Shown in pieces: positions 1-64,000 of a DNA stretch of 64,000 nt. This DNA comes from Chloroflexota bacterium (GTDB lineage Bacteria > Chloroflexota > Anaerolineae > Anaerolineales > UBA11858): positions 6,606 through 70,605 of the forward strand of contig JABGRQ010000199.1 of the NCBI GenBank assembly GCA_018648225.1, written 5' to 3'. Position 1 is the stretch's first letter. The number at the start of each line of letters is the position of its first letter. The position numbers were made by a program, and so were the translations under genes. Under the pieces are notes generated by a model. That model was not told the origin of the DNA. It made no database searches and saw only the letters and a list, made by a program, of their open reading frames with translations.

Positions 1-516
1 CGAGACGGCGGCGTCGCGGCCATCGCGCACGATAAAGATCAGCTTGCCATCCGGGAAAATTTTGTGCATCCGGCGCACGGATTCGCCGTTGAGCAGGGCG
101 TTGGGGCTTTTGTCGCCGACGATGCGCGCCCCTTCTTGCCGGGCTTCACGCTCCATCACATATTCGACGGCGGCGCGCAGCATCACGGGCGAAAGATCGC
201 GGCCGCGGTTCCAGCGGTTGCTGCGGCGCGTCAGCCAGGATTCGATCATCGGGCTGTCCACCAGCGCTTCGAGCGTGGGCTGGCGGGTGAAGAAATGCCC
301 CTGATAATTGCAATGCACATCCGGGTGCAGGCGGATCAGCCGCGTGAGCAGCGTGGTCCCTGAGCGGGCGTGACCGTAAAGGAAAAATTTATCCCGCGGA
401 AAGAATTCCTTGAACTCGGCAACTTCTTCGGGGCTGATGGGTGGAACTTCGCCACGTTTTCCAGTAGTTGTTTTTCCGGTAAAAAAAACTTGTGCAACAC
501 TTTTGCTTCGGTTAAT
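1..516 (-). CDS. sulfotransferase-family protein, truncated by window edge; no canonical in-frame start codon
   Basis: Own translation of the minus strand (absent from the ORF track): ...PISPEEVAEFKEFFPRDKFFLYGHARSGTTLLTRLIRLHPDVHCNYQGHFF...KLIFIVRDGRDAAVS. The RSGTT PAPS-binding loop and RDGRD motif mirror the paralog at 22016-23023. The frame is open 1-516 (TAA at 517-519) but has no ATG/GTG/TTG upstream of the RSGTT loop. Confidence 0.6.
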   Translation of the reverse strand, partial: MNRSKSVAQVFFTGKTTTGKRGEVPPISPEEVAEFKEFFPRDKFFLYGHARSGTTLLTRLIRLHPDVHCNYQGHFFTRQPTLEALVDSPMIESWLTRRSNRWNRGRDLSPVMLRAAVEYVMEREARQEGARIVGDKSPNALLNGESVRRMHKIFPDGKLIFIVRDGRDAAVS

Positions 517-554
517 TATCTTGTGTATCACTTGTGATCCTCGCAAGTTATTTA

Positions 555-617
555 CCACGAAGACACAAAGGCACGAAGAAAAAGCAAATATTTCTTTGTG
601 TCTTCGTGTCTTTGTGG
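555..617. repeat. R-family composite hairpin (CAC[G/A]AAG units), copy 1
   Basis: CCACGAAGACACAAAGGCACGAAG - 15 nt A/T-rich loop - CTTTGTGTCTTCGTGTCTTTGTGG. Confidence 0.9.
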
Positions 618-623
618 TGAAAA

Positions 624-1022
624 CTATCGAATTACTCTCCTGATCCCTTTTTTGATGAGTGGAACATTGAAATTGATCAAAAATCCCAAACGTTTTTCTG
701 TAAGCTTAAGATAGGTCAATAATTGAGCCGTATGAACAGGGGCAATAGACGCAACCGACTTCAACTCACAAATGACCAAATTTTCGACCAGCACATCAAT
801 ACGAAAACCTTCATCAAACTTGATGCTGTCAAATACAATCGGCACAACCACTTGACGTCGTGCTTCAAAGCCCTGCTTCATCAAAACATGGCAAAAAGCG
901 GCTTCGTAAACACTCTCTAACAATCCCGGACCTAATTCGCGGTGGACTTGATAGGCAGCATCTACAACTGCAGTCGCTAGTGCTTCTTCCCGGTCTGACA
1001 ATGGAGTATATTTTGCATCCAT
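624..1022 (-). CDS. GxxExxY protein (PD-(D/E)XK-like small protein family)
   Basis: ELGPGLLESVYEAAF matches the GxxExxY signature. Start moved to the internal ATG (MDAKYTPL) because the upstream codons are hairpin-repeat sequence. The gene is visibly more AT-rich than its neighbours. Confidence 0.75.
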   Translation of the reverse strand: MDAKYTPLSDREEALATAVVDAAYQVHRELGPGLLESVYEAAFCHVLMKQGFEARRQVVVPIVFDSIKFDEGFRIDVLVENLVICELKSVASIAPVHTAQLLTYLKLTEKRLGFLINFNVPLIKKGIRRVIR

Positions 1023-1040
1023 ACCCTTACTCCTTTTTCT

Positions 1041-1107
1041 CACCACAAAAACACGAAGACACAAAAAAAGAATTTTGCAGTTCTTTGTGCCTTCGTGTCT
1101 TCGTGGT
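1041..1107. repeat. R-family composite hairpin, copy 2
   Basis: CACCACAAAAACACGAAGACACAAA - loop - CTTTGTGCCTTCGTGTCTTCGTGGT. Confidence 0.9.
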
Positions 1108-1112
1108 TATAT

Positions 1113-2549
1113 TTATATTTCCAATAGTTTCAACAAAAATTCAGCCGTATGCCGCCCGGCGTGGCCATCGGTGTGGGTGCATTCACGGGCGATGAAGTCA
1201 GTGCGGGCTTGCAAATCGGCTTGGGGGTCGTCAAGGTAGCGGTTGATGGCTTCACGCAGTTCTTCAGCATTGAGCGTTTCGCGCCCGGCTCCGGAATCAC
1301 GATAGCGTTGATGTGTGGGCCAGCCGCTAATCTCAGTCAGCGGCAGGGTGAATTTGCCCGGCCAGCCTGCGGGGTCATCCACACATAGGCTGATAACGGG
1401 CGTGCCGTGAATGGAGGCTTCCACCACCATCGTCGAGTAGACCGTCACCATCACATCGGAGTAGGCCATCATGGACGATTTTTCGGGCATATCTTCGCCG
1501 GAGTAGTAGCTCATGCCGCCTTCGCCCAGCGGAACGGGTTCAACGACGTGGACATGCGGCAATGTTCGGGCGAGTTCGCGGATTTTTTCGCGCTCTCCAG
1601 CATAATGCGGATGCTCTGAAAAGTGAGTAGGGTGCAGGCGAATGAGCAACTGCGCCGGTTGGGAGAGTTGGTCCTCGGCAACGAGACGCGCTAACATCGC
1701 CACATTGGGTAAGTTCGGCGAAAAGGTCACAAAACTGCTGGCATACGAAATCAGCTTGCGCGCCGGGTCAAGATTGTGCATGGCAAGGTATTCGTCACGG
1801 TCAATCAGCCACTCGCCGCGGAAATAGCCATCGTATGCCGGAACCCCCCCGATATTCACGCGTTCGGGAGGCCAATCCGCCCCGAGGGTAAGCTCCTCTT
1901 TTTGAAGCTCAGACCAACACGAAGCCCAGTCTACATTTGCGCCGGGCAGGCTGTAGCTGCTGGAGTTGTCCCAGCCAACAATCATAGCCGCAGTTTGAAC
2001 TCCCCGCTCAGCCGCTTCTCGCAATAAAAAGCGGTCGTAGCGCCAGCCAGGGGTGGCAGCGACAACCAGAGCGGGTTGATATTTTTCAAAAAGGTCAGCA
2101 TACAACGCCGGATTGAAGCGCGCCTGCGCCCGCATCACAATGCGGCGGGCAAGACGGCTGCGGCGCATGATGGCGACAACAGCCTGCATGAGCGGGAAGA
2201 GCTGCTTGCGGCGGGCATGGGCTTCGTCTTCGACCTGACTGATGAAACCATCCACAGCTTCGAGATTGATGCGGCTGGAAGCCCCGGCGCGGCGCAAAAA
2301 GTGCAGCCACCACTGCAACGAAGGGCTGACGGTACGCTCGTAGTGCCGCGCCTGGTCGAGCCGCAGACCTTCAATGGTCAGGCCAGGGCGAGCGAAACGC
2401 GCTTTGAGCGATTCTTGCAGGGCTTCGTCGGTGAAGAGTATGATCTCAATGCCCGCATCAAGCAACGTGGCAACAAGATCACTCTGGAGAAAATAGACAA
2501 CGGCAAGACCGTGGTCGGCGCTGATAAAAATTCGTTTGGGTTGGCTCAT
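1113..2549 (-). CDS. GT-B-like / capsule-synthesis-like protein of unknown specificity
   Basis: 478 aa counted from the internal ATG (MSQPKRIFISADHG); the first ATG lies inside repeat W1. The C-terminal LIRLHPTHF...VMVTVYSTMVVEASIHGTPVISL resembles the GT-B C-terminal half seen in KpsS/TagF-like enzymes. Confidence 0.45.
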   Translation of the reverse strand: MSQPKRIFISADHGLAVVYFLQSDLVATLLDAGIEIILFTDEALQESLKARFARPGLTIEGLRLDQARHYERTVSPSLQWWLHFLRRAGASSRINLEAVDGFISQVEDEAHARRKQLFPLMQAVVAIMRRSRLARRIVMRAQARFNPALYADLFEKYQPALVVAATPGWRYDRFLLREAAERGVQTAAMIVGWDNSSSYSLPGANVDWASCWSELQKEELTLGADWPPERVNIGGVPAYDGYFRGEWLIDRDEYLAMHNLDPARKLISYASSFVTFSPNLPNVAMLARLVAEDQLSQPAQLLIRLHPTHFSEHPHYAGEREKIRELARTLPHVHVVEPVPLGEGGMSYYSGEDMPEKSSMMAYSDVMVTVYSTMVVEASIHGTPVISLCVDDPAGWPGKFTLPLTEISGWPTHQRYRDSGAGRETLNAEELREAINRYLDDPQADLQARTDFIARECTHTDGHAGRHTAEFLLKLLEI

Positions 2550-2557
2550 AATGCTAT

Positions 2558-2624
2558 AAAATTGGTTCATTCTTTACGAAGCGAGTTGTATTCACCCGAA
2601 GCGCATTCAGATTGAACCAATTTT
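2558..2624. repeat. W-family inverted repeat (AAAATTGGTTCA...ATTCAGATTGAACCAATTTT), copy 1
   Basis: Its right arm shares 19 nt with the reverse complement of the left arm of the copy at 7690-7755. Confidence 0.8.
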
Positions 2625-3475
2625 CATTTCTTTCTATATACAATCTGATAACCCGTAGGAGCCAAGCTGATGGCTTCGTGGGGCGAGCGCACATGTCCGG
2701 GGCCAATGACCGGCTGCATAATACGCGCAAGAATACGCACACCCATCAGCAGCGCGCGCCCGACATATTGCCGCCAGCCGCGCATTTTGCGCAAAATCGG
2801 CCATTGGATATTGCGAATGCCCTCCCCCAGAAAAAACATGGGATCATAGAAACCTTCCAGCACGGAAACTTCAAGGCCGTGGTCGGTGGCCATTTGCTCG
2901 AGGGCAAAATGCGTGTAACGCACAAAATCGAGCGGAATCTGGTGCATCTTAACCATGAAGGGAATCGCCACGAGTAGCTTACCGCCGGGTTTGAGCAGTT
3001 GCGAAAGCGCGGCAAATAATTCTTTCGAATCGTAAACATGCTCCAACACGTTGAGCAGCAAAATCACATCCACGCTACCGGACTTGAAGGGGTTGGTACG
3101 CGTCAGATCGCAAACCATGTCAATCTCCGGGTAAGGGTAGACATCCAGCGCCAGGGCGTTGCGTCCTTTCAGACCATCGAAAAAATCGCCGCGGCCCGCG
3201 CCGACATCCAAAATCAGCGCATCGGGGGGAATTTCTTCGAGTTGCCGCGCCAGAAAACGCCAATTCTCTTGCCGCCAGGGGGTACCCAGCTCGGGGGAAC
3301 GCTCTTGCTTCTCGGAGGGGTTGATATTCTCCGGGGCAGGGGTAAACATCGGGGTGCCGCCCACCACCGGGGTCGTCTGCCCGCAGGCTGCGCATACCAA
3401 CCGCGCATCCCCATCGGGCTGGAAACTACCCCCGCAGTCGGGGCACAACACAATATCCAACAAACTTAATTTCAT
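2624..3475 (-). CDS. class I SAM-dependent methyltransferase with N-terminal zinc-ribbon
   Basis: CPDCGG...CAACG ribbon, then ILDVGAGRGDF (motif I) and VDVILLLNVLEHV. Start set at ATG 3475 (MKLSLLD), downstream of repeat R3. Confidence 0.8.
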   Translation of the reverse strand: MKLSLLDIVLCPDCGGSFQPDGDARLVCAACGQTTPVVGGTPMFTPAPENINPSEKQERSPELGTPWRQENWRFLARQLEEIPPDALILDVGAGRGDFFDGLKGRNALALDVYPYPEIDMVCDLTRTNPFKSGSVDVILLLNVLEHVYDSKELFAALSQLLKPGGKLLVAIPFMVKMHQIPLDFVRYTHFALEQMATDHGLEVSVLEGFYDPMFFLGEGIRNIQWPILRKMRGWRQYVGRALLMGVRILARIMQPVIGPGHVRSPHEAISLAPTGYQIVYRKK

Positions 3476-3484
3476 ATTTTTTTT

Positions 3485-3540
3485 ACCACGAAGACACAAA
3501 GACTCTAAGTTTCTTTCTTTGTGTCTTCGTGCCTTTGTGG
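3485..3540. repeat. R-family composite hairpin, copy 3
   Basis: CACGAAGACACAAAG pairs perfectly with CTTTGTGTCTTCGTG (15 bp), with an extra CCTTTGTGG unit. Confidence 0.9.
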
Positions 3541-3548
3541 TTTCGTTT

Positions 3549-4505
3549 TTATCGATGTAAAAATTCAAAGAGCCGATGATAAATCCAATACAGGATGTCT
3601 TCGGCGAGCTGCCATTTCAAAATCCACGGGCGGTTGCGCTGACGTTCATCGAGGCTGGTCGTTGGTATGCCCTGAGCGAATTCTGCCTCCGAGAGCCGAT
3701 TGCCCAAATGCTGCACCCACCACTCTGGCGTAGACAGGCGCAAATAGCCCTGATCGTTGATCGCCACATCCAGCAGACGCACTTGCCCCATCGGGCGCTT
3801 GTTGGGGATTGGCAAAACGCTGCGCAAGGCCGCCGCAGGAGCGACAAACTGAAAATGACTCGCCCCAACGTAATAGCGCTGGTCTTCATACGTCAGCCGC
3901 AAATCTGTAACTGAGTCGAAATGGGCACGGGCTTTTTCTTCGCTGGCCCCCAAACTGCGCGAATGCCGAAAATAATCTTCCCAGGGGAGGAATTTTCCCT
4001 GCTCAATCTGAACGCCATTTTTCTCGGCCCAGGCCACAGTGCTGGTGGCATATTCCGGCGGACTCCACATGGGCATACCGGTGACCATGCCGATCTCTGG
4101 GAACATATCAAGTACTTTAACCTGCGCCGAAAGCCAGCCGGGATAATAGTACACATCGCTGTCGGCGTAGGCAATAATTTCGCCGGGGGCCGCGCCAAAA
4201 ATAGCGTTCCAGGCCCCTGCTTTGCCGACGTTTTTTTCGGAAAGCAGCAGATATTGAATGCGCCCTGTGGCCTGCATTTCGAGCAGATATTGGCGCACTT
4301 CCGGGCAACTGGCGTTGTCAAAAACCATCAAATCATATTCCATCTGCGTATGTTGCCACAGGCTGTTGAAACACAGCTTGAGAATATCGATGCTTTGGGC
4401 GAAGTAACCGCTCGTCACCGGGATATAAGTCACGGTCGCAACGGTCACACGCGCCGGTTTAGGGCTTTCTTCAACAAATTTTGCGGGGTTTTGTCCGATA
4501 CGCAA
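3549..4505 (-). CDS. family 2 glycosyltransferase (paralog 1 of 3)
   Basis: TVATVTYIP...LMVFDNASCPE...AYADSDVYYYPGW (DxD). TTG start with GGAG 9 nt upstream. The N-terminus (M)RIGQNPAK aligns with the ATG starts of the paralogs at 7676 and 8698. Confidence 0.8.
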   Translation of the reverse strand: MRIGQNPAKFVEESPKPARVTVATVTYIPVTSGYFAQSIDILKLCFNSLWQHTQMEYDLMVFDNASCPEVRQYLLEMQATGRIQYLLLSEKNVGKAGAWNAIFGAAPGEIIAYADSDVYYYPGWLSAQVKVLDMFPEIGMVTGMPMWSPPEYATSTVAWAEKNGVQIEQGKFLPWEDYFRHSRSLGASEEKARAHFDSVTDLRLTYEDQRYYVGASHFQFVAPAAALRSVLPIPNKRPMGQVRLLDVAINDQGYLRLSTPEWWVQHLGNRLSEAEFAQGIPTTSLDERQRNRPWILKWQLAEDILYWIYHRLFEFLHR

Positions 4506-4524
4506 GGGGTAAAACTCCTGATTT

Positions 4525-4603
4525 CACCACAAAGGCACAGAGAGCACAGAGCGTCTTTGTGTTTTACTGATTCAACTCTGTGAACTTCGTGTCTCTGTGG
4601 TTG
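4525..4603. repeat. R-family composite hairpin, copy 4 (CACAGAG variant); right arm lies inside the upstream CDS
   Basis: CACCACAAAGGCACAGAGAGCACAGAG - loop - CTCTGTGAACTTCGTGTCTCTGTGGTTG. The stop codon of the 4564-6636 CDS falls in the loop. Confidence 0.85.
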
Positions 4604-6636
4604 TTTTTTGCTAATTGATCTAATAAAAGCGCGACAGCCATCCAACCAGCCAGGCGAAACTGGATTCCAACCGGGGCGGCGTGACGCTCGATTTCAATAG
4701 GGTTGCCATGCCAGACGATGAACATCAGCGGGTATAAGCTCACCAAAAATACCGCCACAACCAGCCAGGCCGGGGAAAGGTTTCTTTTGCTGAAAAAATA
4801 GGCTCCCGCTCCAACACTCATCAGGAAAAAAAAGCCCCACATCACCCAGGCATCGCGTGGGTAAAAACGCGCCGTGAGGGTTTGCAGCCAAAGTGGAATG
4901 GTCGGCACGCCAAAACGCGGCAGATGGTATTCCAGATTGTCGCCGCTCAAAATTGAGGGAAGTTGCTGTAAAGGGGCGATCATCGAATCCAATGGATGGG
5001 TGATGAGGAATTTGGCATAGGTGGCGACACCATACTGGTTGATCCAGTTCATCGCGGCAGCCATTTGGGGATCATTCAACAGGTAGGGTTGATACTCGTG
5101 CCCGGGCATGGCACTCATCTTCAAGAGATTCTCGCTCATCGGCAACCCAGCAGCGATGAAATAATCCACTGCTTTGGCATCAGGCAAAATACGCAGGGCC
5201 AGCAAATCGGCCATGTGAATTTGCCACAGGTCACTGGCCCCAAAGGATACATTTTTAAGTACAAGCACGCCGAAAAAGAGCAAGAGATAGACCCAATAGA
5301 ATTTGCGATTCTGCCGAGGCACTTTGCCAAAAAGCCCGGCAATCGGGAACAAGAGCGCGCCGAAAACGGCAAAATATTGATTGCTCTCACGCGTGAAGCT
5401 ATACAAAATCGTCAGTAGCGCGGCCAGAAATACAAAAGCCACGCCTGCCTGGGGGGGTAACGGTTTCTTGGTAGCGGCGTTCCACCATAACCAGGCAGCA
5501 ATCAGCAAGGCGAAGATCGAAAAAGAGAGCGACTCGGAGAGTAGAAGACTCTCCCACAGGCTGACCTCCAAATTCAAGCTAAAGAACAGAATTATCCCAA
5601 AGGCCAGCGGACGGAGCCACGATTGACGCATTAGCAATGAAAAGACCAGGCCTAATGCCGCCCAAGAGAGAATTGAAAACCAGTATTGCGCATCCACGGT
5701 GTCGCGGATGACATTGGCATCCAGATAATTTGCCTGCGTCACGCCGGTAAGTTTGTAGAAAAGCGGCAGTGTGAAGGGGCGCGTTCCGGCCCAGAATTCG
5801 AGCGAGTTGAGCGGCTCGTCGGCGGTTTCGACATACCAGGCGGTATCCCGAAAAACGCGCTCCCCGCTGAATGTTGTATAGCTTAGTTTTTGGAAAGTAA
5901 AAACAGCGAAGATGGCAAGATAGAGTATGACCAACAGCGCCTTGACGGCGGCGGGATGCAGCCAACGCGTCTCAACGATGAATGCGAAGATAAATATTAG
6001 CACCCACAGCGCCAGGAAATAGAATCCCTTGACAAGCAGAATCCAACCCGAGGCCGCGTCCGTTTGTCCCAACACAATATCGGTGGTCACGCTCTGGGGA
6101 GCGGATAAATCAATCTCGGTCGGTTCTCCATCCCACAGCAGTGACAATTTCCCCGCGTCCACATTATGGCGCACGCTCAACACCACGCCGCCCGGCATCA
6201 TCCCGGAGAGATGCCAATCATCCGTAAGCTGGAACACATCCAGCGAGACGGGCGTACCATCCAGATATTTCACCTGACGAATTTCGACCGGGCCGCCGAA
6301 TGCAGTCATTTGCAGGCTGTGCTGCGCCGAAAGCGCGGGAATGGGCAGCGGGAAGAGACAGAGTAGCAGGACGGCAATCAAACCGCAGATGAACGCAGAT
6401 ACACGCAGATTTTTAAAACAGGTTGGGGTACCCCATTTCGTCCAAATAATAAATCCAAGAAAAATAAACGGCAACAGGATGGCGCTTTTAAGCAGGCCGC
6501 GCGGCGCGAAGTAACCGTATTCGTTGCCGAAGAATAGCGCACTGATCGTCAGCCAAACCGCTACCGAGAGCAGCAAATTAAGCCCCCAGACAGCCAATGA
6601 TTTCCTGGTCAAAGGTTCCCGATTATTAAACACCAA
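4564..6636 (-). CDS. polytopic membrane protein, GT-C-like (PMT_2/ArnT-like) putative glycosyltransferase
   Basis: 690 aa with many hydrophobic segments. Loop motif VETADEPLNSLEFWAGTRPFTLPLFYKL resembles the acidic loop plus (R/H)PPLY box of GT39/GT83-type enzymes. Start is TTG 6636 or GTG 6633. Confidence 0.5.
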   Translation of the reverse strand: MVFNNREPLTRKSLAVWGLNLLLSVAVWLTISALFFGNEYGYFAPRGLLKSAILLPFIFLGFIIWTKWGTPTCFKNLRVSAFICGLIAVLLLCLFPLPIPALSAQHSLQMTAFGGPVEIRQVKYLDGTPVSLDVFQLTDDWHLSGMMPGGVVLSVRHNVDAGKLSLLWDGEPTEIDLSAPQSVTTDIVLGQTDAASGWILLVKGFYFLALWVLIFIFAFIVETRWLHPAAVKALLVILYLAIFAVFTFQKLSYTTFSGERVFRDTAWYVETADEPLNSLEFWAGTRPFTLPLFYKLTGVTQANYLDANVIRDTVDAQYWFSILSWAALGLVFSLLMRQSWLRPLAFGIILFFSLNLEVSLWESLLLSESLSFSIFALLIAAWLWWNAATKKPLPPQAGVAFVFLAALLTILYSFTRESNQYFAVFGALLFPIAGLFGKVPRQNRKFYWVYLLLFFGVLVLKNVSFGASDLWQIHMADLLALRILPDAKAVDYFIAAGLPMSENLLKMSAMPGHEYQPYLLNDPQMAAAMNWINQYGVATYAKFLITHPLDSMIAPLQQLPSILSGDNLEYHLPRFGVPTIPLWLQTLTARFYPRDAWVMWGFFFLMSVGAGAYFFSKRNLSPAWLVVAVFLVSLYPLMFIVWHGNPIEIERHAAPVGIQFRLAGWMAVALLLDQLAKNNHRDTKFTELNQ
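6383..6414. repeat. U-family repeat arm embedded in frame in a CDS
   Basis: CCGCAGATGAACGCAGATACACGCAGATTTTT (three CGCAGAT units) encodes FKNLRVSAFICG. Confidence 0.7.
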
Positions 6637-6647
6637 ATACCTGCAAC

Positions 6648-7676
6648 CTATTTTTTCGTGTAGAGAAGATCAAAAAGCAACGAATACAAACGCCGGACGA
6701 TGCGCTCCAGAGCGGTGAAGCGCTTCACGGCTTTGACCAGCATGTTCTTTACCAGGTTATGCTTTTTGTGCGTAGCATTGGACGCTGGCATAACAGACAC
6801 ACCGGCACGCTGGCGAACTTCAAACGCTTCCGCGGCATGACGACCTTGCAGGCTGTTGCCCATGTGGTAAACCAGCGCATCGGTGGTGGAAAGCTGCAAA
6901 TAACCCAGTGCTTCCATCCGCCGATTGATTTGCATATGGTCATCGGAGTCGAGCGTGTGGGTGGTGGGCAGTGGGATGATTTTGCGCGCCGCGTCCCGCC
7001 GGATTATAAATTGCATGGAGGTACTACCCATCACTGCCTGCGTGTTACCTTGCGAAGGAATGAGCAACAATAACCGGTTTTGCGCCATTTTTTTGCGAAT
7101 TTCAGCGGATGCATTAACACCATCGCAATATTCTTCAAAAGCATAAGAGAGGGGGTTAACTTCGTCGATTTGTACGCCCGAAAGCGCGCGGCCCATTTTT
7201 TCAGCAATCTGACGCATACGCTGCGTCTCGTTGAAAAATCCTGGCTGCGCGCTAACGATGCCAACTTGCTCGAAAGTATCAAAAATTTCCAAACTGCGTT
7301 CAACCCATCCGGGCCGAAACAGTACATCGCTATCCGTTGAAACGATGAATTCGTTGGGCATAGATGAAAAAATCCAGTTCAGTACCCCGGTTTTACCCAG
7401 ATTATGACGCGAAAGCATCAGCCAATCAATCATACCATCCTGATATTGCTGGGTCAGAAATTGGGTCACTTCTTCGCAACTACCGTTATCAAAAACCATC
7501 ACATCGGCCTGATCGCCAATCGTTTGGTGCAAGCTCTGCAAGTGGATAGCGAAAACATCCAGCGACTCGCGAAAAAAACCTTCCAGCACCGGCATAAAGG
7601 TGATGGAAACAATACCTATCCGTTTGGGATGATAGACGGGGTAACGGTTACGAACCGGGTTACTGCCAATGCGCAT
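6648..7676 (-). CDS. family 2 glycosyltransferase (paralog 2 of 3)
   Basis: MRIGSNPV...IGIVSITFMP...VMVFDNGSCEE...STDSDVLFRPGW. Confidence 0.8.
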   Translation of the reverse strand: MRIGSNPVRNRYPVYHPKRIGIVSITFMPVLEGFFRESLDVFAIHLQSLHQTIGDQADVMVFDNGSCEEVTQFLTQQYQDGMIDWLMLSRHNLGKTGVLNWIFSSMPNEFIVSTDSDVLFRPGWVERSLEIFDTFEQVGIVSAQPGFFNETQRMRQIAEKMGRALSGVQIDEVNPLSYAFEEYCDGVNASAEIRKKMAQNRLLLLIPSQGNTQAVMGSTSMQFIIRRDAARKIIPLPTTHTLDSDDHMQINRRMEALGYLQLSTTDALVYHMGNSLQGRHAAEAFEVRQRAGVSVMPASNATHKKHNLVKNMLVKAVKRFTALERIVRRLYSLLFDLLYTKK

Positions 7677-7689
7677 AATTTAAAAGGGT

Positions 7690-7755
7690 AAATTGGTTCA
7701 ATCTGAATATAAGTTGGGATGTATTCATACCGGCGGGAGAGAATTGAACCAATTT
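7690..7755. repeat. W-family inverted repeat, copy 2
   Basis: AAATTGGTTCAATCTGAAT ... GAATTGAACCAATTT. Confidence 0.8.
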
Positions 7756-7762
7756 TTCGGGT

Positions 7763-8698
7763 TCAACGATCAAAATATAGGCTAAAGATTTGATGATACA
7801 GCCACATGAGCGGCTTCTTGACCCAGGGCTGATTGACAAGCCGTCGGCGCGGGCGATAGGGTTGGGATATATACTCGCCGGGCAGGGTATTGCCCATGTG
7901 CGCCACCAGCGGATCGGCCGTCATCAGACGTAGATATCCCGCTGCGTTAAGTTGTTCATCGAGGGTGCGCACCTGCCCCATCGGCCTGTCCATCTCAAAG
8001 GGCAGAAATTCTTGCAGCACTCGTTTGTGCGCTACAAATTGAAAATGCGCCGCGCCCGCATAGGCTTGCACACCGCAGTAGCTCAACTTCCAGTCGCAGC
8101 TTTCGCTGAACCACTCGATCGACTGTGCCTCCTCGATGCCGCAACTCAACGAGTGCTGGTTGAAAATCTCCCAACTCGTGAATTGTCCCTGTTCCAGTTC
8201 TGCATCCGAGGTTTGACGCGCCCAATCGAGGGTAGCCGAAAAATAATGTTCTTTGCTACGCAACGGTCGCGCCGTGACCATGCCCACGCTGGGAAAGGTC
8301 TGTAATATCGCCAGCGACTGCTCCAGCCAGCCGGGATGATAAAGAATATCGCTATCGGCATAGGCGATAACTTCGCCGGGCGCGGCGTTGAAGACGAAGT
8401 TCCACGCGCCCCCTTTGCCAATATTTTTCCCAGAGAATATCAGATATTGAATATTCCCGGCATCATATTCGGCTTGTAGAAAAGCGCGCGTCTCTGAACC
8501 GCTGCCGTTGTCGAAGATGAGCAAATCAAACGGCTCTGGCGTACTCTCGCGCAGGCTGGACAGGCTCTTTTTGAGAACGTCCAGGCTTTGGGCATAGTAT
8601 CCGCTCAAAAAGGGGATGTAGGTGACGATGGCAACAGTCACAGCCCGGGGCTGGGCAACGCTATCGACTGATTTGGCAGGGTTTTGTCCGAGGCGCAT
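7763..8698 (-). CDS. family 2 glycosyltransferase (paralog 3 of 3)
   Basis: MRLGQNPAK...VAIVTYIP...LLIFDNGSGSE...AYADSDILYHPGW. Confidence 0.8.
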   Translation of the reverse strand: MRLGQNPAKSVDSVAQPRAVTVAIVTYIPFLSGYYAQSLDVLKKSLSSLRESTPEPFDLLIFDNGSGSETRAFLQAEYDAGNIQYLIFSGKNIGKGGAWNFVFNAAPGEVIAYADSDILYHPGWLEQSLAILQTFPSVGMVTARPLRSKEHYFSATLDWARQTSDAELEQGQFTSWEIFNQHSLSCGIEEAQSIEWFSESCDWKLSYCGVQAYAGAAHFQFVAHKRVLQEFLPFEMDRPMGQVRTLDEQLNAAGYLRLMTADPLVAHMGNTLPGEYISQPYRPRRRLVNQPWVKKPLMWLYHQIFSLYFDR

Positions 8699-8710
8699 TT
8701 TCTATTCGCA

Positions 8711-8774
8711 ACCGCAGATGCACGCCGATAAACGCAGATAAAAAACATCCGCGTGCATCTGCGTTCATCAGTGG
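8711..8774. repeat. U-family composite hairpin (CGCAGAT units), copy 1
   Basis: ACCGCAGATGCACGCCGATAAACGCAGAT AAAAAAC ATCCGCGTGCATCTGCGTTCATCAGTGG. Confidence 0.85.
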
Positions 8775-8775
8775 T

Positions 8776-9675
8776 TCACTTTACCGGAATCCAGGTTTGT
8801 TTGGGAAGCAATTTCGTCAACACTCGCCGCCAGAGCATCCCAACACGGCGTTTGAAACCAACATTGCGCTCGCCCCTCACCCCTGGCCCTCGCGACAGCA
8901 TACCCGAAGGGTGCTCTCCCGAGGCGAGAGGGGAAGCGACTACGGTAAGATAAAGCGGCAGCAGCCTCGAGCGCGGCTGGCCGTGTTTTTTCAGCGCAAT
9001 AACTTCGTACCCGGCTTGAGTCAGAATCTGTCGCAGGGTGTGGGCGCTGAAGCTGGTCATGTGGGCAATTTCGAAGCTCTCATGGGCGTAGAGATTGGGC
9101 ACTTCAATCAAGATCACCCCCGAGGGAATCAGCACGTCTCTGCGCAGTTTTGCAAGATACGCTACCGGGTCGGGGATATGTTCCAATACGTGCGCCATGC
9201 TAATCAGGTCGAAAGGCTTTTCATCTGCATCCCTCATATCAGAGAGATCGGCGAATACCGTCAGGCCGTTTTTATGGGCGTAGGCACGATAAGCTTCGCC
9301 CGGCTCAATCCCCGCGGCGACGCAGTTGAAGGCTTCTGCAAAACGCCCTAACAAAATTCCAGAGGATGCACCAATATCGAGGTAACGCCGTGGGGCAATC
9401 TTTTGCGCGACGAGGAAGGCCAGTAGCCAGTCGGCGCGGCCATTTTGTACGACCAGGTCTTTCTGCGTAGGGCCTTCAGCGCCCTGGTAAACCTGACGAT
9501 ATTCGCGAGCGTAAAACGTATCCAACTCGGCCGCGGTCATACGCGGTGACTGGAATACCAGCCCGCAATTGGCACAAAGGCGGTTTTCCACCACCTGTTC
9601 TCTAAACTGGCGTTGGTCAAAAAGTTGGCTTTTCTCGTGCTCACAAAGCGGGCAATTCGTTATGTTTTCAGGCAT
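8776..9675 (-). CDS. class I SAM-dependent methyltransferase with N-terminal Cys4 ribbon
   Basis: CPLCEH...CANCGLVFQSPR, then YLDIGASSGILL (motif I) and FDLISMAHVLEHI. Confidence 0.8.
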   Translation of the reverse strand: MPENITNCPLCEHEKSQLFDQRQFREQVVENRLCANCGLVFQSPRMTAAELDTFYAREYRQVYQGAEGPTQKDLVVQNGRADWLLAFLVAQKIAPRRYLDIGASSGILLGRFAEAFNCVAAGIEPGEAYRAYAHKNGLTVFADLSDMRDADEKPFDLISMAHVLEHIPDPVAYLAKLRRDVLIPSGVILIEVPNLYAHESFEIAHMTSFSAHTLRQILTQAGYEVIALKKHGQPRSRLLPLYLTVVASPLASGEHPSGMLSRGPGVRGERNVGFKRRVGMLWRRVLTKLLPKQTWIPVK

Positions 9676-9688
9676 AGGTTTTCAAACC

Positions 9689-9721
9689 AGGTTACAGGCA
9701 CTTTATATATGCCTGTAACCT
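9689..9721. repeat. 11-bp stem hairpin
   Basis: AGGTTACAGGC - ACTTTATATAT - GCCTGTAACCT. The CCTGTAACCT unit also occurs in S-family copy 26981-27050. Confidence 0.7.
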
Positions 9722-9732
9722 TTAAGGATTAT

Positions 9733-10629
9733 TTACTGCCCCACCAGCTTGCGGCGCAGCAGGCGCAGGCGTTTGGTAATAAGCCAACGCAAACCGCGCT
9801 GGCTGGGCGAATAGACCAGTCGTTCCAGGCGACGCACCAGTCGTTCGGGCTGGTGCCGCGCCGGCTGCACCTGTCCGGAAAGCAATTCATGGCTGGCATC
9901 CAAAGTCATATACATATTTTGCATTCCACCCCCTAGCGCGGCATTGATGTGCGTCTCTTCGAGATCGTAGTGCATTTGTCCATCAGGCAGGTGGCTATAA
10001 TCATGATTTTGATGAATCGCCATCAGGCTTCCGGATGCGTCCACCACAGGCCATTTTTGCTTAAGCCCCTGGTAGATCATCCAGTTATCCCAACCGGCGC
10101 GGCCAATCGCAAAATCGGGGATATTTTGGAAAATAGAACGCGGAAAGATGAAATAATCGCTGCCCGCGGGGGCGTGCAGTTCCCCCTGAGAGCGGACGAT
10201 CTCACTCAGGGCTGATTCCCATCCCGGTGTGAAGGGCAACCCCTGGCGGATGTCCAGGTCCCAGCGCCGCCCGACGATGAGGAATTTCTGCACCTGAGCA
10301 GCCACCAGGCGCGCAGTCTCGATGAAATCGGGCAACAACAATATATCGGCATTGACATAAGCCAGCAGTGGCGATTCGCTATATTGGCGCGCCAATGCAA
10401 AAATCGAACTCACCAGCGGCGTACCAAACTCGTTGCGGGCCACATCTGGCAGATGTTTGACGCCATACTCAGCGGCAACTTCGGCCAGACCATTTTCTTC
10501 ACCAATTAGCAGCACCTCCACATTCGCGCCAAGTTGAATCCACGATTGAATGGCATTGCGTTGGATAATATTGATATGCCTGTCGGTGAAGGGTTTAGGG
10601 GAAGTAAAGATGGTGAGGTAGGGCATCAT
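9733..10629 (-). CDS. GT-A-like nucleotide-sugar transferase-fold protein, function unknown
   Basis: LTIFTSPKPF...YVNADILLLPDF (DxD-like). ATG at 10629; a GTG at 10632 is also possible. Confidence 0.4.
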   Translation of the reverse strand: MMPYLTIFTSPKPFTDRHINIIQRNAIQSWIQLGANVEVLLIGEENGLAEVAAEYGVKHLPDVARNEFGTPLVSSIFALARQYSESPLLAYVNADILLLPDFIETARLVAAQVQKFLIVGRRWDLDIRQGLPFTPGWESALSEIVRSQGELHAPAGSDYFIFPRSIFQNIPDFAIGRAGWDNWMIYQGLKQKWPVVDASGSLMAIHQNHDYSHLPDGQMHYDLEETHINAALGGGMQNMYMTLDASHELLSGQVQPARHQPERLVRRLERLVYSPSQRGLRWLITKRLRLLRRKLVGQ

Positions 10630-10631
10630 CA

Positions 10632-11459
10632 CTAATTTCGCTCGTCAATGTCTAAGTGAGTCTTGTGCTGCACGGCGGCGTTGATGCGTGCCAAATTGGG
10701 TTCGCGCTCGATGAGGGCCAGCACATCTTTCCAGGAGAAGCGATCATCGGGGAAACGCGCGGCTATCTGGCGGATGAGTTCCAAATCTTCAGGGGTGTCT
10801 ACCGTCCAGCGCTGATGCCCGAAATCCGGATGGTAGTGCAGCAAGGCAATTTGCATCCCGTCAGGGGTCATCCCGCTAGAGAAAAGGGCATCTGTTATTT
10901 GTGGACGCAGATACGCTACCGGAGTTTCTTCGTAAAAAAATGGGGTCACATGCTCGCGCTGGTGTTTTGCGATGGCGCGCTTCCAGGCTTTTTCCAGGGC
11001 GCTAAAAGTGAAAACTTCTGTATCCAGGCCAATGGGATACGTACGTCCCCAGGGCGGGGGCAAGCGATTGGCAACGAAGTCGAAGCGTGGCGTGCGGGTT
11101 CTGCCACCAATCAGCGTGTTGACAGCATCATCCACCAGAACGGGGTCAATCAAGGGGCAATCGGCGGTGATGCGCACAATTACATCGGCTCGTGCGGCTT
11201 TGGCGGCCTGATAATAGCGATCTAATACATCATGCACGCTACCGCGCGAACAATTATAGCCTTGAGCCTGGCAAAATTCGACAACAGCATCATCGCTGGG
11301 GTCGGTGGTTGTGGCAACCACTACTTCTTCAACAGTCTGCGCCAGGCGGGTGCGCTCGACAACCCAGGCCAGCATGGGACGCTCTGCGATGGGTAACAGC
11401 ACTTTGCCCGGCAGGCGGGATGAACTCATGCGGGCTTGAATAATGGCGACAATCTTCAT
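10632..11459 (-). CDS. SpsF/NeuA-type cytidylyltransferase (CTP_transf_3-like)
   Basis: MKIVAIIQARMSSSRLPGKVLLPI...RITADCPLIDP. ATGA overlap with the upstream gene. Confidence 0.8.
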   Translation of the reverse strand: MKIVAIIQARMSSSRLPGKVLLPIAERPMLAWVVERTRLAQTVEEVVVATTTDPSDDAVVEFCQAQGYNCSRGSVHDVLDRYYQAAKAARADVIVRITADCPLIDPVLVDDAVNTLIGGRTRTPRFDFVANRLPPPWGRTYPIGLDTEVFTFSALEKAWKRAIAKHQREHVTPFFYEETPVAYLRPQITDALFSSGMTPDGMQIALLHYHPDFGHQRWTVDTPEDLELIRQIAARFPDDRFSWKDVLALIEREPNLARINAAVQHKTHLDIDERN

Positions 11460-12772
11460 GCGACTTGTGTCTCACCAGGAATTGGCAGATGTTCAACGAA
11501 GCCCTTCGCCCGGAACTTCTCAACATACTCGCGCACGACCCAATAGTCCAGGCCAACTTCCTGGGCGATATCGAAGATACTGTGCTGGCCTTCAAAACTC
11601 ATCATAATTTTTTCGATGGCACGGTTGAGGGCAAAATTTTCTTGCCAGTCTACCCACAGACCATGCCCGGAGAGAAACACAGGCCCTTTAAAAGTGCGTT
11701 TGGGAATATAGTTACTGGCGTAGATACGCACAATTTTTTCAACAACATCCGCCGCGTCTTGTAGCATTTCTTCTTCAATGATGTCAGGGTTATCGTCCGT
11801 GGTGTGGTATTCATCGTAGGGCCAGCGATTGATGGAAATACACGGCACATTGACGCCCGGCCCGTTAATGACGCGTTCATCATTGGGCGGAAAATCGGCA
11901 AAATTGCGCTCGACGTGTTCAGCATTCTCTAAAACGTGAGCCGTGATGCGGTCAAGCAGGTGATTATACTGGCGGGTGTGATGCCAGGCAATCGGGCTGT
12001 CGTTTCCAGTCATTTCGATAAAAATTCCACCCTTTAATTGGGGGATCAAATCTTCATGATGCGCCAGATAGACAATCGTACCGATGGTTTCGGGACCAAA
12101 CCAAAAACGCACATCCATCGAACCGGACGGCAGGGGGTTTGTGGCTAGCCGCTGAGCAACTTCGACAGCGGTGACGACGCCAGCGGTATCATCGTTAGCC
12201 TGCATGGGGTGGCACAGGTGAGACGAGATGAGCATCTCGCCCGCATCGGGTGTAGAACCGCCCTCAGGCTGGATGACCCCCACTGAGACCCGAAAGCCGC
12301 CTGCTTCGGGGGCTGACAAAAACTCCGAGCGAATCACCACTTGATAACGCGCATCCCGCGGTAAAACGTCAAAGACATCTTTGGGCAGACAAAAGCCCCA
12401 CTCACGCTGATAGTATTTAAAAATCCAGGGCGTGGCCCAGGGGCGCGCTTCGTTGTAATGCAGGTGCGGAGCCAACTCGTCCCAGGTGAGTACTGCATCG
12501 ATTGGCGGCGAATAGGAGACAATATGCAGCGGGTTATCAGCAAAATCCACAATGCGGCGACCATCTTCGAAGGCCAGGTAGGCTTCATGCACGCGGTAAC
12601 GCTCTGGTACGCGCCACGTCCAGACTGGCGTATTAGGAACAAAACTCTCGACGGTGTAATTGGCCGCAGCGGGCATGGCTTCGCCGACAATGCGCAGGGC
12701 TTCGTCCATCTCGGCGGAGGCGAGAGTGCGATGTAGGGGGTGGATGCGTGTGAGGAGGGATTTGAGTTTCAT
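11456..12772 (-). CDS. aminopeptidase-like-domain protein (COG4310 / DUF2172-DUF4910-like) with C-terminal winged-helix-like tail
   Basis: ISSHLCHPMQANDDTAGVVTAVEVAQRL resembles the metal-site region of M28-like polysaccharide-locus proteins. Confidence 0.5.
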   Translation of the reverse strand: MKLKSLLTRIHPLHRTLASAEMDEALRIVGEAMPAAANYTVESFVPNTPVWTWRVPERYRVHEAYLAFEDGRRIVDFADNPLHIVSYSPPIDAVLTWDELAPHLHYNEARPWATPWIFKYYQREWGFCLPKDVFDVLPRDARYQVVIRSEFLSAPEAGGFRVSVGVIQPEGGSTPDAGEMLISSHLCHPMQANDDTAGVVTAVEVAQRLATNPLPSGSMDVRFWFGPETIGTIVYLAHHEDLIPQLKGGIFIEMTGNDSPIAWHHTRQYNHLLDRITAHVLENAEHVERNFADFPPNDERVINGPGVNVPCISINRWPYDEYHTTDDNPDIIEEEMLQDAADVVEKIVRIYASNYIPKRTFKGPVFLSGHGLWVDWQENFALNRAIEKIMMSFEGQHSIFDIAQEVGLDYWVVREYVEKFRAKGFVEHLPIPGETQVA

Positions 12773-12779
12773 ATTTTTT

Positions 12780-12850
12780 CACCACAAAGACACAAAGGCA
12801 CGAAGGAGATAAATAACATCTCCTTTCTTTGAGTCTTCGAGCCTTGGTGG
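12780..12850. repeat. R-family composite hairpin, copy 5
   Basis: CACCACAAAGACACAAAGGCACGAAGGAGAT AAATAAC ATCTCCTTTCTTTGAGTCTTCGAGCCTTGGTGG. Confidence 0.9.
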
Positions 12851-12893
12851 TTCATTTCATGGCGCATTATCAGAAAGTATCCTTGGGGAAACC

Positions 12894-13646
12894 TTATTTA
12901 GCAATTTCATACAACAATTTTGGATCGCGGCGCATTTCGCGAGCGGTGAAATCGTAGATTTGGTTGGCGTTCATCAGCGAGACTTTGGCTGCGCCAATTT
13001 GCGCCACGGTGATAATTCCGGCTTCTTCGGCCAGGGCGCCCATCGGGTCTACCATCGTCTCAACGCCTTGATCGATATCACGTACCAACATTTGGAAGGA
13101 ATCTTCGTAGGTTTCGCCGTTCTCGTCTGTGACTATACCGGTGAAGGTTTTTAAATAACGATAATCCACACCTTCGAGTTCTTCAACATGGTGAAAAAAA
13201 GTCATGCTATCGTTGTAACTCAGGCCGACGACCATAATTTTGCCGTCGAGTTGGCGCAGCTTACCAAAGAGCGAGTTGCGCTCGTAGCTGCTCTTGTAAC
13301 GTTCACGAGTGAGAAAGTCGGCCTGCGCTCCAATGGCGGAAAATGAGTAAATCGGATGAAAGACGCGCTGGCTACGCGGATCTTTGCGCACTAACTCAGT
13401 AATAATGCCCATGTGCGAGGGGGTTTCGTTGACATCCCAGGTTTGACCTTTGCAAAAATCAAAATTGAAGGTGGGCATAATCAGAGTGCCTTCCTCGCCC
13501 AGCACATGCAGCAGGGCATCAATCACAATCTGCGGGCCGCCCTCTACGCCGCCGAAGGATTTGTAAGATGAGTGGGTGAGCAGCGTGTCACCTGCTTTTA
13601 CCCCGATGGCTTGAAATTCTACAATCAAATTATCTTTGGTAAGCAT
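12894..13646 (-). CDS. AAC(3)-family N-acetyltransferase
   Basis: MLTKDNLIVEFQAIGVKAGDTLLTHSSYKSFG...LIMPTFNF. ATG 13646 is preceded by GGAG at 6 nt. Confidence 0.75.
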   Translation of the reverse strand: MLTKDNLIVEFQAIGVKAGDTLLTHSSYKSFGGVEGGPQIVIDALLHVLGEEGTLIMPTFNFDFCKGQTWDVNETPSHMGIITELVRKDPRSQRVFHPIYSFSAIGAQADFLTRERYKSSYERNSLFGKLRQLDGKIMVVGLSYNDSMTFFHHVEELEGVDYRYLKTFTGIVTDENGETYEDSFQMLVRDIDQGVETMVDPMGALAEEAGIITVAQIGAAKVSLMNANQIYDFTAREMRRDPKLLYEIAK

Positions 13647-13662
13647 CTTCAACTCCAAATTT

Positions 13663-13779
13663 ATCACGAATGAATACGAATAACACCAATGACACGAATT
13701 TGATGAACACAGATTTTTTATCGCTTCATCCGATTTATCTGTGGCTATTTGCCAAATGCACGGTAGAAAAATTCGTGAT
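13663..13779. repeat. nested composite repeat (CACGAAT arms enclosing a U-like hairpin)
   Basis: Outer ATCACGAAT...ATTCGTGAT; inner GATGAACACAGATTTTTTATCGCTTCATCCGATTTATCTGTGG. Confidence 0.7.
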
Positions 13780-13795
13780 AAAAGTCCATAAATTT

Positions 13796-14632
13796 TTATT
13801 TTAGCGACAACACCCCAAAAGCCTGTGGCCGTGGCAGCACAGCGCTAAAACCGGCTTGCTTCAAACGCCGAACAACACCACTGGTCACGCGTGCGCCGGA
13901 TTTGCTCTCCGGGCTGCCAATATAGTGAAACATGCGTCCGTTGGATTTCAGCACACGATGGGCCTGACGATAGAATTCCAGCGAATATAGTTCCCCAGCC
14001 AGACTAAACATGGGCGGGTCGTGGATGATGGCGTTAAATCTCTCGGCGGGAAAGGTCTCAATCAGATCGTTGCTGTCGCCAATGAGCTGCTCAATCTTGG
14101 GGTTGTCGAACAGCCCTTGCGACCAGGGGTTTTGGCGGGCAATTTTCTGCGCCGCGGGGTCAAGCTCCACGGTGGTGATATGTGTGGCTTTCTCGGCGGC
14201 TAAAATCGCCGTGTAGCCCAACCCGGTAGTGGTATCCAACAGGCATCCACCCACTCGCCCCAACGCTTTGATCTTGCTGCGCGTATCCCGCCAGGGGTTG
14301 GTATCCTTGATACGGTGCATCGGGATACCAGAAACCAGCATCGTCGGAGCCGACTCGGTGGGGTAAAGCGTGTAGGCGCGTTGAAAAGTCTCTGAAAAAA
14401 CCTGAATAGCCTGGGCTTGACCATCTTCGACCCAAAAGCAGCTATTCTCATCGGCGGCAATTTCGGCAAGCACATCCCAGGCCAATACGTTATCGTCTGA
14501 GAAACGCGCACCGATTTCTGTCAAATCAACTGTGAGCCTAGAAATGCCTAAATCGAGTGATATTTCGATTGTGGATTGGCGATCCCGAACCTGAAGCAAG
14601 GGTCTGGCTTGATGATGTGAGAGAACAATCAT
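13796..14632 (-). CDS. SAM-dependent N-methyltransferase-like protein (DPPM motif IV)
   Basis: [13 protein letters not shown] (motif I) and IIHDPPMF ((D/N)PP(Y/F)-type motif of amino-group methyltransferases). ATGA overlap upstream. Confidence 0.65.
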
Positions 14633-15762
14633 GCGGATAGGGCCAGACGGTAGACTTCGAAAAGTTTGGGGAAATTCTTCTCCCAGTCGGCGCGTGACTC
14701 TGCTAAATGGCGGGCGGCTACACTCATAGCAGGTAACTGCTCCCGAAGGTCAAGGGCATGAAGAATGCCATCCCGCAGAGAGGCCATATCGCCATCTTTG
14801 AAGAGCCAACCGCTGCGACCCTCACCCTCCCCCGCTTCGCTCCCCCGCTTCACCCACTCCTGATTGCCGGGAATGTCAGTCAGCAGCACGGGTGTGCCAC
14901 AAGCCAGCGCTTCGAGCAGCGAAATCGATGTTCCGTCGCTGTGAGATGTACTAATATATAAATCGGCGGCGCGGTAATAGTTGGGCAAATCGGCCTGCTT
15001 GACCTGCCCCGGAAAATGCACCCGGTCGAGCAGATCGGCATTCATGAAGATGCGCCGGATGGTTGGGGCCAGCGGGCCATTGCCGAGCATCAGCAGGCGT
15101 AACTCCGGGCGCTGGCGGGCCGCCTGGACGAAGGCCTGCGCCAAATCTTCGACACCATAAATGGGCGACCACCCGCGGGTGGAGAGAAGAACAAAGGTAT
15201 CAGCACCCCAACCCAGACGCTTCCGCAAGCCGCCATCATCGCCGGGAGCATATTTCTGGATATTTGCCCCCCACGGAAAGGTCACAATCCGCTCCGGATT
15301 CATGCCATGTTGGACAGCCAGATTGCGAATCGTATCGCAATCACCTAAAAAAGCCGCACTGCGCTTGAGGGTGTATTCGGTTGCCCACCGCCACCAACGA
15401 TTGCGGTCTGCATCCATGAGCAGATCGTAGCCCCACGACATACTCACAAGCCGGCGAAAGCCAGTCAGGGCGGTGAGCAAAGCTGCCGTCTGGATGGGGC
15501 CGGCTTGAACAATATCAGGCTTGAAAGTGCGAATCACCCTCTTTAAACTGCGAACCAGCCGGAGCGCATCCCGCAGTTCCGCTTTGGATTGGCCACCCGC
15601 CCAGTGGAGTTGTTCAATTTCCGGGGGCAAAGGCCGATCATCGAGGGCATGTCCCCGACTTTCCAAACGCAGATAGCCAATCTGATGCTCAGTCTGTGCC
15701 AGCTTCGATAAAAAGCGATGGTCGTGAGTCGTATACTCTCTCGAAAAGTATAGGATTTTCAT
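14629..15762 (-). CDS. family 4 (GT-B) glycosyltransferase
   Basis: [10 protein letters not shown]...[31 protein letters not shown] (EX7E region). Confidence 0.8.
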
Positions 15763-15766
15763 GTTG

Positions 15767-15815
15767 GGTTGAATGTTGAAAGTTGAAGGCTACAAACAAC
15801 CTTCAACTTTCAACC
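15767..15815. repeat. S-family composite hairpin (GTTGAAG units), copy 1
   Basis: GGTTGAATGTTGAAAGTTGAAGGC TACAAAC AACCTTCAACTTTCAACC. Confidence 0.85.
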
Positions 15816-15821
15816 TATAAC

Positions 15822-16904
15822 TTATGAACTGATATTCTCCCAGCGCAAATCCATGCCATAGGGCATATCGATGAGAGCTTTTTTGCCAACGAGCTGCTCA
15901 AGTTCCCAGGGCTGAACCGCGCCTTCAACATTTGGGCGCAGCGGCTCGAGCATATCGGCAGTTATGATTTCTCCAGCTTTAATTTCACAGGCGGCGCGCA
16001 GGCAGCGGCGTTGCAGCCAATAGGTCTCCTGCTCGTTGCCGGTGACGAATTTGTCATACGAGCCTAAGGCGCGCTCCAGCGTGCGGACTTGCAGCACCAT
16101 CTCGGCCCAGTTTTCGGGGTTCATGGCGAATTTGTGGTCGGGGCCTTCACGGTCATTGCTATCGGTGAAGTGACGCTCAATCAGGCGCGCTCCCATCGTT
16201 ACTGCGCCAACCACCGGTGCTGAACTGTGGGTGTGGTCGGAGAGCCCCAGCACAAGATCGGGGAACATGGCGGCGTAAGTTTTTAGTACATTGAGGTTGA
16301 GGTGATCGTAGTTCGAGTCGGCGGCGGTGTAGTTGGTATTGCACTGGAAAAGCACGATCTCATTGTTGTGAGGCCGCACAGCGCGCACCGCCCGCACCAC
16401 GTCGCCAATATCAGCCGCACCCGATGCAATCAATATGGGTTTGTCGAATTTCGCCATGCGCACCAGCGCATCGGGCCAGGACATGAGGCCCGAACCGGCT
16501 TTGAAAGCCGGGACGTAAGCATCGAGCATGTCTATGGCTTCGTAGTCGTAAGGCGATGAGAAGTAGTGAATGCCGACTTTGTCGCATTCTTTTTTGAGGA
16601 TCGGCGTCCAGTCGAAGGGGACGGCAGCATCGGCATAAACTTCAAATACGCTCTTCTTCCAGGATGCCTGATGCGATAGCTGCCCGCCCAGTGATTTGAA
16701 ACCATAATCGGAGACAATCTTGGAAGCACGAAAGTTCTGGAATTTAGCCGCGTCGGCTCCGGCTTCTTTCGCCAGACGGATGAGCATTTTGGCGCGTTCC
16801 AGGTCGCCGTCGTGATTGGCAGCAATATCGGCAATGAAATAGGTGGGGTGATTCAGGCCAATTTTTTGACCGGCGATGGTGATTTCGGGAGCGGGGATTA
16901 TCAT
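15822..16904 (-). CDS. NeuB-family nonulosonic/sialic-acid synthase homolog with SAF domain
   Basis: YFIADIAANHDGDLERAKMLIRLAKEAGADAAKFQNF, LGLSDHT, and a C-terminal SAF-like AGEIITADMLEPLRP. AAGGAG RBS upstream. Confidence 0.8.
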   Translation of the reverse strand: MIIPAPEITIAGQKIGLNHPTYFIADIAANHDGDLERAKMLIRLAKEAGADAAKFQNFRASKIVSDYGFKSLGGQLSHQASWKKSVFEVYADAAVPFDWTPILKKECDKVGIHYFSSPYDYEAIDMLDAYVPAFKAGSGLMSWPDALVRMAKFDKPILIASGAADIGDVVRAVRAVRPHNNEIVLFQCNTNYTAADSNYDHLNLNVLKTYAAMFPDLVLGLSDHTHSSAPVVGAVTMGARLIERHFTDSNDREGPDHKFAMNPENWAEMVLQVRTLERALGSYDKFVTGNEQETYWLQRRCLRAACEIKAGEIITADMLEPLRPNVEGAVQPWELEQLVGKKALIDMPYGMDLRWENISS

Positions 16905-16925
16905 AAGATGTCTCCTTTATCTCGG

Positions 16926-17285
16926 TTACGGGCGCAGGCGAGCCGAAAGTTCACGCAACTGGTGGAAACTAATGGGCTTGGTCAATACAAGATCCGCTTC
17001 ACCGCGCAGCGATTCGGCCAAAGCCGCATCGGCACTGACAATGATCACACGCATATCTTCCAAACGTTCATTAGAGCGAATATACAACAAAATATCCTTA
17101 CCAGATACTTTTGGCAAATGAATATCCAGGATCATAATGGCTGGAATCGTTTCTTCCAGACGATCCAAAACAGCTTGCCCATTGGAAAAAATTTCGGTTT
17201 CGTAATCCGCAGCTTTCAAAGCCTCTTCAAAGACCGTTACGATGGTCAGATCATCTTCAACAATAAATGCCAGGGGCTTGGTCAT
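16926..17285 (-). CDS. receiver-only response regulator (CheY-like)
   Basis: FIVEDDL...IMILDIHLPKVSG...VLTKP. 119 aa with no output domain. ATGA overlap with the kinase gene. Confidence 0.85.
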   Translation of the reverse strand: MTKPLAFIVEDDLTIVTVFEEALKAADYETEIFSNGQAVLDRLEETIPAIMILDIHLPKVSGKDILLYIRSNERLEDMRVIIVSADAALAESLRGEADLVLTKPISFHQLRELSARLRP

Positions 17286-19060
17286 GATGCTTCCTCCATA
17301 CGCTCAGATGTTGGGATTTCAAGGGGTAACAGCACCGTAAACACAGCGCCCTCTCCCTCTTTGCTAACTAAACGCACTTCACCACCCATCAAGGTCACAA
17401 GTTGTTTAACGATGGCCAATCCCAGCCCAACGCCATCTTGCTCTCTGGTAATCGAATAATTCGCTTGCCGAAATGCATCAAACAAGTGTACTTGCACCGG
17501 CTCAGGAATGCCAATGCCGGTATCAGCAACTTCCATTGCCCAATGCGTATCATCCGGACAAAAAGCACGAACTTTTACACTGCCCTGATCGGTGAATTTA
17601 ATGGCATTATCAACCAGATTCGCCAAAATTTGATATAGCCTAGTCGCATCACCACACAGCATGGGAGGAATATCAGGCGCTATCTCTATGGAAAACACCA
17701 AACTTTTCTCTTGAAAGGCAGCCGCAAAATTTTCCTGTATCTGTTTTATCAAGTCAGCTACCTGATAAGCATTCATCGCCAAACTAAATTGACCACTTTC
17801 CAAACGCGTCAAATCCAATAGATCATTAACAAGGCTGGTCAGATAATTCGTTCGGCCAATAATGCGCCGTAAAACCTCGCCCTGTTGCTCAGTTACCGAG
17901 CCATAGACCCCATACTCCATCATTTCCACCAGCCCTAAAATGCCCCCAATCGGGGTGCGCAACTCGTGCCCAACTTTAGCCAGAAACTCTGTGCGTACCT
18001 GAGCCATCGCCAACGCTTCTTCAGCCAGCTTGTCACGGGTAATATCGCTCAACATCACCAGGCGTCCGGTAATTTTGCCCGTCTGCGTATGAATTGGCGA
18101 AATTTGCACTTTGAGATATTGCCGAGCATCACCCACAGGGACAGAAATCTCTTCGGTAATTTCAAAAACGCCCGCAAATTGCGCCAGGATTTCAGGCCAC
18201 CGGCCAAACACCTGATCGGCTGTCAAACCGTTGATACTGCTACCTTCACTATTGATCATCACTAAAGCAGCCGGGTTCGCATCCACCACACGATCATGCT
18301 GATCGAGGACAAACATGGCTATGCTCATATTATCCACAACCAACGAACGCGCCACCGGCACCATATCAAACAACCGGAACCGGAAGATCCCCCACCCCAG
18401 GATGATGGCGCTGCCGGTGAAAGCAAACGGCCCTAAATCAAGCTGTGGAACCGGGCTGATTCGAGCAATATAAAGCGCGTTCCCCACCCAGGGGAGAATC
18501 GGGCTGAGGATCAACAAAACCAATTGCCAGCGATAAGCCGCCGGAAAATTCCACAGGGCAATGATCAACGCCACAGAGCCAACAAAGAGCAGCACATAGG
18601 CGTACACGAAATATATCCACCACCCAACCCCATAAGTTGCATCCAGCATCACAAAAGGGCCATCCGTGTTGAGCGTCAACGCAGACCAGTGCCAACCGTG
18701 CCACTCATTCGTGAACGCAGAAATAACGGTGAGTACCGGAATAACACTTAAAATGGCAATCCACACGGGTTTCCACCACTGCTCGCGTCCGGAGAAACCC
18801 ATCGCAAAGAGAAACCATCCCACCGGGATATACGCGATCCCCACATACTGGAATTTCGACCACAGAATAATTGTGGTAATATCTTGCGCCCAAACTTCCA
18901 GGGCATAGAAAAGCGACCAGGTAGCCAAAGATGCCGTCACCATTGCGAAAGCGCGCGCACCTGGTAGCTCCCGGCGTTGCCATGCAAAAAATGTCATCAC
19001 CAATGCCGCAACCGCCGAGATGAACAACAATACAAAAACTAGAAGGGTTTGCCAGTTCAT
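17282..19060 (-). CDS. sensor histidine kinase with N-terminal 7TM sensor region, PAS-like domain, HisKA and HATPase domains
   Basis: H-box HELRTPIGGILG; N-box NLVDNAIKFT; DTGIGI; GVGLGL. Hydrophobic N-terminus AWQRRELPGARAF...YVGIAYIPVGW. Confidence 0.85.
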   Translation of the reverse strand: MNWQTLLVFVLLFISAVAALVMTFFAWQRRELPGARAFAMVTASLATWSLFYALEVWAQDITTIILWSKFQYVGIAYIPVGWFLFAMGFSGREQWWKPVWIAILSVIPVLTVISAFTNEWHGWHWSALTLNTDGPFVMLDATYGVGWWIYFVYAYVLLFVGSVALIIALWNFPAAYRWQLVLLILSPILPWVGNALYIARISPVPQLDLGPFAFTGSAIILGWGIFRFRLFDMVPVARSLVVDNMSIAMFVLDQHDRVVDANPAALVMINSEGSSINGLTADQVFGRWPEILAQFAGVFEITEEISVPVGDARQYLKVQISPIHTQTGKITGRLVMLSDITRDKLAEEALAMAQVRTEFLAKVGHELRTPIGGILGLVEMMEYGVYGSVTEQQGEVLRRIIGRTNYLTSLVNDLLDLTRLESGQFSLAMNAYQVADLIKQIQENFAAAFQEKSLVFSIEIAPDIPPMLCGDATRLYQILANLVDNAIKFTDQGSVKVRAFCPDDTHWAMEVADTGIGIPEPVQVHLFDAFRQANYSITREQDGVGLGLAIVKQLVTLMGGEVRLVSKEGEGAVFTVLLPLEIPTSERMEEAS

Positions 19061-19061
19061 A

Positions 19062-19982
19062 TCAATTTCTCCGAGTCATTTCTCGCAACATCTGTGGATA
19101 ACTCTGTTGATAATGTTGATGAAACCGCTCCAACCCTGTGGATATTGTGGGGGGTATTGTGCCTAAATCGTGGATAAGTTTATCCACGCTCATCGTCAAA
19201 TTGGGGGAACGCGTAGCCCGCAGACCCGCGGCAGAAACAGCGATGGGCGCGATCAGCTCGGGGTTGAGTGCAAATTTTTGAGCGATTTCTACCCCGAAAG
19301 TGTACTTGCTCATATGATCGCTGCTGAAAACATGGTACAACCCGCTCAACCCCTTGGAAAGCATCTGCAAGAAGATATGCGCCATATCATTGGCATATAA
19401 TGGACAAAAATATACATCCGTAAAGCCTTTAACTGACGCCCCGGCCTGGAGATTATAGAAAAAGAACTCTGCCAGACTACGTTGACCGAGCAGGCTCCAG
19501 CCAAACAAGTTGACTCTGACAATGATCGCATCGGGGTTGGCTTCCTGCACGGCGCGCTCCCCGGCCAGCTTGGTTTGAGCATAAACGCTCAGGGGATTCG
19601 GCGCATCTTCTTCAGTGTAGTTCCCCGTCACGCCATCAAAGACCGCATCCGTAGAAACATGCAACAGGCGCGCTCCGCCCCTGGCGACATAGCGAGCCAG
19701 TTTCCGGGGAAGATCAATATTCAATTCCCCGGCCAGTTCGGGGTCTTTCTCACAAGCTTCTAAATTTGCCAGGGCGGCACAATGGATTACCCAATCGGGT
19801 TGTACGTTATCGAAAAGGCGTTCTACTGTGCCGGGGGTACGCAGGTCTACCTGTTGAACCGAGAAAGCCTGTGTTTTCAAGGGGTGACGGTTGACAATGC
19901 CAACCACGTCATGATTTTGAGCAGCTTCTAAAGCAATATTGATACCCAGCAAGCCGCTTACCCCGGTCACTAAAATTTTCAT
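19062..19982 (-). CDS. RmlD-like NAD(P)-dependent sugar 4-reductase (SDR)
   Basis: MKILVTGVSGLLG...STDAVFDG...YAQTKLAGE (YxxxK). ATG at 19982; the track start is a GTG 2 codons upstream. Confidence 0.7.
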   Translation of the reverse strand: MKILVTGVSGLLGINIALEAAQNHDVVGIVNRHPLKTQAFSVQQVDLRTPGTVERLFDNVQPDWVIHCAALANLEACEKDPELAGELNIDLPRKLARYVARGGARLLHVSTDAVFDGVTGNYTEEDAPNPLSVYAQTKLAGERAVQEANPDAIIVRVNLFGWSLLGQRSLAEFFFYNLQAGASVKGFTDVYFCPLYANDMAHIFLQMLSKGLSGLYHVFSSDHMSKYTFGVEIAQKFALNPELIAPIAVSAAGLRATRSPNLTMSVDKLIHDLGTIPPTISTGLERFHQHYQQSYPQMLREMTRRN

Positions 19983-20049
19983 AAACACTTGCCCATATGC
20001 ATTGCTAACGGGCCACGATTGAATCGTCGAGGCTATTCAAACTTGAGGG

Positions 20050-21057
20050 TCATGTTAATTTTCCTTGAGCAAATTCCTCCTCAAATGGAGCAATAATCTT
20101 TTTAATTTCGTCCAGTTCCAACCATTCAGTGTTTTTATCACTGGAATAGCGGAAACCATCGAGAACGGGGTCCCCTTTTTCTTGCCACTCACCACCGAAC
20201 CAGAACGCTTCCACCGGAAGAACTACATACATATCGTCGAGTTCAATCGTCGAGCGTGATTCGTCACGCGAAATCATCATCTCATGCAATTTTTCCCCGG
20301 GGCGGATTCCGACTATATCGAGTTCAGCATTGGGAGCAATGGCTTTTGCTAAATCAACAACTTTCATGCTGGGAATTTTGGGGACGAAGACTTCCCCGCC
20401 CTGCATGTGTTCAATATTCTTGATGACAAAGCGTACACCTTGTTCTAGCGAAAGCCAGAAACGAGTCATGCGGTCATCGGTAACGCTCAGTGTGCCGCTG
20501 TCGCGCTGGCGCAGAAAAACTGGTACAACACTGCCCCGGCTGCCCACCACATTACCATAACGCACACAACTCAGGCGGGTGGCATATTTTCCGGCGTAGG
20601 CGTTGCTTTGTACAACCAGTTTTTCGGCAGCCAATTTCGTAGCCCCATAGAGATTCACCGGGCTGACCGCTTTGTCGGTACTCAGCGCGAGTACTTTTTT
20701 GACTCCGCTGTCGAGGGCGGCATTAACCACGTTGCTGCTGCCAAGAATATTGGTTTTGATGGCTTCCATCGGGTTGTATTCACACGCTGGAACCTGCTTG
20801 AGGGCGGCGGCATGAACCACAATATCCACCCCTTGCATGGCGCGCTTCATACGTTCCAAATCGCGCACATCGCCAATGAAATAGCGCAAATTGGGGTGAT
20901 CGTAGCCAGCGGTGCGCATTTCGTGTTGTTTGAGTTCATCACGGCTGTAAACAATTATCTTTTTGGGCTGATATTCATCCATCAAGATGCGAATGAATTT
21001 TTTACCAAATGAGCCGGTGCCACCGGTAACGAGGACAACTTGTTCTTTCCAGTTCAT
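20050..21057 (-). CDS. pseB: UDP-N-acetylglucosamine 4,6-dehydratase, PseB/FlaA1/CapD-short type
   Basis: VLVTGGTGSFGKKF...YSRDELKQHEM...GDVRD...STDKAVSPVNLYGATKL...RYGNVVGSRGSV. Confidence 0.75.
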   Translation of the reverse strand: MNWKEQVVLVTGGTGSFGKKFIRILMDEYQPKKIIVYSRDELKQHEMRTAGYDHPNLRYFIGDVRDLERMKRAMQGVDIVVHAAALKQVPACEYNPMEAIKTNILGSSNVVNAALDSGVKKVLALSTDKAVSPVNLYGATKLAAEKLVVQSNAYAGKYATRLSCVRYGNVVGSRGSVVPVFLRQRDSGTLSVTDDRMTRFWLSLEQGVRFVIKNIEHMQGGEVFVPKIPSMKVVDLAKAIAPNAELDIVGIRPGEKLHEMMISRDESRSTIELDDMYVVLPVEAFWFGGEWQEKGDPVLDGFRYSSDKNTEWLELDEIKKIIAPFEEEFAQGKLT

Positions 21058-21085
21058 ATCAACTCCACAAGTATTATTTTTTTCT

Positions 21086-21128
21086 CACCACAAAGACACA
21101 AAGCTTTTTTTCTTCGTGTCTTCGTGGT
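21086..21128. repeat. R-family composite hairpin, copy 6 (short)
   Basis: CACCACAAAGACACAAAG CTTTTTTT CTTCGTGTCTTCGTGGT. Confidence 0.9.
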
Positions 21129-21138
21129 AGATGTTCTT

Positions 21139-22008
21139 TCAATCTTTCCGAATCACGACCAACGGATACTGCCCGTTTTCGCCAAAGTAACGCGGGGCGC
21201 GCGCTTCGAGCCAGAATAACAGGCGCAGTAATATGCGCCCACCAAAACCGGAATGTACAAAAGTACGCAAGTGTTTTACACTGACGGCGCGCCAGACGAA
21301 GATGTCAAACGCCAGGATTGGAGTAAGCTGGTCTTTGAGCCACTCAGCATCGTATTTGCGTACGAAGGTGCTTTTGCGCTGTTCACTCTCCGGAGTTGGG
21401 GAGGGTTTCGCCGGGTGTAGCGGTGCCTGAATGCCAAAGATGCGCCGTAGAATGCCAATAATGCGATTCATCCAGCGCATGGGTTTGACTAATAACCGCG
21501 GGATGCGCGCATCCCCCCAGCCATTGACCACCACCCCTGTCGAATCAACCTTCAGGACACGGTACAACTCCTGATAAGCAGGGATGTGCTCATCCTGCGG
21601 CAGGTGATGCAGCGTGTGCAGCGAGACCAGTCCATCGAACACATCGTTGGCAAAGGGTAAATGAGCCACATCAGCAACCACGCACAGGGCATGGCCTTCG
21701 CCAGCGCGCTTGCGAGCATCTTTCAGGGCGACGTGCGAAATATCGGCACAGACACGAAAATCATAGCCCTGTGAGTAGGTCAAATATTCCGGGTACTGGA
21801 TCGGGCCAGAACCAGCATCGAGCAAAAAATGCCCTGTCGGTTTGAGATGCCGATTGACGCGTAAATGACAGCGATGAATATAATCACGCGAGACCGGGCG
21901 CAAGTCTTCGTAGCGCGCATTTTGATACACACCCTCGCCGACTTCCTGCCACCCCACCTGATCGTAGAATTCGCGAACTTCTTGTTTTATGTCTGCTTCC
22001 GTACTCAT
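21139..22008 (-). CDS. class I SAM-dependent methyltransferase
   Basis: LLDAGSGPIQY (motif I), FDGLVSLHTLHHL. ATG 22008 (MSTEAD) has AGGA 8 nt upstream and lies 8 nt past the upstream stop. Confidence 0.75.
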   Translation of the reverse strand: MSTEADIKQEVREFYDQVGWQEVGEGVYQNARYEDLRPVSRDYIHRCHLRVNRHLKPTGHFLLDAGSGPIQYPEYLTYSQGYDFRVCADISHVALKDARKRAGEGHALCVVADVAHLPFANDVFDGLVSLHTLHHLPQDEHIPAYQELYRVLKVDSTGVVVNGWGDARIPRLLVKPMRWMNRIIGILRRIFGIQAPLHPAKPSPTPESEQRKSTFVRKYDAEWLKDQLTPILAFDIFVWRAVSVKHLRTFVHSGFGGRILLRLLFWLEARAPRYFGENGQYPLVVIRKD

Positions 22009-22015
22009 GCCTGTC

Positions 22016-23023
22016 CTATAAATCAATCCCGGAAATATCCGTAGGGTCAATATTTGATAATACGTGGCGATAATAACTCAGCCACCCGCGAAAAATATGC
22101 AAACTTGAGGCCAGTGATGGCTTTGTTTCAGTTAAGTAGTCCGAACGCTGCATGGTTCTTCCAGTAATTTGCTCGATGGTCTGTGTTTCTAGTAGGGTGA
22201 GTTCGTCTTTCCAGCGTGCAACCGGCTGAGTGCTGATACCTGCCAACGAATCGGTAAAGGTCGAATTGCCTTCCCAGGGCATGCCCAACTCCGAAGGGGT
22301 TTTTAAAGTATCCGCGTACTCAATTTCCAGGAAACTCGTCAATTCTGTCAGGGCATTTTCCGGATTCTGTACCAGGTGCTCGTATTTGAAGATCAAATAC
22401 CGACCGTGGCCATATTTGCGCTGATTCGCCCATCCCTGTTCGGCGCTTTTTTGCCAACGCAGGGCAAATTTGCGCGGCAGCACTTTTTTACGCCGAGGGT
22501 GATAGGAAACAAAAACATCGCGCGGATCGCGCATCACATGGATGCAGCGCGCTTCCGGCCACCAATTGAAAATCTGCTCGGCGAAGAATTCATTGAAAAT
22601 CGATTTTTCCAGCCAGTAGCACGTTTCGGGGCCGATCAACTGGTATACCTGTCCAAACGCCAGAATCACCGCAGCCAATAAATCGCCGTCGTGACGATAG
22701 CCATAATCCTGAACATGCTGCTGAACCGCCAGACAGATTTGGGCGAAGGCTTGAATTTTGCGTGCCTCGGCAGGGAATTGCTCGAATTCGGCAGCCATCT
22801 CTGGGCGCAGTTTAAAGAACTGGAGTAAATATCTGGCAGCAAATTCAATGCGCTTATCGGCATTCAGTTTGGCGGCCTGAGGTAAAAATCCGCGGAAAAA
22901 GAAACTCTCAAACGGATATACAACGACCTGAGGATGCCCGTCAAACAAGGAGCGCAGCAAGCTGGTGCCAGAACGCGGATGACCACATAAAAAGATGGGG
23001 CGGTCGCGCAGGCTTTCAATCAC
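22016..23023 (-). CDS. sulfotransferase-family protein
   Basis: FLCGHPRSGTSLLRSL (PAPS 5-prime phosphosulfate loop) and HVMRDPRDVFVS. GTG start. Confidence 0.8.
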   Translation of the reverse strand: MIESLRDRPIFLCGHPRSGTSLLRSLFDGHPQVVVYPFESFFFRGFLPQAAKLNADKRIEFAARYLLQFFKLRPEMAAEFEQFPAEARKIQAFAQICLAVQQHVQDYGYRHDGDLLAAVILAFGQVYQLIGPETCYWLEKSIFNEFFAEQIFNWWPEARCIHVMRDPRDVFVSYHPRRKKVLPRKFALRWQKSAEQGWANQRKYGHGRYLIFKYEHLVQNPENALTELTSFLEIEYADTLKTPSELGMPWEGNSTFTDSLAGISTQPVARWKDELTLLETQTIEQITGRTMQRSDYLTETKPSLASSLHIFRGWLSYYRHVLSNIDPTDISGIDL

Positions 23024-23025
23024 GG

Positions 23026-24633
23026 CTACTCGTCTCCTGCCGCAGACAAAGACCAGTCAATGGGATCACCGACCAGATAGCGGAAGGTATTGCCAAAACG
23101 CGCCATCCCTTCCGGGCTGAAGACGCGCTCAATGCTCCAGTCTTCGACACTTTTCCAGATATTGGGCACACGCCAGGGGTAAGGTTGTGGATACTCGAAG
23201 AAAAAGCGGTAAGCGTAACACCAGGCTAATTCCACTTGTTCTTCGGATAAATAATAGTCCTTCGGGTTTTGCAGCACATTTTCCAAGAGTTCGAAAAATC
23301 CATCCCAAGATTCGGCATCCAGAGTAAAGCCTTTGCCGCGGTAGTGCGTCTGGCCGGATACGATGACCGGCTTGCCAATTAAGGCCATCTCCATACCAGT
23401 AGTGGTGGTGAACACCAGGCCAAAATCGGCGGCGTCTACCAGATCGTAGGTATTGACAGTCGAATCGGCAGGCAGAACGCGCACATTTTCGGGAAATTCT
23501 TTGAAGCGTTCCAGCAATATATCGTAGACTGAAAGCCCCCAGCCGACGCGCTCGCCCGGATGCACGCGGATGACCAGTTGCGCTTCGGGGTGCTGACCAA
23601 AGAATTTAATTGTGCGCGTCATCCATTCGGTCATCGATTCGCTAAAGAGATGGCGGCCCAATGTTAAGCTGTCACCCAGCACATTGGCAGGAATCAACAC
23701 CAGGGGACGAGAATCCAGCCCGAGGTCGCGCCGCACCGCGCTCCCACCTACTTTGGGCGCATCCTGCCATTGGCGGGCGAAATTCTGCCACAAATTCGCT
23801 CCCTGCCGGGAAGCAAATAACTTTTCGATGCGTTCCTTTTCGATCGCGGTCAATGGCGTTTTGCCGCGCGCTTCCCACAAAGCCGAAGTATCCTGCCGCA
23901 TAACATCATCATTTTGCGCCATCCACATGCGGCTGTCTTGCTCACCGAATTCGTAGGTGTTAACCGGGATGCCCAGATAACGCGCCACACGGTAGGTGAT
24001 GCCAAACTCCAGAATACTGCCATTGGGCACGACGACAACATCGGGACGCTGTTTTTGCATATAGGCCAGCATCCGGCGGGCGTGAACTTCATTGCGCGCC
24101 TGACGCAGATAATACAGGTCGCTCTCGGGGTCAATATCTTCACGCAGCAGGCTGTATTGCGTATCACGGAAAGCCGCCGCGGGCATCTGCGCAGCCAGTT
24201 CAGCGGGGAGTACCCGCGCCTGGGGCGCATCGAGCAAGGATTCGATCTGGATAAAGGGCTTGACTTGCTCGACAACACTCTTGACGTACATATCTTGGCG
24301 ACGCAAATCGAAGCGGTTGATATGCTTTTTCCAGTGGGCATAGGGCAGGTAGGTGAGGGTCACATCGTGCCCCAACGCGGCCAGCGCCAAACTGGTGATA
24401 AGGGTGTGTTCCAGCCAATAGCGCAGCACGCCAAATACCAGCACGCGTTTGGGCTGTTGCGCGTCAGTTTTCGCCGCCTGAGCCTGTTCCAACCATTGCG
24501 GTATATACTTTTCGAGGTTATCCAGGTGATAGCCCCCCACTGGCGGCTCGCTATTCTGGCGCAGCAGCCAGTAGAGTTCGGCGGTCAGAGGCAGTTCGCC
24601 CAGAATTTTTTTTGCGGTTTCTTTTGCAATCAT
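23026..24633 (-). CDS. capsule-synthesis (KpsC/KpsS, PF05159-like) GT-B protein
   Basis: LVIRVHPGE...TYDLVDAADFGLVFTTTTGMEMALIGKPVIVSGQTHYRGKGFT resembles the HP...SxxGxEAL...G.P.Y.G.G.T pattern. Confidence 0.5.
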   Translation of the reverse strand: MIAKETAKKILGELPLTAELYWLLRQNSEPPVGGYHLDNLEKYIPQWLEQAQAAKTDAQQPKRVLVFGVLRYWLEHTLITSLALAALGHDVTLTYLPYAHWKKHINRFDLRRQDMYVKSVVEQVKPFIQIESLLDAPQARVLPAELAAQMPAAAFRDTQYSLLREDIDPESDLYYLRQARNEVHARRMLAYMQKQRPDVVVVPNGSILEFGITYRVARYLGIPVNTYEFGEQDSRMWMAQNDDVMRQDTSALWEARGKTPLTAIEKERIEKLFASRQGANLWQNFARQWQDAPKVGGSAVRRDLGLDSRPLVLIPANVLGDSLTLGRHLFSESMTEWMTRTIKFFGQHPEAQLVIRVHPGERVGWGLSVYDILLERFKEFPENVRVLPADSTVNTYDLVDAADFGLVFTTTTGMEMALIGKPVIVSGQTHYRGKGFTLDAESWDGFFELLENVLQNPKDYYLSEEQVELAWCYAYRFFFEYPQPYPWRVPNIWKSVEDWSIERVFSPEGMARFGNTFRYLVGDPIDWSLSAAGDE

Positions 24634-24646
24634 TCAAATTTCCATA

Positions 24647-24690
24647 AGGAAGCCAGGAAACCAGGAGAAAATTCCTGGCTTCGTGGTTTC
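24647..24690. repeat. X-family hairpin (CCAGGAAA units)
   Basis: AGGAAGCCAGGAAACCAGGAG AAAATT CCTGGCTTCGTGGTTTC. Confidence 0.75.
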
Positions 24691-24694
24691 ATCA

Positions 24695-26020
24695 TCATTT
24701 ACGATTTTTTTCTTCGATGCGCCATTGCAAACGCGGGCGGATCAAACCCACGCGCCGCTCCGACCACTGCTTTCCGGGTGCGCCCATGCCATCTACGTTG
24801 AAAGTCAGGGCACGTTCATCCATGAAATAACGTTTCACACGGAAAGAACTGGCGTTCAAACCCACAGTATAGCGACCTTCGTTGAGCAAATCCGGGGGAA
24901 TGGTGCAAATGCTGCAATAATGCCCCGCCGGGCGGATACCAAATTGATTGTATTGTTCTGGCTCGTCGGTGTCGAAGGATGTAAAGACGTACTCGCCGCG
25001 GGCGCTCATCAGATACAGGCCAACGCGCAGCCCCTGGATGGGTTCGGCGAGTTCGTACTCGACCTCGAGGTGGATTGCCTCGGTGGAGCGGACGACATCC
25101 ACGTTGTTTTGGCGTGCATCCCGCACGCGTAGCGCAATGGGGGTAAATGGCGCGGCGGCGTCAGGAATCTCATCGACTTCCCATTTGCGCTCTCCGGCTT
25201 CGGAAAAACCAGATGTCATATAGTAATCTACGGCTTCGACGGTTGGGGCGCGATATACGATCTTGCCGCCTTCTAACACAATCGCTTCCTCGGTCAGGCG
25301 TAAAATGGCCGACATATCATGGCTGACAAAAAGCACCGTGCGGCCTTCCTGAGCCACATCACTCATCTTGCCGATGCACTTGCGCTGGAATTCAGCATCA
25401 CCCACAGCCAAAACTTCATCCACAACGAGAATCTCCGGCTCCAAATGGGCCGCCACGGCGAAGGCCAACCGCAAATACATACCGCTGGAATAGCGTTTGA
25501 CCGGCGTATCAATAAATTGCTCCACACCCGAGAAATCCACGATCTCGTCGTATTTGCCATCGATTTCGTTACGCTTCATACCCAAAATGGCGCCATTGAG
25601 ATAGATATTCTCGCGCCCGGTTAGTTCGGGGTGGAAGCCAGTCCCGACTTCGAGTAGAGAACCCACTCGACCGCGAATCTCAACTTCACCAACAGTCGGT
25701 TCGGTGACGCGCGAAAGCACTTTGAGTAGGGTACTTTTTCCGGCTCCGTTGCGACCAATCACGCCCAACACGGAGCCTTGTTCTACAGTGAAGGAAACAT
25801 CACGCAACGCCCAAATCGTATCAGATTGCTCCGCGCCCGTAGGAGCCAGCCCGCGGCGGATGCGTTGAATCGGCCAGGTTGCGACATTGACAATACTCTC
25901 GCGCAGCGTACGATATTTTTCCGGCGCGATGCCGATGCGGTATTGTTTGCCGAGGTTTTCTACTCGGATAGCAAGGCCATCCGGCGACGGAGGACCGAGG
26001 ACGTGGGACGGGGGAGTCAT
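24695..26020 (-). CDS. wzt: glycan ABC exporter ATP-binding protein with extended C-terminal domain (Wzt/TagH type)
   Basis: Walker A GRNGAGKSTLL, signature YSSGM, Walker B ILVVDE, plus ~180 extra C-terminal residues. Confidence 0.85.
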   Translation of the reverse strand: MTPPSHVLGPPSPDGLAIRVENLGKQYRIGIAPEKYRTLRESIVNVATWPIQRIRRGLAPTGAEQSDTIWALRDVSFTVEQGSVLGVIGRNGAGKSTLLKVLSRVTEPTVGEVEIRGRVGSLLEVGTGFHPELTGRENIYLNGAILGMKRNEIDGKYDEIVDFSGVEQFIDTPVKRYSSGMYLRLAFAVAAHLEPEILVVDEVLAVGDAEFQRKCIGKMSDVAQEGRTVLFVSHDMSAILRLTEEAIVLEGGKIVYRAPTVEAVDYYMTSGFSEAGERKWEVDEIPDAAAPFTPIALRVRDARQNNVDVVRSTEAIHLEVEYELAEPIQGLRVGLYLMSARGEYVFTSFDTDEPEQYNQFGIRPAGHYCSICTIPPDLLNEGRYTVGLNASSFRVKRYFMDERALTFNVDGMGAPGKQWSERRVGLIRPRLQWRIEEKNRK

Positions 26021-26116
26021 TTACGATTTCTCTTTCGGAAAGCTTGTAGTTTTATAAAGAATTGATGACCGCTATCTATCACGGCGTTTAGATCATCGGG
26101 TTTCATACTCCCGTCC

Positions 26117-26977
26117 TTAAACCATATCCGCAAATGTACGTTCCATGCGACGGAAATAGAACAAGCCGGAGACCAGCACCACAATCGCCACGCCGACCGA
26201 AATCGCCATGGTAACAGATGCCGAAGGGTCTAACTCTATGCCAAGCAGCGCCCAGCGGAAACCATCCACCGCCCCCGCCATTGGGTTGAGGGCGTAGATC
26301 AACTTCCAGGTTCCGGTGATATACCCGGCAGAGTAGGCTACGGGTGTGAGGTATTTCCACATTTCAGTGATAAAAGGCAGCATATAGCCAACATCGCGGT
26401 ATAGCACATTCAGTGAAGAGAACCACAATCCAACACCTAGCGCCGTAATCATGGTCAACAACAAGAAGAGCGGCAGCGTCCAAATGGCCGGGGTCAGGGG
26501 AATTTTATAGTAAAACAACATCCCGATGAGAACCAAGAAAGCGATGAAAAAATCTACCAGTCCACTGAGTACTGTTGATATGGGAATCACCAAACGCGGG
26601 AAGTAGATTTTGGTAATCATATTACGATTGGAGACCATCGAGCGCCCGGTATCGTTCATTGCTTTGGAAAATAACTGCCAGGGCAAAAGCGCCGCGTAGG
26701 TAAAGACCGTGTAAGGAACACCTTCTGAATCCAGATTCGCCAATTGACCAAATATCAACGCGTAGACGAGCATCGACATTACCGGACGAATAATTGCCCA
26801 GGCCATCCCCAGAACTGTTTGTTTGTAGCGCACTTTAATATCGCGCCAAGTGAGAAAGAAAATTAACTCACGATAACGCCACAAATCGCCCAGATTCAAT
26901 GCCGTCCAGCCGCGCGTGGGGCGCAGGAGGATCGTTTCGGCAGGGGCCGTGATGGGAGTAGGGGAAGTTTCAGTCAT
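26117..26977 (-). CDS. wzm: ABC-2 type glycan exporter permease
   Basis: LWRYRELIFFLTWRDIKVRYKQTVLGMAWAII...KIYFPRLVIP with 6 hydrophobic segments. Confidence 0.85.
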   Translation of the reverse strand: MTETSPTPITAPAETILLRPTRGWTALNLGDLWRYRELIFFLTWRDIKVRYKQTVLGMAWAIIRPVMSMLVYALIFGQLANLDSEGVPYTVFTYAALLPWQLFSKAMNDTGRSMVSNRNMITKIYFPRLVIPISTVLSGLVDFFIAFLVLIGMLFYYKIPLTPAIWTLPLFLLLTMITALGVGLWFSSLNVLYRDVGYMLPFITEMWKYLTPVAYSAGYITGTWKLIYALNPMAGAVDGFRWALLGIELDPSASVTMAISVGVAIVVLVSGLFYFRRMERTFADMV

Positions 26978-26980
26978 AAG

Positions 26981-27050
26981 GGTTGAAGGTTAAAAATTGA
27001 AGGTTGAAGGTTGAAGGTATATAAAATTTTCAACCTTCAACCTGTAACCT
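26981..27050. repeat. S-family composite hairpin, copy 2
   Basis: GGTTGAAGGTTAAAAATTGAAGGTTGAAGGTTGAAGGT ATATAAAATTTT CAACCTTCAACCTGTAACCT. Confidence 0.85.
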
Positions 27051-27060
27051 TAAACTCGTA

Positions 27061-29102
<2,042 letters not shown>

Positions 29103-29197
29103 ATTTTTTTCCTTCTATTCAACAACCAGGAAACCATGTTTTTTCCTGCAATCCAGACTCCCTAACAAAGAAATTGTTTAGCTTTGAACTGAAAGAG

Positions 29198-29254
29198 GCC
29201 GAAAAAAGGGGTGTGCGTGGGGGCTGCGCCCCCACGCACACCCCTTTTTTCGGC
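29198..29254. terminator. bidirectional intrinsic-terminator-like perfect palindrome
   Basis: GCCGAAAAAAGGGGTGTGCGTGGGGGC TGC GCCCCCACGCACACCCCTTTTTTCGGC. 27-bp perfect stem, 3-nt loop, with A6/T6 tracts flanking the GC core on both strands. Confidence 0.75.
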
Positions 29255-29311
29255 ATTTTCTTTGCGAAGACATTAGCCTGAGCAGTTACCAAATACTAAC
29301 TCAATCCTGCT

Positions 29312-30322
29312 TCACTGCACGATAAAACGCGCATTGCGATAACGCGGATCGGTGGGGTTGCGGATCAGGCCATTTTGCAGAGCCAGCAGAATTTCGCGCA
29401 CACCATTATCCACCGTGTAGCGGGCAGTAAAACCCAACTCGCGCTGGATTTTCTCGAACGAAACGGCAATATCGCGCATATCGCCGCCGAAGGTAATATC
29501 TTTATTATCAACAATCGTCTCCGGCAGGCGTTTGAGGATTAGCTGCACCACCTGATCTTTGGTCAGGTTGCCATCATCCGCGCCGACATTGTAAATTTGC
29601 CCGCGGATTTTCTCCAGCGGCGCTCGAAGACCCAAAATAATACCATGAACCGAGTCGGCAATGTGGACAAAAGAGCGCGAGTAACCGCGTTGATAAATCA
29701 TCAAGCGCCGCTTTGTGAAGGCATCCAGCACAAACTGATTGACGATGAGATCGAAACGTGGACGCGGCGAGAGGCCATAAAGCGTCGCCGGGCGGAATAT
29801 CAGCGGCGCACATGTGCTGCTTTCCGACTGCGCCAGCAAATAACGTTCTGAGGCAACTTTCGTTTCGGCATACAGCGATTGCGGGTTTACTGGCGTCTCT
29901 TCCGTTACAGGATTTCCATCCATGGAAAGGCCATAATTACTATACGTAGAGATGTAGATGAAACGCTCCACGCCCATATTTTCGGCCTGCTCGAAAACTC
30001 GCTGAGTCGATTCGACGTTATAGCGCCAAGCCACCTGTCGTCCTACCGACTGACAGGCCGGAAATCCAGCAATCGCAGCCAGATGTATTACGGCTGCGGG
30101 CACAGGCCAATCATCGGGTGCGGCAGTGCGGATGGCGCGGTTTTCACAGACATCGGCTTTGACGAAATGAAAATCATCATTGGGCAAATAGGCCAACAGC
30201 GACTCACCGCCATAGAGCAGATCATCCACTACAGTCACGCGATGCCCTCGACGCAGCAATTCGCCAGTTAGATACGAACCAATATACCCTGCCCCTCCGG
30301 TAATCAGAATATGCTCGCTCAT
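29312..30322 (-). CDS. NAD-dependent sugar epimerase/dehydratase (extended SDR)
   Basis: ILITGGAGYIGSYL...YAETKVASE. ATGA overlap with the regulator gene upstream. Confidence 0.8.
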   Translation of the reverse strand: MSEHILITGGAGYIGSYLTGELLRRGHRVTVVDDLLYGGESLLAYLPNDDFHFVKADVCENRAIRTAAPDDWPVPAAVIHLAAIAGFPACQSVGRQVAWRYNVESTQRVFEQAENMGVERFIYISTYSNYGLSMDGNPVTEETPVNPQSLYAETKVASERYLLAQSESSTCAPLIFRPATLYGLSPRPRFDLIVNQFVLDAFTKRRLMIYQRGYSRSFVHIADSVHGIILGLRAPLEKIRGQIYNVGADDGNLTKDQVVQLILKRLPETIVDNKDITFGGDMRDIAVSFEKIQRELGFTARYTVDNGVREILLALQNGLIRNPTDPRYRNARFIVQ

Positions 30323-30801
30323 GGCTGCATCTCCTTCTCTGAACGGTAAACTCGCCAGCCGCGTATTTCCAGTGCGGGTGCGGCTGGGTCACCTTCAACG
30401 CCCATACCTTGTTCCAGGCACGTCAGACGAATCACATCCACCAGATCGCCGTTGCCCAAAATGCGGATGCTTTCATAACCTTCAGTGCGAATATCCATCA
30501 GCAGTTCCAACGTCCGGCGGCGGGTGCGGCGGAAAAGCAACATCGAGTTTTCCACATAATTCACAGTCAACTGAGCGCGAAAAGCCAGCCCCTCGGGGGT
30601 GATGATATAGCGCAGCTTTTTGCGCTCAGCGCGTTTCAGCTTAATGAAACCTTTTTCGACCAGGCGCTTAATATGCCAATTGACCGTACCAACGGCCACA
30701 TCCAGCTTGTCAGCCAAAGTAGTCTGATTCACATCGGGGTTCTGTTCAATGGTTTCGAGCAGAAGCAACTCGCGGGTTTCGTGTGCGTCATCCAGATTCA
30801 T
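30319..30801 (-). CDS. winged-helix (MarR-like, EPS-locus type) transcriptional regulator with extra C-terminal domain
   Basis: LLLLETIEQNPDVNQTTLADKLDVAVGTVNWHIKRLVEKGFIKLKR. Start set at the internal ATG (MNLDDA); the longer track ORF would run through the 30886-30917 hairpin. Confidence 0.65.
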   Translation of the reverse strand: MNLDDAHETRELLLLETIEQNPDVNQTTLADKLDVAVGTVNWHIKRLVEKGFIKLKRAERKKLRYIITPEGLAFRAQLTVNYVENSMLLFRRTRRRTLELLMDIRTEGYESIRILGNGDLVDVIRLTCLEQGMGVEGDPAAPALEIRGWRVYRSEKEMQP

Positions 30802-30885
30802 AGCATAAGTCCTAAAATTCAATTCCTGAATTATAACCGCGGGCGTCCACAGGTCAAGATACGGGTATAATCTGAATGCAAAAGC

Positions 30886-30921
30886 AGGAGGGGTGGACAT
30901 GCAAGTCCACCCCTCCTTTTT
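30886..30921 (+). terminator. terminator/attenuator-like hairpin in divergent intergenic region
   Basis: AGGAGGGGTGGAC ATGCAA GTCCACCCCTCCT followed by TTTT. A TATAAT hexamer lies at 30866-30871. Confidence 0.5.
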
Positions 30922-30971
30922 GAGCAAAGATATACCCTATCAGATAGACACACCCGCGAAAGACAATCCTC

Positions 30972-32009
30972 ATGATTAACCACATTGCACCTAATTTGCG
31001 TAAGCCACTCGCCCTGTTATTTGATATCGCCGGGATCATGCTCATCTTTGGCGTGCTGAAACTTGATTTGATTTACAACCCCGCCGGGAGTTATGGCATC
31101 GGGGCGATGCAAATCGCCGGGGTGGTGGCCGGTTTCGTGGCCGTCATTTTTAGCAGTTTCATCAACCCTCGCGAGGCGCGCTACACAAAATTCGCCAGCG
31201 CGGTTGCCTTCGGCATCAGTGTTCTTTTGCTGCTTATCAACTTCAGCGGCGTGCTGATTCCGCTGCGCAATCCAGCAGTATATGATGAAATCGAGTATGC
31301 AGGCAAACAGCGCACAGCACAATACGCCCCCCAGGAAGTTTACACCCAAATGAACCGCGACGTGGCGATTGACGAACAGTATCCCGAATATGTTAAACGC
31401 CTGACGCAGCTCATTTTCGATGGCACGGTGCATTACTGGCCGGAGAGCGGCGACCCGGCTTTCCGATTGCGCGTACCACTGCGCGAAAATTACCTGATCT
31501 TCTTCGATCAAATATTACGCGGCGAGCGCGCCAATTACGAATTCTGCCGCGCCGAACGCGCCATCGAGCGAGCAACTTCAGTATGCTCACAATCTTCCAA
31601 AATGCTGGCCGATATTCTGGGCCGCAACCGCGTTAAAGCCCATATCGTCGGGCTGGAGGGACATGTGGTAACACGCGCCCGCGTGGATAATGAAAACGAC
31701 ATTTGGTGGATTTTAGATGCCGACTACGGGGTGGTCGTGGAGCATGATATAGATGCCATCGAAGCCGATCCTGAGCGAATTCGCCCCTTCTACGCGGCCC
31801 AGGGGTATAACGATGCGGTGATTGATATTTTGGTGGGAATCTACGGCCCCGAGGGGAATCAGACGATTGACGAGAATCTACAATGCGAGGGGGAGGATCA
31901 CTATTACCTGCTCAAGTGGCTGCTCCCCGTTGTGGGGCTGATCCCGCTCCCGCTGCATATTCTGATCGCCTGGGCGCGCGGGAAAAAAGTTCATCCTGAA
32001 AAAAACTAA
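30972..32009 (+). CDS. membrane-anchored hypothetical protein with possible transglutaminase/papain-like Cys-His-Asp core
   Basis: Besides the truncated yhhQ at the window edge, the only plus-strand gene. Hydrophobic segments at the N-terminus and the extreme C-terminus. SVCSQSSKMLADILGRNRVKAHIVGLEGHVVTRARVDNENDIWWILDADYG. No obvious RBS. Confidence 0.55.
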   Translation: MINHIAPNLRKPLALLFDIAGIMLIFGVLKLDLIYNPAGSYGIGAMQIAGVVAGFVAVIFSSFINPREARYTKFASAVAFGISVLLLLINFSGVLIPLRNPAVYDEIEYAGKQRTAQYAPQEVYTQMNRDVAIDEQYPEYVKRLTQLIFDGTVHYWPESGDPAFRLRVPLRENYLIFFDQILRGERANYEFCRAERAIERATSVCSQSSKMLADILGRNRVKAHIVGLEGHVVTRARVDNENDIWWILDADYGVVVEHDIDAIEADPERIRPFYAAQGYNDAVIDILVGIYGPEGNQTIDENLQCEGEDHYYLLKWLLPVVGLIPLPLHILIAWARGKKVHPEKN

Positions 32010-32249
32010 CCACAAAGACACGAAGGCCACAGAGATTTTTTGTTTTTCTGTAATAATCAAGAATAGCTTGAACACTTTGCTTGCCGATGGCACGTCACCG
32101 CGTAGCGTGAACGGAGTGACACTTGCGCCTGCGCTAGACCCTTCGCATTCGCTCAGGGTGACGATCAAATTTTTAGACATACTGTTCAAGCTTCTGTTGA
32201 CCAATACAGATTTTTTGTTTTTCTCTGTGTTCTCCGTGTCTCTGTGGTT
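32008..32249. repeat. R-family hairpin (copy 7) split by a 158-nt insertion with 17-nt duplication
   Basis: Arms at 32008-32034 and 32223-32249. AGATTTTTTGTTTTTCT occurs at both 32033-32049 and 32208-32224. The insert has 10-bp inverted ends AGCTTGAACA / TGTTCAAGCT. Confidence 0.8.
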
Positions 32250-32259
32250 AAGTTCTATA

Positions 32260-33672
32260 TCAATCTACGATCTTATAGTCGGCGACGCGCTGTTCGAGTT
32301 CATTCCATACATCCACAGGGGGATGCCCGGCGGAAAGATTCTCGGCGATGAAGCGCCCCATATCCACGCAGTGATCGGAGTTGTTGTAGTTATACATGCC
32401 GATGCGCCCGGTTAGCAATAAATTTTCGGTTTCCTGCAACTGATTACTAACCTGCTTCATCTTCTCAACATAGGTTAGATCGTAACGGGGGTAAAAATTG
32501 CGCGTCCGCGTGACGTAATATCTGCTAACATCTTCTTCTTTTAGGAAACCGCCCTCAACCAAGCCTTCAATGGTTTTCTGGGCCAGTTCTTCGTCGCTGG
32601 CCTGCCACTGCCAGCTATCTTCGTTGCAGGTGAAATCGCAGGCTATCGCCGTACGGCCAGCGGGCCCCAGTTCGGGATTCATCTGCTTTTGTTCAAAGAT
32701 GCGGCTGAAAATATACTCGCGCTCGGGGAAGAAAATCCACTGATCTTCAAGCAAAAGATCTTTTTCGGCGAAAATATACACCAGCACCAGATGACGGAAC
32801 GCTAACTCGTCGATCGATGGCAAAACAGCAGCGTCCGAGCCAAAGAGCAAACGCCCCAGCACGGGCAGAGGAATGGATGAGACAAGATAATCGATCTCAA
32901 ATTCGGCAGGCTTACCAGCCACCGTGCCGCTCACGGCAGTGATTTTTGCGCCGTCGCGCGCCAACTCGCGCACATCGGCATTGACAATCACCTGCCCGCC
33001 GCTGGCTTCAATCATTTCCACCATCGCCTGAGGCAGATCGCCAAATCCGGCGCGCGGGTAGTAGAAGAATTCGGCGTTGGTTTCGGCAGTCTCTTTTTTG
33101 ATGCCCAACAGTTTGAGAATCACTTCGATGCCACCCGAGGCGGGGACGCGTGCCCGCGCCATCTCGGGGTGCAGGGTGTTGGGGCCGCCCCAGACTTTGT
33201 CGGCCAGGGGTTCGAAAACTAATTCGTAGGCAGGCCGCCCAAAACGCTGGATCATATATTCTTCATAGCTCTTCGGGGTTGGACTTCCTAAAATGCCACG
33301 CGCCAACTCCAGGGCGTAGCCCAGTCCCAGCCGTATAAAGGTGCCAAATCCCAGCACTTTCGCCAGATTCCCCAATTTAAGCGGGTAATCCACCAAATGT
33401 CCCCGCAGAAACAGGCGGTTCTTTTTGGGCAGGGTCAGCAGACGGTCGCCCATCAGGGTTTGGATTTCATCCAGCACGCCGGGGATGACGGAGTAAATTT
33501 TGTGCGCCCCATAGTCAAGGGTGAAACCGTCGTGCTCAAAGCTGGCACACAACCCGCCGGTTACGCGGGCCTTCTCTAAAACGGTAACTTCATATTTTCC
33601 AGTTTTGGCGAGGAAATAACCCGCCGAAAGTCCGCCGATACCGGCGCCAAGTACAACAATTTTTTCTTTCAT
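32260..33672 (-). CDS. NAD(P)/FAD-dependent oxidoreductase (amine-oxidase / UDP-galactopyranose-mutase-like fold)
   Basis: MKEKIVVLGAGIGGLSAGYFLAKTGKYEVTVLEK dinucleotide-binding motif. Confidence 0.75.
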   Translation of the reverse strand: MKEKIVVLGAGIGGLSAGYFLAKTGKYEVTVLEKARVTGGLCASFEHDGFTLDYGAHKIYSVIPGVLDEIQTLMGDRLLTLPKKNRLFLRGHLVDYPLKLGNLAKVLGFGTFIRLGLGYALELARGILGSPTPKSYEEYMIQRFGRPAYELVFEPLADKVWGGPNTLHPEMARARVPASGGIEVILKLLGIKKETAETNAEFFYYPRAGFGDLPQAMVEMIEASGGQVIVNADVRELARDGAKITAVSGTVAGKPAEFEIDYLVSSIPLPVLGRLLFGSDAAVLPSIDELAFRHLVLVYIFAEKDLLLEDQWIFFPEREYIFSRIFEQKQMNPELGPAGRTAIACDFTCNEDSWQWQASDEELAQKTIEGLVEGGFLKEEDVSRYYVTRTRNFYPRYDLTYVEKMKQVSNQLQETENLLLTGRIGMYNYNNSDHCVDMGRFIAENLSAGHPPVDVWNELEQRVADYKIVD

Positions 33673-33688
33673 AGTATCCAAATTTTTA

Positions 33689-33750
33689 ACCACAGATGAA
33701 CGCAAATGAACGCTGATTTTTTATCCGCGTTTATCGGCGTTCATCTGCGG
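33689..33750. repeat. U-family composite hairpin, copy 2
   Basis: ACCACAGATGAACGCAAATGAACGCTGAT TTTTT ATCCGCGTTTATCGGCGTTCATCTGCGG. Confidence 0.85.
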
Positions 33751-33758
33751 TTTCCTTC

Positions 33759-34697
33759 TTATTTTATTTCTGGTTGGGCGATGACAAGGATTTGGCCCAT
33801 CCAATAGGGGATTTGTAAATGTTCGATGTGCAGGGCTTTGACGATTTTGGTGCCCAGCTTGGAAAGCCAGGGGATATACGGTCCCATACGGAAAAGGATA
33901 TAACCCAGCTCGAGGCTTTGCCAGTGCAATTTGATGCGCCGGGTGGAGAAGCCGCTGGCGGCGAGCATCTTTTGGATGGTCTCGCGGGTGAAGTAGTAGA
34001 GATGCACCGAGAGCAGGAAAACCCACCTGCGCCCCATGAGACGCGAGACCAGGGCGGCGATGTCGGGGTAATTGACAACCAGGACACCATCGGGTTTGAG
34101 CACGCGGCGGCATTCGGCGAGTACAGCTTTGGGGTCGGGGGTGTGTTCGAGGACATCCCACAGGGTGAGTACATCAAAACTGTTGTCGGCGAGTTCCATA
34201 TCGTTCATGGTTCCGGCCTGAATTTCGATGCCGTAGTGCTGACTGCCCCATTCGGCCATCCACTTGTTGGGTTCGCAGCCCGCTACTTCCCAGCCAAGGC
34301 GATGGGCAACGCCGAGGAAAGCGCCGCCTGCGGTGCCAACATCGAGGATGCGGCCGCGTTGGGGTTTGTATTTCTCGATAAGATTGAGTGATTTAGCGAA
34401 GGTGATCTCGCGACCTTTATTCTGCGAGATGAAGGCTTCGTCGGTGCCTTCACTGTATCCGGTGATAACCACGTCGCTCTTCAAGCGCGGGGTCAGGTAC
34501 TGCAATCCGCATTGGTTGCAGCGCACGAGTTGATCAACCAGAATTTCATCGCCCGATGAGCGGAAGGTTTCCAGGATATCATCGGGGCGGGCATCTTCGT
34601 AGCGCGGGGGGTAGACAACTTCGAAGTCGTCCGCGCCGCACAGGTTGCAGGGGACATCTTCGAGCAGGGCTTGATATTGTTCATACGAGTTTGTCAT
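33759..34697 (-). CDS. class I SAM-dependent methyltransferase with N-terminal Cys4 ribbon
   Basis: CNLCGADD...CNQCGLQYLTPR, ILDVGTAGGAFL, FDVLTLWDVLEH. Confidence 0.8.
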   Translation of the reverse strand: MTNSYEQYQALLEDVPCNLCGADDFEVVYPPRYEDARPDDILETFRSSGDEILVDQLVRCNQCGLQYLTPRLKSDVVITGYSEGTDEAFISQNKGREITFAKSLNLIEKYKPQRGRILDVGTAGGAFLGVAHRLGWEVAGCEPNKWMAEWGSQHYGIEIQAGTMNDMELADNSFDVLTLWDVLEHTPDPKAVLAECRRVLKPDGVLVVNYPDIAALVSRLMGRRWVFLLSVHLYYFTRETIQKMLAASGFSTRRIKLHWQSLELGYILFRMGPYIPWLSKLGTKIVKALHIEHLQIPYWMGQILVIAQPEIK

Positions 34698-34733
34698 AAT
34701 TTCCTTCTATAAGTACCAGAACCCCCATCCCGG

Positions 34734-34794
34734 CCCTCCCCCGCAACGAGGGAGGGGTACCGGCATTCTTCGCCCTTCCATTTAGGGAAGGGGC
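34734..34794. repeat. two short GC-rich hairpins
   Basis: CCCTCCC CCGCAACGA GGGAGGG and CCCTTCC ATTTAG GGAAGGG. Confidence 0.6.
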
Positions 34795-34814
34795 TATAGG
34801 GGATGGATCGGCAG

Positions 34815-35711
34815 TTATTTTCTCTGCATAATTTGTTTGAGCTGCCGGAAACGCGTATTGACGGCGTTCAGCACCAGTCCCAATCCAAAGGATGATGCGC
34901 TTAAGAGTGCCAGCAACGCGCTGTAGATCAATAGGGATAGATTCCCCGCCAGAGTCAGCGCCAGCAGCACCAAAGCCGCCAATAATAACACAAAAGCAAG
35001 CAACCCGAAGACACGCAGTGGATTATGATCGCGCAGCAATATCGCCGCGGTGAGCATAATGCGATAACCATCGCGCACAGCATTAAGTTTGGAATGACTA
35101 TCGGCAGGGCGGCTGCGGTACGAGATCGGCATTTCGATGATTTCCATACCCTCTTCCAGGGCTTGCAGGGTCATCTCGGTTTCGGTCTCGAAGCCCGGCG
35201 TCAACAGGGGGACATTTTGCACAAAACGACGGCTGAAAACGCGGTAGCCGGAGAGAATATCGCGGTAGCGCGTCCGAAACATAAAATTGATACTCCACAC
35301 AATCAGCCGGTTGCCCAAATGACGGTGCCAGCGCATATTCTCATCAGAAGCCGTCGGCAGGCGGTCGCCGACGACCATATCCACGTTGCCGCTCAAGACC
35401 GGCTCCAGCAATTTATGCACATCTTCCGCAAAATAAGTTCCATCGCCATCTGCCATTACCAATGCGTCGACCACAACAATTTCAAAGGCTTTCTGGATTA
35501 CATATCCTTTGCCTTGTTTACGGACCGAATGCACAATCGCCCCGGCTTCGGCGGCTAGCTTTGCGCTGTCATCGCTGGAATTATTGTCAAAGACATGAAT
35601 TTCAGCGTCGGGCAGTTGGGCGCGGAAATCGGCGATGACCTGTTGAATGGTAATCGCTTCGTTATAGCAGGGAAGGACAACGGCAATATGCAGGGTTTGG
35701 TTTTTAGTCAT
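34815..35711 (-). CDS. GT2 polyprenyl-phosphate sugar synthase-like (DPM1/GtrB-like) with C-terminal TM helices
   Basis: IAVVLPCYNEAITI...VFDNNSSDDS...MADGDGTY...hydrophobic LLAFVLLLAALVLLAL tail. Confidence 0.75.
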   Translation of the reverse strand: MTKNQTLHIAVVLPCYNEAITIQQVIADFRAQLPDAEIHVFDNNSSDDSAKLAAEAGAIVHSVRKQGKGYVIQKAFEIVVVDALVMADGDGTYFAEDVHKLLEPVLSGNVDMVVGDRLPTASDENMRWHRHLGNRLIVWSINFMFRTRYRDILSGYRVFSRRFVQNVPLLTPGFETETEMTLQALEEGMEIIEMPISYRSRPADSHSKLNAVRDGYRIMLTAAILLRDHNPLRVFGLLAFVLLLAALVLLALTLAGNLSLLIYSALLALLSASSFGLGLVLNAVNTRFRQLKQIMQRK

Positions 35712-35725
35712 TTTATAAGATTCTC

Positions 35726-35806
35726 AACGCAAGGACGCAAAGGGACGCAGGCGCAGAGATTTGCTTTATTTTCCTTTGCGTCTCTGCAGCTTTGCGCCTT
35801 TGCGTT
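35726..35806. repeat. Q-family composite hairpin (CGCAAAG units), copy 1
   Basis: AACGCAAGGACGCAAAGGGACGCAGGCGCAGAG - loop - CCTTTGCGTCTCTGCAGCTTTGCGCCTTTGCGTT. Confidence 0.85.
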
Positions 35807-35817
35807 AATTAGGCCCT

Positions 35818-37314
35818 TCATGGATTCGTCTTTCGGTCAAGCCATTTTAGCACGAGAGCGCGGTACGGCACCATCTCCATTTTCGTCTCAAAGCGGCGGC
35901 GGAGAAAATTCCACGCCTGACGGATGATTTTGCCGGGGTAATGGCGCAGTTTCCACAACAAGAAGGCCCCGTACAGTCGCAAACGGAATTTACTCAAGTC
36001 TTCGTAATCATCGCGCCAGGTGGGGGTGAAATTCATATCCGAGAGCGACTCGTAACCACGAAACTCATCGAAAATTGCCGAACCCGGCACGGGCGTGATA
36101 ATGAACAGGGCGATCTCGTCCACGCCTTTGCGCGTCAGGTCGTGTACCATCTCCCAAGTCATCTGCAAATCTTCGGCGGTTTCACCGGGGAAACCCAACA
36201 CAAAGCAGGCCTGCGAGCGGATGCCCACCTGATTCATGCGCCGCACCAAGCGCACGGCATGATCCAAATCAAAGGGTTTGCGCATCAACTTTAGCACGCG
36301 CGGCGAGCCGGTCTCCGGCGAGATCGAAATATAGCGGCAGCCTGCCTGCGCCATCAGGTCAAGCGTTTCTTCGCTACGGATCGTTTCGACCTTCGTCCCG
36401 GCGACGATCTTCCAGGTGATTTTCAGACCGCGGCGCAAAATCTCGGCGCACATCTCGCGAATACGCGCGTCCGAAATCGTGGGGTCAACATCTTCAATAT
36501 GAAACTCGCTCACACCAAACATCTTGACGTGATGCTCCATCTCGTCCACAACGTTGACCGCCGAGCGCGCCCGCCATTTTTGGCCGTTGGTCGCCGGAAC
36601 CACGCAAAAGCGGCACGGATACGGACAGCCGCGCGAGGTCAGCAGAGGCAGATAGCGATTATCATGCTGCGGCCCGTGGGCGAAACGCAAATTCCAGTAA
36701 TTATCGATGGGAAATAAATCCCAGGCCGGAAAAGGGAGCGAGTCCAAATCCTGAATAAATTCTTTCGGGGGATTATAAAAGGACGCGCTACCCAGGCCCG
36801 CGAGTTGATTCAGTTCGCCGGGTGGATTCTGCGCCTCCAGGTGACGCGCCAAAATTACAGCCGCGCGCTCCGACTCGCCTGTGAGCACATAATCGGCTCC
36901 GGCATCGAAGAAAACCTGTCGCACATGCTCCAAGGCATAGGCTGTAACGGCCTGCGTATTCTCCAGAATCACGACGGGCAAATCCGGGCGTTCGCGTTTG
37001 ACGGCCCGCAAAATATTTTCGCTGGCAATATGATTGGTCAGGTTAATGGCGAAAAGAAAGACCAGCCCGGCATCCGCGGGGATGCGCGCCAAAACTTCAT
37101 CATCCGTCAAACCCATCAGGGTGAATTTTTCGCTGCGACGCGCCTGGCGCGGGTCTTCGGCAAAAGCATCAATCACCTGCACAGGTAGACCGGCTTCACG
37201 CAGCGCGGCAGCCGTATAGGCCAGCCCGATGGGCATGTAAACAATCCCCGTGGTGAAGGGATCATTACGCTGAACAACAAGGTTGGGGTTGATGAGGATG
37301 ATCGGTTTCTTCAT
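35818..37314 (-). CDS. B12-binding-domain radical SAM protein
   Basis: N-terminal Rossmann-like MPIGLAYTAAALREAGLPVQVIDA, and the LLTSRGCPYPCRFC CxxxCxxC cluster. Confidence 0.8.
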   Translation of the reverse strand: MKKPIILINPNLVVQRNDPFTTGIVYMPIGLAYTAAALREAGLPVQVIDAFAEDPRQARRSEKFTLMGLTDDEVLARIPADAGLVFLFAINLTNHIASENILRAVKRERPDLPVVILENTQAVTAYALEHVRQVFFDAGADYVLTGESERAAVILARHLEAQNPPGELNQLAGLGSASFYNPPKEFIQDLDSLPFPAWDLFPIDNYWNLRFAHGPQHDNRYLPLLTSRGCPYPCRFCVVPATNGQKWRARSAVNVVDEMEHHVKMFGVSEFHIEDVDPTISDARIREMCAEILRRGLKITWKIVAGTKVETIRSEETLDLMAQAGCRYISISPETGSPRVLKLMRKPFDLDHAVRLVRRMNQVGIRSQACFVLGFPGETAEDLQMTWEMVHDLTRKGVDEIALFIITPVPGSAIFDEFRGYESLSDMNFTPTWRDDYEDLSKFRLRLYGAFLLWKLRHYPGKIIRQAWNFLRRRFETKMEMVPYRALVLKWLDRKTNP

Positions 37315-37327
37315 AAAATACAAGCGC

Positions 37328-37428
37328 AACGCAATACCCCAAAGGGCACAGGTGGCGCAAAGGTGCTAAGTCGCGAAGCGCTTTTTATTTTCTTCTTTTG
37401 CATCTTTGCTCCTTAGCGGCTTTGCGTT
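37328..37428. repeat. Q-family composite hairpin, copy 2, with conserved 22-nt box
   Basis: AACGCAATACCCCAAAGGGCAC ... GGCGCAAAGG ... GCGGCTTTGCGTT. Confidence 0.8.
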
Positions 37429-37433
37429 AAAAA

Positions 37434-40052
37434 TTACGGAATGTCGTCGCAAGATAGCTCAGACGACGAGCGCAGGGTAGTATACCCGTCTTCGTTGTGC
37501 AGGACAACCAGCCGGGCCGAGATGTAGTCATCGGCGCGGCAACCCAGGACGAGGACATCGGCAGCGTGGGGAAAGTAAGCTGGGGCTTCGTCGAGGGGCA
37601 TGACAATATTGGCGTGCGAGACCGTCAACAGAACAAAGCCCAAACGGCGATAATCACGCGGCGAGAAAGCCGTCCATTCGTTGCCGGGTTCGCCTTCGTT
37701 GGGCAGGTAAAAGCGCGGGTAGAGGGCACGCCCTTCTAGCAATGTAGCGCGCTCGTCTTCGAGCAAGGCTTCCACCGAGGGGAGAATCGGCTCGATTTCG
37801 GAGATCAACTCGAAAGTCGTGCGAATATCCGCCGGGAAAGGAGAATCAAGCCGAGGGATGAGGGCTTCCATCATTAACGGACTAAATCCCAGAGCCAGAA
37901 AAATCAATCCAAGAAAAATGGTTGAAGGTTGAAGGGTATAGGTTGAAATGCGTCGGACGTTCGATGCTGGATATCTGACAAAAGCGCCGGGGTCGCGCTG
38001 AATATAGAACCGCAGCCAAACGGCACCCTGACCCAAACCAATCGAGAGATATAGCAGCACCACCCAGTCGGCGGGGAGCAGCAGCCGCCAGCCGGAGTAG
38101 CGGCCCACGGCGGTGCTGAGGATATAAATCAGCGCCACGCCCAACGGCAACCAACCGATAAGTTGATTTCGACGAAAGGCCGCGCTCAGGCCAAGCGCCA
38201 GCATCCCCAAATTGAGGGCCAGCATGAGGGTGTTTTCAGTGGTGAGTGCGTCTTTCCAACCCTCCCAAAAGGGCTGAGCGCCAACATAGGCTTTAGGAGA
38301 GCAACAATCATCCCACAGATCGTCGGCTTGCGTGCGCCAGTAGGGGAATAGGTCACTCTCGGCGGCCTGCACGACCCAAGGAGAGAGCGGCAGGGCAAGC
38401 AGGGCTTCGACCCAATTATGGGCAAAATGGCGCGTAATGAATGTAGTCACGTAACCAGGGTTAGCGCGCACAAATCCGGAGAGATAGGCATCCACGCGTT
38501 GGGCAAATTCAGCGTCGCTTTCGCCAGAGTTGCGTACAATGCGGCTCTCTCCAGGTGTAAGGCTGTACTGTTGGGTCAGGAAGGCGTTTTGGGATGGATC
38601 ATTAAGGGAAAATTGGCCGATGAGTTGATAGCTGCGCCACAACCAGGGGAGCAGGGTGAGCGTCAGACCAAGAATGAAGAATGCTGAATGCTGAATGCTG
38701 AATGCTGAATGGCGGGTGGCGGGCGACGAAGGTTGAAGGTTAAAGGTTGAAGGTCGAAGGGATACAAGCAGAATAAGCACGATCAGCGCCGGAATGAAAA
38801 CAACGATCTGCGGGCGGACGAGCAGGAGCAAGCCAAGCACACCGCCAATGGCGAGGGGTGCGGCACGACGGCGATCGGGCTGGCGCAGCCAGTAGACGAT
38901 GATGGCGGTCAGCAGCACCACACCGAGCGTGGCGGGCAGGTCGGACATGAGCAATTTGGCATTAGAAACGCCGATGGTACCGGAAAGCATGAGGGCGTTG
39001 CGCTCGCGCAGAATAATCAGTGCGGCGGCAATTACCCCGGAGACGCGCAAATGCAACGTTTTCGTAATCCAATAGAGGCCAACCGGCAGCAAAGCGAGCA
39101 CCATCATTTGCAAGCGGGCAATCTGGGCATAATCTTCCCCGGCGAGCCAATGCAGCCACGTCAGAAAAACCGAATAGAGCGGCTTACGAGCGACACCGTC
39201 AAAACCATCACCCATCAGCAAACGTTGGGCGGCGATGTCGTGCATGGTCGCGTCGGAGTGGGGATAATATGCGAAGTTCGGCGGCTGCGGCGCGGGGGCA
39301 AAATAGTCGGCGCGCATGGGTTGTTGATTCCAAAGGAAGGCAGCCACACCCCAAATAAGGAGACTGATAAAAATATCGAAGAGTAAGGGTTTGGGGAGAT
39401 TTTCCGTTGGCAAAGCCAGCCAGACAAATGCCACCAGCCATACCAACCCAACGGATGCAACCGTCAGCGGAACCCCCGGAGGGTCCCAGCCAATGGCATC
39501 GGGCTTCACCCCGAGACCGGTGAGGGCAACGATGGCCCAAATGAAGAGAAGCAGGCCAAAGATGATGCCACCAAGGCGTACTACTTTGCCATCTAGAAAA
39601 TCAACCCATCCGTGACGCAGCAGAGGGAGGATGATTAGGTTTTGCAGGCTGAACGTGGTGACAAGAAGAAACAGAGGTACCAAACGAGTCAGAAGGCCAC
39701 CTATGTAGGGATCGGCAACAATGTGTGCAAGATGCCAGAGTTGAGAACCAAACATAAATCCGAGCAATGAGCCGAACAACGCAAGCCCGTAAAGCCAGCG
39801 ATTGCTTACCCATGTAAGAATGCGCTCACGCAAAGATGATGAACGACGCACAAGCACAGCGGTGCAGGCCACGACAAGTACCCATAAGAGTAAGGCGATG
39901 GCCAGCAATGCGCGGGTTTTAGAAATGCCTAAAATCCAGGCGCTGGCGGCTTCGCTGGGTTGGGCAAAGAGCAGCACCAGCGCGGCCAATGCACCCGCCG
40001 CAGCGATCCAGAAGTAGATTTGAAGTAGCGTTGAAGAAGAAAGTTTTTTCAT
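37434..40052 (-). CDS. large polytopic GT-C-like membrane protein (paralog A1)
   Basis: ~872 aa. Loop YPHSDATMHDIAAQRLLMGDGFDGVARKPLYSVFL (acidic loop plus RKPLY box). About 50 percent identical by eye to the 40141-42762 product. Confidence 0.55.
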   Translation of the reverse strand: MKKLSSSTLLQIYFWIAAAGALAALVLLFAQPSEAASAWILGISKTRALLAIALLLWVLVVACTAVLVRRSSSLRERILTWVSNRWLYGLALFGSLLGFMFGSQLWHLAHIVADPYIGGLLTRLVPLFLLVTTFSLQNLIILPLLRHGWVDFLDGKVVRLGGIIFGLLLFIWAIVALTGLGVKPDAIGWDPPGVPLTVASVGLVWLVAFVWLALPTENLPKPLLFDIFISLLIWGVAAFLWNQQPMRADYFAPAPQPPNFAYYPHSDATMHDIAAQRLLMGDGFDGVARKPLYSVFLTWLHWLAGEDYAQIARLQMMVLALLPVGLYWITKTLHLRVSGVIAAALIILRERNALMLSGTIGVSNAKLLMSDLPATLGVVLLTAIIVYWLRQPDRRRAAPLAIGGVLGLLLLVRPQIVVFIPALIVLILLVSLRPSTFNLQPSSPATRHSAFSIQHSAFFILGLTLTLLPWLWRSYQLIGQFSLNDPSQNAFLTQQYSLTPGESRIVRNSGESDAEFAQRVDAYLSGFVRANPGYVTTFITRHFAHNWVEALLALPLSPWVVQAAESDLFPYWRTQADDLWDDCCSPKAYVGAQPFWEGWKDALTTENTLMLALNLGMLALGLSAAFRRNQLIGWLPLGVALIYILSTAVGRYSGWRLLLPADWVVLLYLSIGLGQGAVWLRFYIQRDPGAFVRYPASNVRRISTYTLQPSTIFLGLIFLALGFSPLMMEALIPRLDSPFPADIRTTFELISEIEPILPSVEALLEDERATLLEGRALYPRFYLPNEGEPGNEWTAFSPRDYRRLGFVLLTVSHANIVMPLDEAPAYFPHAADVLVLGCRADDYISARLVVLHNEDGYTTLRSSSELSCDDIP
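37920..37948. repeat. S-family units in frame inside CDS
   Basis: GGTTGAAGGTTGAAGGGTATAGGTTGAAA encodes ISTYTLQPST. Confidence 0.7.
38672..38761. repeat. T-family and S-family heptamer tracts in frame inside CDS
   Basis: GAATGAA (GAATGCT)x4 GAATGGC, a 15-nt spacer, then CGAAGGTTGAAGGTTAAAGGTTGAAGGTCGAAGG. Encodes PSTFNLQPSSPATRHSAFSIQHSAFF. Confidence 0.85.
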
Positions 40053-40061
40053 CAAAAAATA

Positions 40062-40119
40062 CTGCAAAGACACCAAGACTCAAAGCTATTTTTCTTGGTG
40101 TCTGTGCATCTTCGTGGTG
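40062..40119. repeat. R-family composite hairpin, copy 8 (degenerate)
   Basis: CTGCAAAGACACCAAGACTCAAAG CTATTTTT CTTGGTGTCTGTGCATCTTCGTGGTG. Confidence 0.8.
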
Positions 40120-40140
40120 AAATTTTTGTCTTTTTGTCCA

Positions 40141-42762
40141 TTATCGAAAGACCGGGCATAGGGCTTCAATTTCAGCCGAAGCCGTGTAAAGTTGTTCGCG
40201 CTTATCGTGCACATATACCGCCAGAGCGTAGACAACGTCATCTGCTTCGCAGCCGATGAGAGTCACGTCAGTCGCGTTGGGGAAATAGTCCGGTGAGGTT
40301 TCATGCAGAAGTATGATTTGAGCATCATTCGGGCCGACTAATGTAAAGCCTAAACGGGGAAAATCTCTGGGGATATAAGCGCTCCACCCTTCGCCGGATT
40401 CGCCAAAACCAGTTTCGTAGTAACGGGGATATAGGGCGCGTCCCTGTAGGATAACGATCTCATCCTTTTCCAGACTCTGCTGGAGGGTAGGCTCATCCAG
40501 TGCAGGAAATTCTTCGAAGAAATTCATCTCTTCAAGTAGGGCAACCCGCTCTGAGGTCGAAAGTGCCGCGTAGTGCTGGGGAATCAAATTTTCCACCATC
40601 AATGGAGAAATCCCAAAACTCAGTAAAATTATCCCAATCGCCATATTCAGCTTCCAAGCGCTTCGATAGTTGCTTTTGACAGGTTGAACACTTTCTTCGA
40701 TCCAATCAGAGCTGTTCACACTCGATAAATACTCAAAAAGCCAAATTGTCACTTGGGCGATACCGATGGCAAGGTATACAAACTCTACCCAGTGAATAGG
40801 TGTGACAAAACGCCAGCCGGAGCGGCGCGCAACTGCCGTGCTCAGGCTGTAAGCAAGGCTCATAACGAGGGGGATCAGGCCAACAATGCCATATTGCGCC
40901 CAGGCCGCACCCAGGCCAATGGCGATCAGCGCCAGGTTTGCGCCCAGCATAGCCACCATGATGGGCGGCAAATGCCCATTCCATCCCGACCAAAACGGCA
41001 TTTGGGCAACATACTGGTTGACCGTGCAGCAATCTTCCCAAAGGCGCTGTAAATCGCCTGTTTTTGCGTTGAAGGCGACCATGTTGGGGTCTTGCAGATA
41101 CCACGGCGTGAGGGGCAGGGTGAACAGTAGCCCCAATTCGTTATTCAAAAAATGCGCCAGCACAAAATCAACCACAACGCCGGGATGGCTGAGCGTAAAA
41201 TCGCGCATATAGGCGTTGGCGCGCGCAACATATTGTTTTTCGGTTTCACCGGGCAGGCGCGTGAACTCGATTTGACCGATTTCTTCGGTGTACAATTCGG
41301 CGTGAAAAACAACCTGCGCAGGCTCGTTGAGCGTAAATTGCCCCGTCAACTGATAACTGCGCCACATCCAGGGGAAAATGACGAGCATCAGCCCCAGCGC
41401 AAACAAGCCTGCCGGGGCAATGGCCGCACGCCATTTACGATAAAACGCAACCGCAATCGCCCCAAGCACCACGGGCAGCAAAAAAATGCTGTTCGAGCGG
41501 ATCATCACCGTAATGCCAAAAACACCCCCGGCCAGCAGCGGGAACCAGCGCCAGCGCTCCGGGTTTTGCAGCCAGCGCATCACCAGCCACGACAACAAAA
41601 CCACGCCAAACGCGGCAAACATATCCGGCATCATTAGCTTCGAGTTGGAAACCCGAATATCCGCAGAAAGCGCAATGGCATTTTTCTCTTGCAAAATGAA
41701 CAACAGCGCGGCAATCGTCCCCGTAAAACGCCAGTGCAGCGATTTTGTCAGCCAATACACCATCACCGGGAGCATGGCCAAAAACAAAATTTGCAAATTG
41801 ACAATGGCGTTATAGCTATCGCCCACAACCGCGTGCGCAAAAACCAAAAACAACACATAAAAAGGCTTGCGATCAATACCCGAAAACCCTTCGCCCACCA
41901 GCACCCGGTGCGCGCCGCTATCATACATAGCCGCATCCGAGTAAGGATACAACTCAGCGTTTGGCGGTCGTTCCATCGGGGCATAAAAAGCCCTGTCCAG
42001 CGGGACATTGCGCCACAAATAGAATGCGGCCAAAAAAAGTACCAGACTGAGAAGAATATCAAAAAAACGGGTTAAAAGTTCGGATTTCTGGTTGGAGAGA
42101 GACCATTCTGCAAAAAAGATGAACATCCCCAAAAGCCCGGCGATAGCAATCTGGATGGAAACGAGCGGCGCTCCGGGTGGGTCCCAGGCGAAAGCATCGG
42201 GCTTAATCCCCAGGCCGGTTGCAGCAATCATGCCCCACAGTAGAAGCAACACACCAAAAATACCCGCACTCCAACGAAAAACGCGCTTTTGTCCATCACT
42301 CCACACCTGACGATCTTCATAGCGCAAAACAGGCAATATAAAAATGAATTGCCAACTCATCACCCCGCCCCAGGCGATCAGCGGAACCAGACGCGTCAAC
42401 ACGCCATGCAGAAATTCATCGGTGAGTGTGCCGGAGAGCCATAACAGATGACCAGCAATAACGCCACCGAGCAGGAAAAAGAACACTGTCGGATAGTAAA
42501 ATTCACCACGCTGAGCAAGAGATTGCAGAGGCGTGAGGGTTTCTGGTTTGCGCCAGAAGGTAAATGCGACCAACACAAAAACGGCGATCCCGGCTAGCAG
42601 CATAGTCGCCAACGCAAAGCGCGTTTTTGAAAGCCCTAAGAGCCAGGCATTTTGCACGTCGCCGGGGATGCGCAGCAAGTAAATGAGCGCGGCAACCCCC
42701 TCGAGGGCAAAAATGCTGGCGAAGATGCTGATGGTTTTATTGCGCCCACCGATTTGGTTCAT
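40141..42762 (-). CDS. large polytopic GT-C-like membrane protein (paralog A2)
   Basis: ~873 aa. YPYSDAAMYDSGAHRVLVGEGFSGIDRKPFYVLFL. Shares PWMWRSYQLTGQFTLNEP and LWEDCC motifs with A1. Confidence 0.55.
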   Translation of the reverse strand: MNQIGGRNKTISIFASIFALEGVAALIYLLRIPGDVQNAWLLGLSKTRFALATMLLAGIAVFVLVAFTFWRKPETLTPLQSLAQRGEFYYPTVFFFLLGGVIAGHLLWLSGTLTDEFLHGVLTRLVPLIAWGGVMSWQFIFILPVLRYEDRQVWSDGQKRVFRWSAGIFGVLLLLWGMIAATGLGIKPDAFAWDPPGAPLVSIQIAIAGLLGMFIFFAEWSLSNQKSELLTRFFDILLSLVLFLAAFYLWRNVPLDRAFYAPMERPPNAELYPYSDAAMYDSGAHRVLVGEGFSGIDRKPFYVLFLVFAHAVVGDSYNAIVNLQILFLAMLPVMVYWLTKSLHWRFTGTIAALLFILQEKNAIALSADIRVSNSKLMMPDMFAAFGVVLLSWLVMRWLQNPERWRWFPLLAGGVFGITVMIRSNSIFLLPVVLGAIAVAFYRKWRAAIAPAGLFALGLMLVIFPWMWRSYQLTGQFTLNEPAQVVFHAELYTEEIGQIEFTRLPGETEKQYVARANAYMRDFTLSHPGVVVDFVLAHFLNNELGLLFTLPLTPWYLQDPNMVAFNAKTGDLQRLWEDCCTVNQYVAQMPFWSGWNGHLPPIMVAMLGANLALIAIGLGAAWAQYGIVGLIPLVMSLAYSLSTAVARRSGWRFVTPIHWVEFVYLAIGIAQVTIWLFEYLSSVNSSDWIEESVQPVKSNYRSAWKLNMAIGIILLSFGISPLMVENLIPQHYAALSTSERVALLEEMNFFEEFPALDEPTLQQSLEKDEIVILQGRALYPRYYETGFGESGEGWSAYIPRDFPRLGFTLVGPNDAQIILLHETSPDYFPNATDVTLIGCEADDVVYALAVYVHDKREQLYTASAEIEALCPVFR

Positions 42763-42783
42763 CAAAAATCTCCAGAAAAATAT

Positions 42784-42861
42784 AACCACAAAAGGTACGA
42801 AGACACAAAGGAATGCAGCTATTTACCGATGTCAACTTCGAGTTTTGGTGTCTTGATGGTG
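42784..42861. repeat. R-family composite hairpin, copy 9 (degenerate)
   Basis: AACCACAAAAGGTACGAAGACACAAAGG - loop - CTTCGAGTTTTGGTGTCTTGATGGTG. Confidence 0.8.
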
Positions 42862-42868
42862 AAGATCA

Positions 42869-45076
42869 TTACGGATAATACGAACAATCGCCAATCTCTT
42901 CACGCGGGACAAAGAACCAGACATGCGTCTTGTCTTTCGAGTATTTAGGTTTATAGTAACAGTACAACGGTTCTGTAACCCACTGTACCCAGGTATCGTT
43001 CTCAGCATCCCATTGCTCTTCTTCGCGAGAGTAACGGATGCGCTGCGGATCAGTGATAATCAGGCCGAAGCGCTGCTCGGCGAGATCGCGGTAAAACGGC
43101 ATCAAATATTCCATATCTTGCGCCAGAGCGCGATCCATGACCTGTTTTTTTTCATATTCCGGCACCAGAGGAATATCCACCACGCCGAAGGTAATCAGTT
43201 GACGTTGATCCATAAAGAGGACTTCGCCGCCTTGCGCGACCACATGCTCGGATTCAGTGATGAGCAAGTCGATGGTGTGATCGACATACTGCTGCTCGGG
43301 GAGTTCTAGCGGCATGGCATCCATGAGGGGTAAGAAGGCGGGAATCAAAGCCAGGAATAAAAAGAGTATCTTGACTCCCGAGGTTTGTTCCTGCAAATTC
43401 GCGAGAATCTGTCCGCCGCCACGTTCCCACGCCGCCGCGGCAACAAAGACCAGACTAACAAGGAATATATCCAGGTTGTGCAGGTTGCTGCCACCGCCAA
43501 TTTTAACGCTAATAATCAGCCCGATGCCCAAAAAGCCCAGCAACCCGCCAGCTACGGCCAGTTTTTGCCAGATGTTGAGCTGCCAATTTGGACGCGGATC
43601 AACGCGGACACTTGCGCCTGCGGTGTCAAGTGCAGGTGTGAACGCGGATTTTTTGTCATGTATCCTGCGTTTATCTGTGTTTATCTGTGGTTCTTTATTT
43701 TGTGACTGTATTGCCAAGTAAATCAATAAAATGACAAGCGGCAAAACGGCTAATGCCAATTCTAAAACGATGCCCAACCCGTTGGTGGGGTTGGGCCACA
43801 GGCGCTCCCAGAGCAAGGGCTGATCAGTGAGAAAGGAATTGCTGCCGCTGCTGACGGCTTCGACCGTGTCGGCGGTATCGGTGAAAATTGCCGCGGGGGC
43901 AGGCATCGGCAAGTTGACCTGCACCCCACCCTGAGCTGCGTTCGCCAATCCCAGTTGTCGCGAGATGCGCTCCCAGCCGCGTTTAATTCCCACGCCGCCA
44001 AATAATCCCGCCAAACCATATAATCCAACCTGCAGCCATGAACGCCAGGGCATACGCTCGCCGGGGGATGTTTCATCATCGAGCAAGGCTACCAACACTG
44101 CCCAAACTGCCGGGGCAATCATCCAGGTCAGGCGGCTGAGTTGAGCATAATATCCGGCCAGATAAATCAGGGGCAGGGCAATCCATAACGCTTTGCGGCG
44201 CGCTCCGGCGACGAGAATGGCGCTCAGAACGAGGGGGGTGTAAATGGGGCCTTGATAGAGGAACAGGAAGAGCCACACGCCCGCCCAGGACCAATCTTTG
44301 CGGAGGGCGGGGAGCGCGCGCAACGCTAACCAACCCAGAAACAGATACGGCACAGTGAAAACCAACGCCGACCACAGACGCACGCCTTCAAGCGTCACGC
44401 CGCCAAATAAGAAAGGCAACCCCCACAATGACTGCCGCCCAATATCAATATACGCTTCGAAACGCTGATTGAGCGGATAATCGTAGAAGCGTCGCCCGTA
44501 AAGCCAGGAATAATCCCAGATGCGGTTGCCCTCCGACCAGGTTAATGAGAGGGGGTAATCAACCACGGTGACGAACTCGACAGCGAAGACAATCACCGCG
44601 CCCACAGCGACAAAACTTAGCATCAAAGGCCGCCAACGGATCAGATGACGCGGATGACGTGTGGCAAATAGCGCCATCGCCAGCCCTACAGCTATCAGGA
44701 AGGCCAGCCGAAAGGCCGCACCGGTGATTTTATAGCCAAGCGGGGTGTAGAGAAAAATTTTAGCGGGCAGAAAGGCCAGCGCGGCGAAAAACAGCCAGCG
44801 CAGGGGGCCAAGTTTGTCACGGCTGCGCGCCAGTGCCACCACAAGGTCATCGGTTTTCTGTGGCAGCCATAAACTTGTCAGACCCAACGCCACCGCCAAC
44901 GTGCCAAAGAGCATCATCCCGGCCAGCGGCAGGCCCCAGGTGATGGTGAATTTGCCGATCCAGTTCTGCGTGCCTTCAACGACTGCGTAGAAATCGCTCC
45001 CGGCAAAAACCAGCAAGAGCAACACGGCAAACGTAACCAGTAAACGCGCCATCAACGCGCGATCAAATGGCTTCAT
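42869..45076 (-). CDS. polytopic membrane protein with C-terminal soluble domain (paralog B1), putative membrane glycosyltransferase
   Basis: 735 aa. LSLTWSEGNRIWDY loop, SVKIGGGSNLHNLD motif, and a C-terminal GGEVLFMDQRQLITFG...RFGLIITDP domain shared with 58792-60852. Confidence 0.45.
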   Translation of the reverse strand: MKPFDRALMARLLVTFAVLLLLVFAGSDFYAVVEGTQNWIGKFTITWGLPLAGMMLFGTLAVALGLTSLWLPQKTDDLVVALARSRDKLGPLRWLFFAALAFLPAKIFLYTPLGYKITGAAFRLAFLIAVGLAMALFATRHPRHLIRWRPLMLSFVAVGAVIVFAVEFVTVVDYPLSLTWSEGNRIWDYSWLYGRRFYDYPLNQRFEAYIDIGRQSLWGLPFLFGGVTLEGVRLWSALVFTVPYLFLGWLALRALPALRKDWSWAGVWLFLFLYQGPIYTPLVLSAILVAGARRKALWIALPLIYLAGYYAQLSRLTWMIAPAVWAVLVALLDDETSPGERMPWRSWLQVGLYGLAGLFGGVGIKRGWERISRQLGLANAAQGGVQVNLPMPAPAAIFTDTADTVEAVSSGSNSFLTDQPLLWERLWPNPTNGLGIVLELALAVLPLVILLIYLAIQSQNKEPQINTDKRRIHDKKSAFTPALDTAGASVRVDPRPNWQLNIWQKLAVAGGLLGFLGIGLIISVKIGGGSNLHNLDIFLVSLVFVAAAAWERGGGQILANLQEQTSGVKILFLFLALIPAFLPLMDAMPLELPEQQYVDHTIDLLITESEHVVAQGGEVLFMDQRQLITFGVVDIPLVPEYEKKQVMDRALAQDMEYLMPFYRDLAEQRFGLIITDPQRIRYSREEEQWDAENDTWVQWVTEPLYCYYKPKYSKDKTHVWFFVPREEIGDCSYYP
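43590..43690. repeat. complete U-family element in frame inside CDS
   Basis: Minus strand: CCACAGATAAACACAGATAAACGCAGGAT...AAAAAATCCGCGTTCAC...GTCCGCGTTGATCCGCGTCC. Encodes PQINTDKRRIHDKKSAFTPALDTAGASVRVDPRP. Confidence 0.8.
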
Positions 45077-45096
45077 GCGGCACCACAGCGAAATTT

Positions 45097-45175
45097 AACA
45101 CATAGGCGCAAGGAAACCAAGCTGCAAAGTTTCTTTTTTATTCTTTGCGTCCCTGCACCTTTGCGACTTTGCGTT
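45097..45175. repeat. Q-family composite hairpin, copy 3
   Basis: AACACATAGGCGCAAGGAAACCAAGCTGCAAAG - loop - CTTTGCGTCCCTGCACCTTTGCGACTTTGCGTT. Confidence 0.8.
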
Positions 45176-45181
45176 AGATTT

Positions 45182-46339
45182 TTAGAGTATGCCATCTTGA
45201 TACAATCGCAAAAATAATGCTTCATAATCCGAACACATCCGCTCCAGGGTGTAGTGTGTCAGCACCAGGCGGCGACCCTCTGCAGCCAGCCCCTCTCGCA
45301 GCGCGGTATCACTCAGCAATCTCGCCAATGCAGACGCCAGCGATTGTACCTCACCCGGCGCAGGCAACAACCCATGCCGCCCATCTTCGACCACGCTGGC
45401 AATTCCCTCTAACGCAGTAGCCACCACCGGAAGCCCCATGCCCATCGCTTCCAGCAACGCCATTGGCAAGCCTTCAGAGAGCGAGGGCAGCACGAAAATA
45501 TCCGCAGCGTGCAACAGGGCGTAAACATCATCACGCGTGCCTAAAAAGCGCAGCGATTTTTCGATACCAATTTTTTTGGCCTGATTTTTTAAAGCTGGAT
45601 GGAGAGGTCCATCGCCAACCAGAGCAAATACCGCCCGAGGATGCGATTCCAGCACCGCGGGAATAGCCTCCAGGAGAATCGAATGCCCTTTTTGGTGGGT
45701 CTGCCGTCCCACAGTGATGATCAATTCCGAGGTTGAATCCAGTTCGAGCGTGTCCCGAAGGGTTTGCCGCTTCTCGAGGATAAACGTCTCAGCCCCAGGG
45801 ATTTGCACCCCGTTGGGAATCAGAATCACCTTTTCGGGCCGCGTGCGCTCCACCGCCAACGTCAATTGCTGCACCCGCGTCGAGACCGCCACCAACGCCG
45901 ATACCATCCGGGAATTAATCATCATCCCGTGCAGGCGCTCCACCAACGGCGAGATATTCTCAATCAATCCGTGATGTGATCCCACCCGCACCGGAACGCG
46001 TGCAAAAAAGGCCAGCGGCAAGCCGAGCAAATTGCTGTCCGGGGTGAAGGTCTCGATGATGTCGAACCGCTCCCGGCGCAGTAAACGCCACAGATTCAGC
46101 AGTCCGCGCAACAAACCCGCAACACCGCCGCGGGCCGAGCCCGGCTCACGGGTGCGTAAATCCACCACAGGGAAAGGATATTGGGCTTCCCAGGCAGCGC
46201 GCAAATTATCTTTATCGTAAAAAAAGGCTACCGTCACCCGATAGCCGCGCGCGTGAAACCATTCGGCCTGAGTCAGCAACACGCGCTGCGCCCCGCCAAT
46301 AGTCATTTGTGTGCCCAAGAATAGAATCGATAAGGTCAT
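45182..46339 (-). CDS. family 4 (GT-B) glycosyltransferase
   Basis: MTLSILFLGTQMTIGGAQRV...PSLSEGLPMALLEAMGMGLPVVAT. Start at the internal ATG downstream of repeat Q4. Confidence 0.8.
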   Translation of the reverse strand: MTLSILFLGTQMTIGGAQRVLLTQAEWFHARGYRVTVAFFYDKDNLRAAWEAQYPFPVVDLRTREPGSARGGVAGLLRGLLNLWRLLRRERFDIIETFTPDSNLLGLPLAFFARVPVRVGSHHGLIENISPLVERLHGMMINSRMVSALVAVSTRVQQLTLAVERTRPEKVILIPNGVQIPGAETFILEKRQTLRDTLELDSTSELIITVGRQTHQKGHSILLEAIPAVLESHPRAVFALVGDGPLHPALKNQAKKIGIEKSLRFLGTRDDVYALLHAADIFVLPSLSEGLPMALLEAMGMGLPVVATALEGIASVVEDGRHGLLPAPGEVQSLASALARLLSDTALREGLAAEGRRLVLTHYTLERMCSDYEALFLRLYQDGIL

Positions 46340-46352
46340 AGCCAAAAATTTT

Positions 46353-46440
46353 AACGTAAAGGCGCAAGGGAGCAAAGCTTTTTGATGTTTTTTGCGTCCT
46401 GCCTTCTTTGCGACACCCATGCCCTTTAGGGTATTGCGTT
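46353..46440. repeat. Q-family composite hairpin, copy 4 (22-nt box in opposite orientation)
   Basis: AACGTAAAGGCGCAAGGGAGCAAAG ... ATGCCCTTTAGGGTATTGCGTT. Confidence 0.8.
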
Positions 46441-46443
46441 AAA

Positions 46444-47376
46444 TTAACGGAGCTTGCGCCAGAGAACGAGCAGCTTTTGACGCATCTGCGGCCCAATCCA
46501 CGAAGCCAACCAGCCGAGGTAGGCGCTCCATTGGGCAGGATTTTGGCGAATGGCTTTTAGGCTATACGCACGAACGGCGGACATTTGCTCAAGCTGCCCC
46601 GCGGCAAGAATATTGTGTCCGGCGTTGCTGTACAATTTTGCCCATGCCCGACGGCGAAATTTGGGCGAGAGCACCAGATCATCATCAAGCGCTTTTTGCA
46701 AATAACGCTCAAAATCGGCAATGGCGCGCAAATCGGCTTTTGCAACTGAAGTATTTTCGGTGTGGACGCGCATCGTAGTTAGAATCTCGGGGATAGCGGC
46801 GAAGTGATAGTGCCGCGCCACGCGCCGCCACAGGTCAATATCTTCTCCCCAGCGCATGGCTTGGTCAAAGCCGCCGGTTTCGATCAGTGCGGCAGCGCGC
46901 AGCATCACGCACGAGGGCGGAATCAGCACCGACCAATCGAGCAGCATCTCTGGGTAGACATTTCCAGAAAAATTTGATGTATCTCGCTCGGCCAGCAAAT
47001 TATCGTCCATGTCCACGCGGCGAAAACTGCCATGCACCAGCCCAATTTCAGAATCTGCATCGAGGAGGGCGGCCTGTTTCTCGAGTTTATCGGGGGCAAA
47101 CAAGTCATCGGAATCGAGGAAAGCGAGATACGCCCCCTGCGCCAGCGCAATTGCCCGGTTGCGCGCCGCTGAAACCCCGCGATTCTCCTGACGAGAATAG
47201 CGAATTTGGCCCGCGTCGATCCACGGTTGAAGTACAGCCTGTGTGCCATCGGTCGAGCCGTCATCGACAATGATAATCTCAACATCGCGAAACGTCTGCG
47301 CTTGCACACTCTCGATGGCTTCGACAATATAGTCGGCGCGGTTATAGGTGGGGATAATGACGCTAACTTTGGGCAT
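46444..47376 (-). CDS. family 2 glycosyltransferase
   Basis: MPKVSVIIPTYNRADYIVEAIESVQAQTF...IIVDDGSTDGT...FLDSDDLF. Confidence 0.85.
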   Translation of the reverse strand: MPKVSVIIPTYNRADYIVEAIESVQAQTFRDVEIIIVDDGSTDGTQAVLQPWIDAGQIRYSRQENRGVSAARNRAIALAQGAYLAFLDSDDLFAPDKLEKQAALLDADSEIGLVHGSFRRVDMDDNLLAERDTSNFSGNVYPEMLLDWSVLIPPSCVMLRAAALIETGGFDQAMRWGEDIDLWRRVARHYHFAAIPEILTTMRVHTENTSVAKADLRAIADFERYLQKALDDDLVLSPKFRRRAWAKLYSNAGHNILAAGQLEQMSAVRAYSLKAIRQNPAQWSAYLGWLASWIGPQMRQKLLVLWRKLR

Positions 47377-47388
47377 GACAAGTATTTT

Positions 47389-47456
47389 CACCACCAAGAC
47401 TCAAAGACACGAAGGGAAATTGTCAAAAAAATTTATGTCTTTGTGCCTTCGTGGTG
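47389..47456. repeat. R-family composite hairpin, copy 10
   Basis: CACCACCAAGACTCAAAGACACGAAGG - loop - TGTCTTTGTGCCTTCGTGGTG. Confidence 0.9.
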
Positions 47457-47462
47457 AGATTT

Positions 47463-48788
47463 TTAAACCAATATTTCGCGCCAACGCTTCACACGGCGGG
47501 CGATTTCGGCGGGGTTGATAGCATCGCTTTCGTGCGCTGTCCAACCTTGATCCTGGGTTTGGATGCCCAGCGCGGCGAGGGTGTTCTGAAACAGCCGCCA
47601 GCCATGTTTGCGCGCCGTACGATACAAACGCTCCGCAGTAACACGTTCCAACTGACGGGCAATTTCCAGTGGCGGCGGGGTGGAAAGTTCACCCTTCGCT
47701 TTGACGGTGAGCATGCGGGCGATATTAGCAATGGCGTCGCCGCGGCTCATCATCAGGGGAATGAGCCATTTTTCCAGTTCAACCCAATTCTTAGTGAGTT
47801 CTTTCTGCGAGATCGCTGCGAGAAAATCGGTCTGGGTTTCGAGTTGGTCGGTGAGCGCGTACCAATCGGCGTGGAGCAACGCAGGGAAGGGCTGCGGGGC
47901 CAGCATATACACCGGTTTGCGAGCAACCGCGCCTTCGAGCATGGTGGTGCTGTACGAAGAGACGACCACATCCGCTGCCAAAATCCACTCGCGCACCGTA
48001 CCGTGTTTGATGAAATGCAAACGGTTGGGCAAATCTCCGGCGCACTCACGCACCCGCTCGATAAAATTTTGCGCCGGGATCGCCGGGCGGGGACGGATAA
48101 TAATTTCCAGTTCATCAATTTTCGCAGCTTCCCGCCACCAGATAGAGACAGCACGCAACGAAGCACGAGCAAAATCACGATACTCGTAGGCTTGCTGCGG
48201 GTCAAAGCCCCGCCGGATGCGGGCGCGTACCATGTGGTCTTCAAAAAAGGCCCAGCCGTAATTTTCAGGGATGAAAACCCAGCGTTTCCCCGCGTCCAGG
48301 CCAAATTGCTTCGCCAACGCTTCACGTTGATTGTCATAATAATCTGCATAGGGCGGGCGGTAGAGCGCATACGAGGGATTGCCGTTGATATAAATATGTT
48401 CCGGCGGCACGGCATGGGTTTTTAAATACTCGGCGAAAAAATCACCCCAGGCGTGATACAAAACAAATTTTTGGGCAAACTCGTCTTTGGGCGAGTTCAA
48501 ATCCTTTTGCGCCTGCCCCAAAACCTGCTCATACGAAAGACTGACATATTCGGCCTGCGGCCAGCGCGCCACAATTTTGTCCAGCCCGGCTTCATGAACA
48601 GCGACACAATAGGGCAGGGTCACGACGCGCGGCTGGAAGTTGGTCAGTGTTTCCTCGATGCGATGTGTAATCGAAACGATTTCGACTCTTAGTTCCGTAT
48701 CGCGCTCGATAATGGCCTTCACCGCACAAGCAATATCCAGCTCGCGGGCGACGTGTTCAACAAAGTAGAGAATATCAACGGATTTCAT
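47463..48788 (-). CDS. GT-B-like surface-carbohydrate biosynthesis protein, candidate nonulosonic-acid transferase
   Basis: MKSVDILYFVEHVARELD...VVVSSYSTTMLEGAVARKPVYML. ATGA overlap with neuA. Confidence 0.4.
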   Translation of the reverse strand: MKSVDILYFVEHVARELDIACAVKAIIERDTELRVEIVSITHRIEETLTNFQPRVVTLPYCVAVHEAGLDKIVARWPQAEYVSLSYEQVLGQAQKDLNSPKDEFAQKFVLYHAWGDFFAEYLKTHAVPPEHIYINGNPSYALYRPPYADYYDNQREALAKQFGLDAGKRWVFIPENYGWAFFEDHMVRARIRRGFDPQQAYEYRDFARASLRAVSIWWREAAKIDELEIIIRPRPAIPAQNFIERVRECAGDLPNRLHFIKHGTVREWILAADVVVSSYSTTMLEGAVARKPVYMLAPQPFPALLHADWYALTDQLETQTDFLAAISQKELTKNWVELEKWLIPLMMSRGDAIANIARMLTVKAKGELSTPPPLEIARQLERVTAERLYRTARKHGWRLFQNTLAALGIQTQDQGWTAHESDAINPAEIARRVKRWREILV

Positions 48789-49489
48789 AGGGAATTTTTC
48801 TGGCGCGCCAACCAAAATTCGGCCAAGTCCAAATCTTCAGGCGAATCAATATCTATCGAGGAAGTTGGATCCATCTCATAGGGCAGGGTTTTTGCCCCGT
48901 AGAGGTGGTCCTGCTCGAGGGTGGCGCGGCGAATAACGAGCACGGCTGGCCCGTTGCGGGCGTAAACGCGCGGTTTATCTTGCCGCCGAAGGATCATTTC
49001 ACCGGGTAAGAAGGGTTGCAAACAACCTTCATCGTCGAGTTGCATCACCGAGACGGGGTTGAAGTGATGGGGGACAGCCACAACCGAGACGACAGTATCT
49101 GCCCCTTTTGTTAGGAGCAACTCCACCGCCGCGTCAATGTGCTCCGCGCTACGCAGGGGTGATGTCGGTTGGAGCAGCACCAGCACATCCACAGGAAAAT
49201 CTTGCTCGGCAGCCATCCAATCCAGCGTGTGCTGTAAAACGGGCAGCATGGGGGTATCGTCGGCGGCGAGATAAGCGGGGCGCATGAACGGCACATCGAT
49301 ACCACAGGCGCGGCCAACTTCAGCTATTTCGGGATTATCGGTATTGAGAATCACGCGAGACAACCGCTGACTGCTCAACGCGGCTTCGCAGGTGTAGGCC
49401 AGCAGGGGCTTGCCCGCCAGGGGGGTGATATTTTTGTGCGGGATGGCTTTCGAGCCGCCGCGAGCGGGGATGATGCCGAGAATATTCAC
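48785..49489 (-). CDS. neuA: acylneuraminate (CMP-nonulosonate) cytidylyltransferase
   Basis: (GTG)NILGIIPARGGSKAIPHKNITPLAGKPLLAYT...LLQPTSPLR. Confidence 0.85.
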   Translation of the reverse strand: MNILGIIPARGGSKAIPHKNITPLAGKPLLAYTCEAALSSQRLSRVILNTDNPEIAEVGRACGIDVPFMRPAYLAADDTPMLPVLQHTLDWMAAEQDFPVDVLVLLQPTSPLRSAEHIDAAVELLLTKGADTVVSVVAVPHHFNPVSVMQLDDEGCLQPFLPGEMILRRQDKPRVYARNGPAVLVIRRATLEQDHLYGAKTLPYEMDPTSSIDIDSPEDLDLAEFWLARQKNSL

Positions 49490-49490
49490 A

Positions 49491-50654
49491 CTAATACGTC
49501 ATGCGTTTGTTAATATTGAACTCCGCCGTCGCCAAAATATCGGCGATGCGTTCACCGGCGCGGCCGTCGCCATAGATGGGTTCGGAGGGGTAATGACCAT
49601 GCTCCACCTGCTGTTGAATGGCGGCCACGATTTGGGCGCGGTCGTAAGCCACATCGATGACGTTCTTACCGCGTTCGCGGCCAATCTGACGCGTGCCCAC
49701 GTTGACAGCGGGAACGCCGAGAAACGCGCCCTCGCGGATGGCAGCGCTAGAATTGCCAATTTTGCAGGCGCAGTTTTTCATCAATCGCACATAAGTATCT
49801 ACGGAGAAATTTTTGTAAAAACGGATGTAGTCGTGATTATAGTGTTCACGGAATTTACGCATACCACGGGCAATATCATCGGAACCGGCATCCACATTGG
49901 GCCAGAGCATGATGGTGGGCATTTTAAGTTCCTGCAATGCCATCAGGGTTTCGGTAATCTGACGCTCCCCATCGCCATATTCGGTGGTGACGGGGTGCTG
50001 CGAGACGAGCAAAAAGGGTTCATCCAGACTAATCTGCCCACCCACACCTTCATATTCCAGCCAGGCTTTTTCAGGCAAGCGATGATTCTCGGATGCAATT
50101 TCAGCCACCAAGTCAATGCGCGGACAGCCGGTGACATGCACAGTGGTCGGGTCTTCACCCATGCGGAGAATGCGCGTGGCGGCATCCTGGCTGGCGGGGA
50201 AGTGAATATGCGAGAGCTTGGTGATGGCGTGGCGGATATTCTCATCGATGGTGCCAGAAACTTCGCCACCCATGGTGTGCGCCAGGGGGATGTTCATATA
50301 GGCCGCGGCGATAGCCGTTGCCATGGTCTCGAAGCGATCGCCCACGGTAACGACGACATCTGGGTTGAGTTGTTCGATCACGCCGGGCAGTTCCAGCAGC
50401 CCCAGGCCGGTGGATTTTGCCATCGTGGTGGGATTTTCGCCCTCAATAATCATGTGGACGCGAGCGTCAATCTCGAAGCCGTCGGCGATTACAGTATCTA
50501 CCACCGCGCCGAAGCGGTCGAGCAGCGCTGAGGCTCCGGCAATAGTCTGTAAATTTAAAGCGGGATGCTGCTGCACGGCGCGCATCACACTTTTGATGCT
50601 ACTGTAATTGGCTCGTGAACCGACAACGATACATATTTTTCTCATAGGTTTCAT
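49491..50654 (-). CDS. neuC: UDP-N-acetylglucosamine 2-epimerase (hydrolysing type)
   Basis: MRKICIVVGSRANY...AHTMGGEVSGTIDENIRHAITKLSHIHF. Start is ATG 50654 or 50645; the track start lies in repeat R11. Confidence 0.8.
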   Translation of the reverse strand: MKPMRKICIVVGSRANYSSIKSVMRAVQQHPALNLQTIAGASALLDRFGAVVDTVIADGFEIDARVHMIIEGENPTTMAKSTGLGLLELPGVIEQLNPDVVVTVGDRFETMATAIAAAYMNIPLAHTMGGEVSGTIDENIRHAITKLSHIHFPASQDAATRILRMGEDPTTVHVTGCPRIDLVAEIASENHRLPEKAWLEYEGVGGQISLDEPFLLVSQHPVTTEYGDGERQITETLMALQELKMPTIMLWPNVDAGSDDIARGMRKFREHYNHDYIRFYKNFSVDTYVRLMKNCACKIGNSSAAIREGAFLGVPAVNVGTRQIGRERGKNVIDVAYDRAQIVAAIQQQVEHGHYPSEPIYGDGRAGERIADILATAEFNINKRMTY

Positions 50655-50667
50655 CCACAGATTTTTT

Positions 50668-50729
50668 ACCACAAAGACACGAAGGCTCAAAGAAAAAATA
50701 AAATTTCGTGTCTTTGTGCCTTTGTGGTG
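50668..50729. repeat. R-family composite hairpin, copy 11
   Basis: ACCACAAAGACACGAAGGCTCAAAG AAAAAATAAAAT TTCGTGTCTTTGTGCCTTTGTGGTG. Confidence 0.9.
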
Positions 50730-50737
50730 AAGTTTTT

Positions 50738-51739
50738 TTATCTGAAATCTTCTTCAGCCAGCAAAGCGCCGACTGCTATATCACGCGTAACCTTACGCCC
50801 AATGAACTCATCCAGGCGCGCCGCGGAGATGCCAGTACCCGGCTTTTTGATGCCGACCAGCTCACGGGTCAGAATCGTTCCGGCGGGGATGTCCATCGCC
50901 GCGACCAGGCTTTTTTCGAAGATGTTCTTCATGTCCTGGTACGGCTCCGTCCGTTTCTCTACATCCGCAGCTAACATGCGTTCAATGGCGCGCACACCTT
51001 GCACCAAATCCATCATTTCAGCGGGTTCGAGCGAATGGCGCGCATCGCTGCCATACATCAGACGGCTGAAAGTAAAATGCTTCTCGATTACGACCGCGCC
51101 CAGCGTAACGGCAGCAAAGACAGCGTAATTGGTCAGGGTGTGATCCGACAGGCCAACGGGAACGTTGTAACGCGCCGCCATCGCCTGCATCACGTTCAGG
51201 CCAACCCGCTCATAGGGCGTGGGATAAGCACTGGTGCATTGCATCACCATCAGGGGGGCGTTGTGCATTTGGATGACGGCCACGGCGCGGTCAATCTCAT
51301 CCCAGGAGGACATACCCGAAGAGAGGATGGCCGGCTTCCCGAGGCGGGCAATCTTTTCCAGCATGGGGAGGTTGGTAACTTCCCCCGAGGGGATTTTGTA
51401 CTGCGTCATGCCAACTTCTTCGAGCAAATCCACCGCTTCTTCCGAGAAGGGCGACGACAAAAAAGTGACACCATGCTCGTCGCAGTGCTGCTTGAGTTGT
51501 TTCCATTGTTCGAGGGTGAAACCCGTGCGCCGAAAATACTCAAAACGCGGCTCACCTTTGAAGTAGGGCGGCATGGGCGCATCGGGCAGAGTCTCGGCCT
51601 CGGGGATATGCGTCTGGAATTTAACCGCATCCACACCACAAGCGGCGGCGGCTTCGATCAACTTGGTGGCATTACCAAAGCTGCCATCGTGTACGGAGCC
51701 AATTTCGGCGATGATGAAGACTTTATTTAAGTTTCTCAT
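50738..51739 (-). CDS. neuB: N-acetylneuraminate-type (nonulosonic acid) synthase with SAF domain
   Basis: VFIIAEIGSVHDGSFGNATKLIEAAAACGVDAVKFQTH...GLSDHT...SAF-like GTILTRELVGIKKPGTG. Confidence 0.85.
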   Translation of the reverse strand: MRNLNKVFIIAEIGSVHDGSFGNATKLIEAAAACGVDAVKFQTHIPEAETLPDAPMPPYFKGEPRFEYFRRTGFTLEQWKQLKQHCDEHGVTFLSSPFSEEAVDLLEEVGMTQYKIPSGEVTNLPMLEKIARLGKPAILSSGMSSWDEIDRAVAVIQMHNAPLMVMQCTSAYPTPYERVGLNVMQAMAARYNVPVGLSDHTLTNYAVFAAVTLGAVVIEKHFTFSRLMYGSDARHSLEPAEMMDLVQGVRAIERMLAADVEKRTEPYQDMKNIFEKSLVAAMDIPAGTILTRELVGIKKPGTGISAARLDEFIGRKVTRDIAVGALLAEEDFR

Positions 51740-53280
51740 ACGGCTACAAATTCCTGTATGGCTTCAACCAACCGGGCAGCTTTTTCGTCGGCGGTGAGCG
51801 GCTTGATTTGTAAATGCGGCTCTACAGAGACATCAATGGCGGTTTTTTCTAGCGCAGAAACGAAGAGCCTGATTTTTTGCTCATCCAATGCATACCCGGT
51901 GCGGATTTTTTCCAACGCTGAGAGGCAGCTTTCGTAGGTGTCAATCTGGAAGGTACCTTCACAGCCACGATACCAGGGCAGACCAAAGAGCAGAACCGGC
52001 TTGCCACGATGCAGCGCTTCCCAGCCCGCGGTACCGGTTGTGGCAGCAACGGCTTGGGCATGATCGATCAAATCATACGATGAAATATCCAGCGGCACCA
52101 GTTGTACATTGGGCAAAGCTGCCAGATCATCGTACAGATCAAGTGAACGCCCGCTTTGGGCGCGAAAATATTTAGCGGGCGTAAACTGCGTCGGATGTTC
52201 TTTAACGTAGATTTTCCAATCTTTGGGAACGGCCTTCGACAACATATCCACAATGAGATATTGCTCGACGAACGCGCCTGCCATCGGTGAAGTGGTGCGC
52301 TCGGGCTGATAACTCAGGGCAACGAAAATATAGGGCTGATCGAAATCTAACTCAACCGCAAGTTGTTTATAACGCTGTTCCAGTTGACGCATTCGCCGCC
52401 GCGATCTGGCTCGAAAAATCTGGTACGCCAGAAAATTCATCTGTGAGTTTTCCAGCTTTTTGTGTTTTTGCTTGACATAGTTCTGGGGCACGGTCACACG
52501 GGCGCGCAAAATGCGGATCTGTTTCTTAATATATTGGGCGTACTTCTCAAAATCAAGCAATTTTTGCAGCACCGATTTCTGAGAAGATGTGCTGCCTTGA
52601 TAAAGCTTTTTCTTTGGGTCGCGGCGAATGTAGATCGGCGCATCTTGGTAGGAGCCCTTGAATGAGTGGATATAGTTTTCCACCTCATCAGAGAGAAAAA
52701 TATCATCGGGCACAGGATCAGCCAAGAGCTTGTTGTAGAGAGTTTCTGCCGGGGACGCACTCTCAAAGGTTTCCATGATAAAGGTTCTTCCCAAAAAGGG
52801 TGTACTTTCAAACATCAAAGTACGGATGCCGCGCTGCTTGCAATATTCGTGCAACACATAGTCGTAGATCATGTGCGGAATGACGGTGAACACCACTATA
52901 TCGGGCTGGGTCTCGTCGAGGACGGTTTGCCAGTACATCATCAGGCGGTGCAGCAGGCGCACGCGGTCGTTGTAATCGAAAGAGCCTAGCGCATCGTAGC
53001 GATCCATCATGCGCAGTAAAAGCAGTTCGGTGTAAGCATTCTGCTGAATTATGGGCTGATCCAGCGGCGCACACAAACGCTCCGCGTATACCGGGGCAGG
53101 GATGCCCTTAATGGCATCCAGCAGGGGATGAAAAATCACATCGGGATAGCGGCCCCGGATAATGGTTTCAGCTTCGGGCATCGCGATCCAGTACACCGGC
53201 TGCCAGCCATTCTCATCCGACAACAATTGCGCCGTTTTCAGCCAATATTCTTCAAACAGACCCGAATAAATGACTTTCAT
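51736..53280 (-). CDS. capsule-synthesis (KpsC/KpsS, PF05159-like) GT-B protein, candidate nonulosonic-acid transferase
   Basis: VKEHPTQF...SYDLIDHAQAVAATTGTAGWEALHRGKPVLLFGLPWYRGCEGTF. ATGA overlap with neuB. Confidence 0.5.
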   Translation of the reverse strand: MKVIYSGLFEEYWLKTAQLLSDENGWQPVYWIAMPEAETIIRGRYPDVIFHPLLDAIKGIPAPVYAERLCAPLDQPIIQQNAYTELLLLRMMDRYDALGSFDYNDRVRLLHRLMMYWQTVLDETQPDIVVFTVIPHMIYDYVLHEYCKQRGIRTLMFESTPFLGRTFIMETFESASPAETLYNKLLADPVPDDIFLSDEVENYIHSFKGSYQDAPIYIRRDPKKKLYQGSTSSQKSVLQKLLDFEKYAQYIKKQIRILRARVTVPQNYVKQKHKKLENSQMNFLAYQIFRARSRRRMRQLEQRYKQLAVELDFDQPYIFVALSYQPERTTSPMAGAFVEQYLIVDMLSKAVPKDWKIYVKEHPTQFTPAKYFRAQSGRSLDLYDDLAALPNVQLVPLDISSYDLIDHAQAVAATTGTAGWEALHRGKPVLLFGLPWYRGCEGTFQIDTYESCLSALEKIRTGYALDEQKIRLFVSALEKTAIDVSVEPHLQIKPLTADEKAARLVEAIQEFVAV

Positions 53281-53283
53281 GGG

Positions 53284-54552
53284 CTATCCGTTGGCCCCTA
53301 AATTCCAGCTGTGCTCGCACAGCACATCACCATCATTAGGGTGTGTGGGAATTTTGCCGCTGCCATAATAATCGCCATCAATCACGTCCAACGTCACGGC
53401 GCGAATTAGGCGATCGGCCTTGACGGTACCAATATCGGCCCCGAAATCGAGATAATAGCGCCCGGCCCGCAAAGGGAAACGCGGCACATGGCAAATTAAT
53501 TCACCTTTCTCCGGGAGCACAGAAAAATCCTGCGCTGTGAGATCCGTGCCCAAACGCAACATACCTTTTGTAAAGGCATCGCGAAGCCAGAGCAAAATCG
53601 TGATATTCTGAATTTCTGCTTCCGAGCGTTTGTAGTGCAACACAAAATCCACTGGCTCACCGGAGACCGCTGCATCTACCCGGTCGCCCTGGGGAGATCG
53701 CAACTCAAACCCGGTGAAACGGATCGCTCCATTCCCCTTGCGGTCGGAGCGTTCGGCAATGCTCGTGTGCCACTCCCCTTTTTCGCTGGCGTTTATTAAA
53801 TATTGCTGCACCACGCTGTCTACATCTCCATCGGCGACGGCTTGCCCACCTTCCAGCAATACAGCGCGGGTACACAAATTCTTAATCGCGCCCATATTAT
53901 GACTCACAAAAACCACCGTGCGACCACTCTCGGCGACTTCGGACATTTTTCCCAACGATTTCTTCTGGAAAGCAGCATCGCCCACGGCCAAAACTTCATC
54001 CACCAGCAAAATCTCAGGGTCCAGGTGCGCGGCAACCGCAAAGGCCAGACGTACCCCCATCCCACTGGAATATCGCTTGACCGGTGTGTCAATATAGGCT
54101 TCCACGCCGGAGAATTCCACAATTTGGTCGAATTTGCGGTCGATTTCGGATTTACGCATTCCCAAGATGGCACCGCTGAGATAAATATTTTCACGCCCGG
54201 TGAGTTCGGTATGGAAACCGGTACCGACCTCGAGCAGGGCACCCACGCGCCCGTAGAGATCAATATACCCCGCGGAGGGTTCTGTGATGCGTGAGAGCAC
54301 TTTTAAAAGCGTGCTTTTCCCGGCACCATTACGCCCAATCAGACCAATGACTTCGCCTTCAGCAATATCAAAAGAGACATCCTTCAACGCCCAAATTTCC
54401 TGCTTCCGGGTGGAAGCTGCGCCGCGCCGTAAGGGTTTGCGCGCTAAATTGACCAGATCATCTTGCAATGTGCGCGAAACCGCTCCGCCGGTGGTAGCGT
54501 CAATACGATAGACCTTGCTGATATTTTCAATATGAATCGCCAGTTTACTCAT
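53284..54552 (-). CDS. wzt: glycan ABC exporter ATP-binding protein with extended C-terminal domain (second Wzt)
   Basis: GRNGAGKSTLL, YSSGM, ILLVDE. The nucleotide-binding domain is close to that of 24695-26020, but the C-terminal ~170 aa are not alignable by eye. Confidence 0.85.
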   Translation of the reverse strand: MSKLAIHIENISKVYRIDATTGGAVSRTLQDDLVNLARKPLRRGAASTRKQEIWALKDVSFDIAEGEVIGLIGRNGAGKSTLLKVLSRITEPSAGYIDLYGRVGALLEVGTGFHTELTGRENIYLSGAILGMRKSEIDRKFDQIVEFSGVEAYIDTPVKRYSSGMGVRLAFAVAAHLDPEILLVDEVLAVGDAAFQKKSLGKMSEVAESGRTVVFVSHNMGAIKNLCTRAVLLEGGQAVADGDVDSVVQQYLINASEKGEWHTSIAERSDRKGNGAIRFTGFELRSPQGDRVDAAVSGEPVDFVLHYKRSEAEIQNITILLWLRDAFTKGMLRLGTDLTAQDFSVLPEKGELICHVPRFPLRAGRYYLDFGADIGTVKADRLIRAVTLDVIDGDYYGSGKIPTHPNDGDVLCEHSWNLGANG

Positions 54553-55391
54553 CAGATCACATCCGCAAAACCGCGCTCAATGCGGCGAAATACCATCGCG
54601 CCAGAGATAAAAATCAGAATACTCACCGACAGCGAAACAGCGAACGACAGCCAGGAAAACTCACCCTGCCCCAGCAACGCCCAACGAAAACCTTCGATCA
54701 CGCCCACCATCGGGTTGAGGGCGTAGAGCGCCTCCCACTGTTCTGGAACGATGCTGCTGGAATAGGCCACCGGAGAGGCATACATCCAGGCCTGCACTAA
54801 AAATGGCAGCGCGTAGATAAAATCGCGGTAGTGCACACTAAACGCCGAAATCCAGAAACTGACCCCGACCGAAATTAGCAAATTCACCAATACCAAACCG
54901 GGTAAGGCCAATAAATTCCATGTGAACGGCGTCTGATAGATCAATAATAATCCCCCCAGAGTCACCAAGCCCACAAAAAAATCGACCAGCACCGAGAAGG
55001 AACTCGCAATCGGCAGCACCAGACGCGGAAAATAAACTTTCGAAATCAACTCGCGCCCGCTGACAAGACTGCTCCCAGCGCGTTGCAACGACTGTGCAAA
55101 CAATGTCCAGGGCAATGTTCCCGCGAAGGCAAATAGCAGATAGGGCGAATCATCCGAGGGCAGTTTTGCCAAAACGCCAAAGATCACTGCGAAAATACCC
55201 GATGTTAGAATGGGCTGCAAAATCACCCAGGTTACACCCAGCGCGGTTTGTTTGTAGCGCAGTTTCACATCGCGCCAGGCTAATATCCAAAATAAATCGC
55301 GGTACGCCCACAACTCGCGCAAGCGTAACCCAGCCCACCCTTTCGTGCGTTGGATACGAATGTGGATACCACTGGCTAGTTTTTGTGTCAT
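54552..55391 (-). CDS. wzm: ABC-2 type glycan exporter permease (second Wzm)
   Basis: LWAYRDLFWILAWRDVKLRYKQTALGVTWVIL...KVYFPRLVLP. Its TGA stop shares one nucleotide with the wzt ATG (TGATG). Confidence 0.85.
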   Translation of the reverse strand: MTQKLASGIHIRIQRTKGWAGLRLRELWAYRDLFWILAWRDVKLRYKQTALGVTWVILQPILTSGIFAVIFGVLAKLPSDDSPYLLFAFAGTLPWTLFAQSLQRAGSSLVSGRELISKVYFPRLVLPIASSFSVLVDFFVGLVTLGGLLLIYQTPFTWNLLALPGLVLVNLLISVGVSFWISAFSVHYRDFIYALPFLVQAWMYASPVAYSSSIVPEQWEALYALNPMVGVIEGFRWALLGQGEFSWLSFAVSLSVSILIFISGAMVFRRIERGFADVI

Positions 55392-55413
55392 GTATGTCTC
55401 ATTCGAGTTTTTT

Positions 55414-55472
55414 CACCACAAAGGCACGAAGAAACAAAGAAAAACTCTTCGCGCCTTTGTGCCTTCGTGGTG
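55414..55472. repeat. R-family composite hairpin, copy 12
   Basis: CACCACAAAGGCACGAAGAAACAAAG AAAAACT CTTCGCGCCTTTGTGCCTTCGTGGTG. Confidence 0.9.
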
Positions 55473-55545
55473 AATGTTTGTAAAACAATTTTCGTGGAGT
55501 TTGTGTGTTCCACCAGTTGAATTCTGTCACGAAGGGGTCAACCTG

Positions 55546-57435
55546 TCAAGCGGCCTGCCGCGCCCACAGTTCCAGCACCGCCAGGGCGTAAATGCGCTTG
55601 CCATGATCAGCGCGCCCGGCGAGATGCTCTTCGATGAGTTGCTGACGCGGCTGGATGTGGAACCACTCGCTGAGATGACTGTCTGGAGAGAGCAGGATTT
55701 GGCGCGACCAATCGGCCAGTGGCCCACGGAACCAGGCCCCGAGCGGAATCCCGAACCCTTGCTTGCCACGTGCCTGGACGCGTGGCGGTAGATCCGCGGC
55801 AAAGGCCTGACGTAACAGATATTTGCCTGTGCGGCCACGCACTCGCATGCGCTCTGGCAAACGCGCCGCCCAACTTGCCAACTCGTGATCGAGAAAGGGC
55901 GAACGCCCTTCGAGGGAATTCGCCATCGTCATACGGTCAGCCTTGACCAACAAATCGCCCGGCAAATAGGCGTGAATATCCGTGTACAGCGTGCGATCCA
56001 TGAAGGATTGGGCATGAGCGTTTTCGAATTTTTCGATGAGAAAACGCTCAACCGCGCGTGCGCCAAACTGCGCGGCAAAATCGGGTTTCCACAAGAGCGC
56101 CGCCCAATCGGGTGAGAAGTACGATCCCCAGCGCAAAATGCTGGCGCGGGGGTCAATGGCGGCAAGTTGCTCGAGGCGTTTGATCCCATCGAGCAGGCTG
56201 CTGCCCACCGGGGCGTTGGCCTTATTGGGCAGCAGGCGCGCCAGAGCGGGAATCAGCTTTTTGGTCAGGATCCGCGGCGAGCGCGCGTAGCGATTCCCCC
56301 ACGGGTCAAGCCAGTAACGCCAATAGCCCGCAAAAGCCTCATCACCACCATCCCCATTCAAGGCCACGGTGACGTATTCCCGCGTCAATTTTGAAAGATG
56401 GTAAAGGGGAATCGCCGACGGGTCGGCAAAAGGTTCGCCGAAATGCCTTGTCAGCGTTGTGAGGGTTTCAGGAATATCGCCGAAGGTGAGGGTGAACTCG
56501 TGATGCTCGGTGGCATAACGCTCGGCTACGGCGCGGGCATAGGGCAATTCGGAGAAAGCGCTTTCTTCAAACCCCACCGAGAAGGTCTTCACCGGCTGAG
56601 AACTGGCCTGCGCCATCAACGCCACAATCACGCTCGAATCGATCCCGCCACTGATGTGCGCGCCGAGAGGCACATCGCTAGTCATGCGCATTTCGACCGC
56701 AGCTTGCATGCGTTGGCGCAACTCGGCGATTAATTCATCTTCGGGGGCATCAAGTTTGGGTTCATACTCTAGCTGCCAGTAGCGTTCAATCGTCAACTGC
56801 TCACCTTCAACCGTAAGCGTGTGGGCCGCGGGAAGCTTGAAAATATTTTCGTAGGGCGTAAGCGGTTCGGGGATGTATTGCAGGCCAAGAAATAAATCAA
56901 TGGCGGGCAGATGAATTTTTGGGCGCTGCGGCAGAGCCTCGAGCAGGCTGGTCAGTTCGGAACTGAAGTACAAGCTGCCGTTCTGATAGCTATAATAAAG
57001 CGGCTTCTGCCCCATACGGTCGCGGGCGATAAAAAGTCTTTGGCGGTTTGCATCCCAGATGGCAAAGGCAAACTGGCCGCGCAGATGCTGCACACAGTCG
57101 TCGCCATATTCTTCGTAGAGATGGACGATGCACTCGGTATCGGTTTGGGTGCGAAAATGGTGGCCGCGTTGTTGCAGATCGGCGCGCAGGGTTGGGAAGT
57201 TGAATATTTCGCCGTTGAAGACAATCCAGACCGACTCATCTTCGTTGGGGATGGGCTGATCGCCGGTGTTGAGGTCAATAATCGCCAGGCGACGCATGGC
57301 GAGGCCTACGCCCGGCGCATAGAAAAAACCATCGCCATCTGGCCCGCGGTGAAAGATAGCCGCGTTCATGGCCGCCAGGGTATCCCGCTTGACGGGTTGG
57401 TTATTCGAGTGAGTAATTCCGCAAATGCCACACAT
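55546..57435 (-). CDS. asparagine synthase (glutamine-hydrolysing) family amidotransferase
   Basis: MCGICGI N-terminal nucleophile Cys, and HISGGIDSS PP-loop. Confidence 0.85.
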   Translation of the reverse strand: MCGICGITHSNNQPVKRDTLAAMNAAIFHRGPDGDGFFYAPGVGLAMRRLAIIDLNTGDQPIPNEDESVWIVFNGEIFNFPTLRADLQQRGHHFRTQTDTECIVHLYEEYGDDCVQHLRGQFAFAIWDANRQRLFIARDRMGQKPLYYSYQNGSLYFSSELTSLLEALPQRPKIHLPAIDLFLGLQYIPEPLTPYENIFKLPAAHTLTVEGEQLTIERYWQLEYEPKLDAPEDELIAELRQRMQAAVEMRMTSDVPLGAHISGGIDSSVIVALMAQASSQPVKTFSVGFEESAFSELPYARAVAERYATEHHEFTLTFGDIPETLTTLTRHFGEPFADPSAIPLYHLSKLTREYVTVALNGDGGDEAFAGYWRYWLDPWGNRYARSPRILTKKLIPALARLLPNKANAPVGSSLLDGIKRLEQLAAIDPRASILRWGSYFSPDWAALLWKPDFAAQFGARAVERFLIEKFENAHAQSFMDRTLYTDIHAYLPGDLLVKADRMTMANSLEGRSPFLDHELASWAARLPERMRVRGRTGKYLLRQAFAADLPPRVQARGKQGFGIPLGAWFRGPLADWSRQILLSPDSHLSEWFHIQPRQQLIEEHLAGRADHGKRIYALAVLELWARQAA

Positions 57436-57482
57436 AGTGAGACGGGGGACAGAAGACAGGAAAGCGACTACCGACCGCCGAT

Positions 57483-58688
57483 TTACAACTCCGAATTCCT
57501 GAATGCCAGATCGCCAATTAGCTCCATATATTGCGCCGCAATTTGGCTCCAGGCGTAGTGTGCTTCCACGCGCTGACGGCCCGCAGCGCCCATACGCTTA
57601 CATCGTTCAGGGTCTACGAGCAGTTGCGCCAAAGCCTGCTGCAAAGCATCCACGTCTTCTGGTGGTATCAGCAGGCCAGTCTCGCCATTCACAACCAGTT
57701 CTTCGTTGCCAGCAATGTGCGAGGCGATCACGGGCAGGCCGCAGGCCATCGCTTCCAGAACGGCGTTGGGCATACCTTCGTGCCGCGAGGGAAAGACAAA
57801 GAGATTGGACTGGTGATATTCTTCCAACAGGGCTGAGCCATCCAGCCAGTTAGCAAAACGCACACGCGCGGTGATTTGATTTTTCTCGGCAAAAGACTCC
57901 AGCCGCGGACGTTGGGGACCATCGCCGACCAGACAGAGTTCCCAGGGATGTGCGTGTAACTCGGCCAGCGCCTTGAAGAGCAAATCCAGCCCTTTTTGAT
58001 AGACCAGCCGCCCGACGAAAAGCAGGCGCGGCGGTGCATCCTGAGACTTCCGAAGTCTTTGCAATTCCATTTCCGCCGGTAATTCTCTTGTTAAAACTTC
58101 GGAAGTCTTAGCCGGAGCATATTTCTGTAAATCTACCCCGTTGGGGATGACGCACAAAGGTACGTCGGCGTCAAACGCACGCGCCAACTCGGCCAGGCCG
58201 GCGCTGTTGGCGACAATCATCTGCGCCCGCCGCCAGATCATGCGAATTAGCGGAGCCGCCAAACGATGGTAACGGGCAAAATCATAGGGGCGAAAACCTG
58301 GCACATCGCCGCCACGCAACGAGACGATATACGGAACCCCAGCCAGCACGTTTGCCCCCCAGGCCGCCAATCCGCTGGGGATACCGAAGAAAGCCACAAT
58401 CACATCCGGGCGGCTCTTTGGAAGCAGGCTTAAGGTTCGGAGGGTACTGACCAGCATAAAAACAATTTGCTCTACTGCGCTGGAACGATCTAATTTGCGA
58501 CGGAAAGCCCAAATGCGCTGAATCTGCACCCCGCCTCGTCGTTCCGTGCGCGGTAAATCGGCATAGGCCGCGGTCAGCACCTGCACATCATGTCCCGCAG
58601 CGACCAATTCCCGCGCCAAAAATTCACTGGCATTGCCTGCACCGCCACCGATGGGAGGATATTCGCTGTTGATAATTAGAATTCGCAT
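57483..58688 (-). CDS. family 4 (GT-B) glycosyltransferase carrying an in-frame repeat in the interdomain linker
   Basis: MRILIINSEYPPIGGGAGN...PSRHEGMPNAVLEAMACGLPVIAS. Confidence 0.8.
   Translation of the reverse strand: MRILIINSEYPPIGGGAGNASEFLARELVAAGHDVQVLTAAYADLPRTERRGGVQIQRIWAFRRKLDRSSAVEQIVFMLVSTLRTLSLLPKSRPDVIVAFFGIPSGLAAWGANVLAGVPYIVSLRGGDVPGFRPYDFARYHRLAAPLIRMIWRRAQMIVANSAGLAELARAFDADVPLCVIPNGVDLQKYAPAKTSEVLTRELPAEMELQRLRKSQDAPPRLLFVGRLVYQKGLDLLFKALAELHAHPWELCLVGDGPQRPRLESFAEKNQITARVRFANWLDGSALLEEYHQSNLFVFPSRHEGMPNAVLEAMACGLPVIASHIAGNEELVVNGETGLLIPPEDVDALQQALAQLLVDPERCKRMGAAGRQRVEAHYAWSQIAAQYMELIGDLAFRNSEL
58043..58111. repeat. V-family element (GACTTCCGAAGTC palindromes) in frame inside CDS
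   Basis: GAGACTTCCGAAGTCTT - 38 nt - AAACTTCGGAAGTCTTAG. Encodes KTSEVLTRELPAEMELQRLRKSQ. Confidence 0.8.
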
Positions 58689-58695
58689 ACGTTTT

Positions 58696-58786
58696 AACGC
58701 AATACCCTAAAGGGCACGGGGTTCGCGAAGACGCCAGGGCGCAAAGATTTTTTCTTTGCGACTTTCCTTCTTGGCGCCTTTGCGTT
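58696..58786. repeat. Q-family composite hairpin, copy 5, with conserved 22-nt box
   Basis: AACGCAATACCCTAAAGGGCAC ... GGGCGCAAAG ATTTTTT CTTTGCGAC...GGCGCCTTTGCGTT. Confidence 0.8.
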
Positions 58787-58791
58787 ATTTT

Positions 58792-60852
58792 TTACGGCAA
58801 TATTTGCCGGGCTTCATCCAAGGCCGGGCAGTTATCCACATTGGAGCGCGGATAAAGGATTTGCAAATGCACCTGGCGCAAGGTCAGGCGCGGCTCGTAA
58901 TAGCACAGCAAGGGCCGCGAGACCAACTGCACCCAGAGATTATGTTCCTCGACCCAGGCTTCTTCAGTGGGGTCTTTGTAGTTCTCTAGCACCTGATCGG
59001 TGATAATGGCCACAAAGCGTTGATTTTGCACGTCAGCATAGAAAGCGTTCAAATAATCAGCATTGCGCGACATAACCATTTCCATAAAAAAGACTTTTTC
59101 GTACTTCGACACAAGCGGCAGGTCAATCTGCTCATCGAAATAGAGCAAGTGGCGTTGCGAGATCAACAAAACCTCACCGCCATCGCGTGCGGCGTAATTG
59201 ATTTGCTGATGCACCGCATCCAGCGAGGCATTAACCACATTTGAAGCAGGCAAGTCAAACGGCGCGCCGGATTTTAGCGTCAACAAGACCGGTACGACTA
59301 CCAAAGAAAGCAGCAGCGGCCAGGTTGCAGATTTCCAAAGTCTTACCGAAGTGATTTCCAACGCAGATTTCTTTGTAGAGACTTCGGAAGTCTCCGCGGT
59401 AAAACGCCCAAAGAAGAAATACCCGCCCAATACCATCCACAAGGCCAGGTAAGCATCCAGGTTGTGCAAGTTGCTGCCGCCGCCAATTTTCACGCTGACG
59501 ATTAGACCGCCCGCGAATAAGGCCAACACCAACGCCAGCAACCCCAGCATACGGATTCCCGCCTGCCGACCGCGGCGCGCTAATAACAACCACAACACTG
59601 GCAACGAAACCAGCAAGGCATTCAGCACCAACCCCAGTGCATAGGTTTCATTCGGCCACAGACGGTACCATAATAAATCTGATGAAAAACTGGATGTAAA
59701 TTTTTCGGCATCATTGCCCGACACAACGACATACGCGGCTTGGGTTATAAAGGCCGTCACCGTACCCACCAGCCCCCAAACAGCAGGCGGCAGCAGATAA
59801 CGCCACCAGGGTATTTCATTCTGCGGCGCTTCGAGCAAATAGAGCATCGCTGCCAGCATCGCCGGAACCGGGAACCAATTCAGACGGCTGACTCCTGCCC
59901 ATACCGAAGCCAGCACGACCACCAGCAAATTGCGCCAGAATTTTTTGGCATCAAAGCCTGCAAAAACGATCATCAACGGTATGGCCAGATGATAATACAC
60001 CGGCCCCTGGAACAGGAATAGATAACCCCAAAAAACTATCATCCACAACACAAGCGGATTTTTCAAGCGTAAACGGCGGGCAAAGAGCCAGGCCGCCCCC
60101 AAAGTGAAAAACACCCACAAGACAACCTGCCACAGGCGATGTCCCCAAAGCGGAATGCCATCGATCAAAAAGGGCAACGATTGCATCAGATAGCGCGTGG
60201 GGTGCAGCACGGAAGGCGGCAGTGCCATGCCATACACTTTTTCGGCAAAAAACAGCGACGCATAATAAAAACGGCTGGTTTCCGACCAACTCAGGGAAAA
60301 AGGATAAGCGCTGATGCTCAGCCCGAAGGTGGCGATCTGGTAACTGAAGGCAATCAATAATCCGGCGACCAGCGCCGCGGCGCGCAGTTTCAAACGCGCA
60401 TCGGCTACGCGCAAAGCAAGCGCGCCCATCAATGTCAGGATCAGATATACCAAAAGCCGTGGGAAAATATCGGCGAGCAGATCGCTCATCAGGGCCAGCA
60501 CCAGGGCTGGGTACAGCGCAATGACGAAAATAATACCCCCGAAGCCCAGCCAGCGCAGGCGGCGCACACAACGAGGGAAACGCACCCACTTGACGAAGAG
60601 ACGCCCCCCGAGGGAAGTCCGCATAAATGCGGCCAAACTTAGGGTTAAAACTCCAAGCCCGTAAAGGCCGATCACCAACCACCAGCGTTGCGCCCGCAGA
60701 GTAAAAATCGCACCAAGGGCCAGGAGCTGCTGCGAAATCTGGTATGCCGATCCGCTAAATAATCCAGCAAAAACGATTAACAACCACGTTAGATCATTAC
60801 GCGGTTGGCGGGATTCAAAAATCGCTTCCAAACGGGGTTCAGGCGAGGTCAT
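58792..60852 (-). CDS. polytopic membrane protein with C-terminal soluble domain (paralog B2)
   Basis: ~686 aa from ATG 60852 (MTSPEPRL). FSLSWSETSRFYY, SVKIGGGSNLHNLD, and GGEVLLISQRHLLYF...RFVAIITDQ, as in 42869-45076. Confidence 0.45.
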   Translation of the reverse strand: MTSPEPRLEAIFESRQPRNDLTWLLIVFAGLFSGSAYQISQQLLALGAIFTLRAQRWWLVIGLYGLGVLTLSLAAFMRTSLGGRLFVKWVRFPRCVRRLRWLGFGGIIFVIALYPALVLALMSDLLADIFPRLLVYLILTLMGALALRVADARLKLRAAALVAGLLIAFSYQIATFGLSISAYPFSLSWSETSRFYYASLFFAEKVYGMALPPSVLHPTRYLMQSLPFLIDGIPLWGHRLWQVVLWVFFTLGAAWLFARRLRLKNPLVLWMIVFWGYLFLFQGPVYYHLAIPLMIVFAGFDAKKFWRNLLVVVLASVWAGVSRLNWFPVPAMLAAMLYLLEAPQNEIPWWRYLLPPAVWGLVGTVTAFITQAAYVVVSGNDAEKFTSSFSSDLLWYRLWPNETYALGLVLNALLVSLPVLWLLLARRGRQAGIRMLGLLALVLALFAGGLIVSVKIGGGSNLHNLDAYLALWMVLGGYFFFGRFTAETSEVSTKKSALEITSVRLWKSATWPLLLSLVVVPVLLTLKSGAPFDLPASNVVNASLDAVHQQINYAARDGGEVLLISQRHLLYFDEQIDLPLVSKYEKVFFMEMVMSRNADYLNAFYADVQNQRFVAIITDQVLENYKDPTEEAWVEEHNLWVQLVSRPLLCYYEPRLTLRQVHLQILYPRSNVDNCPALDEARQILP
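59330..59394. repeat. V-family element in frame inside CDS
   Basis: GATTTCCAAAGTCTTACCGAAGTGATTTCC...GAGACTTCGGAAGTCTC. Encodes ETSEVSTKKSALEITSVRLWKS. Confidence 0.75.
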
Positions 60853-61768
60853 TTTTATCTCTTGCCGCCATGATCGCAGGCACAAAAGCCGCGCCGGGCA
60901 AACTGGCAAACATTTGCAGGGTACGGATCAGCAAGGCAATCGTCAGGCCGCTTTGCAAAGAAATACCACCCACATTGGTATAGATGAGCGTCACGGCGAT
61001 TTCTTGCACGCCATAGCCGTTGATCGAAATCGGCAGCAAGGTAATCAGGTAGACAAAACTCCACAACCCGGCAATCAGGCCAAAGGGAATGGGGTCGTGC
61101 ATCTCGCGCAGCAACAAGGCAATGGTGGTGTAAAGAAAGAGCATGTGCAAGCTGGTCATCGCCAGGGAAAGTAACAACGCGGCGGGCTGGCGTTTCCACA
61201 AACCAAAAGCGCCGAAAAGTCGATTGAGCAAGTTCTTCACCCGCAGCCAGAGACCGCCCAACCCGGCAGCAGCCAGCGAGGATTGAAAAGCGTCTCTCCA
61301 GCCCTGATCGAGGATCAACCAGTTCCACAAGGGCGCCGCGCCGAAAGGCACCGCCAAGGCCATCCCCAGCAGGCCAATCAGCCGGTCTACCACCAGGGAG
61401 GCGGCGCTAATGGGGCCATCAAGCTTGAGTTGCACCGCGCCCGCCAGACGTACAACATCGCCACCAACTGTGGTGGGAAGAAAATTCGAAGCGAATAATC
61501 CCGCAAACGTGAGCTGGGCGGTTTTTTTATAGGAGACTTCCATCTCCGGAATCGAAAGTAGAAAATACCAACGCCCAGCAACCGCCAGCCGGGAAAACAA
61601 GGTCAGCAATAAAGCCAACACAAGATGCCACCAGGAAATTTGCGCAATCGCCGCCAGAATATCGCCCCATCCCTGGCGGGTGAAAAGATAACCCAGCAAG
61701 GCCAGGGTCAGCAGAGTCCCGGCCCAACGGAGCCAGGTTCTTTTTTGAGAGGGTTTTAAAGAAGACAT
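60839..61768 (-). CDS. flippase-like / LPG-synthase-TM (UPF0104) family membrane protein
   Basis: FASNFLPTTVGGDVVRL motif with ~8 hydrophobic segments. Confidence 0.7.
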   Translation of the reverse strand: MSSLKPSQKRTWLRWAGTLLTLALLGYLFTRQGWGDILAAIAQISWWHLVLALLLTLFSRLAVAGRWYFLLSIPEMEVSYKKTAQLTFAGLFASNFLPTTVGGDVVRLAGAVQLKLDGPISAASLVVDRLIGLLGMALAVPFGAAPLWNWLILDQGWRDAFQSSLAAAGLGGLWLRVKNLLNRLFGAFGLWKRQPAALLLSLAMTSLHMLFLYTTIALLLREMHDPIPFGLIAGLWSFVYLITLLPISINGYGVQEIAVTLIYTNVGGISLQSGLTIALLIRTLQMFASLPGAAFVPAIMAARDKNDLA

Positions 61769-61778
61769 GATGGGAAGT

Positions 61779-61844
61779 CAGAAATGCAGAACGATGAATG
61801 ATGAATGCAGAATATTCACCGTTCAGCATTCATCATTCATCATT
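61779..61844. repeat. T-family composite hairpin (GAATG units)
   Basis: CAGAAATGCAGAACGATGAATGATGAATGCAGAAT ATTCACC GTTCAGCATTCATCATTCATCATT. Confidence 0.85.
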
Positions 61845-61851
61845 TTTCTCC

Positions 61852-62808
61852 CTACTCCTTACTTCCTACATTCAGTTTACGCCGCACGGTATACGTCGGC
61901 TTCTTCTGCGATTCGTGATAAGTACGTACCTGTAATTCGGCAATCAGGCCCATGAGAATAGACTGGAAGCCCATAATCAGGAGAATCAGGCTGACTGGAA
62001 AAAAAGGCGATTCGAGTACAGAGACCAATGTCACAATGCGCCGAATCACCAAAAAAGCCAGCAAGCCCGTTCCAGCGGCCATCATAGCCATACCGGGGCC
62101 GCCAAAAAGATAATTGGGTTTGTGTCCGTAGCTAATCAAAAATTTGACTGTCAGTAAATCGAGGATCACCTTGAGAATTCGCTCCAGACCATACTTGGTT
62201 TTACCAAATTCGCGCGGGTGATGTCGCACGGGGACTTCGATAATTTTTGCGCCAACATATCCGGCATAGGCGGGAATAAAACGGTGCATCTCGCCATACA
62301 GGCGGAAGCCGGTAATCACATCGCGGCGATAGGCTTTAAGCGTGCAGCCGTAATCGTGCAGTTTAACGCCCGTAACCCACGAGATCAGTCCATTGGCAAT
62401 GCGCGAGGGCAGCGTGCGCGTGAAAAAAGTATCCTGACGCTTGATGCGCCATCCACTGACCACATCGTAGCCTTCATCCATTTTTTCGAGCATCATCGGG
62501 ATATCGGCGGGATCATTCTGCATATCGGCATCCATCAAGACAATCACATCACCCATCGCATAATCCAGCCCGGCCGCAATCGCTGCCGTCTGGCCGAAAT
62601 TGCGCCGCAGGGCAACCACACGCGTGTGCTTCGTATCCGCCTCGGCCAATTCGGCCAGCGCATCGGGGCTGCCATCCGTGCTGCCATCATCCACATATAC
62701 AATTTCCCAAGGATACGAAATCACGCCAAGCGCTTCATTCAGAGCGGCATGTAATTTCGGCAGGCTCTCTTTTTCATTGTAGACAGGAATTACAACAGAT
62801 AGTTCCAT
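61852..62808 (-). CDS. GT2 polyprenyl-phosphate glycosyltransferase (GtrB/ArnC/DPM1-like)
   Basis: LSVVIPVYNEKESL...IVYVDDGSTDGS...LMDADMQNDP...GWRIKRQD plus two C-terminal TM helices. Confidence 0.85.
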   Translation of the reverse strand: MELSVVIPVYNEKESLPKLHAALNEALGVISYPWEIVYVDDGSTDGSPDALAELAEADTKHTRVVALRRNFGQTAAIAAGLDYAMGDVIVLMDADMQNDPADIPMMLEKMDEGYDVVSGWRIKRQDTFFTRTLPSRIANGLISWVTGVKLHDYGCTLKAYRRDVITGFRLYGEMHRFIPAYAGYVGAKIIEVPVRHHPREFGKTKYGLERILKVILDLLTVKFLISYGHKPNYLFGGPGMAMMAAGTGLLAFLVIRRIVTLVSVLESPFFPVSLILLIMGFQSILMGLIAELQVRTYHESQKKPTYTVRRKLNVGSKE

Positions 62809-62819
62809 AAGTTTTTCTT

Positions 62820-62898
62820 CAGACCTCCGAGATTTTCACAAAACCGGTCTGCAAAGATTTTTTCGCTGAAATCTCGGAGGTCTTTCAGCGAAATCTTC
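62820..62898. repeat. V-family composite hairpin, intergenic copy
   Basis: CAGACCTCCGAGATTT ... AAATCTCGGAGGTCT plus overlapping GCTGAAA/TTTCAGC. Confidence 0.8.
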
Positions 62899-62963
62899 AT
62901 TATCGATCCGACAAACATCAGGCATTGTAGTTCAGGCGTTGGCGATGGTCAAGCTGTGCAAAA

Positions 62964-63530
62964 TCAGGCTTCCGGCTCATCCAGGGAGCGAATCAACCGG
63001 GCCGGGATACCACCAAAGAGAGAGTAGGCTGGCACATCAGCCGCGACTACCGCCCCGGCGGCGATAACGCTGCCACGCCCAATGGTGACTCCAGGCAAGA
63101 TGGTGACACCAGCCCCAAGCCATACCTGATCCTCAACAACGACCGAACGTGGTTCAGCAACTCGATGACCCTGCGCATCCGCCACCAGCGCATGATGGAT
63201 GGTTTCAAAAGAGCAACGCGGGCCAATATAAACACTTTTGCCTATCGTGATTGTTGCGGGGGGGCGAGCCGCAAAACGAGCATGACTATTGATGAATGTA
63301 TCGCGCCCAATCGTTACGTTTCCAGCCGCGCCAATTGGACGCATTTCAACTGGCGCCCAAATCTGTACAGGGTATTGAATCTGCATTCCAGCGAGTTTCA
63401 AAACCAAAGCCCGCAACGCGTCTGCCGTGTGCAAACGCGGCAAGTGATTTGCGATCCAAAGAAAGATTGCCTCACGAAACACTTGAAAGTGAAAATCTTT
63501 TTTGAGTACATCGAGAGCTTGCGAAAACAT
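62964..63530 (-). CDS. hexapeptide-repeat (LbH) O-acetyltransferase
   Basis: VWLGAGVTILPGVTIGRGSVIAAGAVVAADVP. ATG 63530 (MFSQALD) has GGAG 6 nt upstream. Confidence 0.8.
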   Translation of the reverse strand: MFSQALDVLKKDFHFQVFREAIFLWIANHLPRLHTADALRALVLKLAGMQIQYPVQIWAPVEMRPIGAAGNVTIGRDTFINSHARFAARPPATITIGKSVYIGPRCSFETIHHALVADAQGHRVAEPRSVVVEDQVWLGAGVTILPGVTIGRGSVIAAGAVVAADVPAYSLFGGIPARLIRSLDEPEA

Positions 63531-63567
63531 TGAAACTCCAACAGACAGGTAAATTCCTGAACAATTT

Positions 63568-63596
63568 TTTACAATACAGCGCAGGAATAGTATACT
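63568..63596 (+). promoter_or_regulatory. candidate sigma70-type promoter for the yhhQ-like gene
   Basis: TTTACA - 17 nt - TATACT. It would give a ~70-nt leader. Confidence 0.3.
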
Positions 63597-63674
63597 TGAT
63601 TGCGCTACAGAAACCACTGCTTTCCCATAACCATACATTTTATAAACGCAATTATTTTTATTTGGAGTGCAATT

Positions 63675-64000
63675 ATGTTGACCGCTATTCTTACCTCAGC
63701 TGCGTATGTGGCCTTTCAGATGATGGCCGATATTGCCAGCCTGCGGATCGTGATGATCGCCGGATTTTCAATTGACGCCGGGACATTCGTTTACCCCTTC
63801 ACCTTCACGCTGCGCGATATGGTGCATAAAGCTGCCGGGATCAAAGCTGCCCGCGCTCTGATTGTAGCCGCAGCCGTTATTAACCTTTTAATGGCCGGGC
63901 TTTTCTGGCTGACATCCATTCTGCCTGCCGATATGGCTGTGGGGCCTCAAAAAGAGTTCGGCATGGTGCTTGCCCCCGTCTGGCGAATTGTATTTGCCTC
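63675..64000 (+). CDS. yhhQ: queuosine-precursor transporter (YhhQ/DUF165 family), 5-prime part
   Basis: Own translation: MLTAILTSAAYVAFQMMADIASLRIVMIAGFSIDAGTFVYPFTFTLRDMVHKAAG... GGAG 8 nt upstream. Runs off the window. Confidence 0.75.
   Translation, partial: MLTAILTSAAYVAFQMMADIASLRIVMIAGFSIDAGTFVYPFTFTLRDMVHKAAGIKAARALIVAAAVINLLMAGLFWLTSILPADMAVGPQKEFGMVLAPVWRIVFA

Follow-up and report, generated by a model that had tools for sequence, protein, structure and literature searches.

The closest described counterparts of the hairpins reported here are the REP and REPIN palindromes with their RAYT genes (our comparison draws on Nunvar 2010; Bertels & Rainey 2011, PMC3116915; Di Nocera 2013, PMC3733652), REPs being defined in the last of these as 20–40-nt palindromes that carry, on one of their two ends, an unpaired GTAG (or CGTC) tag. 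Like the present hairpins, REPs and REPINs are short imperfect palindromes that occur in many copies, are transcribed, are found mostly downstream of coding regions where the neighbouring genes are co-directional or converge, and are presumed to be non-autonomous mobile DNA; in both cases the repeats also lie on either side of a dedicated gene of nuclease type. The protein linked here is a PD-(D/E)XK nuclease of ∼130 aa, whereas RAYT is an HUH Y1 transposase. Unlike in REP/REPIN, the arms here are tandem octamers with slippage and the same repeat sequence recurs across phyla; the GTAG or CGTC tag is absent from the window hairpins. The linked family, GxxExxY, would moreover be expected to be multi-copy per genome and horizontally mobile, in contrast to the single, vertically inherited RAYT, and two copies in one contig were seen once only, in a Flavobacterium contig (L031). 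Assignment to REP/REPIN-RAYT proper was rejected, as the flanked gene is PDDEXK_3/TIGR04256 and not a Y1 RAYT, and the tag is missing. RAYT-like genes do occur in two loci (L087 and L098), where they carry their own, unrelated inverted repeats.

Correia/NEMIS, ERIC and similar MITEs are intergenic elements of narrow taxa that form long RNA hairpins and carry target-site duplications. They share with the present family the intergenic position, co-transcription, long RNA hairpins and presence/absence polymorphism, but each has defined terminal inverted repeats and is confined to a narrow taxon, whereas here the distribution is pan-phylum, the arms are reiterated octamers and no clear target-site duplication was seen around the twelve copies, which have only T-rich/A-rich flanks and no consistent direct repeat. 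Free-standing homing endonuclease genes are known from T4-like phages, and I-Ssp6803I is a PD-(D/E)XK homing enzyme; as here, a small co-oriented nuclease gene lies between conserved genes with a patchy distribution, although such genes are not known to have bracketing reiterated inverted repeats or abundant gene-less hairpins, both of which are found here. The 23S rRNA IVS with its S23p four-helix-bundle ORF (e.g. Coxiella, PMC4990558) is likewise a small selfish one-ORF cassette with inverted-repeat flanks, embedded in a host transcript whose RNA is left functional by the stem; its hosts are rRNA helices and those here are mRNA operons, the cargo family differs, and no four-helix-bundle gene was noticed in the examined loci. 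Integron attC sites are imperfect palindromes that punctuate co-directional arrays, as here, and act as folded single strands; unlike integron cassettes, the genes between the present hairpins are ordinary multi-gene operon segments. The attC assignment was discarded, since R''/L''–L'/R' GTTRRRY core sites were not seen on inspecting the hairpin sequences and a Pfam scan of 40 window proteins revealed no integrase domain.

The window, i.e. the whole 64,000-nt stretch of DNA analysed, contains 29 matches to CACRAAGRCACRAAG (up to one mismatch) versus 0.03 expected from shuffles. All 29 fall inside the twelve gaps in which an earlier note on this DNA had reported hairpins of a single type, confirming that these are real. 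With element limits taken as the outermost base pairs in plus-strand coordinates, the copies are as follows.

554–618, hairpin copy 1: CACRAAG type, three units per arm, directly after the GxxExxY stop codon; dG −31.1, z −8.0.
1042–1107, hairpin copy 2: 27 pairs, 5 nt past the stop of a 485-aa gene, ahead of the ribosome-binding site of GxxExxY; dG −38.7, z −10.0.
3485–3541, hairpin copy 3: perfect 16-bp stem, in a one-unit-shifted register only.
4526–4601, hairpin copy 4: CACAGAG variant; z −3.8.
12781–12851, hairpin copy 5: z −5.8.
21086–21129, hairpin copy 6: two units per arm and an 8-nt loop; z −8.9.
32007–32250, composite copy 7: outer CAC(A/G)(A/G)AG arms around a nested element, in a convergent-gene gap.
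40063–40119, hairpin copy 8: stem 40063–40108, the outer unit to 40119 being unpaired; z −4.2.
42785–42860, hairpin copy 9: decayed; z −0.38, no better than shuffles.
47388–47457, hairpin copy 10: crossed by an RNA contig; z −5.7.
50668–50728, hairpin copy 11: NeuB/NeuC junction, separated by 9 nt from the NeuB stop and by 22 nt from the NeuC start.
55413–55473, hairpin copy 12: 5′ UTR of the wzm/wzt operon, starting ∼40 nt downstream of the −10 box and ending 21 nt before the start codon; z −8.8.

No two of the copies are identical, and 10 of the 11 short ones fold as sense-strand RNA at z = −3.8 to −10.0, with no shuffle reaching the same stability. The hairpins gave no match in Rfam 15 at the gathering score, and at E ≤ 1 only chance miRNA-hairpin matches. 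In agreement with the earlier description, CACRAAG-type arms consist of two to three octamers each, the loops are A/T-rich (T 447, A 423, G 258 and C 253 over 52 hairpins; median 23 nt), and the perfect stem of copy 3 requires the register shift. The underlying module is 8 bp long and reads C-R-C-R-R-A-G plus one base (CAC-R-AAG-R in the window), giving the arm formula (A/G)CCAC[RAAGRCAC]n...GTGG(T/C) with hairpin termini (A/G)CCAC...GTGG(T/C). In the consensus, TTT precedes and AA follows the hairpin. Contrary to the earlier placement of every copy between same-strand genes, the genes on either side of copy 7, at 30972–32009 (plus) and 32260–33705 (minus), converge, and in copy 4 the 5′ arm encodes the last ∼12 codons of a 690-aa ORF (4564–6636) whose stop codon lies in the loop. 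Twelve copies in 64 kb at gene ends correspond to the copy number and gap placement of REPs.

A looser arm pattern with the wider C-R-C-N-R-A-G unit yields 24 arms in the window (0.64 expected), all of them within the twelve elements and four further hairpins built of CGCAAAG units, the latter belonging to the same C-R-C-R-R-A-G superfamily. These, together with the element nested in copy 7, are listed below.

32050–32207, nested palindromic element of 158 nt in the copy 7 loop, core GTCACCCTGAGCG..GCGAAGGG.
35725–35807, CGCAAAG-unit hairpin C1.
37335–37426, CGCAAAG-unit hairpin C2, containing the nested mini-hairpin GTGCCCTTTGGGGTAT.
45088–45172, CGCAAAG-unit hairpin C3.
58702–58784, CGCAAAG-unit hairpin C4, with a nested mini-hairpin identical to that of C2.

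On either side of the 158-nt element stands an exact 17-nt direct repeat, AGATTTTTTGTTTTTCT (32033–32049 and 32208–32224), which represents duplicated loop. Related nestings are also present in another locus (L054), and many further window gaps hold hairpins of other tandem units. The window contains several related families of hairpins, of which the twelve copies are one; this, like the nuclease link and the cross-phylum spread described below, is absent from the earlier note.

Copies 2 and 1 bracket one small gene, which the earlier note does not mention.

624–1022, minus strand, GxxExxY/PDDEXK_3 gene for a small nuclease of 132 aa.

Its product matches Pfam PF13366 (8e-39; 133 bits versus a cut-off of 22) and is of the same family as the TIGR04256 proteins. 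Residues D76, E86 and K88, which form a D...ExK catalytic core, are invariant in 40 homologues, and the AlphaFold model (pLDDT 93.8) adopts a PD-(D/E)XK fold with Cas4 SSO0001 and lambda exonuclease as its best PDB matches. On these features the protein has the appearance of an active nuclease that works as a dimer; tandem two-domain GxxExxY fusions exist and fit a dimer acting on a symmetric substrate. The gene is overlapped by RNA contigs. The family is very large and diverse (>26,000 clusters at 50% identity), and we found no solved structure, almost no literature on GxxExxY and no published description of a hairpin–nuclease system.

A genome scan with CCACRAAGRCACRAAGRCAC returned at least 120 matches, against a rough chance estimate of ∼17 for the whole collection. 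Among the matches listed, the labels include Acidobacteriota, Planctomycetota, Bacteroidota, Chloroflexota, Cyanobacteria, Desulfobacterota, Proteobacteria and three archaeal MAGs, and isolates are represented by Desulfonema magnum, Nostoc NIES-4103, Flavobacterium, Thiohalophilus and Endozoicomonas; by a coarse count, both hairpin arms lie near the match in 41 of the 120 listed loci. The same arms appear under more than 20 phylum labels, and a real phage has them as well; the breadth derives in part from MAGs, which can be mis-binned. In the motif-selected loci all GxxExxY genes (8/8) are flanked by tandem-unit arms or hairpins, which also lie beside the gene in all members of a protein-selected sample (9/9; L180, L181, L188, L191, L194, L197–L200). 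Taken together, all 18 GxxExxY genes inspected in other organisms have such arms or hairpins alongside. Control loci totalling 275 kb contained zero arms and zero GxxExxY genes. The layout varies between F-gene-R, hairpin-gene-hairpin and an F-arm only (Sphingomonas). The clade of the window protein (62–70% identity, several phyla) always has CACRAAG arms, a Bacteroidota clade has CACAGAG-type arms, and in contig L031, where both clades are represented by one gene, the two genes differ in arm type accordingly; arm type follows the GxxExxY protein clade. In distant hosts, the cassette boundary coincides exactly with the start of the arms. The gene and its arms are co-inherited, and the cassette that they form has spread over many phyla.

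Such a distribution bears on the possibility that the arms are binding-site arrays for a regulator of the polysaccharide locus, as could be suggested by reiterated 8-bp units with fixed and free positions and by the confinement of all twelve copies to that locus, with none in the next 10 kb. The same arms, however, adjoin unrelated genes in many phyla and in phage, and they follow genes rather than sit at promoters, with 17 co-directional, 10 convergent and just 2 divergent gaps among the 29 classified in other genomes, making regulation of this kind highly improbable.

In 642 kb of viral contigs there are 179 arms but no GxxExxY gene, and the nuclease may for this reason act in trans, or not at all. 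This absence also speaks for a view in which hairpins spread without GxxExxY, by slippage and palindrome correction or through another enzyme, and GxxExxY is a selfish gene homing into existing loops. Loops do take insertions, as copy 7 with its loop duplication, L054 and C2/C4 illustrate, for the other unit families no linked gene lies in the window, the register shifts indicate slippage, and ISPpu9 is reported as inserted into REP sequences (PMC8450116). Against this, protein clade and arm type go together, in one case inside a single contig, de novo growth fails to explain one octamer under more than 20 phylum labels, and the start of the arms coincides with the cassette boundary in distant hosts; we consider this order of events quite unlikely.

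We compared the window with two relatives, L127 (88% nt identity) and L128 (76% nt identity). The NeuB/NeuC junction holds three different hairpin families in the window, L127 and L128, and no hairpin in relatives at 54–71% amino-acid identity. At the AsnB/wzm junction, the CACRAAG type of the window contrasts with a CGCRGAG 9-mer type in the relatives, and the NeuC/NeuA and NeuA/next junctions have hairpins in L128 only, so that all four junctions compared differ among the three. At the DNA level, the gain, loss and exchange of hairpins outpace by far the evolution of the flanking genes. The arms that bracket GxxExxY genes also form solo hairpins, and presence/absence polymorphism occurs at orthologous sites (four junctions), both as in MITEs. 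Of the roles that the earlier note had offered, REP/BIME-like or MITE-like mobile DNA fits best, given this gain, loss and replacement at orthologous junctions and the REP-like distribution. DNA contigs showed no excision joints, no transposition event was caught, and no empty site was seen because the population is clonal.

The hairpins are not terminators, in line with the earlier note, since they have no U-tract: a U-run after the stem is absent from the sense strand in 12 of 12 copies, an A-run following the stem instead. Metatranscriptome contigs span copies 1, 3, 4, 10, 11 and 12, although, these being assembled contigs, partial termination may still take place. As transcription is not terminated by the hairpins, their best reading is that they are tolerated in intercistronic gaps. 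The notion of a single huge polycistron did not hold up, being contradicted by the plus-strand gene at 30972–32009 and by two signals.

29191–29260, minus strand, canonical intrinsic terminator: A-run, 27-bp G+C stem, U-run.
55521–55549, minus strand, sigma-70 promoter, TTGACA-17-(TG)CAGAAT, conserved in L127, L128 and L129.

The promoter shows that the array is transcribed as more than one unit. Another canonical terminator lies at ∼17.7 kb in L195. The hairpins would be unusual terminators or attenuators that lack a U-tract only if their G+C-containing stems at gene ends, and the T-run within 10 nt on the antisense strand of 5 of 12 copies, outweighed the RNA contigs that cross six copies, the TTT upstream/AA downstream flanks that are the reverse of a terminator, and the canonical terminators that the organism owns. 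GxxExxY genes are co-oriented with their neighbours in 16 of 18 cases (the ORF calls being partly crude) and are wedged into conserved operons (fabD/fabG, rpoZ/coaBC, and beside radA); because of this co-orientation inside operons, those downstream of an arm appear to depend on host read-through. Termination thus has very little probability.

Transcription through the hairpins is equally what would be expected if they were mainly host-selected RNA elements that block 3′-exonucleases, undergo RNase III-type processing or aid translation of the next cistron, the nuclease link being secondary. The hairpins lie a few nt after stop codons and 7–30 nt before start codons and precede an A-rich spacer or a Shine-Dalgarno sequence, and solo hairpins in a structural module of a real phage lie in gaps just upstream of ribosome-binding sites. 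With 20–27 bp, the stems are of sufficient length for a double-strand-specific RNase. The sense strand gives the stabler fold in 8 of 12 copies, and G:U pairs favour that strand (36 versus 22, a weak excess of G:U over A:C), and unit variation is confined to transitions at R positions, which pass through G:U. RNA-level effects of this sort are known for REPs and Correia elements (PMC3733652). The strand asymmetry is, however, a weak trend and not significant; across phyla, six of the eight unit positions keep their sequence, more than base pairing by itself would demand; the relatives at 54–71% amino-acid identity do without a hairpin at the same junctions and close relatives have a different family; and the bracketing of one nuclease family is left unexplained. 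Host selection as the main cause is, on these grounds, unlikely.

We consider it probable that the hairpins are gene-less (‘solo’) members of an intercistronic palindromic family whose full-length form carries the GxxExxY nuclease, and the best reading of them is a REP/REPIN-like, DNA-level mobile palindrome tied to a PD-(D/E)XK nuclease, not to a RAYT transposase. The element would comprise arms of 2–4 copies of the 8-bp module with one small GxxExxY gene between or beside them. Cassettes and solo hairpins settle just after stop codons in operons, in sense orientation; transcription continues through them, and the host mRNA contains them. We infer a mobilising role for the nuclease, which, on recognising the octamer repeats of a hairpin or cruciform, would mobilise or home the elements, a putative mode of spread resembling that of RAYT with REP/REPINs or of a free-standing homing endonuclease. 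The unit number would drift by slippage, leading to the register-shifted pairings, and the 20–27-bp hairpins would be tolerated in mRNA, where they may serve at most as 3′-end protecting or processing structures. More tentatively, GxxExxY and the C-R-C-R-R-A-G octamer hairpins could constitute an undescribed, pan-prokaryotic and phage-borne selfish system in which a minimal nuclease recognises the octamers and spreads itself, along with hundreds of gene-less hairpins, into operon gaps. If true, this would be a PD-(D/E)XK counterpart of REPIN-RAYT and would provide a function for the family of >26,000 clusters.

Finally, loose ends of both DNA and RNA contigs carry the same arms with other flanks, revealing further copies in the samples that, to judge from similar contig depths, probably belong to the same genome.

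The window was scanned with CACRAAGRCACRAAG at up to one mismatch, which gave 29 matches versus 0.03 expected from dinucleotide shuffles, and all 29 fall within the twelve intergenic intervals that the earlier note had reported as hairpins of one type, in agreement with that claim. Direct reading of the copies also bears out the claimed anatomy of two to three octamers per arm around an A/T-rich loop: the forward arm consists of 2–3 CAC-R-AAG-R octamers with (C)ACCAC as its first bases, and the reverse arm terminates in GTGGT(G). As RNA of the sense (minus) strand, 10 of the 11 short copies have fold energies of −22 to −39 kcal/mol (z = −3.8 to −10.0) that shuffles never match; the exception is the decayed copy 9 (z = −0.38). 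In three copies tested as single-stranded DNA, each strand also folds well. The register-shifted pairing proposed for copy 3 was recovered, with a perfect stem of 16 bp that forms only with one arm displaced by one unit. When 52 hairpins from many genomes were anchored at their outer ends, the variable R positions gave 97 Watson–Crick pairs versus 98 expected, and once 8-nt register shifts were allowed they matched significantly. As covariation appears with such shifts, an initial suspicion that pairing between the arms is absent altogether was dropped; register-dependent matching is what slippage would leave through gain and loss of units.

Placement in gaps between same-strand genes holds for the array other than copy 7, which is flanked by convergent genes. 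The forward (5′) arm of copy 4 encodes the last ∼12 codons of a 690-aa ORF, the stop codon of which lies in the loop (4564–4601). The NeuA stop codon in L128, a relative of the window locus, is likewise provided by a hairpin, and a gene caller put the start of the gene at 46444–47394 inside an arm of copy 10. For annotation, this means that arms can provide stop codons and C-terminal codons and that start codons can be mis-called inside them.

Copies 2 and 1 exactly enclose a small gene, the ORF at 624–1022 on the minus strand, which encodes a PDDEXK_3/GxxExxY protein (Pfam, 8e-39; NCBIfam TIGR04256). Residues D76, E86 and K88 are invariant in 40 homologues, the AlphaFold model is confident (pLDDT 93.8), and the nearest solved folds are all PD-(D/E)XK proteins (Cas4 SSO0001, lambda exonuclease, the DrdV nuclease domain and tRNA-splicing endonucleases), although these matches are generic (best E 0.013) and no specific function was assigned from them. 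Taken together, the invariant residues, the model and its structural neighbours are evidence that the protein is a predicted active nuclease. A sequence search for relatives of solved structure returned none, a defence library gave only a weak Cas4 match and PHROGs gave nothing. The family comprises 26,806 clusters at 50% identity and >8,000 at 90% identity; the closest homologues of the window protein, at ∼70% identity, belong to Chloroflexota, Planctomycetota and Poribacteria, and the protein itself was found in one genomic context only. The one survey listing GxxExxY gives its function as unknown and reports multiple transfers between Bacteria and Archaea (PMC3424549). Fusions of two GxxExxY domains in tandem also exist and account for about one-seventh of the best 150 representatives (240–295 aa, e.g. 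P0122, P0123 and P0125), which suggests that the single-domain form may work as a dimer.

The hairpins are specifically linked to this nuclease family, with an arm type that changes with the clade of the protein. Among loci selected by the motif, our own HMM found eight GxxExxY genes, all eight flanked by tandem-unit arms or hairpins, typically with the forward arm shortly upstream of the start and the reverse arm shortly after the stop. In a sample selected by the protein (two viral contigs; Chloroflexota, Planctomycetales and Poribacteria contigs; Sphingomonas, Bacteroides finegoldii, Bernardetia and Gemmatirosa replicons), such arms or hairpins adjoin the gene in nine of nine cases, and 51 control loci (275 kb) contained neither a tandem-unit arm nor a GxxExxY gene. 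The clade of the window protein (62–70% mutual identity, several phyla) always has CACRAAG arms, and C(A/T)CAGAG arms go with a clade from Bacteroidota; on a single Flavobacterium contig (L031) both clades are represented by one gene, and the two genes differ in arm type accordingly. The units beside GxxExxY genes (CACRAAG, CGCGAAG, CACAGAG, CGCAGAG, CACGGAG and CRCRGAT, the latter with a 10-nt period) conform to a common template, C-R-C-R-R-A-G/T, and by virtue of this shared template the CACRAAG hairpins of the window belong to one superfamily with its four CGCAAAG-unit elements:

35725–35807: CGCAAAG-unit element C1
37335–37426: CGCAAAG-unit element C2
45088–45172: CGCAAAG-unit element C3
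58702–58784: CGCAAAG-unit element C4

GxxExxY was the only cargo gene found between arms. With ORF calls that are partly crude, 16 of 18 GxxExxY genes are co-oriented with both neighbours, and they are wedged in tight gaps of conserved operons (fabD–fabG, gmk-rpoZ–coaBC, and a gap after radA); the genes therefore appear to need host read-through transcription. The CACRAAG arms beside them offer a concrete candidate substrate for an orphan family.

Several unit families are stacked around one cassette (arms plus gene) in the Poribacteria locus L194, where a GATTGTC/GATTGTT-unit hairpin separates the CACNAAG forward arm from the start of the GxxExxY gene (900–1150) and a third hairpin with GGCAAGAC units lies downstream of the gene (1600–1780). 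IS200-like/RAYT-like genes with HxH motifs and their own long, unrelated inverted repeats occur in a Planctomycetales locus (L098, 561–1074, minus strand) and a Cloacimonadota locus (L087, 2635–3607); classical REP-RAYT-type systems thus coexist with octamer hairpins. No gene for a four-helix-bundle (23S IVS) protein was found in the loci searched.

One hairpin family is common to multiple phyla. A scan with CCACRAAGRCACRAAGRCAC over one genome per species gave at least 120 matches, with a rough chance estimate of ∼17 for the whole collection. The matches listed carry the labels Acidobacteriota, Planctomycetota, Bacteroidota, Chloroflexota, Cyanobacteria, Desulfobacterota, Alpha-, Beta-, Gamma- and Zetaproteobacteria, Ignavibacteria, Caldithrix, Kiritimatiellia, Gemmatimonas, Nitrospiria and several candidate phyla, and include three archaeal MAGs as well as isolates (Desulfonema magnum, Nostoc NIES-4103, three Flavobacterium, Thiohalophilus and Endozoicomonas). 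Most of them are the same hairpin with the same termini, and in the partner arm the third unit, although unconstrained, also reads CAC-N-AAG. Where neighbouring genes were callable, 17 gaps are co-directional, 10 convergent and only 2 divergent. On the Desulfonema magnum chromosome (L017, 1–420), four CACAAAG/CTTCGTG hairpins lie head to tail over ∼400 nt as a BIME-like cluster.

In the viral collection, the motif occurs in 74 loci (179 arms in 642 kb), nearly all arms being short-loop hairpins that lack a gene. None of these 74 loci contains a GxxExxY gene; the protein search found one in two viral loci. Hairpins can persist without the gene in cis, and phages are possible carriers. Locus L254 is a real phage structural module (portal, protease, major head and tail genes) in which four hairpins lie directly upstream of ribosome-binding sites; some small phage ORFs between hairpins are probably ordinary genes.

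Within operons the elements lie in sense orientation and are read through. Metatranscriptome contigs from independent runs cross copies 1, 3, 4, 10, 11 and 12 and enter the GxxExxY gene; as assembled contigs, they speak to read-through and not to partial termination or processing. Downstream of every copy, read on the sense strand, come A-rich sequence and the start codon of the following gene, and the flank consensus across genomes (TTT-N-R before CCAC...GTGG, Y-N-AA after it) mirrors that of a terminator. The lack of a U-tract, together with read-through at six copies, supports the earlier view that these are not classical intrinsic terminators. A terminator scan found 29 terminator-like sites versus 27.9 expected, i.e. 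no excess, and did not flag the hairpins, the loops of which are longer than the limit of the tool. A weak preference for the sense strand is seen in fold energy (8 of 12 copies) and in G:U pairs (36 sense versus 22 antisense). The proposal of one huge polycistron is contradicted by three features:

29191–29260: canonical intrinsic terminator (A-run, 27-bp G+C stem, U-run)
30972–32009, plus strand: gene
55549–55521, minus strand: sigma-70 promoter TTGACA-17-TG-CAGAAT, the best promoter match

The finding of the hairpins is real; they are not terminators, nor are they evidence of a giant polycistron. The promoter lies within the end of asnB and is conserved in the relatives L127, L128 and L129, while none of the 5′ UTR below it is conserved; copy 12, at the AsnB–wzm junction, therefore sits in a 5′ UTR. 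Textbook bidirectional intrinsic terminators with an A-run, a long G+C stem and a T-run, at 29191–29260 and at ∼17700–17760 of the left neighbour sequence (L195), illustrate the genuine terminator type of this organism.

The genes of the window form a very large surface-polysaccharide locus, with GT2 and GT4 glycosyltransferases, methyltransferases, two NeuB, NeuC, NeuA, AsnB, a radical-SAM enzyme and two paralogous Wzm/Wzt export modules. The second wzt-like gene (24695–26020) shares, at 25313–25816, ∼72% DNA identity with part of the wzt region of L127, L128 and L129. Site-by-site comparison with relatives of the NeuB locus (overall nucleotide identity 88% for L127 and 76% for L128) reveals rapid turnover at orthologous sites. 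At NeuB–NeuC (copy 11) the window has a CACRAAG hairpin, L127 a CACGGAT/GCGGAT-unit and L128 a CGCAAAG-unit hairpin, and relatives at 54–71% protein identity have a 0–30-nt gap and no hairpin. At AsnB–wzm all sequence from the conserved −10 box to the start codon differs: CACRAAG in the window, a CGCRGAG 9-mer hairpin in L127 and L128, and none in L129. At NeuC–NeuA and at NeuA–next gene, L128 has GATTAGG-unit hairpins, one of them supplying a stop codon; in the window the genes at these junctions overlap or are 1 nt apart. The presence/absence polymorphism that the earlier note had looked to is thus seen, together with replacement of one family by another, and intercistronic regions turn over far faster than the surrounding genes.

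The DNA derives from a marine bacterium that is uncultured and appears as a clonal population in many seawater metagenomes (99.99–100% identity), and among these near-identical strains no excised or empty form was found in DNA contigs. Loose ends of DNA and RNA contigs carry the same arms with many other flanks and were taken as further copies in the same genome because contig depths are similar; for assembly, contig graphs cross-link at the octamer repeats. The 10 kb left of the window hold no CACRAAG-type copies.

Judged from sequence, the hairpins most likely represent an unusually widespread case of a palindromic repeat served by a dedicated nuclease. The nuclease would act on the octamer arrays when these are folded as a single strand or a cruciform, and may mobilise or home the cassette and its gene-less derivatives. 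The missing U-tract would make the elements tolerable within operons, and in RNA they may be passive, or mild 3′-end stabilisers or processing sites. Among known systems REP/REPIN-RAYT comes nearest, from which the octamer hairpins differ in having no GTAG/CGTC tag and a linked nuclease that is not of the RAYT transposase family, so that they work like this system without being members of it. REP elements have a similar distribution, in co-directional and convergent gaps (PMC3733652). Some features, and not others, are shared with 23S rRNA intervening sequences with an S23p ORF (PMC4990558); Correia-type MITEs and integron attC sites are also partly like and partly unlike the hairpins, as are free-standing homing endonuclease genes with respect to the cassettes. 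Searches of the literature by family name and repeat sequence returned no description of the repeat or of its GxxExxY link, which would add a second repeat–nuclease partnership beside REP-RAYT, with another enzyme fold and crossing phylum boundaries.

About half of all window gaps of ≥40 nt hold a strong hairpin. Besides the octamer copies and C1–C4, these have GTTGAAG, GATGAACGC, CCAGGAA or GATGAAT units, and two AAATTGGTTCAAT inverted repeats are also among the gap elements. Our general detector of tandem-unit hairpins gave too much noise for period 7 where DNA is A+T- or G+C-rich and was excluded from counts. No Rfam family matched at the gathering score, and relaxing the threshold to E ≤ 1 added only miRNA-like matches expected by chance; searches for tRNA and tmRNA found none. 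The further elements are:

15768–15821 and 26973–27064: hairpins with tandem 7-nt GTTGAAG/GGTTGAA arms
8713–8763 and 33688–33752: hairpins with ∼10-nt units CGCAGATGAA / CGCCGATAAA and termini AACCRC...GYGGTT
2558–2624 and 7690–7755: inverted repeat AAAATTGGTTCAAT...ATTGAACCAATTTT, in glycosyltransferase/methyltransferase gene gaps
24640–24686, 61790–61844 and 9690–9720: gap hairpins
32050–32207: nested palindromic element of 158 nt, in the loop of copy 7

A reverse-arm remnant of the GTTGAAG/GGTTGAA type, AACCTTCAACTTTCAACC, lies left of the window (L195, 11533–11580). The CRCRGAT unit type of the 8713–8763 and 33688–33752 pair also flanks GxxExxY genes in L181 and L025 and occupies the NeuB–NeuC gap in L127. 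The arms at 2558–2624 and 7690–7755 are without tandem units, and among the three gap hairpins one opens with ACCACGAAG followed by CCAGGAA units, one has GATGAAT units and one is a plain 12-bp GGTTACAGGCA stem.

Hairpin loops receive insertions, as in copy 7, with related nesting in the Kiritimatiellia locus L054 and in C2 and C4. The 158-nt element is bounded by terminal inverted repeats of ∼30 nt around a core of GTCACCCTGAGCG..GCGAAGGG, and an exact 17-nt loop duplication lies either side of it (direct repeats 32033–32049 and 32208–32224). A related core occurs in L015, and in L054 it is nested within CACRAAG arms. C2 and C4 share a ∼22-nt mini-hairpin, GTGCCCTTT(G/A)GGGTAT, inside the reverse arm, which C1 and C3 lack.

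Follow-up and report, generated by a model that had tools for sequence, protein, structure and literature searches.

How might a nonulosonic acid (NulO) be made by a NeuB-like module that encodes a synthase and a cytidylyltransferase and no aminotransferase? We addressed this question in 64,000 nt of DNA, referred to as the window, from Chloroflexota bacterium GCA_018648225.1, lineage UBA11858 (JABGRQ010000199.1, positions 6,606-70,605). A sequence-only reading had singled out seven genes, from a NeuB-like synthase to a GT-A-like protein. All seven are minus-strand ORFs, and their existence, coordinates and families were borne out by ORF positions, Pfam, and AlphaFold2 with Foldseek. The unit had been drawn too small, however, as a PseB dehydratase and an RmlD-like reductase had been overlooked. 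The locus is as follows.

26117-26977, minus strand, upstream: Wzm (Pfam)
24695-26020, minus strand, upstream: Wzt with Wzt_C domain (Pfam)
23026-24633, minus strand, upstream: Capsule_synth-like transferase (Pfam and a weak BFO_1060-family match)
22016-23023, minus strand, upstream: sulfotransferase (Pfam)
21139-22050, minus strand, upstream: methyltransferase (Pfam)
20050-21057, minus strand: PseB, UDP-GlcNAc 4,6-dehydratase (inverting) (TIGR03589, 499.5 bits, cut-off 407.75)
19062-19988, minus strand: RmlD-like NAD(P)H 4-ketoreductase (PF04321, E 2.9e-59)
17282-19060, minus strand: 7TM-PAS histidine kinase (Pfam)
16926-17285, minus strand: response regulator (Pfam)
15822-16904, minus strand: NeuB-like synthase (PF03102, E 2.3e-62, and SAF domain)
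14629-15762, minus strand: GT4 (GT-B) glycosyltransferase (Glycos_transf_1, E 3e-28)
13796-14632, minus strand: COG2521-family SAM methyltransferase, 278 aa (PDB 8vyd, E 4.6e-58, residues 6-276)
12894-13667, minus strand: AAC(3)-fold (Antibiotic_NAT) acyl-CoA N-acyltransferase (PF02522, E 4.3e-46)
11456-12772, minus strand: DUF4910/DUF2172 M28-like zinc protein, 438 aa (PF16254, E 1.6e-48; PF09940, E 3.9e-26)
10632-11459, minus strand: SpsF-type cytidylyltransferase (CMP-sugar synthetase) (PF02348, CTP_transf_3, E 4.4e-34)
9733-10632, minus strand: GT-A-like protein, 299 aa (AlphaFold2 and Foldseek)
8776-9675, minus strand, downstream: methyltransferase (Pfam)
7763-8698, minus strand, downstream: GT2 (Pfam)
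6648-7676, minus strand, downstream: GT2 (Pfam)
4564-6636, minus strand, downstream: 12-TM protein (hydrophobic windows)
3549-4505, minus strand, downstream: GT2 (Pfam)
2624-3568, minus strand, downstream: methyltransferase (Pfam)
1113-2570, minus strand, downstream: 485-aa protein of no family (Pfam search)

Gene order in related Anaerolineales

The order PseB, RmlD-like reductase, NeuB-like synthase, GT4, AAC(3), DUF4910, SpsF, GT-A-like protein was conserved in related Anaerolineales, with an identical arrangement in genomes G119 and G036. The same order was found again in dozens of related genomes, and the arrangement is therefore not due to chance. Upstream genes were counted in the 35 related loci whose upstream DNA extended for 7.5 kb or more: PseB occurred in 29, the reductase in 30, between PseB and the synthase, and the synthase in 33, while GT4 directly followed the synthase in 33/35. 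SpsF-type and GT-A-like genes, counted in the 42 related loci with downstream DNA, occurred in 39 and 40, respectively. The seven genes singled out at first form the central part of a more extensive set, conserved across many members of the Anaerolineales. A Wzm/Wzt export locus encloses this module, and both the upstream (21139-26977) and downstream (1113-9675) parts belong to the same conserved locus, as their order matches that of related loci. The kinase/regulator pair, which separates reductase and synthase in the window, was found at that position in 0/35 related loci and in neither G119 nor G036; it is an insertion unique to the source genome, outside the conserved module.

The 278-aa protein, with the motif HDPPM at residues 204-208, had been taken for a sugar amino-group methyltransferase. 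This assignment did not hold up. On sequence comparison the protein is a full-length homologue of the archaeal 16S rRNA m4,2C synthase TK2045, N-terminal domain included; it is the single copy in the source genome, and, of the 21 other genomes of the order with this gene, 19 carry it outside the module. It is probably a relocated housekeeping rRNA m4,2C-type enzyme, a bystander and not a sugar enzyme. We find it doubtful that the sugar pathway co-opted the enzyme in a subclade, with N-methylation of an amine freed by the DUF4910 protein. Such a role would fit the fixed slot between GT4 and AAC(3), the only position seen in the 10/35 related loci with an in-module copy and again in the window, the 4-base overlap of its start region with the GT4 stop, and the action of the family on an exocyclic amine (PMC11551388). 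The fourth motif residue, moreover, was M in 10/11 distinct in-module copies vs 0/18 copies elsewhere. Against this, the tree of copies showed one relocation into the module, in a subclade, with the in-module copies forming one group on a short stem (0.097), and 49 alignment positions were invariant across both groups with only 5 discriminating. Neighbours at the 17 off-module loci examined were housekeeping genes (RsmH, MnmA, DnaK, ClpB) and never a glycan gene, and the majority of module-bearing genomes had no such methyltransferase gene.

Canonical partners and the proposed route

Neither the window nor the remainder of its contig contained a DegT-type gene, as the sequence-only reading had claimed for the window; the 8 PF01041 matches in the genome, and the five DegT aminotransferases, were all on other contigs. 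The further claim that the window held no standard partner at all was correct for the aminotransferase and failed for a NeuC-type hydrolysing epimerase, which belongs to the first NeuB module.

49491-50690: NeuC-type hydrolysing UDP-GlcNAc 2-epimerase, first NeuB module (TIGR03568, 398.9 bits, cut-off 235.9)
62964-63638: hexapeptide acetyltransferase, O-acetyltransferase-like, under every NCBIfam cut-off

The module under study had no aminotransferase, GNAT/LbH N-acetyltransferase or PseG/NeuC-type hydrolase of its own, an absence conserved across the 35 loci (DegT in 1, NeuC/Epimerase_2 in 0, LbH/GNAT in 0), and standard genes were likewise not found adjacent to the window in the contig flanks. 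Across the source genome (97% complete), PseG was not found, and neither PseC (best scores 263 and 218 vs 423.5) nor PseH (40.6 vs 93.1) was found above cut-off. LegB and LegC did occur on other contigs, together with a NeuD/PglD-type acetyltransferase, NeuC and NeuB; by homology, a canonical legionaminic acid pathway is present there.

PseB, the sole TIGR03589 match above cut-off in the genome, is the first enzyme of the conserved module. The RmlD-like reductase scored under the TIGR01214 cut-off (186.6 bits vs 224). It is predicted not to serve rhamnose synthesis, because the source genome yielded no RmlC (PF00908) and no other full-length RmlD-family gene. We propose it as a substitute for the PseC aminotransferase. 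The sequence-only reading is supported as far as the missing aminotransferase goes, and the route is less mysterious than first supposed, with PseB and the reductase directly upstream of the synthase in related genomes.

The synthase itself scored under the NCBIfam cut-offs for both NeuB (245.3 vs 399.65) and PseI (223.5 vs 340.25) and was about equidistant from its PDB matches (SpsE 1vli, 1.8e-44; NeuB 1xuu, 4.9e-40; PseI 8h2c, 6.3e-38), which places it, by these scores, in a distinct clade of NeuB-family NulO synthases. Orthologues occurred in 72/120 other genomes of the order. Only 3 of these 72 held NeuC above cut-off, so the synthase is independent of NeuC. The SpsF-type protein matched PDB 6oew (E 7.3e-40) and fell far under the PseF cut-off (27.3 vs 205.7). 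Its stop overlaps the start of the next gene, that of the 299-aa protein, which had no Pfam match. An AlphaFold2 model of the latter (pLDDT 89.9) adopted a GT-A fold, with GT2/GT-A top matches in Foldseek (6p61, K4CP and SpsA 1qg8; E 4e-8 to 2e-7, TM 0.45-0.55). In one related locus (L192:6383-8551) it was fused in frame to the SpsF-type domain. The GT-A-like protein is coupled to the cytidylyltransferase.

Our preferred reading, held at roughly even confidence, is that the module builds a CMP-activated NulO, a surface sugar resembling sialic acid, and attaches it to a Wzm/Wzt-exported glycan, with C4 reduction replacing amination. Family assignments, conserved order, fusions and missing canonical partners were observed directly, and we infer every chemical step that follows. 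PseB would convert UDP-GlcNAc to a UDP-4-keto-6-deoxy sugar, and C4 reduction by the RmlD-like enzyme, in place of PseC-type transamination, would give a UDP-2-acetamido-2,6-dideoxy-L-hexose. A hydrolase would free the sugar; candidates are GT4, which may be either a transferase or the missing UDP-sugar hydrolase, the GT-A-like protein, and a gene in trans. With PEP, the synthase would then form a 5-acetamido-3,5,9-trideoxy-non-2-ulosonic acid, a 7-hydroxyl replacing the 7-amino group, and the SpsF-type enzyme would form the CMP-sugar. The DUF4910 zinc protein could remove the sole N-acetyl group, after which the freed amine would be re-acylated from another acyl-CoA by the AAC(3)-fold enzyme; transfer would fall to the GT-A-like and/or Capsule_synth-like proteins. 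Counting against this reading, no UDP-sugar hydrolase was identified for the module, and in genome G079 the synthase lies ~70 kb from the remainder of the module.

A diamino pathway of pseudaminic type is unlikely. It would need an aminotransferase in trans, AAC(3) in place of PseH and later N-acyl editing by DUF4910, leaving the reductase to serve another sugar. DegT genes lie elsewhere in this genome (including a DegT/unknown/GNAT trio on contig C72). Each of the 5 related genomes that were searched also has some, with one at ~20 kb from the synthase in G225 and in G185, so amination in trans is possible. In C. jejuni, according to excerpts of PMC3068675, a DUF4910/AAC(3) pair adjoins pseB and pseC. 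A DegT gene sat inside the module in a single related locus (L088), however, against 30/35 for the reductase, and the PseC, PseH, PseG and PseI scores above also disfavour this pathway.

It is quite improbable that the locus holds two sub-pathways, in which PseB and the reductase would make a UDP-6-deoxy-L-HexNAc backbone sugar while the synthase used another aldose (e.g. ManNAc), its N-acetyl group exchanged by DUF4910/AAC(3). UDP-L-RhaNAc/L-QuiNAc synthesis (WbvB/WbvR) pairs a PseB-like dehydratase and an RmlD-like reductase in this way. Four or more further glycosyltransferases are present in the locus, and, in excerpts on the published structure, the backbone in F. nucleatum 25586 itself includes L-6dAltNAc. 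Yet 69/72 synthase-orthologue genomes had no NeuC above cut-off to supply ManNAc, and the reductase gene directly adjoined that of the synthase in most related loci.

The AAC(3)/DUF4910 pair

Under the preferred reductive route, the AAC(3)/DUF4910 pair probably swaps the N-acyl group of the sugar. The AAC(3)-fold protein scored under all NCBIfam AAC(3) cut-offs (best 118.5 vs 270), and its PDB matches include FrbF 3sma and YokD 2nyg. Its partner matched PDB 3k9t (E 9.2e-44); residues H188, D194 and H323, invariant or nearly so, align with the Zn ligands His189, Asp195 and His324 of CA_C2195 (PMC4000134). We propose this zinc protein as a sugar N-deacylase of the Cj1295 / CA_C2195 family.

Of the 35 related loci, 29 had AAC(3) as a gene of its own and 6 had it fused to DUF4910. 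Antibiotic_NAT-DUF4910 fusions made up 19/29 long DUF4910 representatives and 5/5 long ORFs in module loci. All 20 stand-alone, off-module loci carried the fusion (confirmed by Pfam in 3/3 tested), and 5/5 genomes with a stand-alone fusion still held the synthase module. Two points count against the preferred reading. At least 20 related loci carry the AAC(3)-DUF4910 unit at a distance from the module, which leaves room for a substrate other than the sugar of the module. Also, none of the module's genes would supply a different acyl donor; with acetyl-CoA as donor, a deacetylation and re-acylation cycle would be futile. That DUF4910 is instead a true peptidase processing a glycoprotein target is most improbable: its M28-like fold and Peptidase_M28 match (E 1.4e-7) are set against the replacement of two catalytic M28 residues in the family, with one zinc site retained (Das et al., PMC4000134), repeated fusion to an acyltransferase, which better fits small-molecule chemistry, and no target protein gene conserved near the module.

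Comparison with known systems

The accessory set had been described as unusual, but the AAC(3)/DUF4910 combination is already known. It matches the CA_C2195 neighbourhood, which contains spsE, spsF, glycosyltransferases and N-acetyltransferases (PMC4000134), and, in the excerpted text of PMC3068675, C. jejuni Cj1295 with Cj1296/7. According to the same excerpts, pseudaminic acid carrying N5 di-O-methylglyceroyl is not made without Cj1295, for which the authors suggested a role in cleaving the N5 acetamido group. For the proposed reductive route, a chemical precedent is offered by F. nucleatum 25586, whose O-antigen, as given in excerpts of PMC7371886 and PMC13014188, contains L-6dAltNAc and a 5-acetimidoylamino-3,5,9-trideoxy-nonulosonic acid.

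Gene content and conservation of the module

All seven ORFs that the sequence-only reading had placed at 9733–16904 of the window (G000:C181:6606-70605) were present on the minus strand with unchanged coordinates. The source genome, G000, comprises 4.02 Mb in 226 contigs and is 97% complete, and the named homologues of the window were from Anaerolineae/Anaerolineales MAGs. The module proved larger than first described, as PseB and an adjoining RmlD-like reductase had been overlooked.

Genes of the module in the window
20050–21057, minus: PseB (TIGR03589, 499.5 bits against a cut-off of 407.75)
19062–19988, minus: RmlD-like reductase, adjoining PseB
15822–16904, minus: NeuB-like synthase with a SAF domain (Pfam)
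14629–15762, minus: GT4 glycosyltransferase (Pfam)
13796–14632, minus: 278-aa methyltransferase with HDPPM at residues 204–208
12894–13667, minus: Antibiotic_NAT/AAC(3)-fold protein (Pfam)
11456–12772, minus: 438-aa DUF4910/DUF2172/M28-like protein (Pfam)
10632–11459, minus: CTP_transf_3 cytidylyltransferase (Pfam)
9733–10632, minus: 299-aa protein without a Pfam family, GT-A fold (AlphaFold2 model, pLDDT 89.9)

Overlaps of 1 to 4 bases occurred at several gene junctions. The synthase and GT4 genes were 59 nt apart, and this spacer was filled by a 22-nt inverted repeat (window 15768–15821) whose arms are 86% complementary and separated by 10 nt. A promoter and terminator scan of 8500–21500 gave counts no better than chance, Rfam had no match in the whole window, and no island was seen in its base composition.

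The window's proteins were compared by blastp with the ORFs of genomes from the same order. Two genomes (G119 and G036) carried the order PseB, RmlD-like, NeuB-like, GT4, AAC(3), DUF4910, SpsF-type and GT-A-like, with neither the kinase/regulator pair of the window nor the COG2521 methyltransferase. Among 120 further genomes of the order that were sampled, 72 had a synthase orthologue (E ≤ 4.3e-81, at least 58% identity). When a DUF4910 alignment was used to scan species-representative genomes, 80 loci were recovered. Every one was from Anaerolineae, so that Campylobacter, Clostridium and Fusobacterium were not represented. In 49 of these loci, DUF4910 had one or more core module genes beside it; 20 were stand-alone, having no core gene although at least 3 kb was present on either side, and 11 were too short. 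Gene counts were taken over the 35 module loci whose upstream sequence extended for 7.5 kb or more; L100 and L133 have one weak core match each.

Genes at 35 related module loci
NeuB-like synthase: 33/35
GT4: 33/35
RmlD-like reductase: 30/35
PseB: 29/35
AAC(3), separate: 29/35
AAC(3), fused to DUF4910: 6/35
COG2521 methyltransferase: 10/35
DegT: 1/35 (L088)
NeuC/Epimerase_2: 0/35
LbH/GNAT: 0/35
Kinase/regulator: 0/35

Downstream, the SpsF-type gene was found in 39/42 loci and the GT-A-like gene in 40/42. The module was flanked upstream by Wzm, Wzt with a Wzt_C domain, a Capsule_synth-like protein and a methyltransferase, and downstream by methyltransferases, GT2 enzymes, a 12-TM protein and a 485-aa protein of no family. 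Wzm/Wzt export genes were confirmed at 24695–26977 (PF01061, PF00005 and PF14524), and their upstream position was conserved in related loci.

Some variation between loci was also observed. A response regulator and a 7TM-PAS histidine kinase (window 16926–19060, minus strand) split the reductase from the synthase here, and at none of the 35 related loci. The same gap held variable cargo elsewhere (L107:3176-6826, L128:4621-6717 and L125:3708-6731), which in some lineages comprised DUF4260, metallophosphoesterase, HIT, GDPD, M20 peptidase or NUDIX proteins. The HIT, NUDIX, metallophosphoesterase and M20 proteins were considered as UDP-sugar hydrolases and rejected as optional cargo, being absent here and from most loci. 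In one locus (L192:6383-8551, minus strand) the SpsF-type cytidylyltransferase and the GT-A-like protein formed a single 722-aa ORF, possibly through an assembly error; judging by this fusion, the GT-A-like protein may use or handle the CMP-sugar.

Proposed sugar pathway and other nonulosonic acid loci

The module resembled the canonical CMP-pseudaminic acid pathway (PseB, C, H, G, I, F) in outline: PseB, single-copy in the genome, scored above its equivalog cut-off, and a NeuB-family synthase and a cytidylyltransferase round out the backbone logic. It differed in that PseC, PseH and PseG were not found. PseC was absent from C181, and the best TIGR03588 scores in the genome, 263.4 (for a LegC-type protein) and 218.2, fell short of the 423.5 cut-off. 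The best PseH score in the genome was 40.6 against 93.1, and PseG (TIGR03590) had zero matches in this 97%-complete genome. The synthase fell under the PseI cut-off (223.5 against 340.25) and the cytidylyltransferase under that of PseF (27.3 against 205.7), each still within the wider NeuB or CTP_transf_3 family. The synthase was approximately equidistant from the SpsE, NeuB and PseI structures. As the defining enzymes were searched for and fell short, the module lies outside the canonical Pse and Leg pathways, though alike in outline.

The absence of an aminotransferase, noted for the window by the sequence-only reading, extended to the whole of contig C181, flanks included, where no DegT gene was found. 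Its broader claim that the window held none of the standard genes was too strong, as a NeuC-type epimerase above cut-off lies at 49491–50690. The claimed lack of an acetyltransferase needs qualification: a hexapeptide acetyltransferase is encoded at 62964–63638, but it looks O-acetyltransferase-like and is under all cut-offs.

No other full-length RmlD-family gene was present in the genome, and a search of it for RmlC was negative; the RmlD-like gene is thus not for dTDP-rhamnose synthesis. NeuC above cut-off occurred in only 3 of the 72 genomes with a synthase orthologue, so that supply of ManNAc by NeuC is unlikely. Together, the presence of PseB but not PseG, the sub-cut-off scores for PseC, PseH, PseI and PseF, an RmlD-like gene not serving rhamnose and the rarity of NeuC argue for a reductase route as the best reading of the gene content. 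The PseB product would be reduced to UDP-6-deoxy-L-HexNAc, and the freed 6-deoxy-HexNAc would, with PEP, give 5-acetamido-3,5,9-trideoxy-nonulosonic acid; we infer every one of these chemical steps. To our knowledge, nearly all known bacterial routes to 9-deoxy nonulosonic acids put in two amino groups. An aminotransferase encoded elsewhere may instead act in trans on the PseB product. DegT genes were found in all five module-bearing genomes searched, so that a genome-wide lack of them cannot be held against this alternative.

The genome held four strong NeuB genes in total, the window itself having a further NeuB/NeuC/NeuA module. A canonical legionaminic-type set was found on contigs C29 and C36, with a partial LegB, a PtmE-like nucleotidyltransferase, WbuX, a NeuD/PglD-family acetyltransferase, and NeuC, NeuB and LegC above cut-off. 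Standard genes of the Leg type are therefore present in the genome, and none lies beside the module. The first NeuB module (window 48785–55391, minus strand) mirrors the second, with Wzm, Wzt with Wzt_C, a Capsule_synth-like protein, NeuB, the NeuC-type epimerase and a cytidylyltransferase, and is followed by a 450-aa protein of the 'surface carbohydrate biosynthesis'/BFO_1060 family (47463–48815). Further along the minus strand, at 35818–45076, a B12-binding radical SAM protein (35818–37329) is followed by three large proteins (880, 882 and 735 aa) to which Pfam assigns no family.

Two other loci of the genome were of unusual composition. On contig C135 (G000:C135:18135-20021; L058:10136-12022, minus strand), a 628-aa protein joined NeuB-SAF to a xylose-isomerase-like TIM barrel (AP_endonuc_2); its neighbours were two cytidylyltransferases, SDRs, a 2-hydroxyacid dehydrogenase, an MptE-like protein, a sulfotransferase and PAPS synthase, and similar ORFs of approximately 630–760 aa were found in its relatives. 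The 5.3-kb contig C72 (L061:127-5335) carried DegT, a 370-aa protein of no family and GNAT beside a large serine recombinase, a trio that may be a mobile amino-sugar cassette.

The AAC(3)-fold/DUF4910 pair and the methyltransferase

The 438-aa protein aligned with CA_C2195 (PDB 3k9t) over residues 5–413 (E 9.2e-44), and was a full-length DUF4910 protein with an inserted DUF2172 (PF16254, E 1.6e-48; PF09940, E 3.9e-26). Residues H188, D194 and H323 were invariant or at least 90% conserved, and match the zinc ligands given for 3k9t. The pattern was that of a single zinc site, with the M28 catalytic Asp/Glu replaced; the local motifs are HLCHP and GPET, comparable to the Ser/Pro replacement described by Das et al. 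For the AAC(3)-fold protein, FrbF was among the PDB matches, and the best NCBIfam AAC(3) resistance model (NF033082) gave 118.5 bits against a cut-off of 270, so that membership is of the fold family only.

The AAC(3)-fold and DUF4910 proteins were almost never apart. Their genes adjoin in the window, and across related loci the partners were separate or fused. An Antibiotic_NAT-DUF4910 fusion was found in 19 of the 29 long DUF4910 representatives of a 1.84-billion-protein library, in all five long ORFs of module loci, and in 20/20 stand-alone and 10/11 short loci; all three fusions tested with Pfam were confirmed. Genomes with a stand-alone fusion still held the synthase module (5/5), and in the four regions fetched from such genomes the module lacked AAC(3) and DUF4910 at the usual spot. 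The fusions, and the stand-alone copies where the module lacks both genes, indicate that the pair is one functional unit able to leave the operon. The module belongs to the DUF4910 sugar-modification neighbourhood.

At the same position, the AAC(3)-fold gene was of two types, with 36–41% or 59–87% identity to that of the window, while DUF4910 identity was 60–87%. The types separated L069, L082, L088, L092, L104, L108, L110, L112, L120, L122 and L132 from the remaining loci, and may use different acyl donors. We know of no biochemical characterisation of the pair so far, and the module is, to date, the simplest system in which to assay DUF4910 with its AAC(3)-fold partner. An assay of DUF4910 sugar N-deacylase activity was not found in the accessible literature, though one may exist: PMC10832277 and a Pelagibacter preprint mention DUF4910 in passing without addressing its function, and PMC13317340 and PMC3765264 cite the Cj1295 paper with nothing on function.

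The methyltransferase aligned over its full length with PDB 8vyd (E 4.6e-58, residues 6–276), which is TK2045 of Thermococcus kodakarensis and makes N4,N4-dimethylcytidine in archaeal 16S rRNA (PMC11551388). Both domains and the DPP of the catalytic motif are kept. Unlike TK2045, the window's protein is bacterial, has DPPM rather than DPPR and is encoded inside a glycan operon. Bacterial homologues of this m4,2C synthase occur in 2.6% of COG genomes, and the available text of PMC11551388 shows rRNA activity for no bacterial COG2521 member.

The gene was single-copy in the source genome and was held by 22 of the 121 genomes in the order sample, lying between GT4 and AAC(3) in only 2 of the 21 other holders. 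Among 32 neighbour proteins examined at 17 non-module loci there were no glycan enzymes, and RsmH, MnmA, DnaK and ClpB were included. In one genome (L146:3-980, minus strand) the gene adjoined RsmH/MraW, the 16S rRNA m4C methyltransferase. HDPP was invariant in 29 distinct sequences. The 13 in-module rows of the tree (11 distinct) formed one group with support of 94/89 and a short stem of 0.097; in-module and outside copies shared 49 invariant positions, including HDPP, and 5 positions discriminated between them.

The full-length match to TK2045, single copy, housekeeping neighbours and one short-stemmed group suggest, as the simplest reading of the sequences, that a housekeeping gene was relocated once into the module. 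The gene and motif described by the sequence-only reading were borne out, and the role in sugar decoration that it suggested is the less likely account. The methyltransferase may nevertheless have been co-opted for sugar N-methylation: its position is fixed, it overlaps GT4, and the fourth motif residue is M in 10 of the 11 distinct in-module copies. Relocation of a housekeeping gene is still the simplest reading, and serves as a caution that operon location does not prove pathway membership.

Comparison with known systems

The O-antigen of Fusobacterium nucleatum ATCC 25586 contains L-6dAltNAc and a 5-acetimidoylamino-3,5,9-trideoxy-nonulosonic acid (Vinogradov et al. 2017, as cited in parts of PMC7371886 and PMC13014188). 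The trideoxy acid occurs there alongside 6-deoxy-L-AltNAc, the expected product of PseB with a 4-reductase, and its N5 group is non-acetyl. The likeness is a chemical precedent only. No published route to trideoxy nonulosonic acids was found in the accessible literature, and one may exist.

It is conceivable, though we would regard it as rather unlikely, that the module is the first genetic route to the rare 5-N-acyl-3,5,9-trideoxy-nonulosonic acids of the fusaminic-acid class, with a 4-ketoreductase replacing the aminotransferase, acetyltransferase and hydrolase; the sugar would then be a core envelope trait of approximately 60% of Anaerolineales genomes, and its DUF4910 protein the founding member of an M28-fold sugar N-deacylase family. 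With a single nitrogen in such a sugar, the always-paired DUF4910 and AAC(3)-fold proteins would have to act on it. A conserved one-nitrogen route would explain the origin of fusaminic-acid-type trideoxy sugars. Nonulosonic acids influence the recognition of bacterial surfaces, and the sugar of the module would reveal the coat of a large, mostly uncultured Chloroflexota group.

In Campylobacter jejuni, the partner of Cj1295 is Cj1296/7, which we take to have an AAC(3) fold. The flagellin glycosylation locus of strain NCTC 11168 is alike by description in having the gene of Cj1295, an aminopeptidase-like protein, beside an N-acetyltransferase gene, listed as Cj1296/7, near pseB (PMC3068675). 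Formation of pseudaminic acid bearing an N5 di-O-methylglyceroyl group required Cj1295, which ties this protein genetically to N5-acyl exchange of a nonulosonic acid; the role that Hitchen et al. proposed for it is cleavage of the N5 acetamido group (PMC3068675). The genetic link of the Campylobacter pair to sugar N-acyl variation dates from 2010. The two systems differ in that the C. jejuni pair, encoded next to pseC, decorates a canonical pseudaminic acid of the 5,7-diamino type, whereas in the Anaerolineales module no PseC, PseH or PseG was found and a reductase follows PseB.

For the CA_C2195 family of Clostridium acetobutylicum, a non-peptidase role in sugar modification was proposed by Das et al. 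2014 (PMC4000134), and DUF4910 as a sugar N-deacylase is the hypothesis of both Hitchen et al. (PMC3068675) and Das et al. (PMC4000134). The neighbourhood described in PMC4000134 includes spsE, spsF, glycosyltransferases, N-acetyltransferases, a methyltransferase and an NDP-sugar epimerase. The likeness to the module lies in the conserved zinc ligands and in a neighbourhood that, as described there, also lists no aminotransferase. In addition, the Clostridium locus includes a Maf-type transferase gene and, for an acyl donor, genes of the ACP, ATP-grasp and HAD types (PMC4000134), whereas the Anaerolineales module is without those genes and is set in a Wzm/Wzt export locus.

What the first reader, a model, noticed from the sequence alone, without database searches (positions are those of the whole stretch)
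38672..38761. Intergenic-type heptamer tracts sit in frame inside a GT-C-like gene and are absent from its tandem paralog
On the coding (minus) strand, 38761 to 38672 reads CCTTCGACCTTCAACCTTTAACCTTCAACCTTCG, then 15 nt, then CATTCAGCATTCAGCATTCAGCATTCAGCATTCTTCATTC. This gives PSTFNLQPSSPATRHSAFSIQHSAFF. The same units build intergenic hairpins S (15767, 26981) and T (61779). The adjacent paralog (40141-42762) aligns on both sides (PWLWRSYQLIGQFSLNDP versus PWMWRSYQLTGQFTLNEP) but is roughly 10-15 residues shorter across this stretch and has no repeat units there, so this looks like an in-frame repeat insertion. This resembles Rickettsia palindromic elements inside ORFs. On the plus strand there are four perfect plus two imperfect GAATGCT heptamers. 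Gain or loss of one unit would shift the frame, so the tract could act as a slipped-strand on/off switch for this enzyme. A second S-type tract lies in frame at 37920-37948 (ISTYTLQPST).
Basis: partly seen in the sequence, partly recalled or inferred. Interest (0 to 1): 0.7.

Follow-up and report, generated by a model that had tools for sequence, protein, structure and literature searches.

The report
Length-variable heptamer array inside a gene
A short loop of a membrane glycosyltransferase-like protein in an uncultured Anaerolineae bacterium is encoded by a run of thirteen 7-base repeats, and natural populations carry two versions that differ by exactly three repeats (seven amino acids); this is a length polymorphism that keeps the reading frame, and no switched-off version was seen.

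Summary
On the minus strand, 38760..38670 is one continuous 13-unit heptamer array in a single register: 5 CCTTCAA-type units, 2 CRCCCGC units, 4 perfect CATTCAG units and 2 CATTCTT units. It lies in frame in an 880-aa GT-C-like gene (37434..40076).

The array encodes the loop between two transmembrane helices. That loop is 14 aa longer than in the tandem paralog and in 21 more distant homologs of the 24-sequence alignment.

The same unit types build intergenic hairpins in the window.

New here: contigs from about 20 assemblies are 0-2 mismatches from the window over 7.5-22.6 kb. They carry either 4.7 or 1.7 CATTCAG copies, a 21-bp (7-aa) difference. Both alleles occur in at least one single sample.

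No out-of-frame copy number was seen, so the tract is mutable but the on/off-switch reading is unsupported.

The same loop carries other repeat types in relatives, including full in-frame hairpins, so it is a permissive hotspot.

S and T units are stop-free only in the orientation present. That is consistent with one arm, not a hairpin, sitting in the gene.

Verdict: a coding heptamer VNTR filling a permissive loop; a new variant of known kinds; moderate interest.

The parts
38670..38760 (-). Complete 13-unit heptamer array in one register. It encodes residues about 440-469 (LRPSTFNLQPSSPATRHSAFSIQHSAFFIL) of the GT-C-like protein.
   Evidence: Period-7 self-identity is 0.57-1.0 across the whole block and about 0.2 in the flanks.
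38726..38760 (-). S block: CCTTCGA CCTTCAA CCTTTAA CCTTCAA CCTTCGT (imperfect). It is invariant in all contigs examined.
38712..38725 (-). Two intermediate units, CGCCCGC CACCCGC.
38679..38711 (-). T block: CATTCAG x4 plus CATTC, perfect. Three of the four units (21 bp, HSAFSIQ) are absent in the short allele.
38670..38683 (-). Two degenerate T units, CATTCTT CATTCTT. They run into the next transmembrane helix.
37918..37947 (-). Second in-frame S-type tract (ISTYTLQPST), before another transmembrane helix. It is conserved in orthologs at 70-87% identity over that segment.
37434..40076 (-). Host gene: a multi-pass membrane protein, GT-C/PMT_2-like. It is 880 aa from the TTG start; gene callers use the GTG at 40073 (879 aa) or the ATG at 40052 (872 aa).
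40141..42789 (-). Tandem paralog (38% identity) with the short, repeat-free loop.
15768..15821 (.). Intergenic hairpin built of S-type units (GTTGAAN / NTTCAAC).
26973..27064 (.). Intergenic hairpin built of S-type units, including a perfect TTGAAGG x3. It is identical in another sample.
   Evidence: L018.
61790..61844 (.). Intergenic hairpin built of T-type units (GATGAAT / ATTCATC).

Best explanation
The tract is a coding heptanucleotide VNTR. It has taken over a short, insertion-tolerant loop, probably cytoplasmic, between two transmembrane helices of a GT-C-like membrane enzyme. The gene sits in a surface-glycan gene cluster of an uncultured Anaerolineae bacterium.

This genome, and those of its relatives, generates arrays of 7-10-nt units. 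In intergenic spacers, paired arrays form hairpins. In this loop, one 13-unit array survives in the only orientation without stop codons.

The perfect CATTCAG block changes copy number by misalignment between repeats (replication slippage or deletion between direct repeats). Because the unit is 7 nt, only steps of three units (21 bp, 7 aa) preserve the protein. The common alleles are accordingly 1.7 and 4.7 copies.

The effect is a change in length of a low-complexity linker and helix extension. It is most likely neutral or nearly so, and is not gene switching.

- Shown: the array anatomy, its absence from the paralog and from distant homologs, two alleles in otherwise near-identical DNA, both alleles in one sample, and repeat turnover in the same loop in relatives.
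- Inferred: slippage as the mechanism, cytoplasmic location of the loop, and neutrality.
For: **Anatomy.** One array in one register. TRF gives 100% match for the T block.

**Extra relative to the family.** The 21 more distant homologs in alignment A1 and the tandem paralog all have the short loop. The window protein has +14 aa. Orthologs at 73-76% identity have +7 aa.

**Population data.**
- The first nine contigs have 0 mismatches over 2,585 nt of the gene outside the tract, and differ only by 4.7 versus 1.7 copies.
- One 22,619-nt comparison shows 0 mismatches and one 21-nt gap.
- Further contigs show 0-2 mismatches.
- Both alleles come from MEGAHIT and JGI assemblies. Logan and one SPAdes-style assembly also give the short allele.
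- Sample 3300028195 has one contig with each allele (L025 short, L033 long).
- In SRR7618778 one contig ends at the last base shared by the alleles and another starts at the first base shared again.

**No out-of-frame alleles.**

**Permissive hotspot.**
- The L001 ortholog loop is S-type only.
- The L002 ortholog loop is CCATTCG plus CTCTCCA blocks.
- The L002 paralog and P0006 carry full in-frame hairpins in the same loop.
- P0018 carries one at the second site.

**Stop filter.** TTGAAGG and CTGAATG arrays give stops in every frame, whereas CCTTCAA and CATTCAG give none. The 8-mer families are stop-free in both orientations, and those are the ones found as whole hairpins in frame.

**Loop context.** AF2 places helix 422-440, a loop at 441-453 (residues 442-452 below pLDDT 50) and helix 454-486. 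Hydropathy agrees.

**Stability of imperfect tracts.** The 76% ortholog cluster (867 aa in six of six full-length members called from the same start) has imperfect tracts and no length variation.
Against: - Only two alleles were seen. The data therefore also fit a single historical 21-bp indel separating two co-circulating strains, rather than ongoing high-rate slippage.
- Consensus assemblies cannot reveal minority out-of-frame variants.
- If the short allele is ancestral, as its length match to the L001 and L002 loops suggests, growth from 1.7 to 4.7 perfect copies cannot happen in one slippage step. It implies out-of-frame intermediates or some other mechanism.
- The cytoplasmic location of the loop rests only on the positive-inside rule.
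- Neutrality is untested. Both alleles recur in many samples, which could reflect selection.
- The origin of the array, and why it shares units with the hairpins, is unexplained.
Confidence: 0.6

Rival explanations
1. Slipped-strand on/off (phase-variation) switch. Gain or loss of single heptamers turns this glycan enzyme off and on, and the paralog or other enzymes cover the OFF state.
For: - The tract is a perfect non-triplet repeat inside an ORF.
- Copy number does vary in nature while the surrounding 22.6 kb is invariant.
- The gene lies in a surface-glycan cluster, the classic setting for contingency loci.
- A tandem paralog exists.
- If the 1.7-copy allele is ancestral, the 4.7-copy allele must have passed through frameshifted intermediates.
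Against: - Only the in-frame alleles 1.7 and 4.7 are observed across about 20 assemblies.
- No split gene appears in any neighbourhood shown or fetched from the 22 and 24 contigs read around the flanking genes.
- Predicted C-terminal frameshift products are not in the 15-billion-protein collection.
- No truncated fragment at about 100% identity appeared in the homology search.
- Four to five copies is short for high-rate slippage (general knowledge of contingency loci, not tested here).
Confidence: 0.12
2. A single ancient 21-bp indel marks two stable strains. The tract is not unusually mutable, and the dimorphism is an ordinary strain marker.
For: - Exactly two alleles were found, with no 7.7-copy or other in-frame variants.
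- Both alleles recur across many samples.
- Intergenic arrays in the 22.6 kb compared do not vary.
Against: - It is the only difference in 22.6 kb between alleles. No linked SNP distinguishes the two 'strains'.
- The difference falls exactly in the one long perfect array.
Confidence: 0.2
3. In-frame insertion of a mobile palindromic element (RPE/MITE/REP-like) that has since decayed to one arm.
For: - The units match the arms of intergenic hairpins.
- True in-frame hairpins occupy the same loop in P0006 and in the L002 paralog.
- The loop is longer than in the rest of the family.
Against: - The tract has no inverted repeat, and its RNA fold is weaker than shuffles (z = +1.26).
- The complementary arm would introduce stops in every frame.
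- No terminal inverted repeats or target duplications are evident.
- The array is in one register continuous with unit-like native codons, and the orthologs hold the same length with other units. This looks like in-situ unit turnover.
- Orthologous intergenic hairpins differ in sequence between relatives, which is unlike copies of one mobile element.
Confidence: 0.06
4. Assembly artefact: repeat collapse or expansion.
For: - Several contigs break at the tract.
Against: - Both alleles are produced by MEGAHIT and JGI pipelines, and the short allele also by Logan (k=31) and a SPAdes-style assembly.
- By inference, collapse of a 33-nt period-7 tract at k=21 could yield only 26 nt (3.7 copies), not 12 nt. 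The short allele contains junction k-mers that long-allele reads cannot supply.
- Contig breaks fall exactly at the allele divergence and convergence points, as expected for a true bubble.
Confidence: 0.02

Closest known systems
Simple-sequence-repeat contingency loci (for example Haemophilus or Neisseria tetramer tracts; the 7-bp repeats at H. influenzae hmw, PMC12721329)
   Same: - A perfect short-unit tandem tract associated with a surface-glycan gene.
- The unit length is not a multiple of three.
- Copy number differs between otherwise identical genomes.
   Different: - Only frame-preserving alleles (a three-unit step) are seen.
- The tract is short (1.7 or 4.7 copies).
- No OFF alleles were detected.
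- The host is a free-living, uncultured Anaerolineae, not a host-adapted pathogen.
Rickettsia palindromic elements and other in-frame MITE insertions (PMC10969869)
   Same: - Genome-wide non-coding-type repeat sequence is found in frame inside unrelated genes, in tolerated surface or loop positions.
- Relatives of this gene carry true in-frame hairpins in the same loop.
   Different: - This tract is a direct tandem array, not a palindrome.
- It is 91 nt made of 7-nt units, not a conserved element of about 100-150 bp.
- There is no evidence of transposition.
- Its length is polymorphic.
Cyanobacterial STRR and other over-represented heptameric SSRs (PMC4692102 and the works it cites)
   Same: - Dispersed tandem heptamers that are mostly intergenic, sometimes as inverted pairs able to form stem-loops.
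- The identical CCTTCAA unit forms arrays in Moorena.
- Length variation occurs between close relatives.
   Different: - The host phylum is Chloroflexota.
- Here the array is translated as part of a conserved enzyme.
- The units are not G-rich, so there is no G-quadruplex potential.
Tandem repeats creating disordered protein segments in Borg elements (PMC9879509)
   Same: - Recently formed perfect tandem repeats inside ORFs add low-complexity segments and evolve fast.
   Different: - Here the unit is 7 nt, so only every third step is viable. I did not open PMC9879509, and the unit lengths of coding repeats in Borgs are not checked here.
- This is a chromosomal bacterial gene.
REP / BIME intergenic palindromes (PMC12306157, PMC3733652). 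These are the closest match for the intergenic hairpins, not for the tract.
   Same: - Short hairpins lie in spacers between co-directional genes, at many copies per genome.
   Different: - The arms here are tandem arrays of variable 7-10-nt units rather than one conserved consensus.
- Orthologous spacers carry different sequences.
- No RAYT was examined.

Membership tests
SSR phase-variable (contingency) locus | Perfect tandem tract of a unit not divisible by three, inside the ORF | tested here: met
   CATTCAG x4.7 at 100% match, in frame.
SSR phase-variable (contingency) locus | Copy number differs among otherwise near-identical genomes | tested here: met
   1.7 versus 4.7 copies, with 0-2 mismatches in 7.5-22.6 kb.
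SSR phase-variable (contingency) locus | Both in-frame (ON) and out-of-frame (OFF) alleles occur in populations | tested here: not met
   No 2.7, 3.7 or 5.7 alleles and no split genes in any contig shown or fetched. This holds at consensus level only; minority variants were not testable.
SSR phase-variable (contingency) locus | High reversible switching rate | not testable with these tools
   Needs read-level or culture data.
RPE / MITE-type in-frame palindromic insertion | The element can fold as a palindrome or has terminal inverted repeats | tested here: not met
   Minimum free energy -19.4 versus a shuffle mean of -23.1, z = +1.26. Both blocks have the same polarity.
RPE / MITE-type in-frame palindromic insertion | Segment absent from homologs, and the reading frame is kept | tested here: met
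   +14 aa versus 21 more distant homologs and the tandem paralog.
RPE / MITE-type in-frame palindromic insertion | Near-identical copies of the whole element elsewhere in the genome | tested here: not met
   Only the unit types recur within the 64-kb window. The whole genome was not available.
STRR-type dispersed heptamer arrays | Tandem heptamers of a few unit types, dispersed and mostly intergenic | tested here: met
   S units at 4 loci and T units at 2 loci, with 3 of the 6 intergenic.
STRR-type dispersed heptamer arrays | Cyanobacterial host, as originally defined | tested here: not met
   Closest genomes are Anaerolineae MAGs. The same unit does occur in Moorena.
Coding VNTR (in-frame tandem-repeat length polymorphism) | Alleles differ by whole repeats and all keep the frame | tested here: met
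   872/873-aa versus 879/880-aa products that differ only by HSAFSIQ.
GT-C fold glycosyltransferase (PMT_2 / ArnT / STT3-like). This row concerns the host gene. | Pfam PMT_2 match at or above the gathering score | tested here: not met
   The window protein matches no family. The paralog scores 25.2 bits against a cut-off of 26.1. Fourteen of the 50 listed homologs carry a precomputed PF13231 hit.
GT-C fold glycosyltransferase (PMT_2 / ArnT / STT3-like). This row concerns the host gene. | Structural similarity to solved GT-C enzymes | tested here: inconclusive
   The top Foldseek hits are STT3, DPY19, AglB and PMT1/2 (probability 0.95-1.0), but E is 4e-3 to 0.14 and TM-score 0.21-0.34. No sequence match in the PDB or NCBIfam.
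GT-C fold glycosyltransferase (PMT_2 / ArnT / STT3-like). This row concerns the host gene. | Catalytic acidic residue in the first extracytoplasmic loop | not tested
   Invariant D193, D198, D275 and D280 are candidates. No assignment was made.

The most novel reading that the evidence does not exclude
Anaerolineae (and some cyanobacteria) may have an active, sequence-biased process that seeds and homogenises arrays of 7-10-nt units. Examples would be template switching at hairpins or a dedicated enzyme.

That process would write the same units into intergenic hairpins and into permissive loops of membrane proteins. The CATTCAG block would then be a true contingency tract. Its three-unit in-frame alleles would tune a surface-glycan enzyme, and its one-unit intermediates would transiently switch it off.
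Probability: 0.12. Interest if true: 0.75.

Novelty: new variant of a known kind. Interest (0 to 1): 0.5.

Why it matters
- It is a clean natural example of a non-triplet (7-nt) repeat array living inside a conserved enzyme. The only common polymorphism across more than 22 kb of a near-clonal environmental population is a three-unit, frame-preserving step. This shows directly how selection filters slippage products.
- It exposes a wider feature of these genomes for which my literature searches found no description. Almost every spacer holds a hairpin whose arms are tandem short units, and the same units recurrently invade the same loops of membrane proteins in different lineages.
- The stop-codon filter gives a simple, testable rule for which repeat families, and which orientation, can become protein sequence.
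- For metagenomics, the tract also breaks contigs. That is a practical marker of strain heterogeneity.

Tried and rejected
1. Two scans of metagenome contigs found nothing: a gapped pattern spanning all copy numbers, then a plain 26-mer. That collection lacks this population. The pattern itself works on the window and on the fetched loci.
2. A 446-aa gene upstream of the radical-SAM gene in JGI 3300072015 matched the C-terminal ORF predicted for a 5.7-copy frameshift allele. I rejected this reading. The partner fragment is 493 codons with no stop, and it sits on a different contig. The 88,414-nt contig begins inside the gene. This is a contig break at the tract, not a frameshift.
3. Exact look-ups of predicted C-terminal frameshift products and of contig-end fragments were all absent from the collection.
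4. Rfam gave no family in the window. PDB sequence search and NCBIfam gave nothing for the host protein.
5. A literature search for the unit sequences, and for Chloroflexi or Anaerolinea intergenic repeats, found no description. RepRanger lists Anaerolinea thermolimosa in a species table; the passage retrieved gives no repeat sequences.
6. An RNA hairpin within the tract is rejected.
7. The query (PSTFNLQ)x6 returned only tiny ORFs, mostly from Moorena, and no long proteins. It gives no census of in-frame cases.
Full report
**1. What is there**

Read on the minus strand, 38760..38670 is CCTTCGA CCTTCAA CCTTTAA CCTTCAA CCTTCGT CGCCCGC CACCCGC CATTCAG CATTCAG CATTCAG CATTCAG CATTCTT CATTCTT. That is thirteen heptamers in one register.

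Period-7 self-identity is 0.57-1.0 across the block and about 0.2 in the flanks.

TRF scores the CATTCAG block at 100% match (4.7 copies) and the CCTTCAA block at 88%. The 33-nt perfect run is the longest perfect period-7 run in the window. Period-7 arrays are five-fold enriched over shuffles.

The array is in frame in an 880-aa ORF (37434..40076) and reads LRPSTFNLQPSSPATRHSAFSIQHSAFFIL.

**2. The host gene and its setting**

Nearly all long ORFs in the window are on the minus strand. The neighbourhood encodes sugar epimerases, GT2 and GT4 transferases, a CMP-sugar-type transferase, methyltransferases and a B12/radical-SAM enzyme. It also encodes an ABC-2/Wzt exporter, a sulfotransferase and three large multi-pass membrane proteins. 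This is a surface-glycan cluster.

The closest genomes are uncultured Anaerolineae MAGs.

The GT-C assignment is plausible but not proven:
- The window protein has no Pfam hit. The paralog scores just below the PMT_2 cut-off.
- Fourteen of the 50 listed homologs carry a precomputed PF13231 hit.
- The AF2 model has mean pLDDT 71.8. Its best PDB matches are STT3, DPY19, AglB and PMT1/2, but the scores are weak.
- Sequence searches of the PDB and NCBIfam found nothing.

**3. Extra relative to the family**

The tandem paralog (38% identity) aligns on both sides and lacks 14 residues.

In a 24-sequence alignment, the 21 more distant homologs (41-55% identity) and the tandem paralog all have a short loop of the form L-F-F-R-R-P-x-x-G-L. 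The window protein has +14 aa, and its 76% ortholog has +7 aa.

AF2 and hydropathy place the array between helix 422-440 and helix 454-486:
- The S block is a low-confidence loop.
- The T block is modelled as an N-terminal extension of the next helix.

The preceding loop (RQPDRRR) and the family loop (F-R-R-P) are positively charged. By the positive-inside rule the loop is therefore probably cytoplasmic. This is an inference.

**4. Shared units**

CCTTCAA-type dimers occur 12 times against 0.41 expected. They are found in the two intergenic hairpins (15768-15821 and 26973-27064), in this array and in the second in-frame tract at 37918-37947.

CATTCAG-type dimers occur 7 times against 0.70 expected. 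They are found here and in the hairpin at 61790-61844, whose units are CATTCAT.

Most intergenic spacers of 35 nt or more contain a hairpin whose arms are tandem 7-, 8- or 10-nt units. Most have the purine-rich arm 5' on the mRNA strand and an A/T-rich loop.

The tract itself forms no structure (z = +1.26). Rfam has nothing in the window.

**5. Why only one arm is present**

A heptamer array passes through all three frames every 21 nt. TTGAAGG and CTGAATG arrays contain TGA in every frame. CCTTCAA and CATTCAG arrays contain no stop. Only the orientation actually present can be translated.

The 8-mer families (CACRAAGA, CGCAAAGG) are stop-free on both arms. Whole hairpins of 8-mer-type units (CACAAAGA, CACAGAGA) are the ones found in frame in relatives.

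**6. The loop is a hotspot**

- The L001 ortholog loop is CCATTCG CCCCAAA CTTTTCA ACCTTCA ACCTGCA ACCTTCA... (S type).
- The L002 ortholog loop is CCTTCCG CCATTCG CCATTCG CAATCCG CTTCTCA CTCTCCA CTCTCTA CTCTCCA. These are different blocks in the same register, and the total length equals that of L001 and of the short allele.
- The L002 tandem paralog carries an in-frame CACAAAGA-type hairpin in the same loop.
- P0006 carries an in-frame insert of 87 nt (29 aa) that forms a nested hairpin a few residues upstream; the 159-nt stretch folded around it has a free energy of -57 kcal/mol.
- P0018 carries an in-frame hairpin at the position of the second S tract.
- The second S tract is conserved in orthologs at 70-87% identity over that segment.

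**7. Population data (the key new result)**

The 90% cluster of the window protein holds five members of 872 or 879 aa. Two of the 872-aa members, P0052 and P0054, differ from the rest only by loss of HSAFSIQ. The third, P0051, is 872 aa because it is called from the ATG start, and it keeps the segment.

At the DNA level:
- Nine contigs from different assemblies are identical to the window over 2,585 nt of the gene. They differ only in having 4.7 or 1.7 CATTCAG copies.
- Over the full fetched stretches (3.6-8.6 kb), and in one 22,619-nt comparison, there are 0 mismatches and one 21-nt gap.
- Further contigs show 0-2 mismatches.

Allele census by sample:
- Short allele: ERZ27237645, ERZ27245997, ERZ27250210, ERZ27250222, ERZ27250255, ERZ27250163, ERZ27250149, ERZ4200950, SRR7617886, JGI 3300024259, JGI 3300028195.
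- Long allele: the window, ERZ27246003, ERZ27250140, ERZ23491424, JGI 3300024256, JGI 3300028274, JGI 3300028195, and SRR7617950 (cut within the tract).

Both alleles coexist within single samples:
- JGI 3300028195 has one contig with each allele (L025 short, L033 long).
- In SRR7618778, one contig ends at ...CCCGC CATTCAG CATTC, the last base common to both alleles. Another contig starts at CATTCAGCATTCTTC, the first base common again.
- JGI 3300072015 has two contigs that overlap across the tract.

By inference, a collapse artefact at k=21 could only produce 3.7 copies. The short allele needs junction k-mers that long-allele reads cannot provide. Both alleles are therefore real.

**8. Is it a switch?**

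No 2.7-, 3.7- or 5.7-copy allele was seen. No split gene appears in any neighbourhood shown or fetched from the 22 and 24 contigs read around the flanking genes. No truncated fragment at about 100% identity appeared in the homology search. No predicted C-terminal frameshift product is in the protein collection.

An apparent 446-aa frameshift product turned out to be a gene cut by a contig end.

The related cluster with imperfect tracts shows no length variation.

So the tract is mutable, but the evidence is for a frame-preserving dimorphism.

Two caveats apply:
- Consensus contigs hide minority variants.
- The short allele has the same loop length as both orthologs, so the long allele may be derived. 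Reaching four perfect copies from 1.7 copies needs more than one slippage step, through out-of-frame intermediates.

**9. Origin**

Insertion of hairpin-derived sequence and in-situ amplification cannot be told apart. The array abuts the native S-L-R-P codons (TCC CTT CGA CCT), which already resemble a unit. Orthologs keep register and length while changing units, which looks like unit turnover within an array.

Orthologous intergenic spacers also hold hairpins of different sequence in relatives. That is unlike copies of one mobile element.

The CCTTCAA unit also forms long arrays, translated as tiny ORFs, in Moorena cyanobacteria and in one Tepidiforma.

**10. Comparison with known systems**

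The tract works like a coding VNTR. It fails the defining test of a contingency locus, because no OFF alleles were found. It fails that of an RPE or MITE, because it has no palindrome and no whole-element copies. It matches STRR-type heptamer arrays in form, but not in host.

Heptameric SSRs are known to be over-represented in bacteria (PMC4692102). In-frame repeat insertions are known from Rickettsia (PMC10969869).

My literature searches found no description of three features here:
- Intergenic-type units are translated in a conserved enzyme loop.
- An orientation rule is set by stop codons.
- A three-unit dimorphism occurs in a near-clonal wild population.

**11. Verdict**

- Observation: confirmed.
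The segment is extra, sits in a loop and varies in copy number. The switch and the RPE analogy are not supported.
- Best explanation: a coding heptamer VNTR in a permissive loop (confidence 0.6).
- Novelty: a new variant of a known kind.
- Interest: 0.5.

Noticed in passing
window-wide, e.g. 556-616, 8713-8763, 12783-12849, 21058-21138, 33688-33752, 35735-35805, 55417-55469: Most intergenic spacers of 35 nt or more between the co-directional genes hold a hairpin whose arms are tandem 7-, 8- or 10-nt units (CACRAAGR, CGCAAAGR, CGCAGATRAA, GGTTGAA). Most have the purine-rich arm 5' on the mRNA strand and an A/T-rich loop. My literature searches found no description.
   Followed up: partly
window 43665-43698 (gene 42869-45076, minus strand): The 735-aa membrane protein carries an in-frame repeat of the 10-mer type (ACAGATAAAC; QINTDKRRIHDKKSAF...SVRVDPRP). 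Its 86%-identical ortholog in L002 differs exactly in this segment.
   Followed up: partly
L014 about 2800-2905 (P0006 residues 440-468): A 53%-identical homolog has an in-frame insert of 87 nt (29 aa) that forms a nested hairpin. The insert lies in the same transmembrane loop, a few residues upstream of the window's array. The 159-nt stretch folded around it has a free energy of -57 kcal/mol.
   Followed up: yes
L002 about 3815-3925 (tandem paralog) and L017 (P0018 residues about 675-705): In-frame hairpins of 8-mer-type units (CACAAAGA in L002, CACAGAGA in P0018; HKDTKDT..., HREHRE...LCSPCLRV). One lies in the same loop of the paralog in a related MAG. The other lies at the second S-tract position of another homolog.
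   Followed up: yes
L001 2290-2460; L002 5850-6003; window 37330-37433 and 40077-40140: Orthologous intergenic spacers in related MAGs also contain hairpins, but of different sequence. The hairpin position is conserved while the sequence is not.
   Followed up: partly
proteins P0062-P0181: The peptide (PSTFNLQ)n, which is CCTTCAA arrays translated, occurs in about 170 tiny ORFs of 74 aa or fewer. Most are from Moorena cyanobacteria; one is from Tepidiforma and one from Acinetobacter. The same heptamer unit therefore forms arrays in distant phyla.
   Followed up: no
window 61848-61869: A CTCCCTA/CTCCTTA heptamer tract lies directly after the T-type hairpin. A similar CTCTCCA block follows the CCATTCG block in the L002 ortholog's loop.
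   Followed up: no
window 29193-29259: A hairpin with 32-nt arms (94% complementary) and a 3-nt loop lies in a 209-nt spacer. It is G+C-rich with an A/T run, looks like a terminator, and differs from the tandem-unit hairpins.
   Followed up: no
contig ends: L025, L026, L027, L033, L034; JGI 3300072015 (two contigs): Several independent assemblies break their contigs at or within the heptamer tract. Contigs of 28.9 kb and 88.4 kb from one sample meet there.
   Followed up: yes
window 26997-27018: The only other perfect heptamer run (TTGAAGG x3.1, in an intergenic hairpin arm) is identical in a second sample (L018). Variation was seen only in the longer coding tract.
   Followed up: partly
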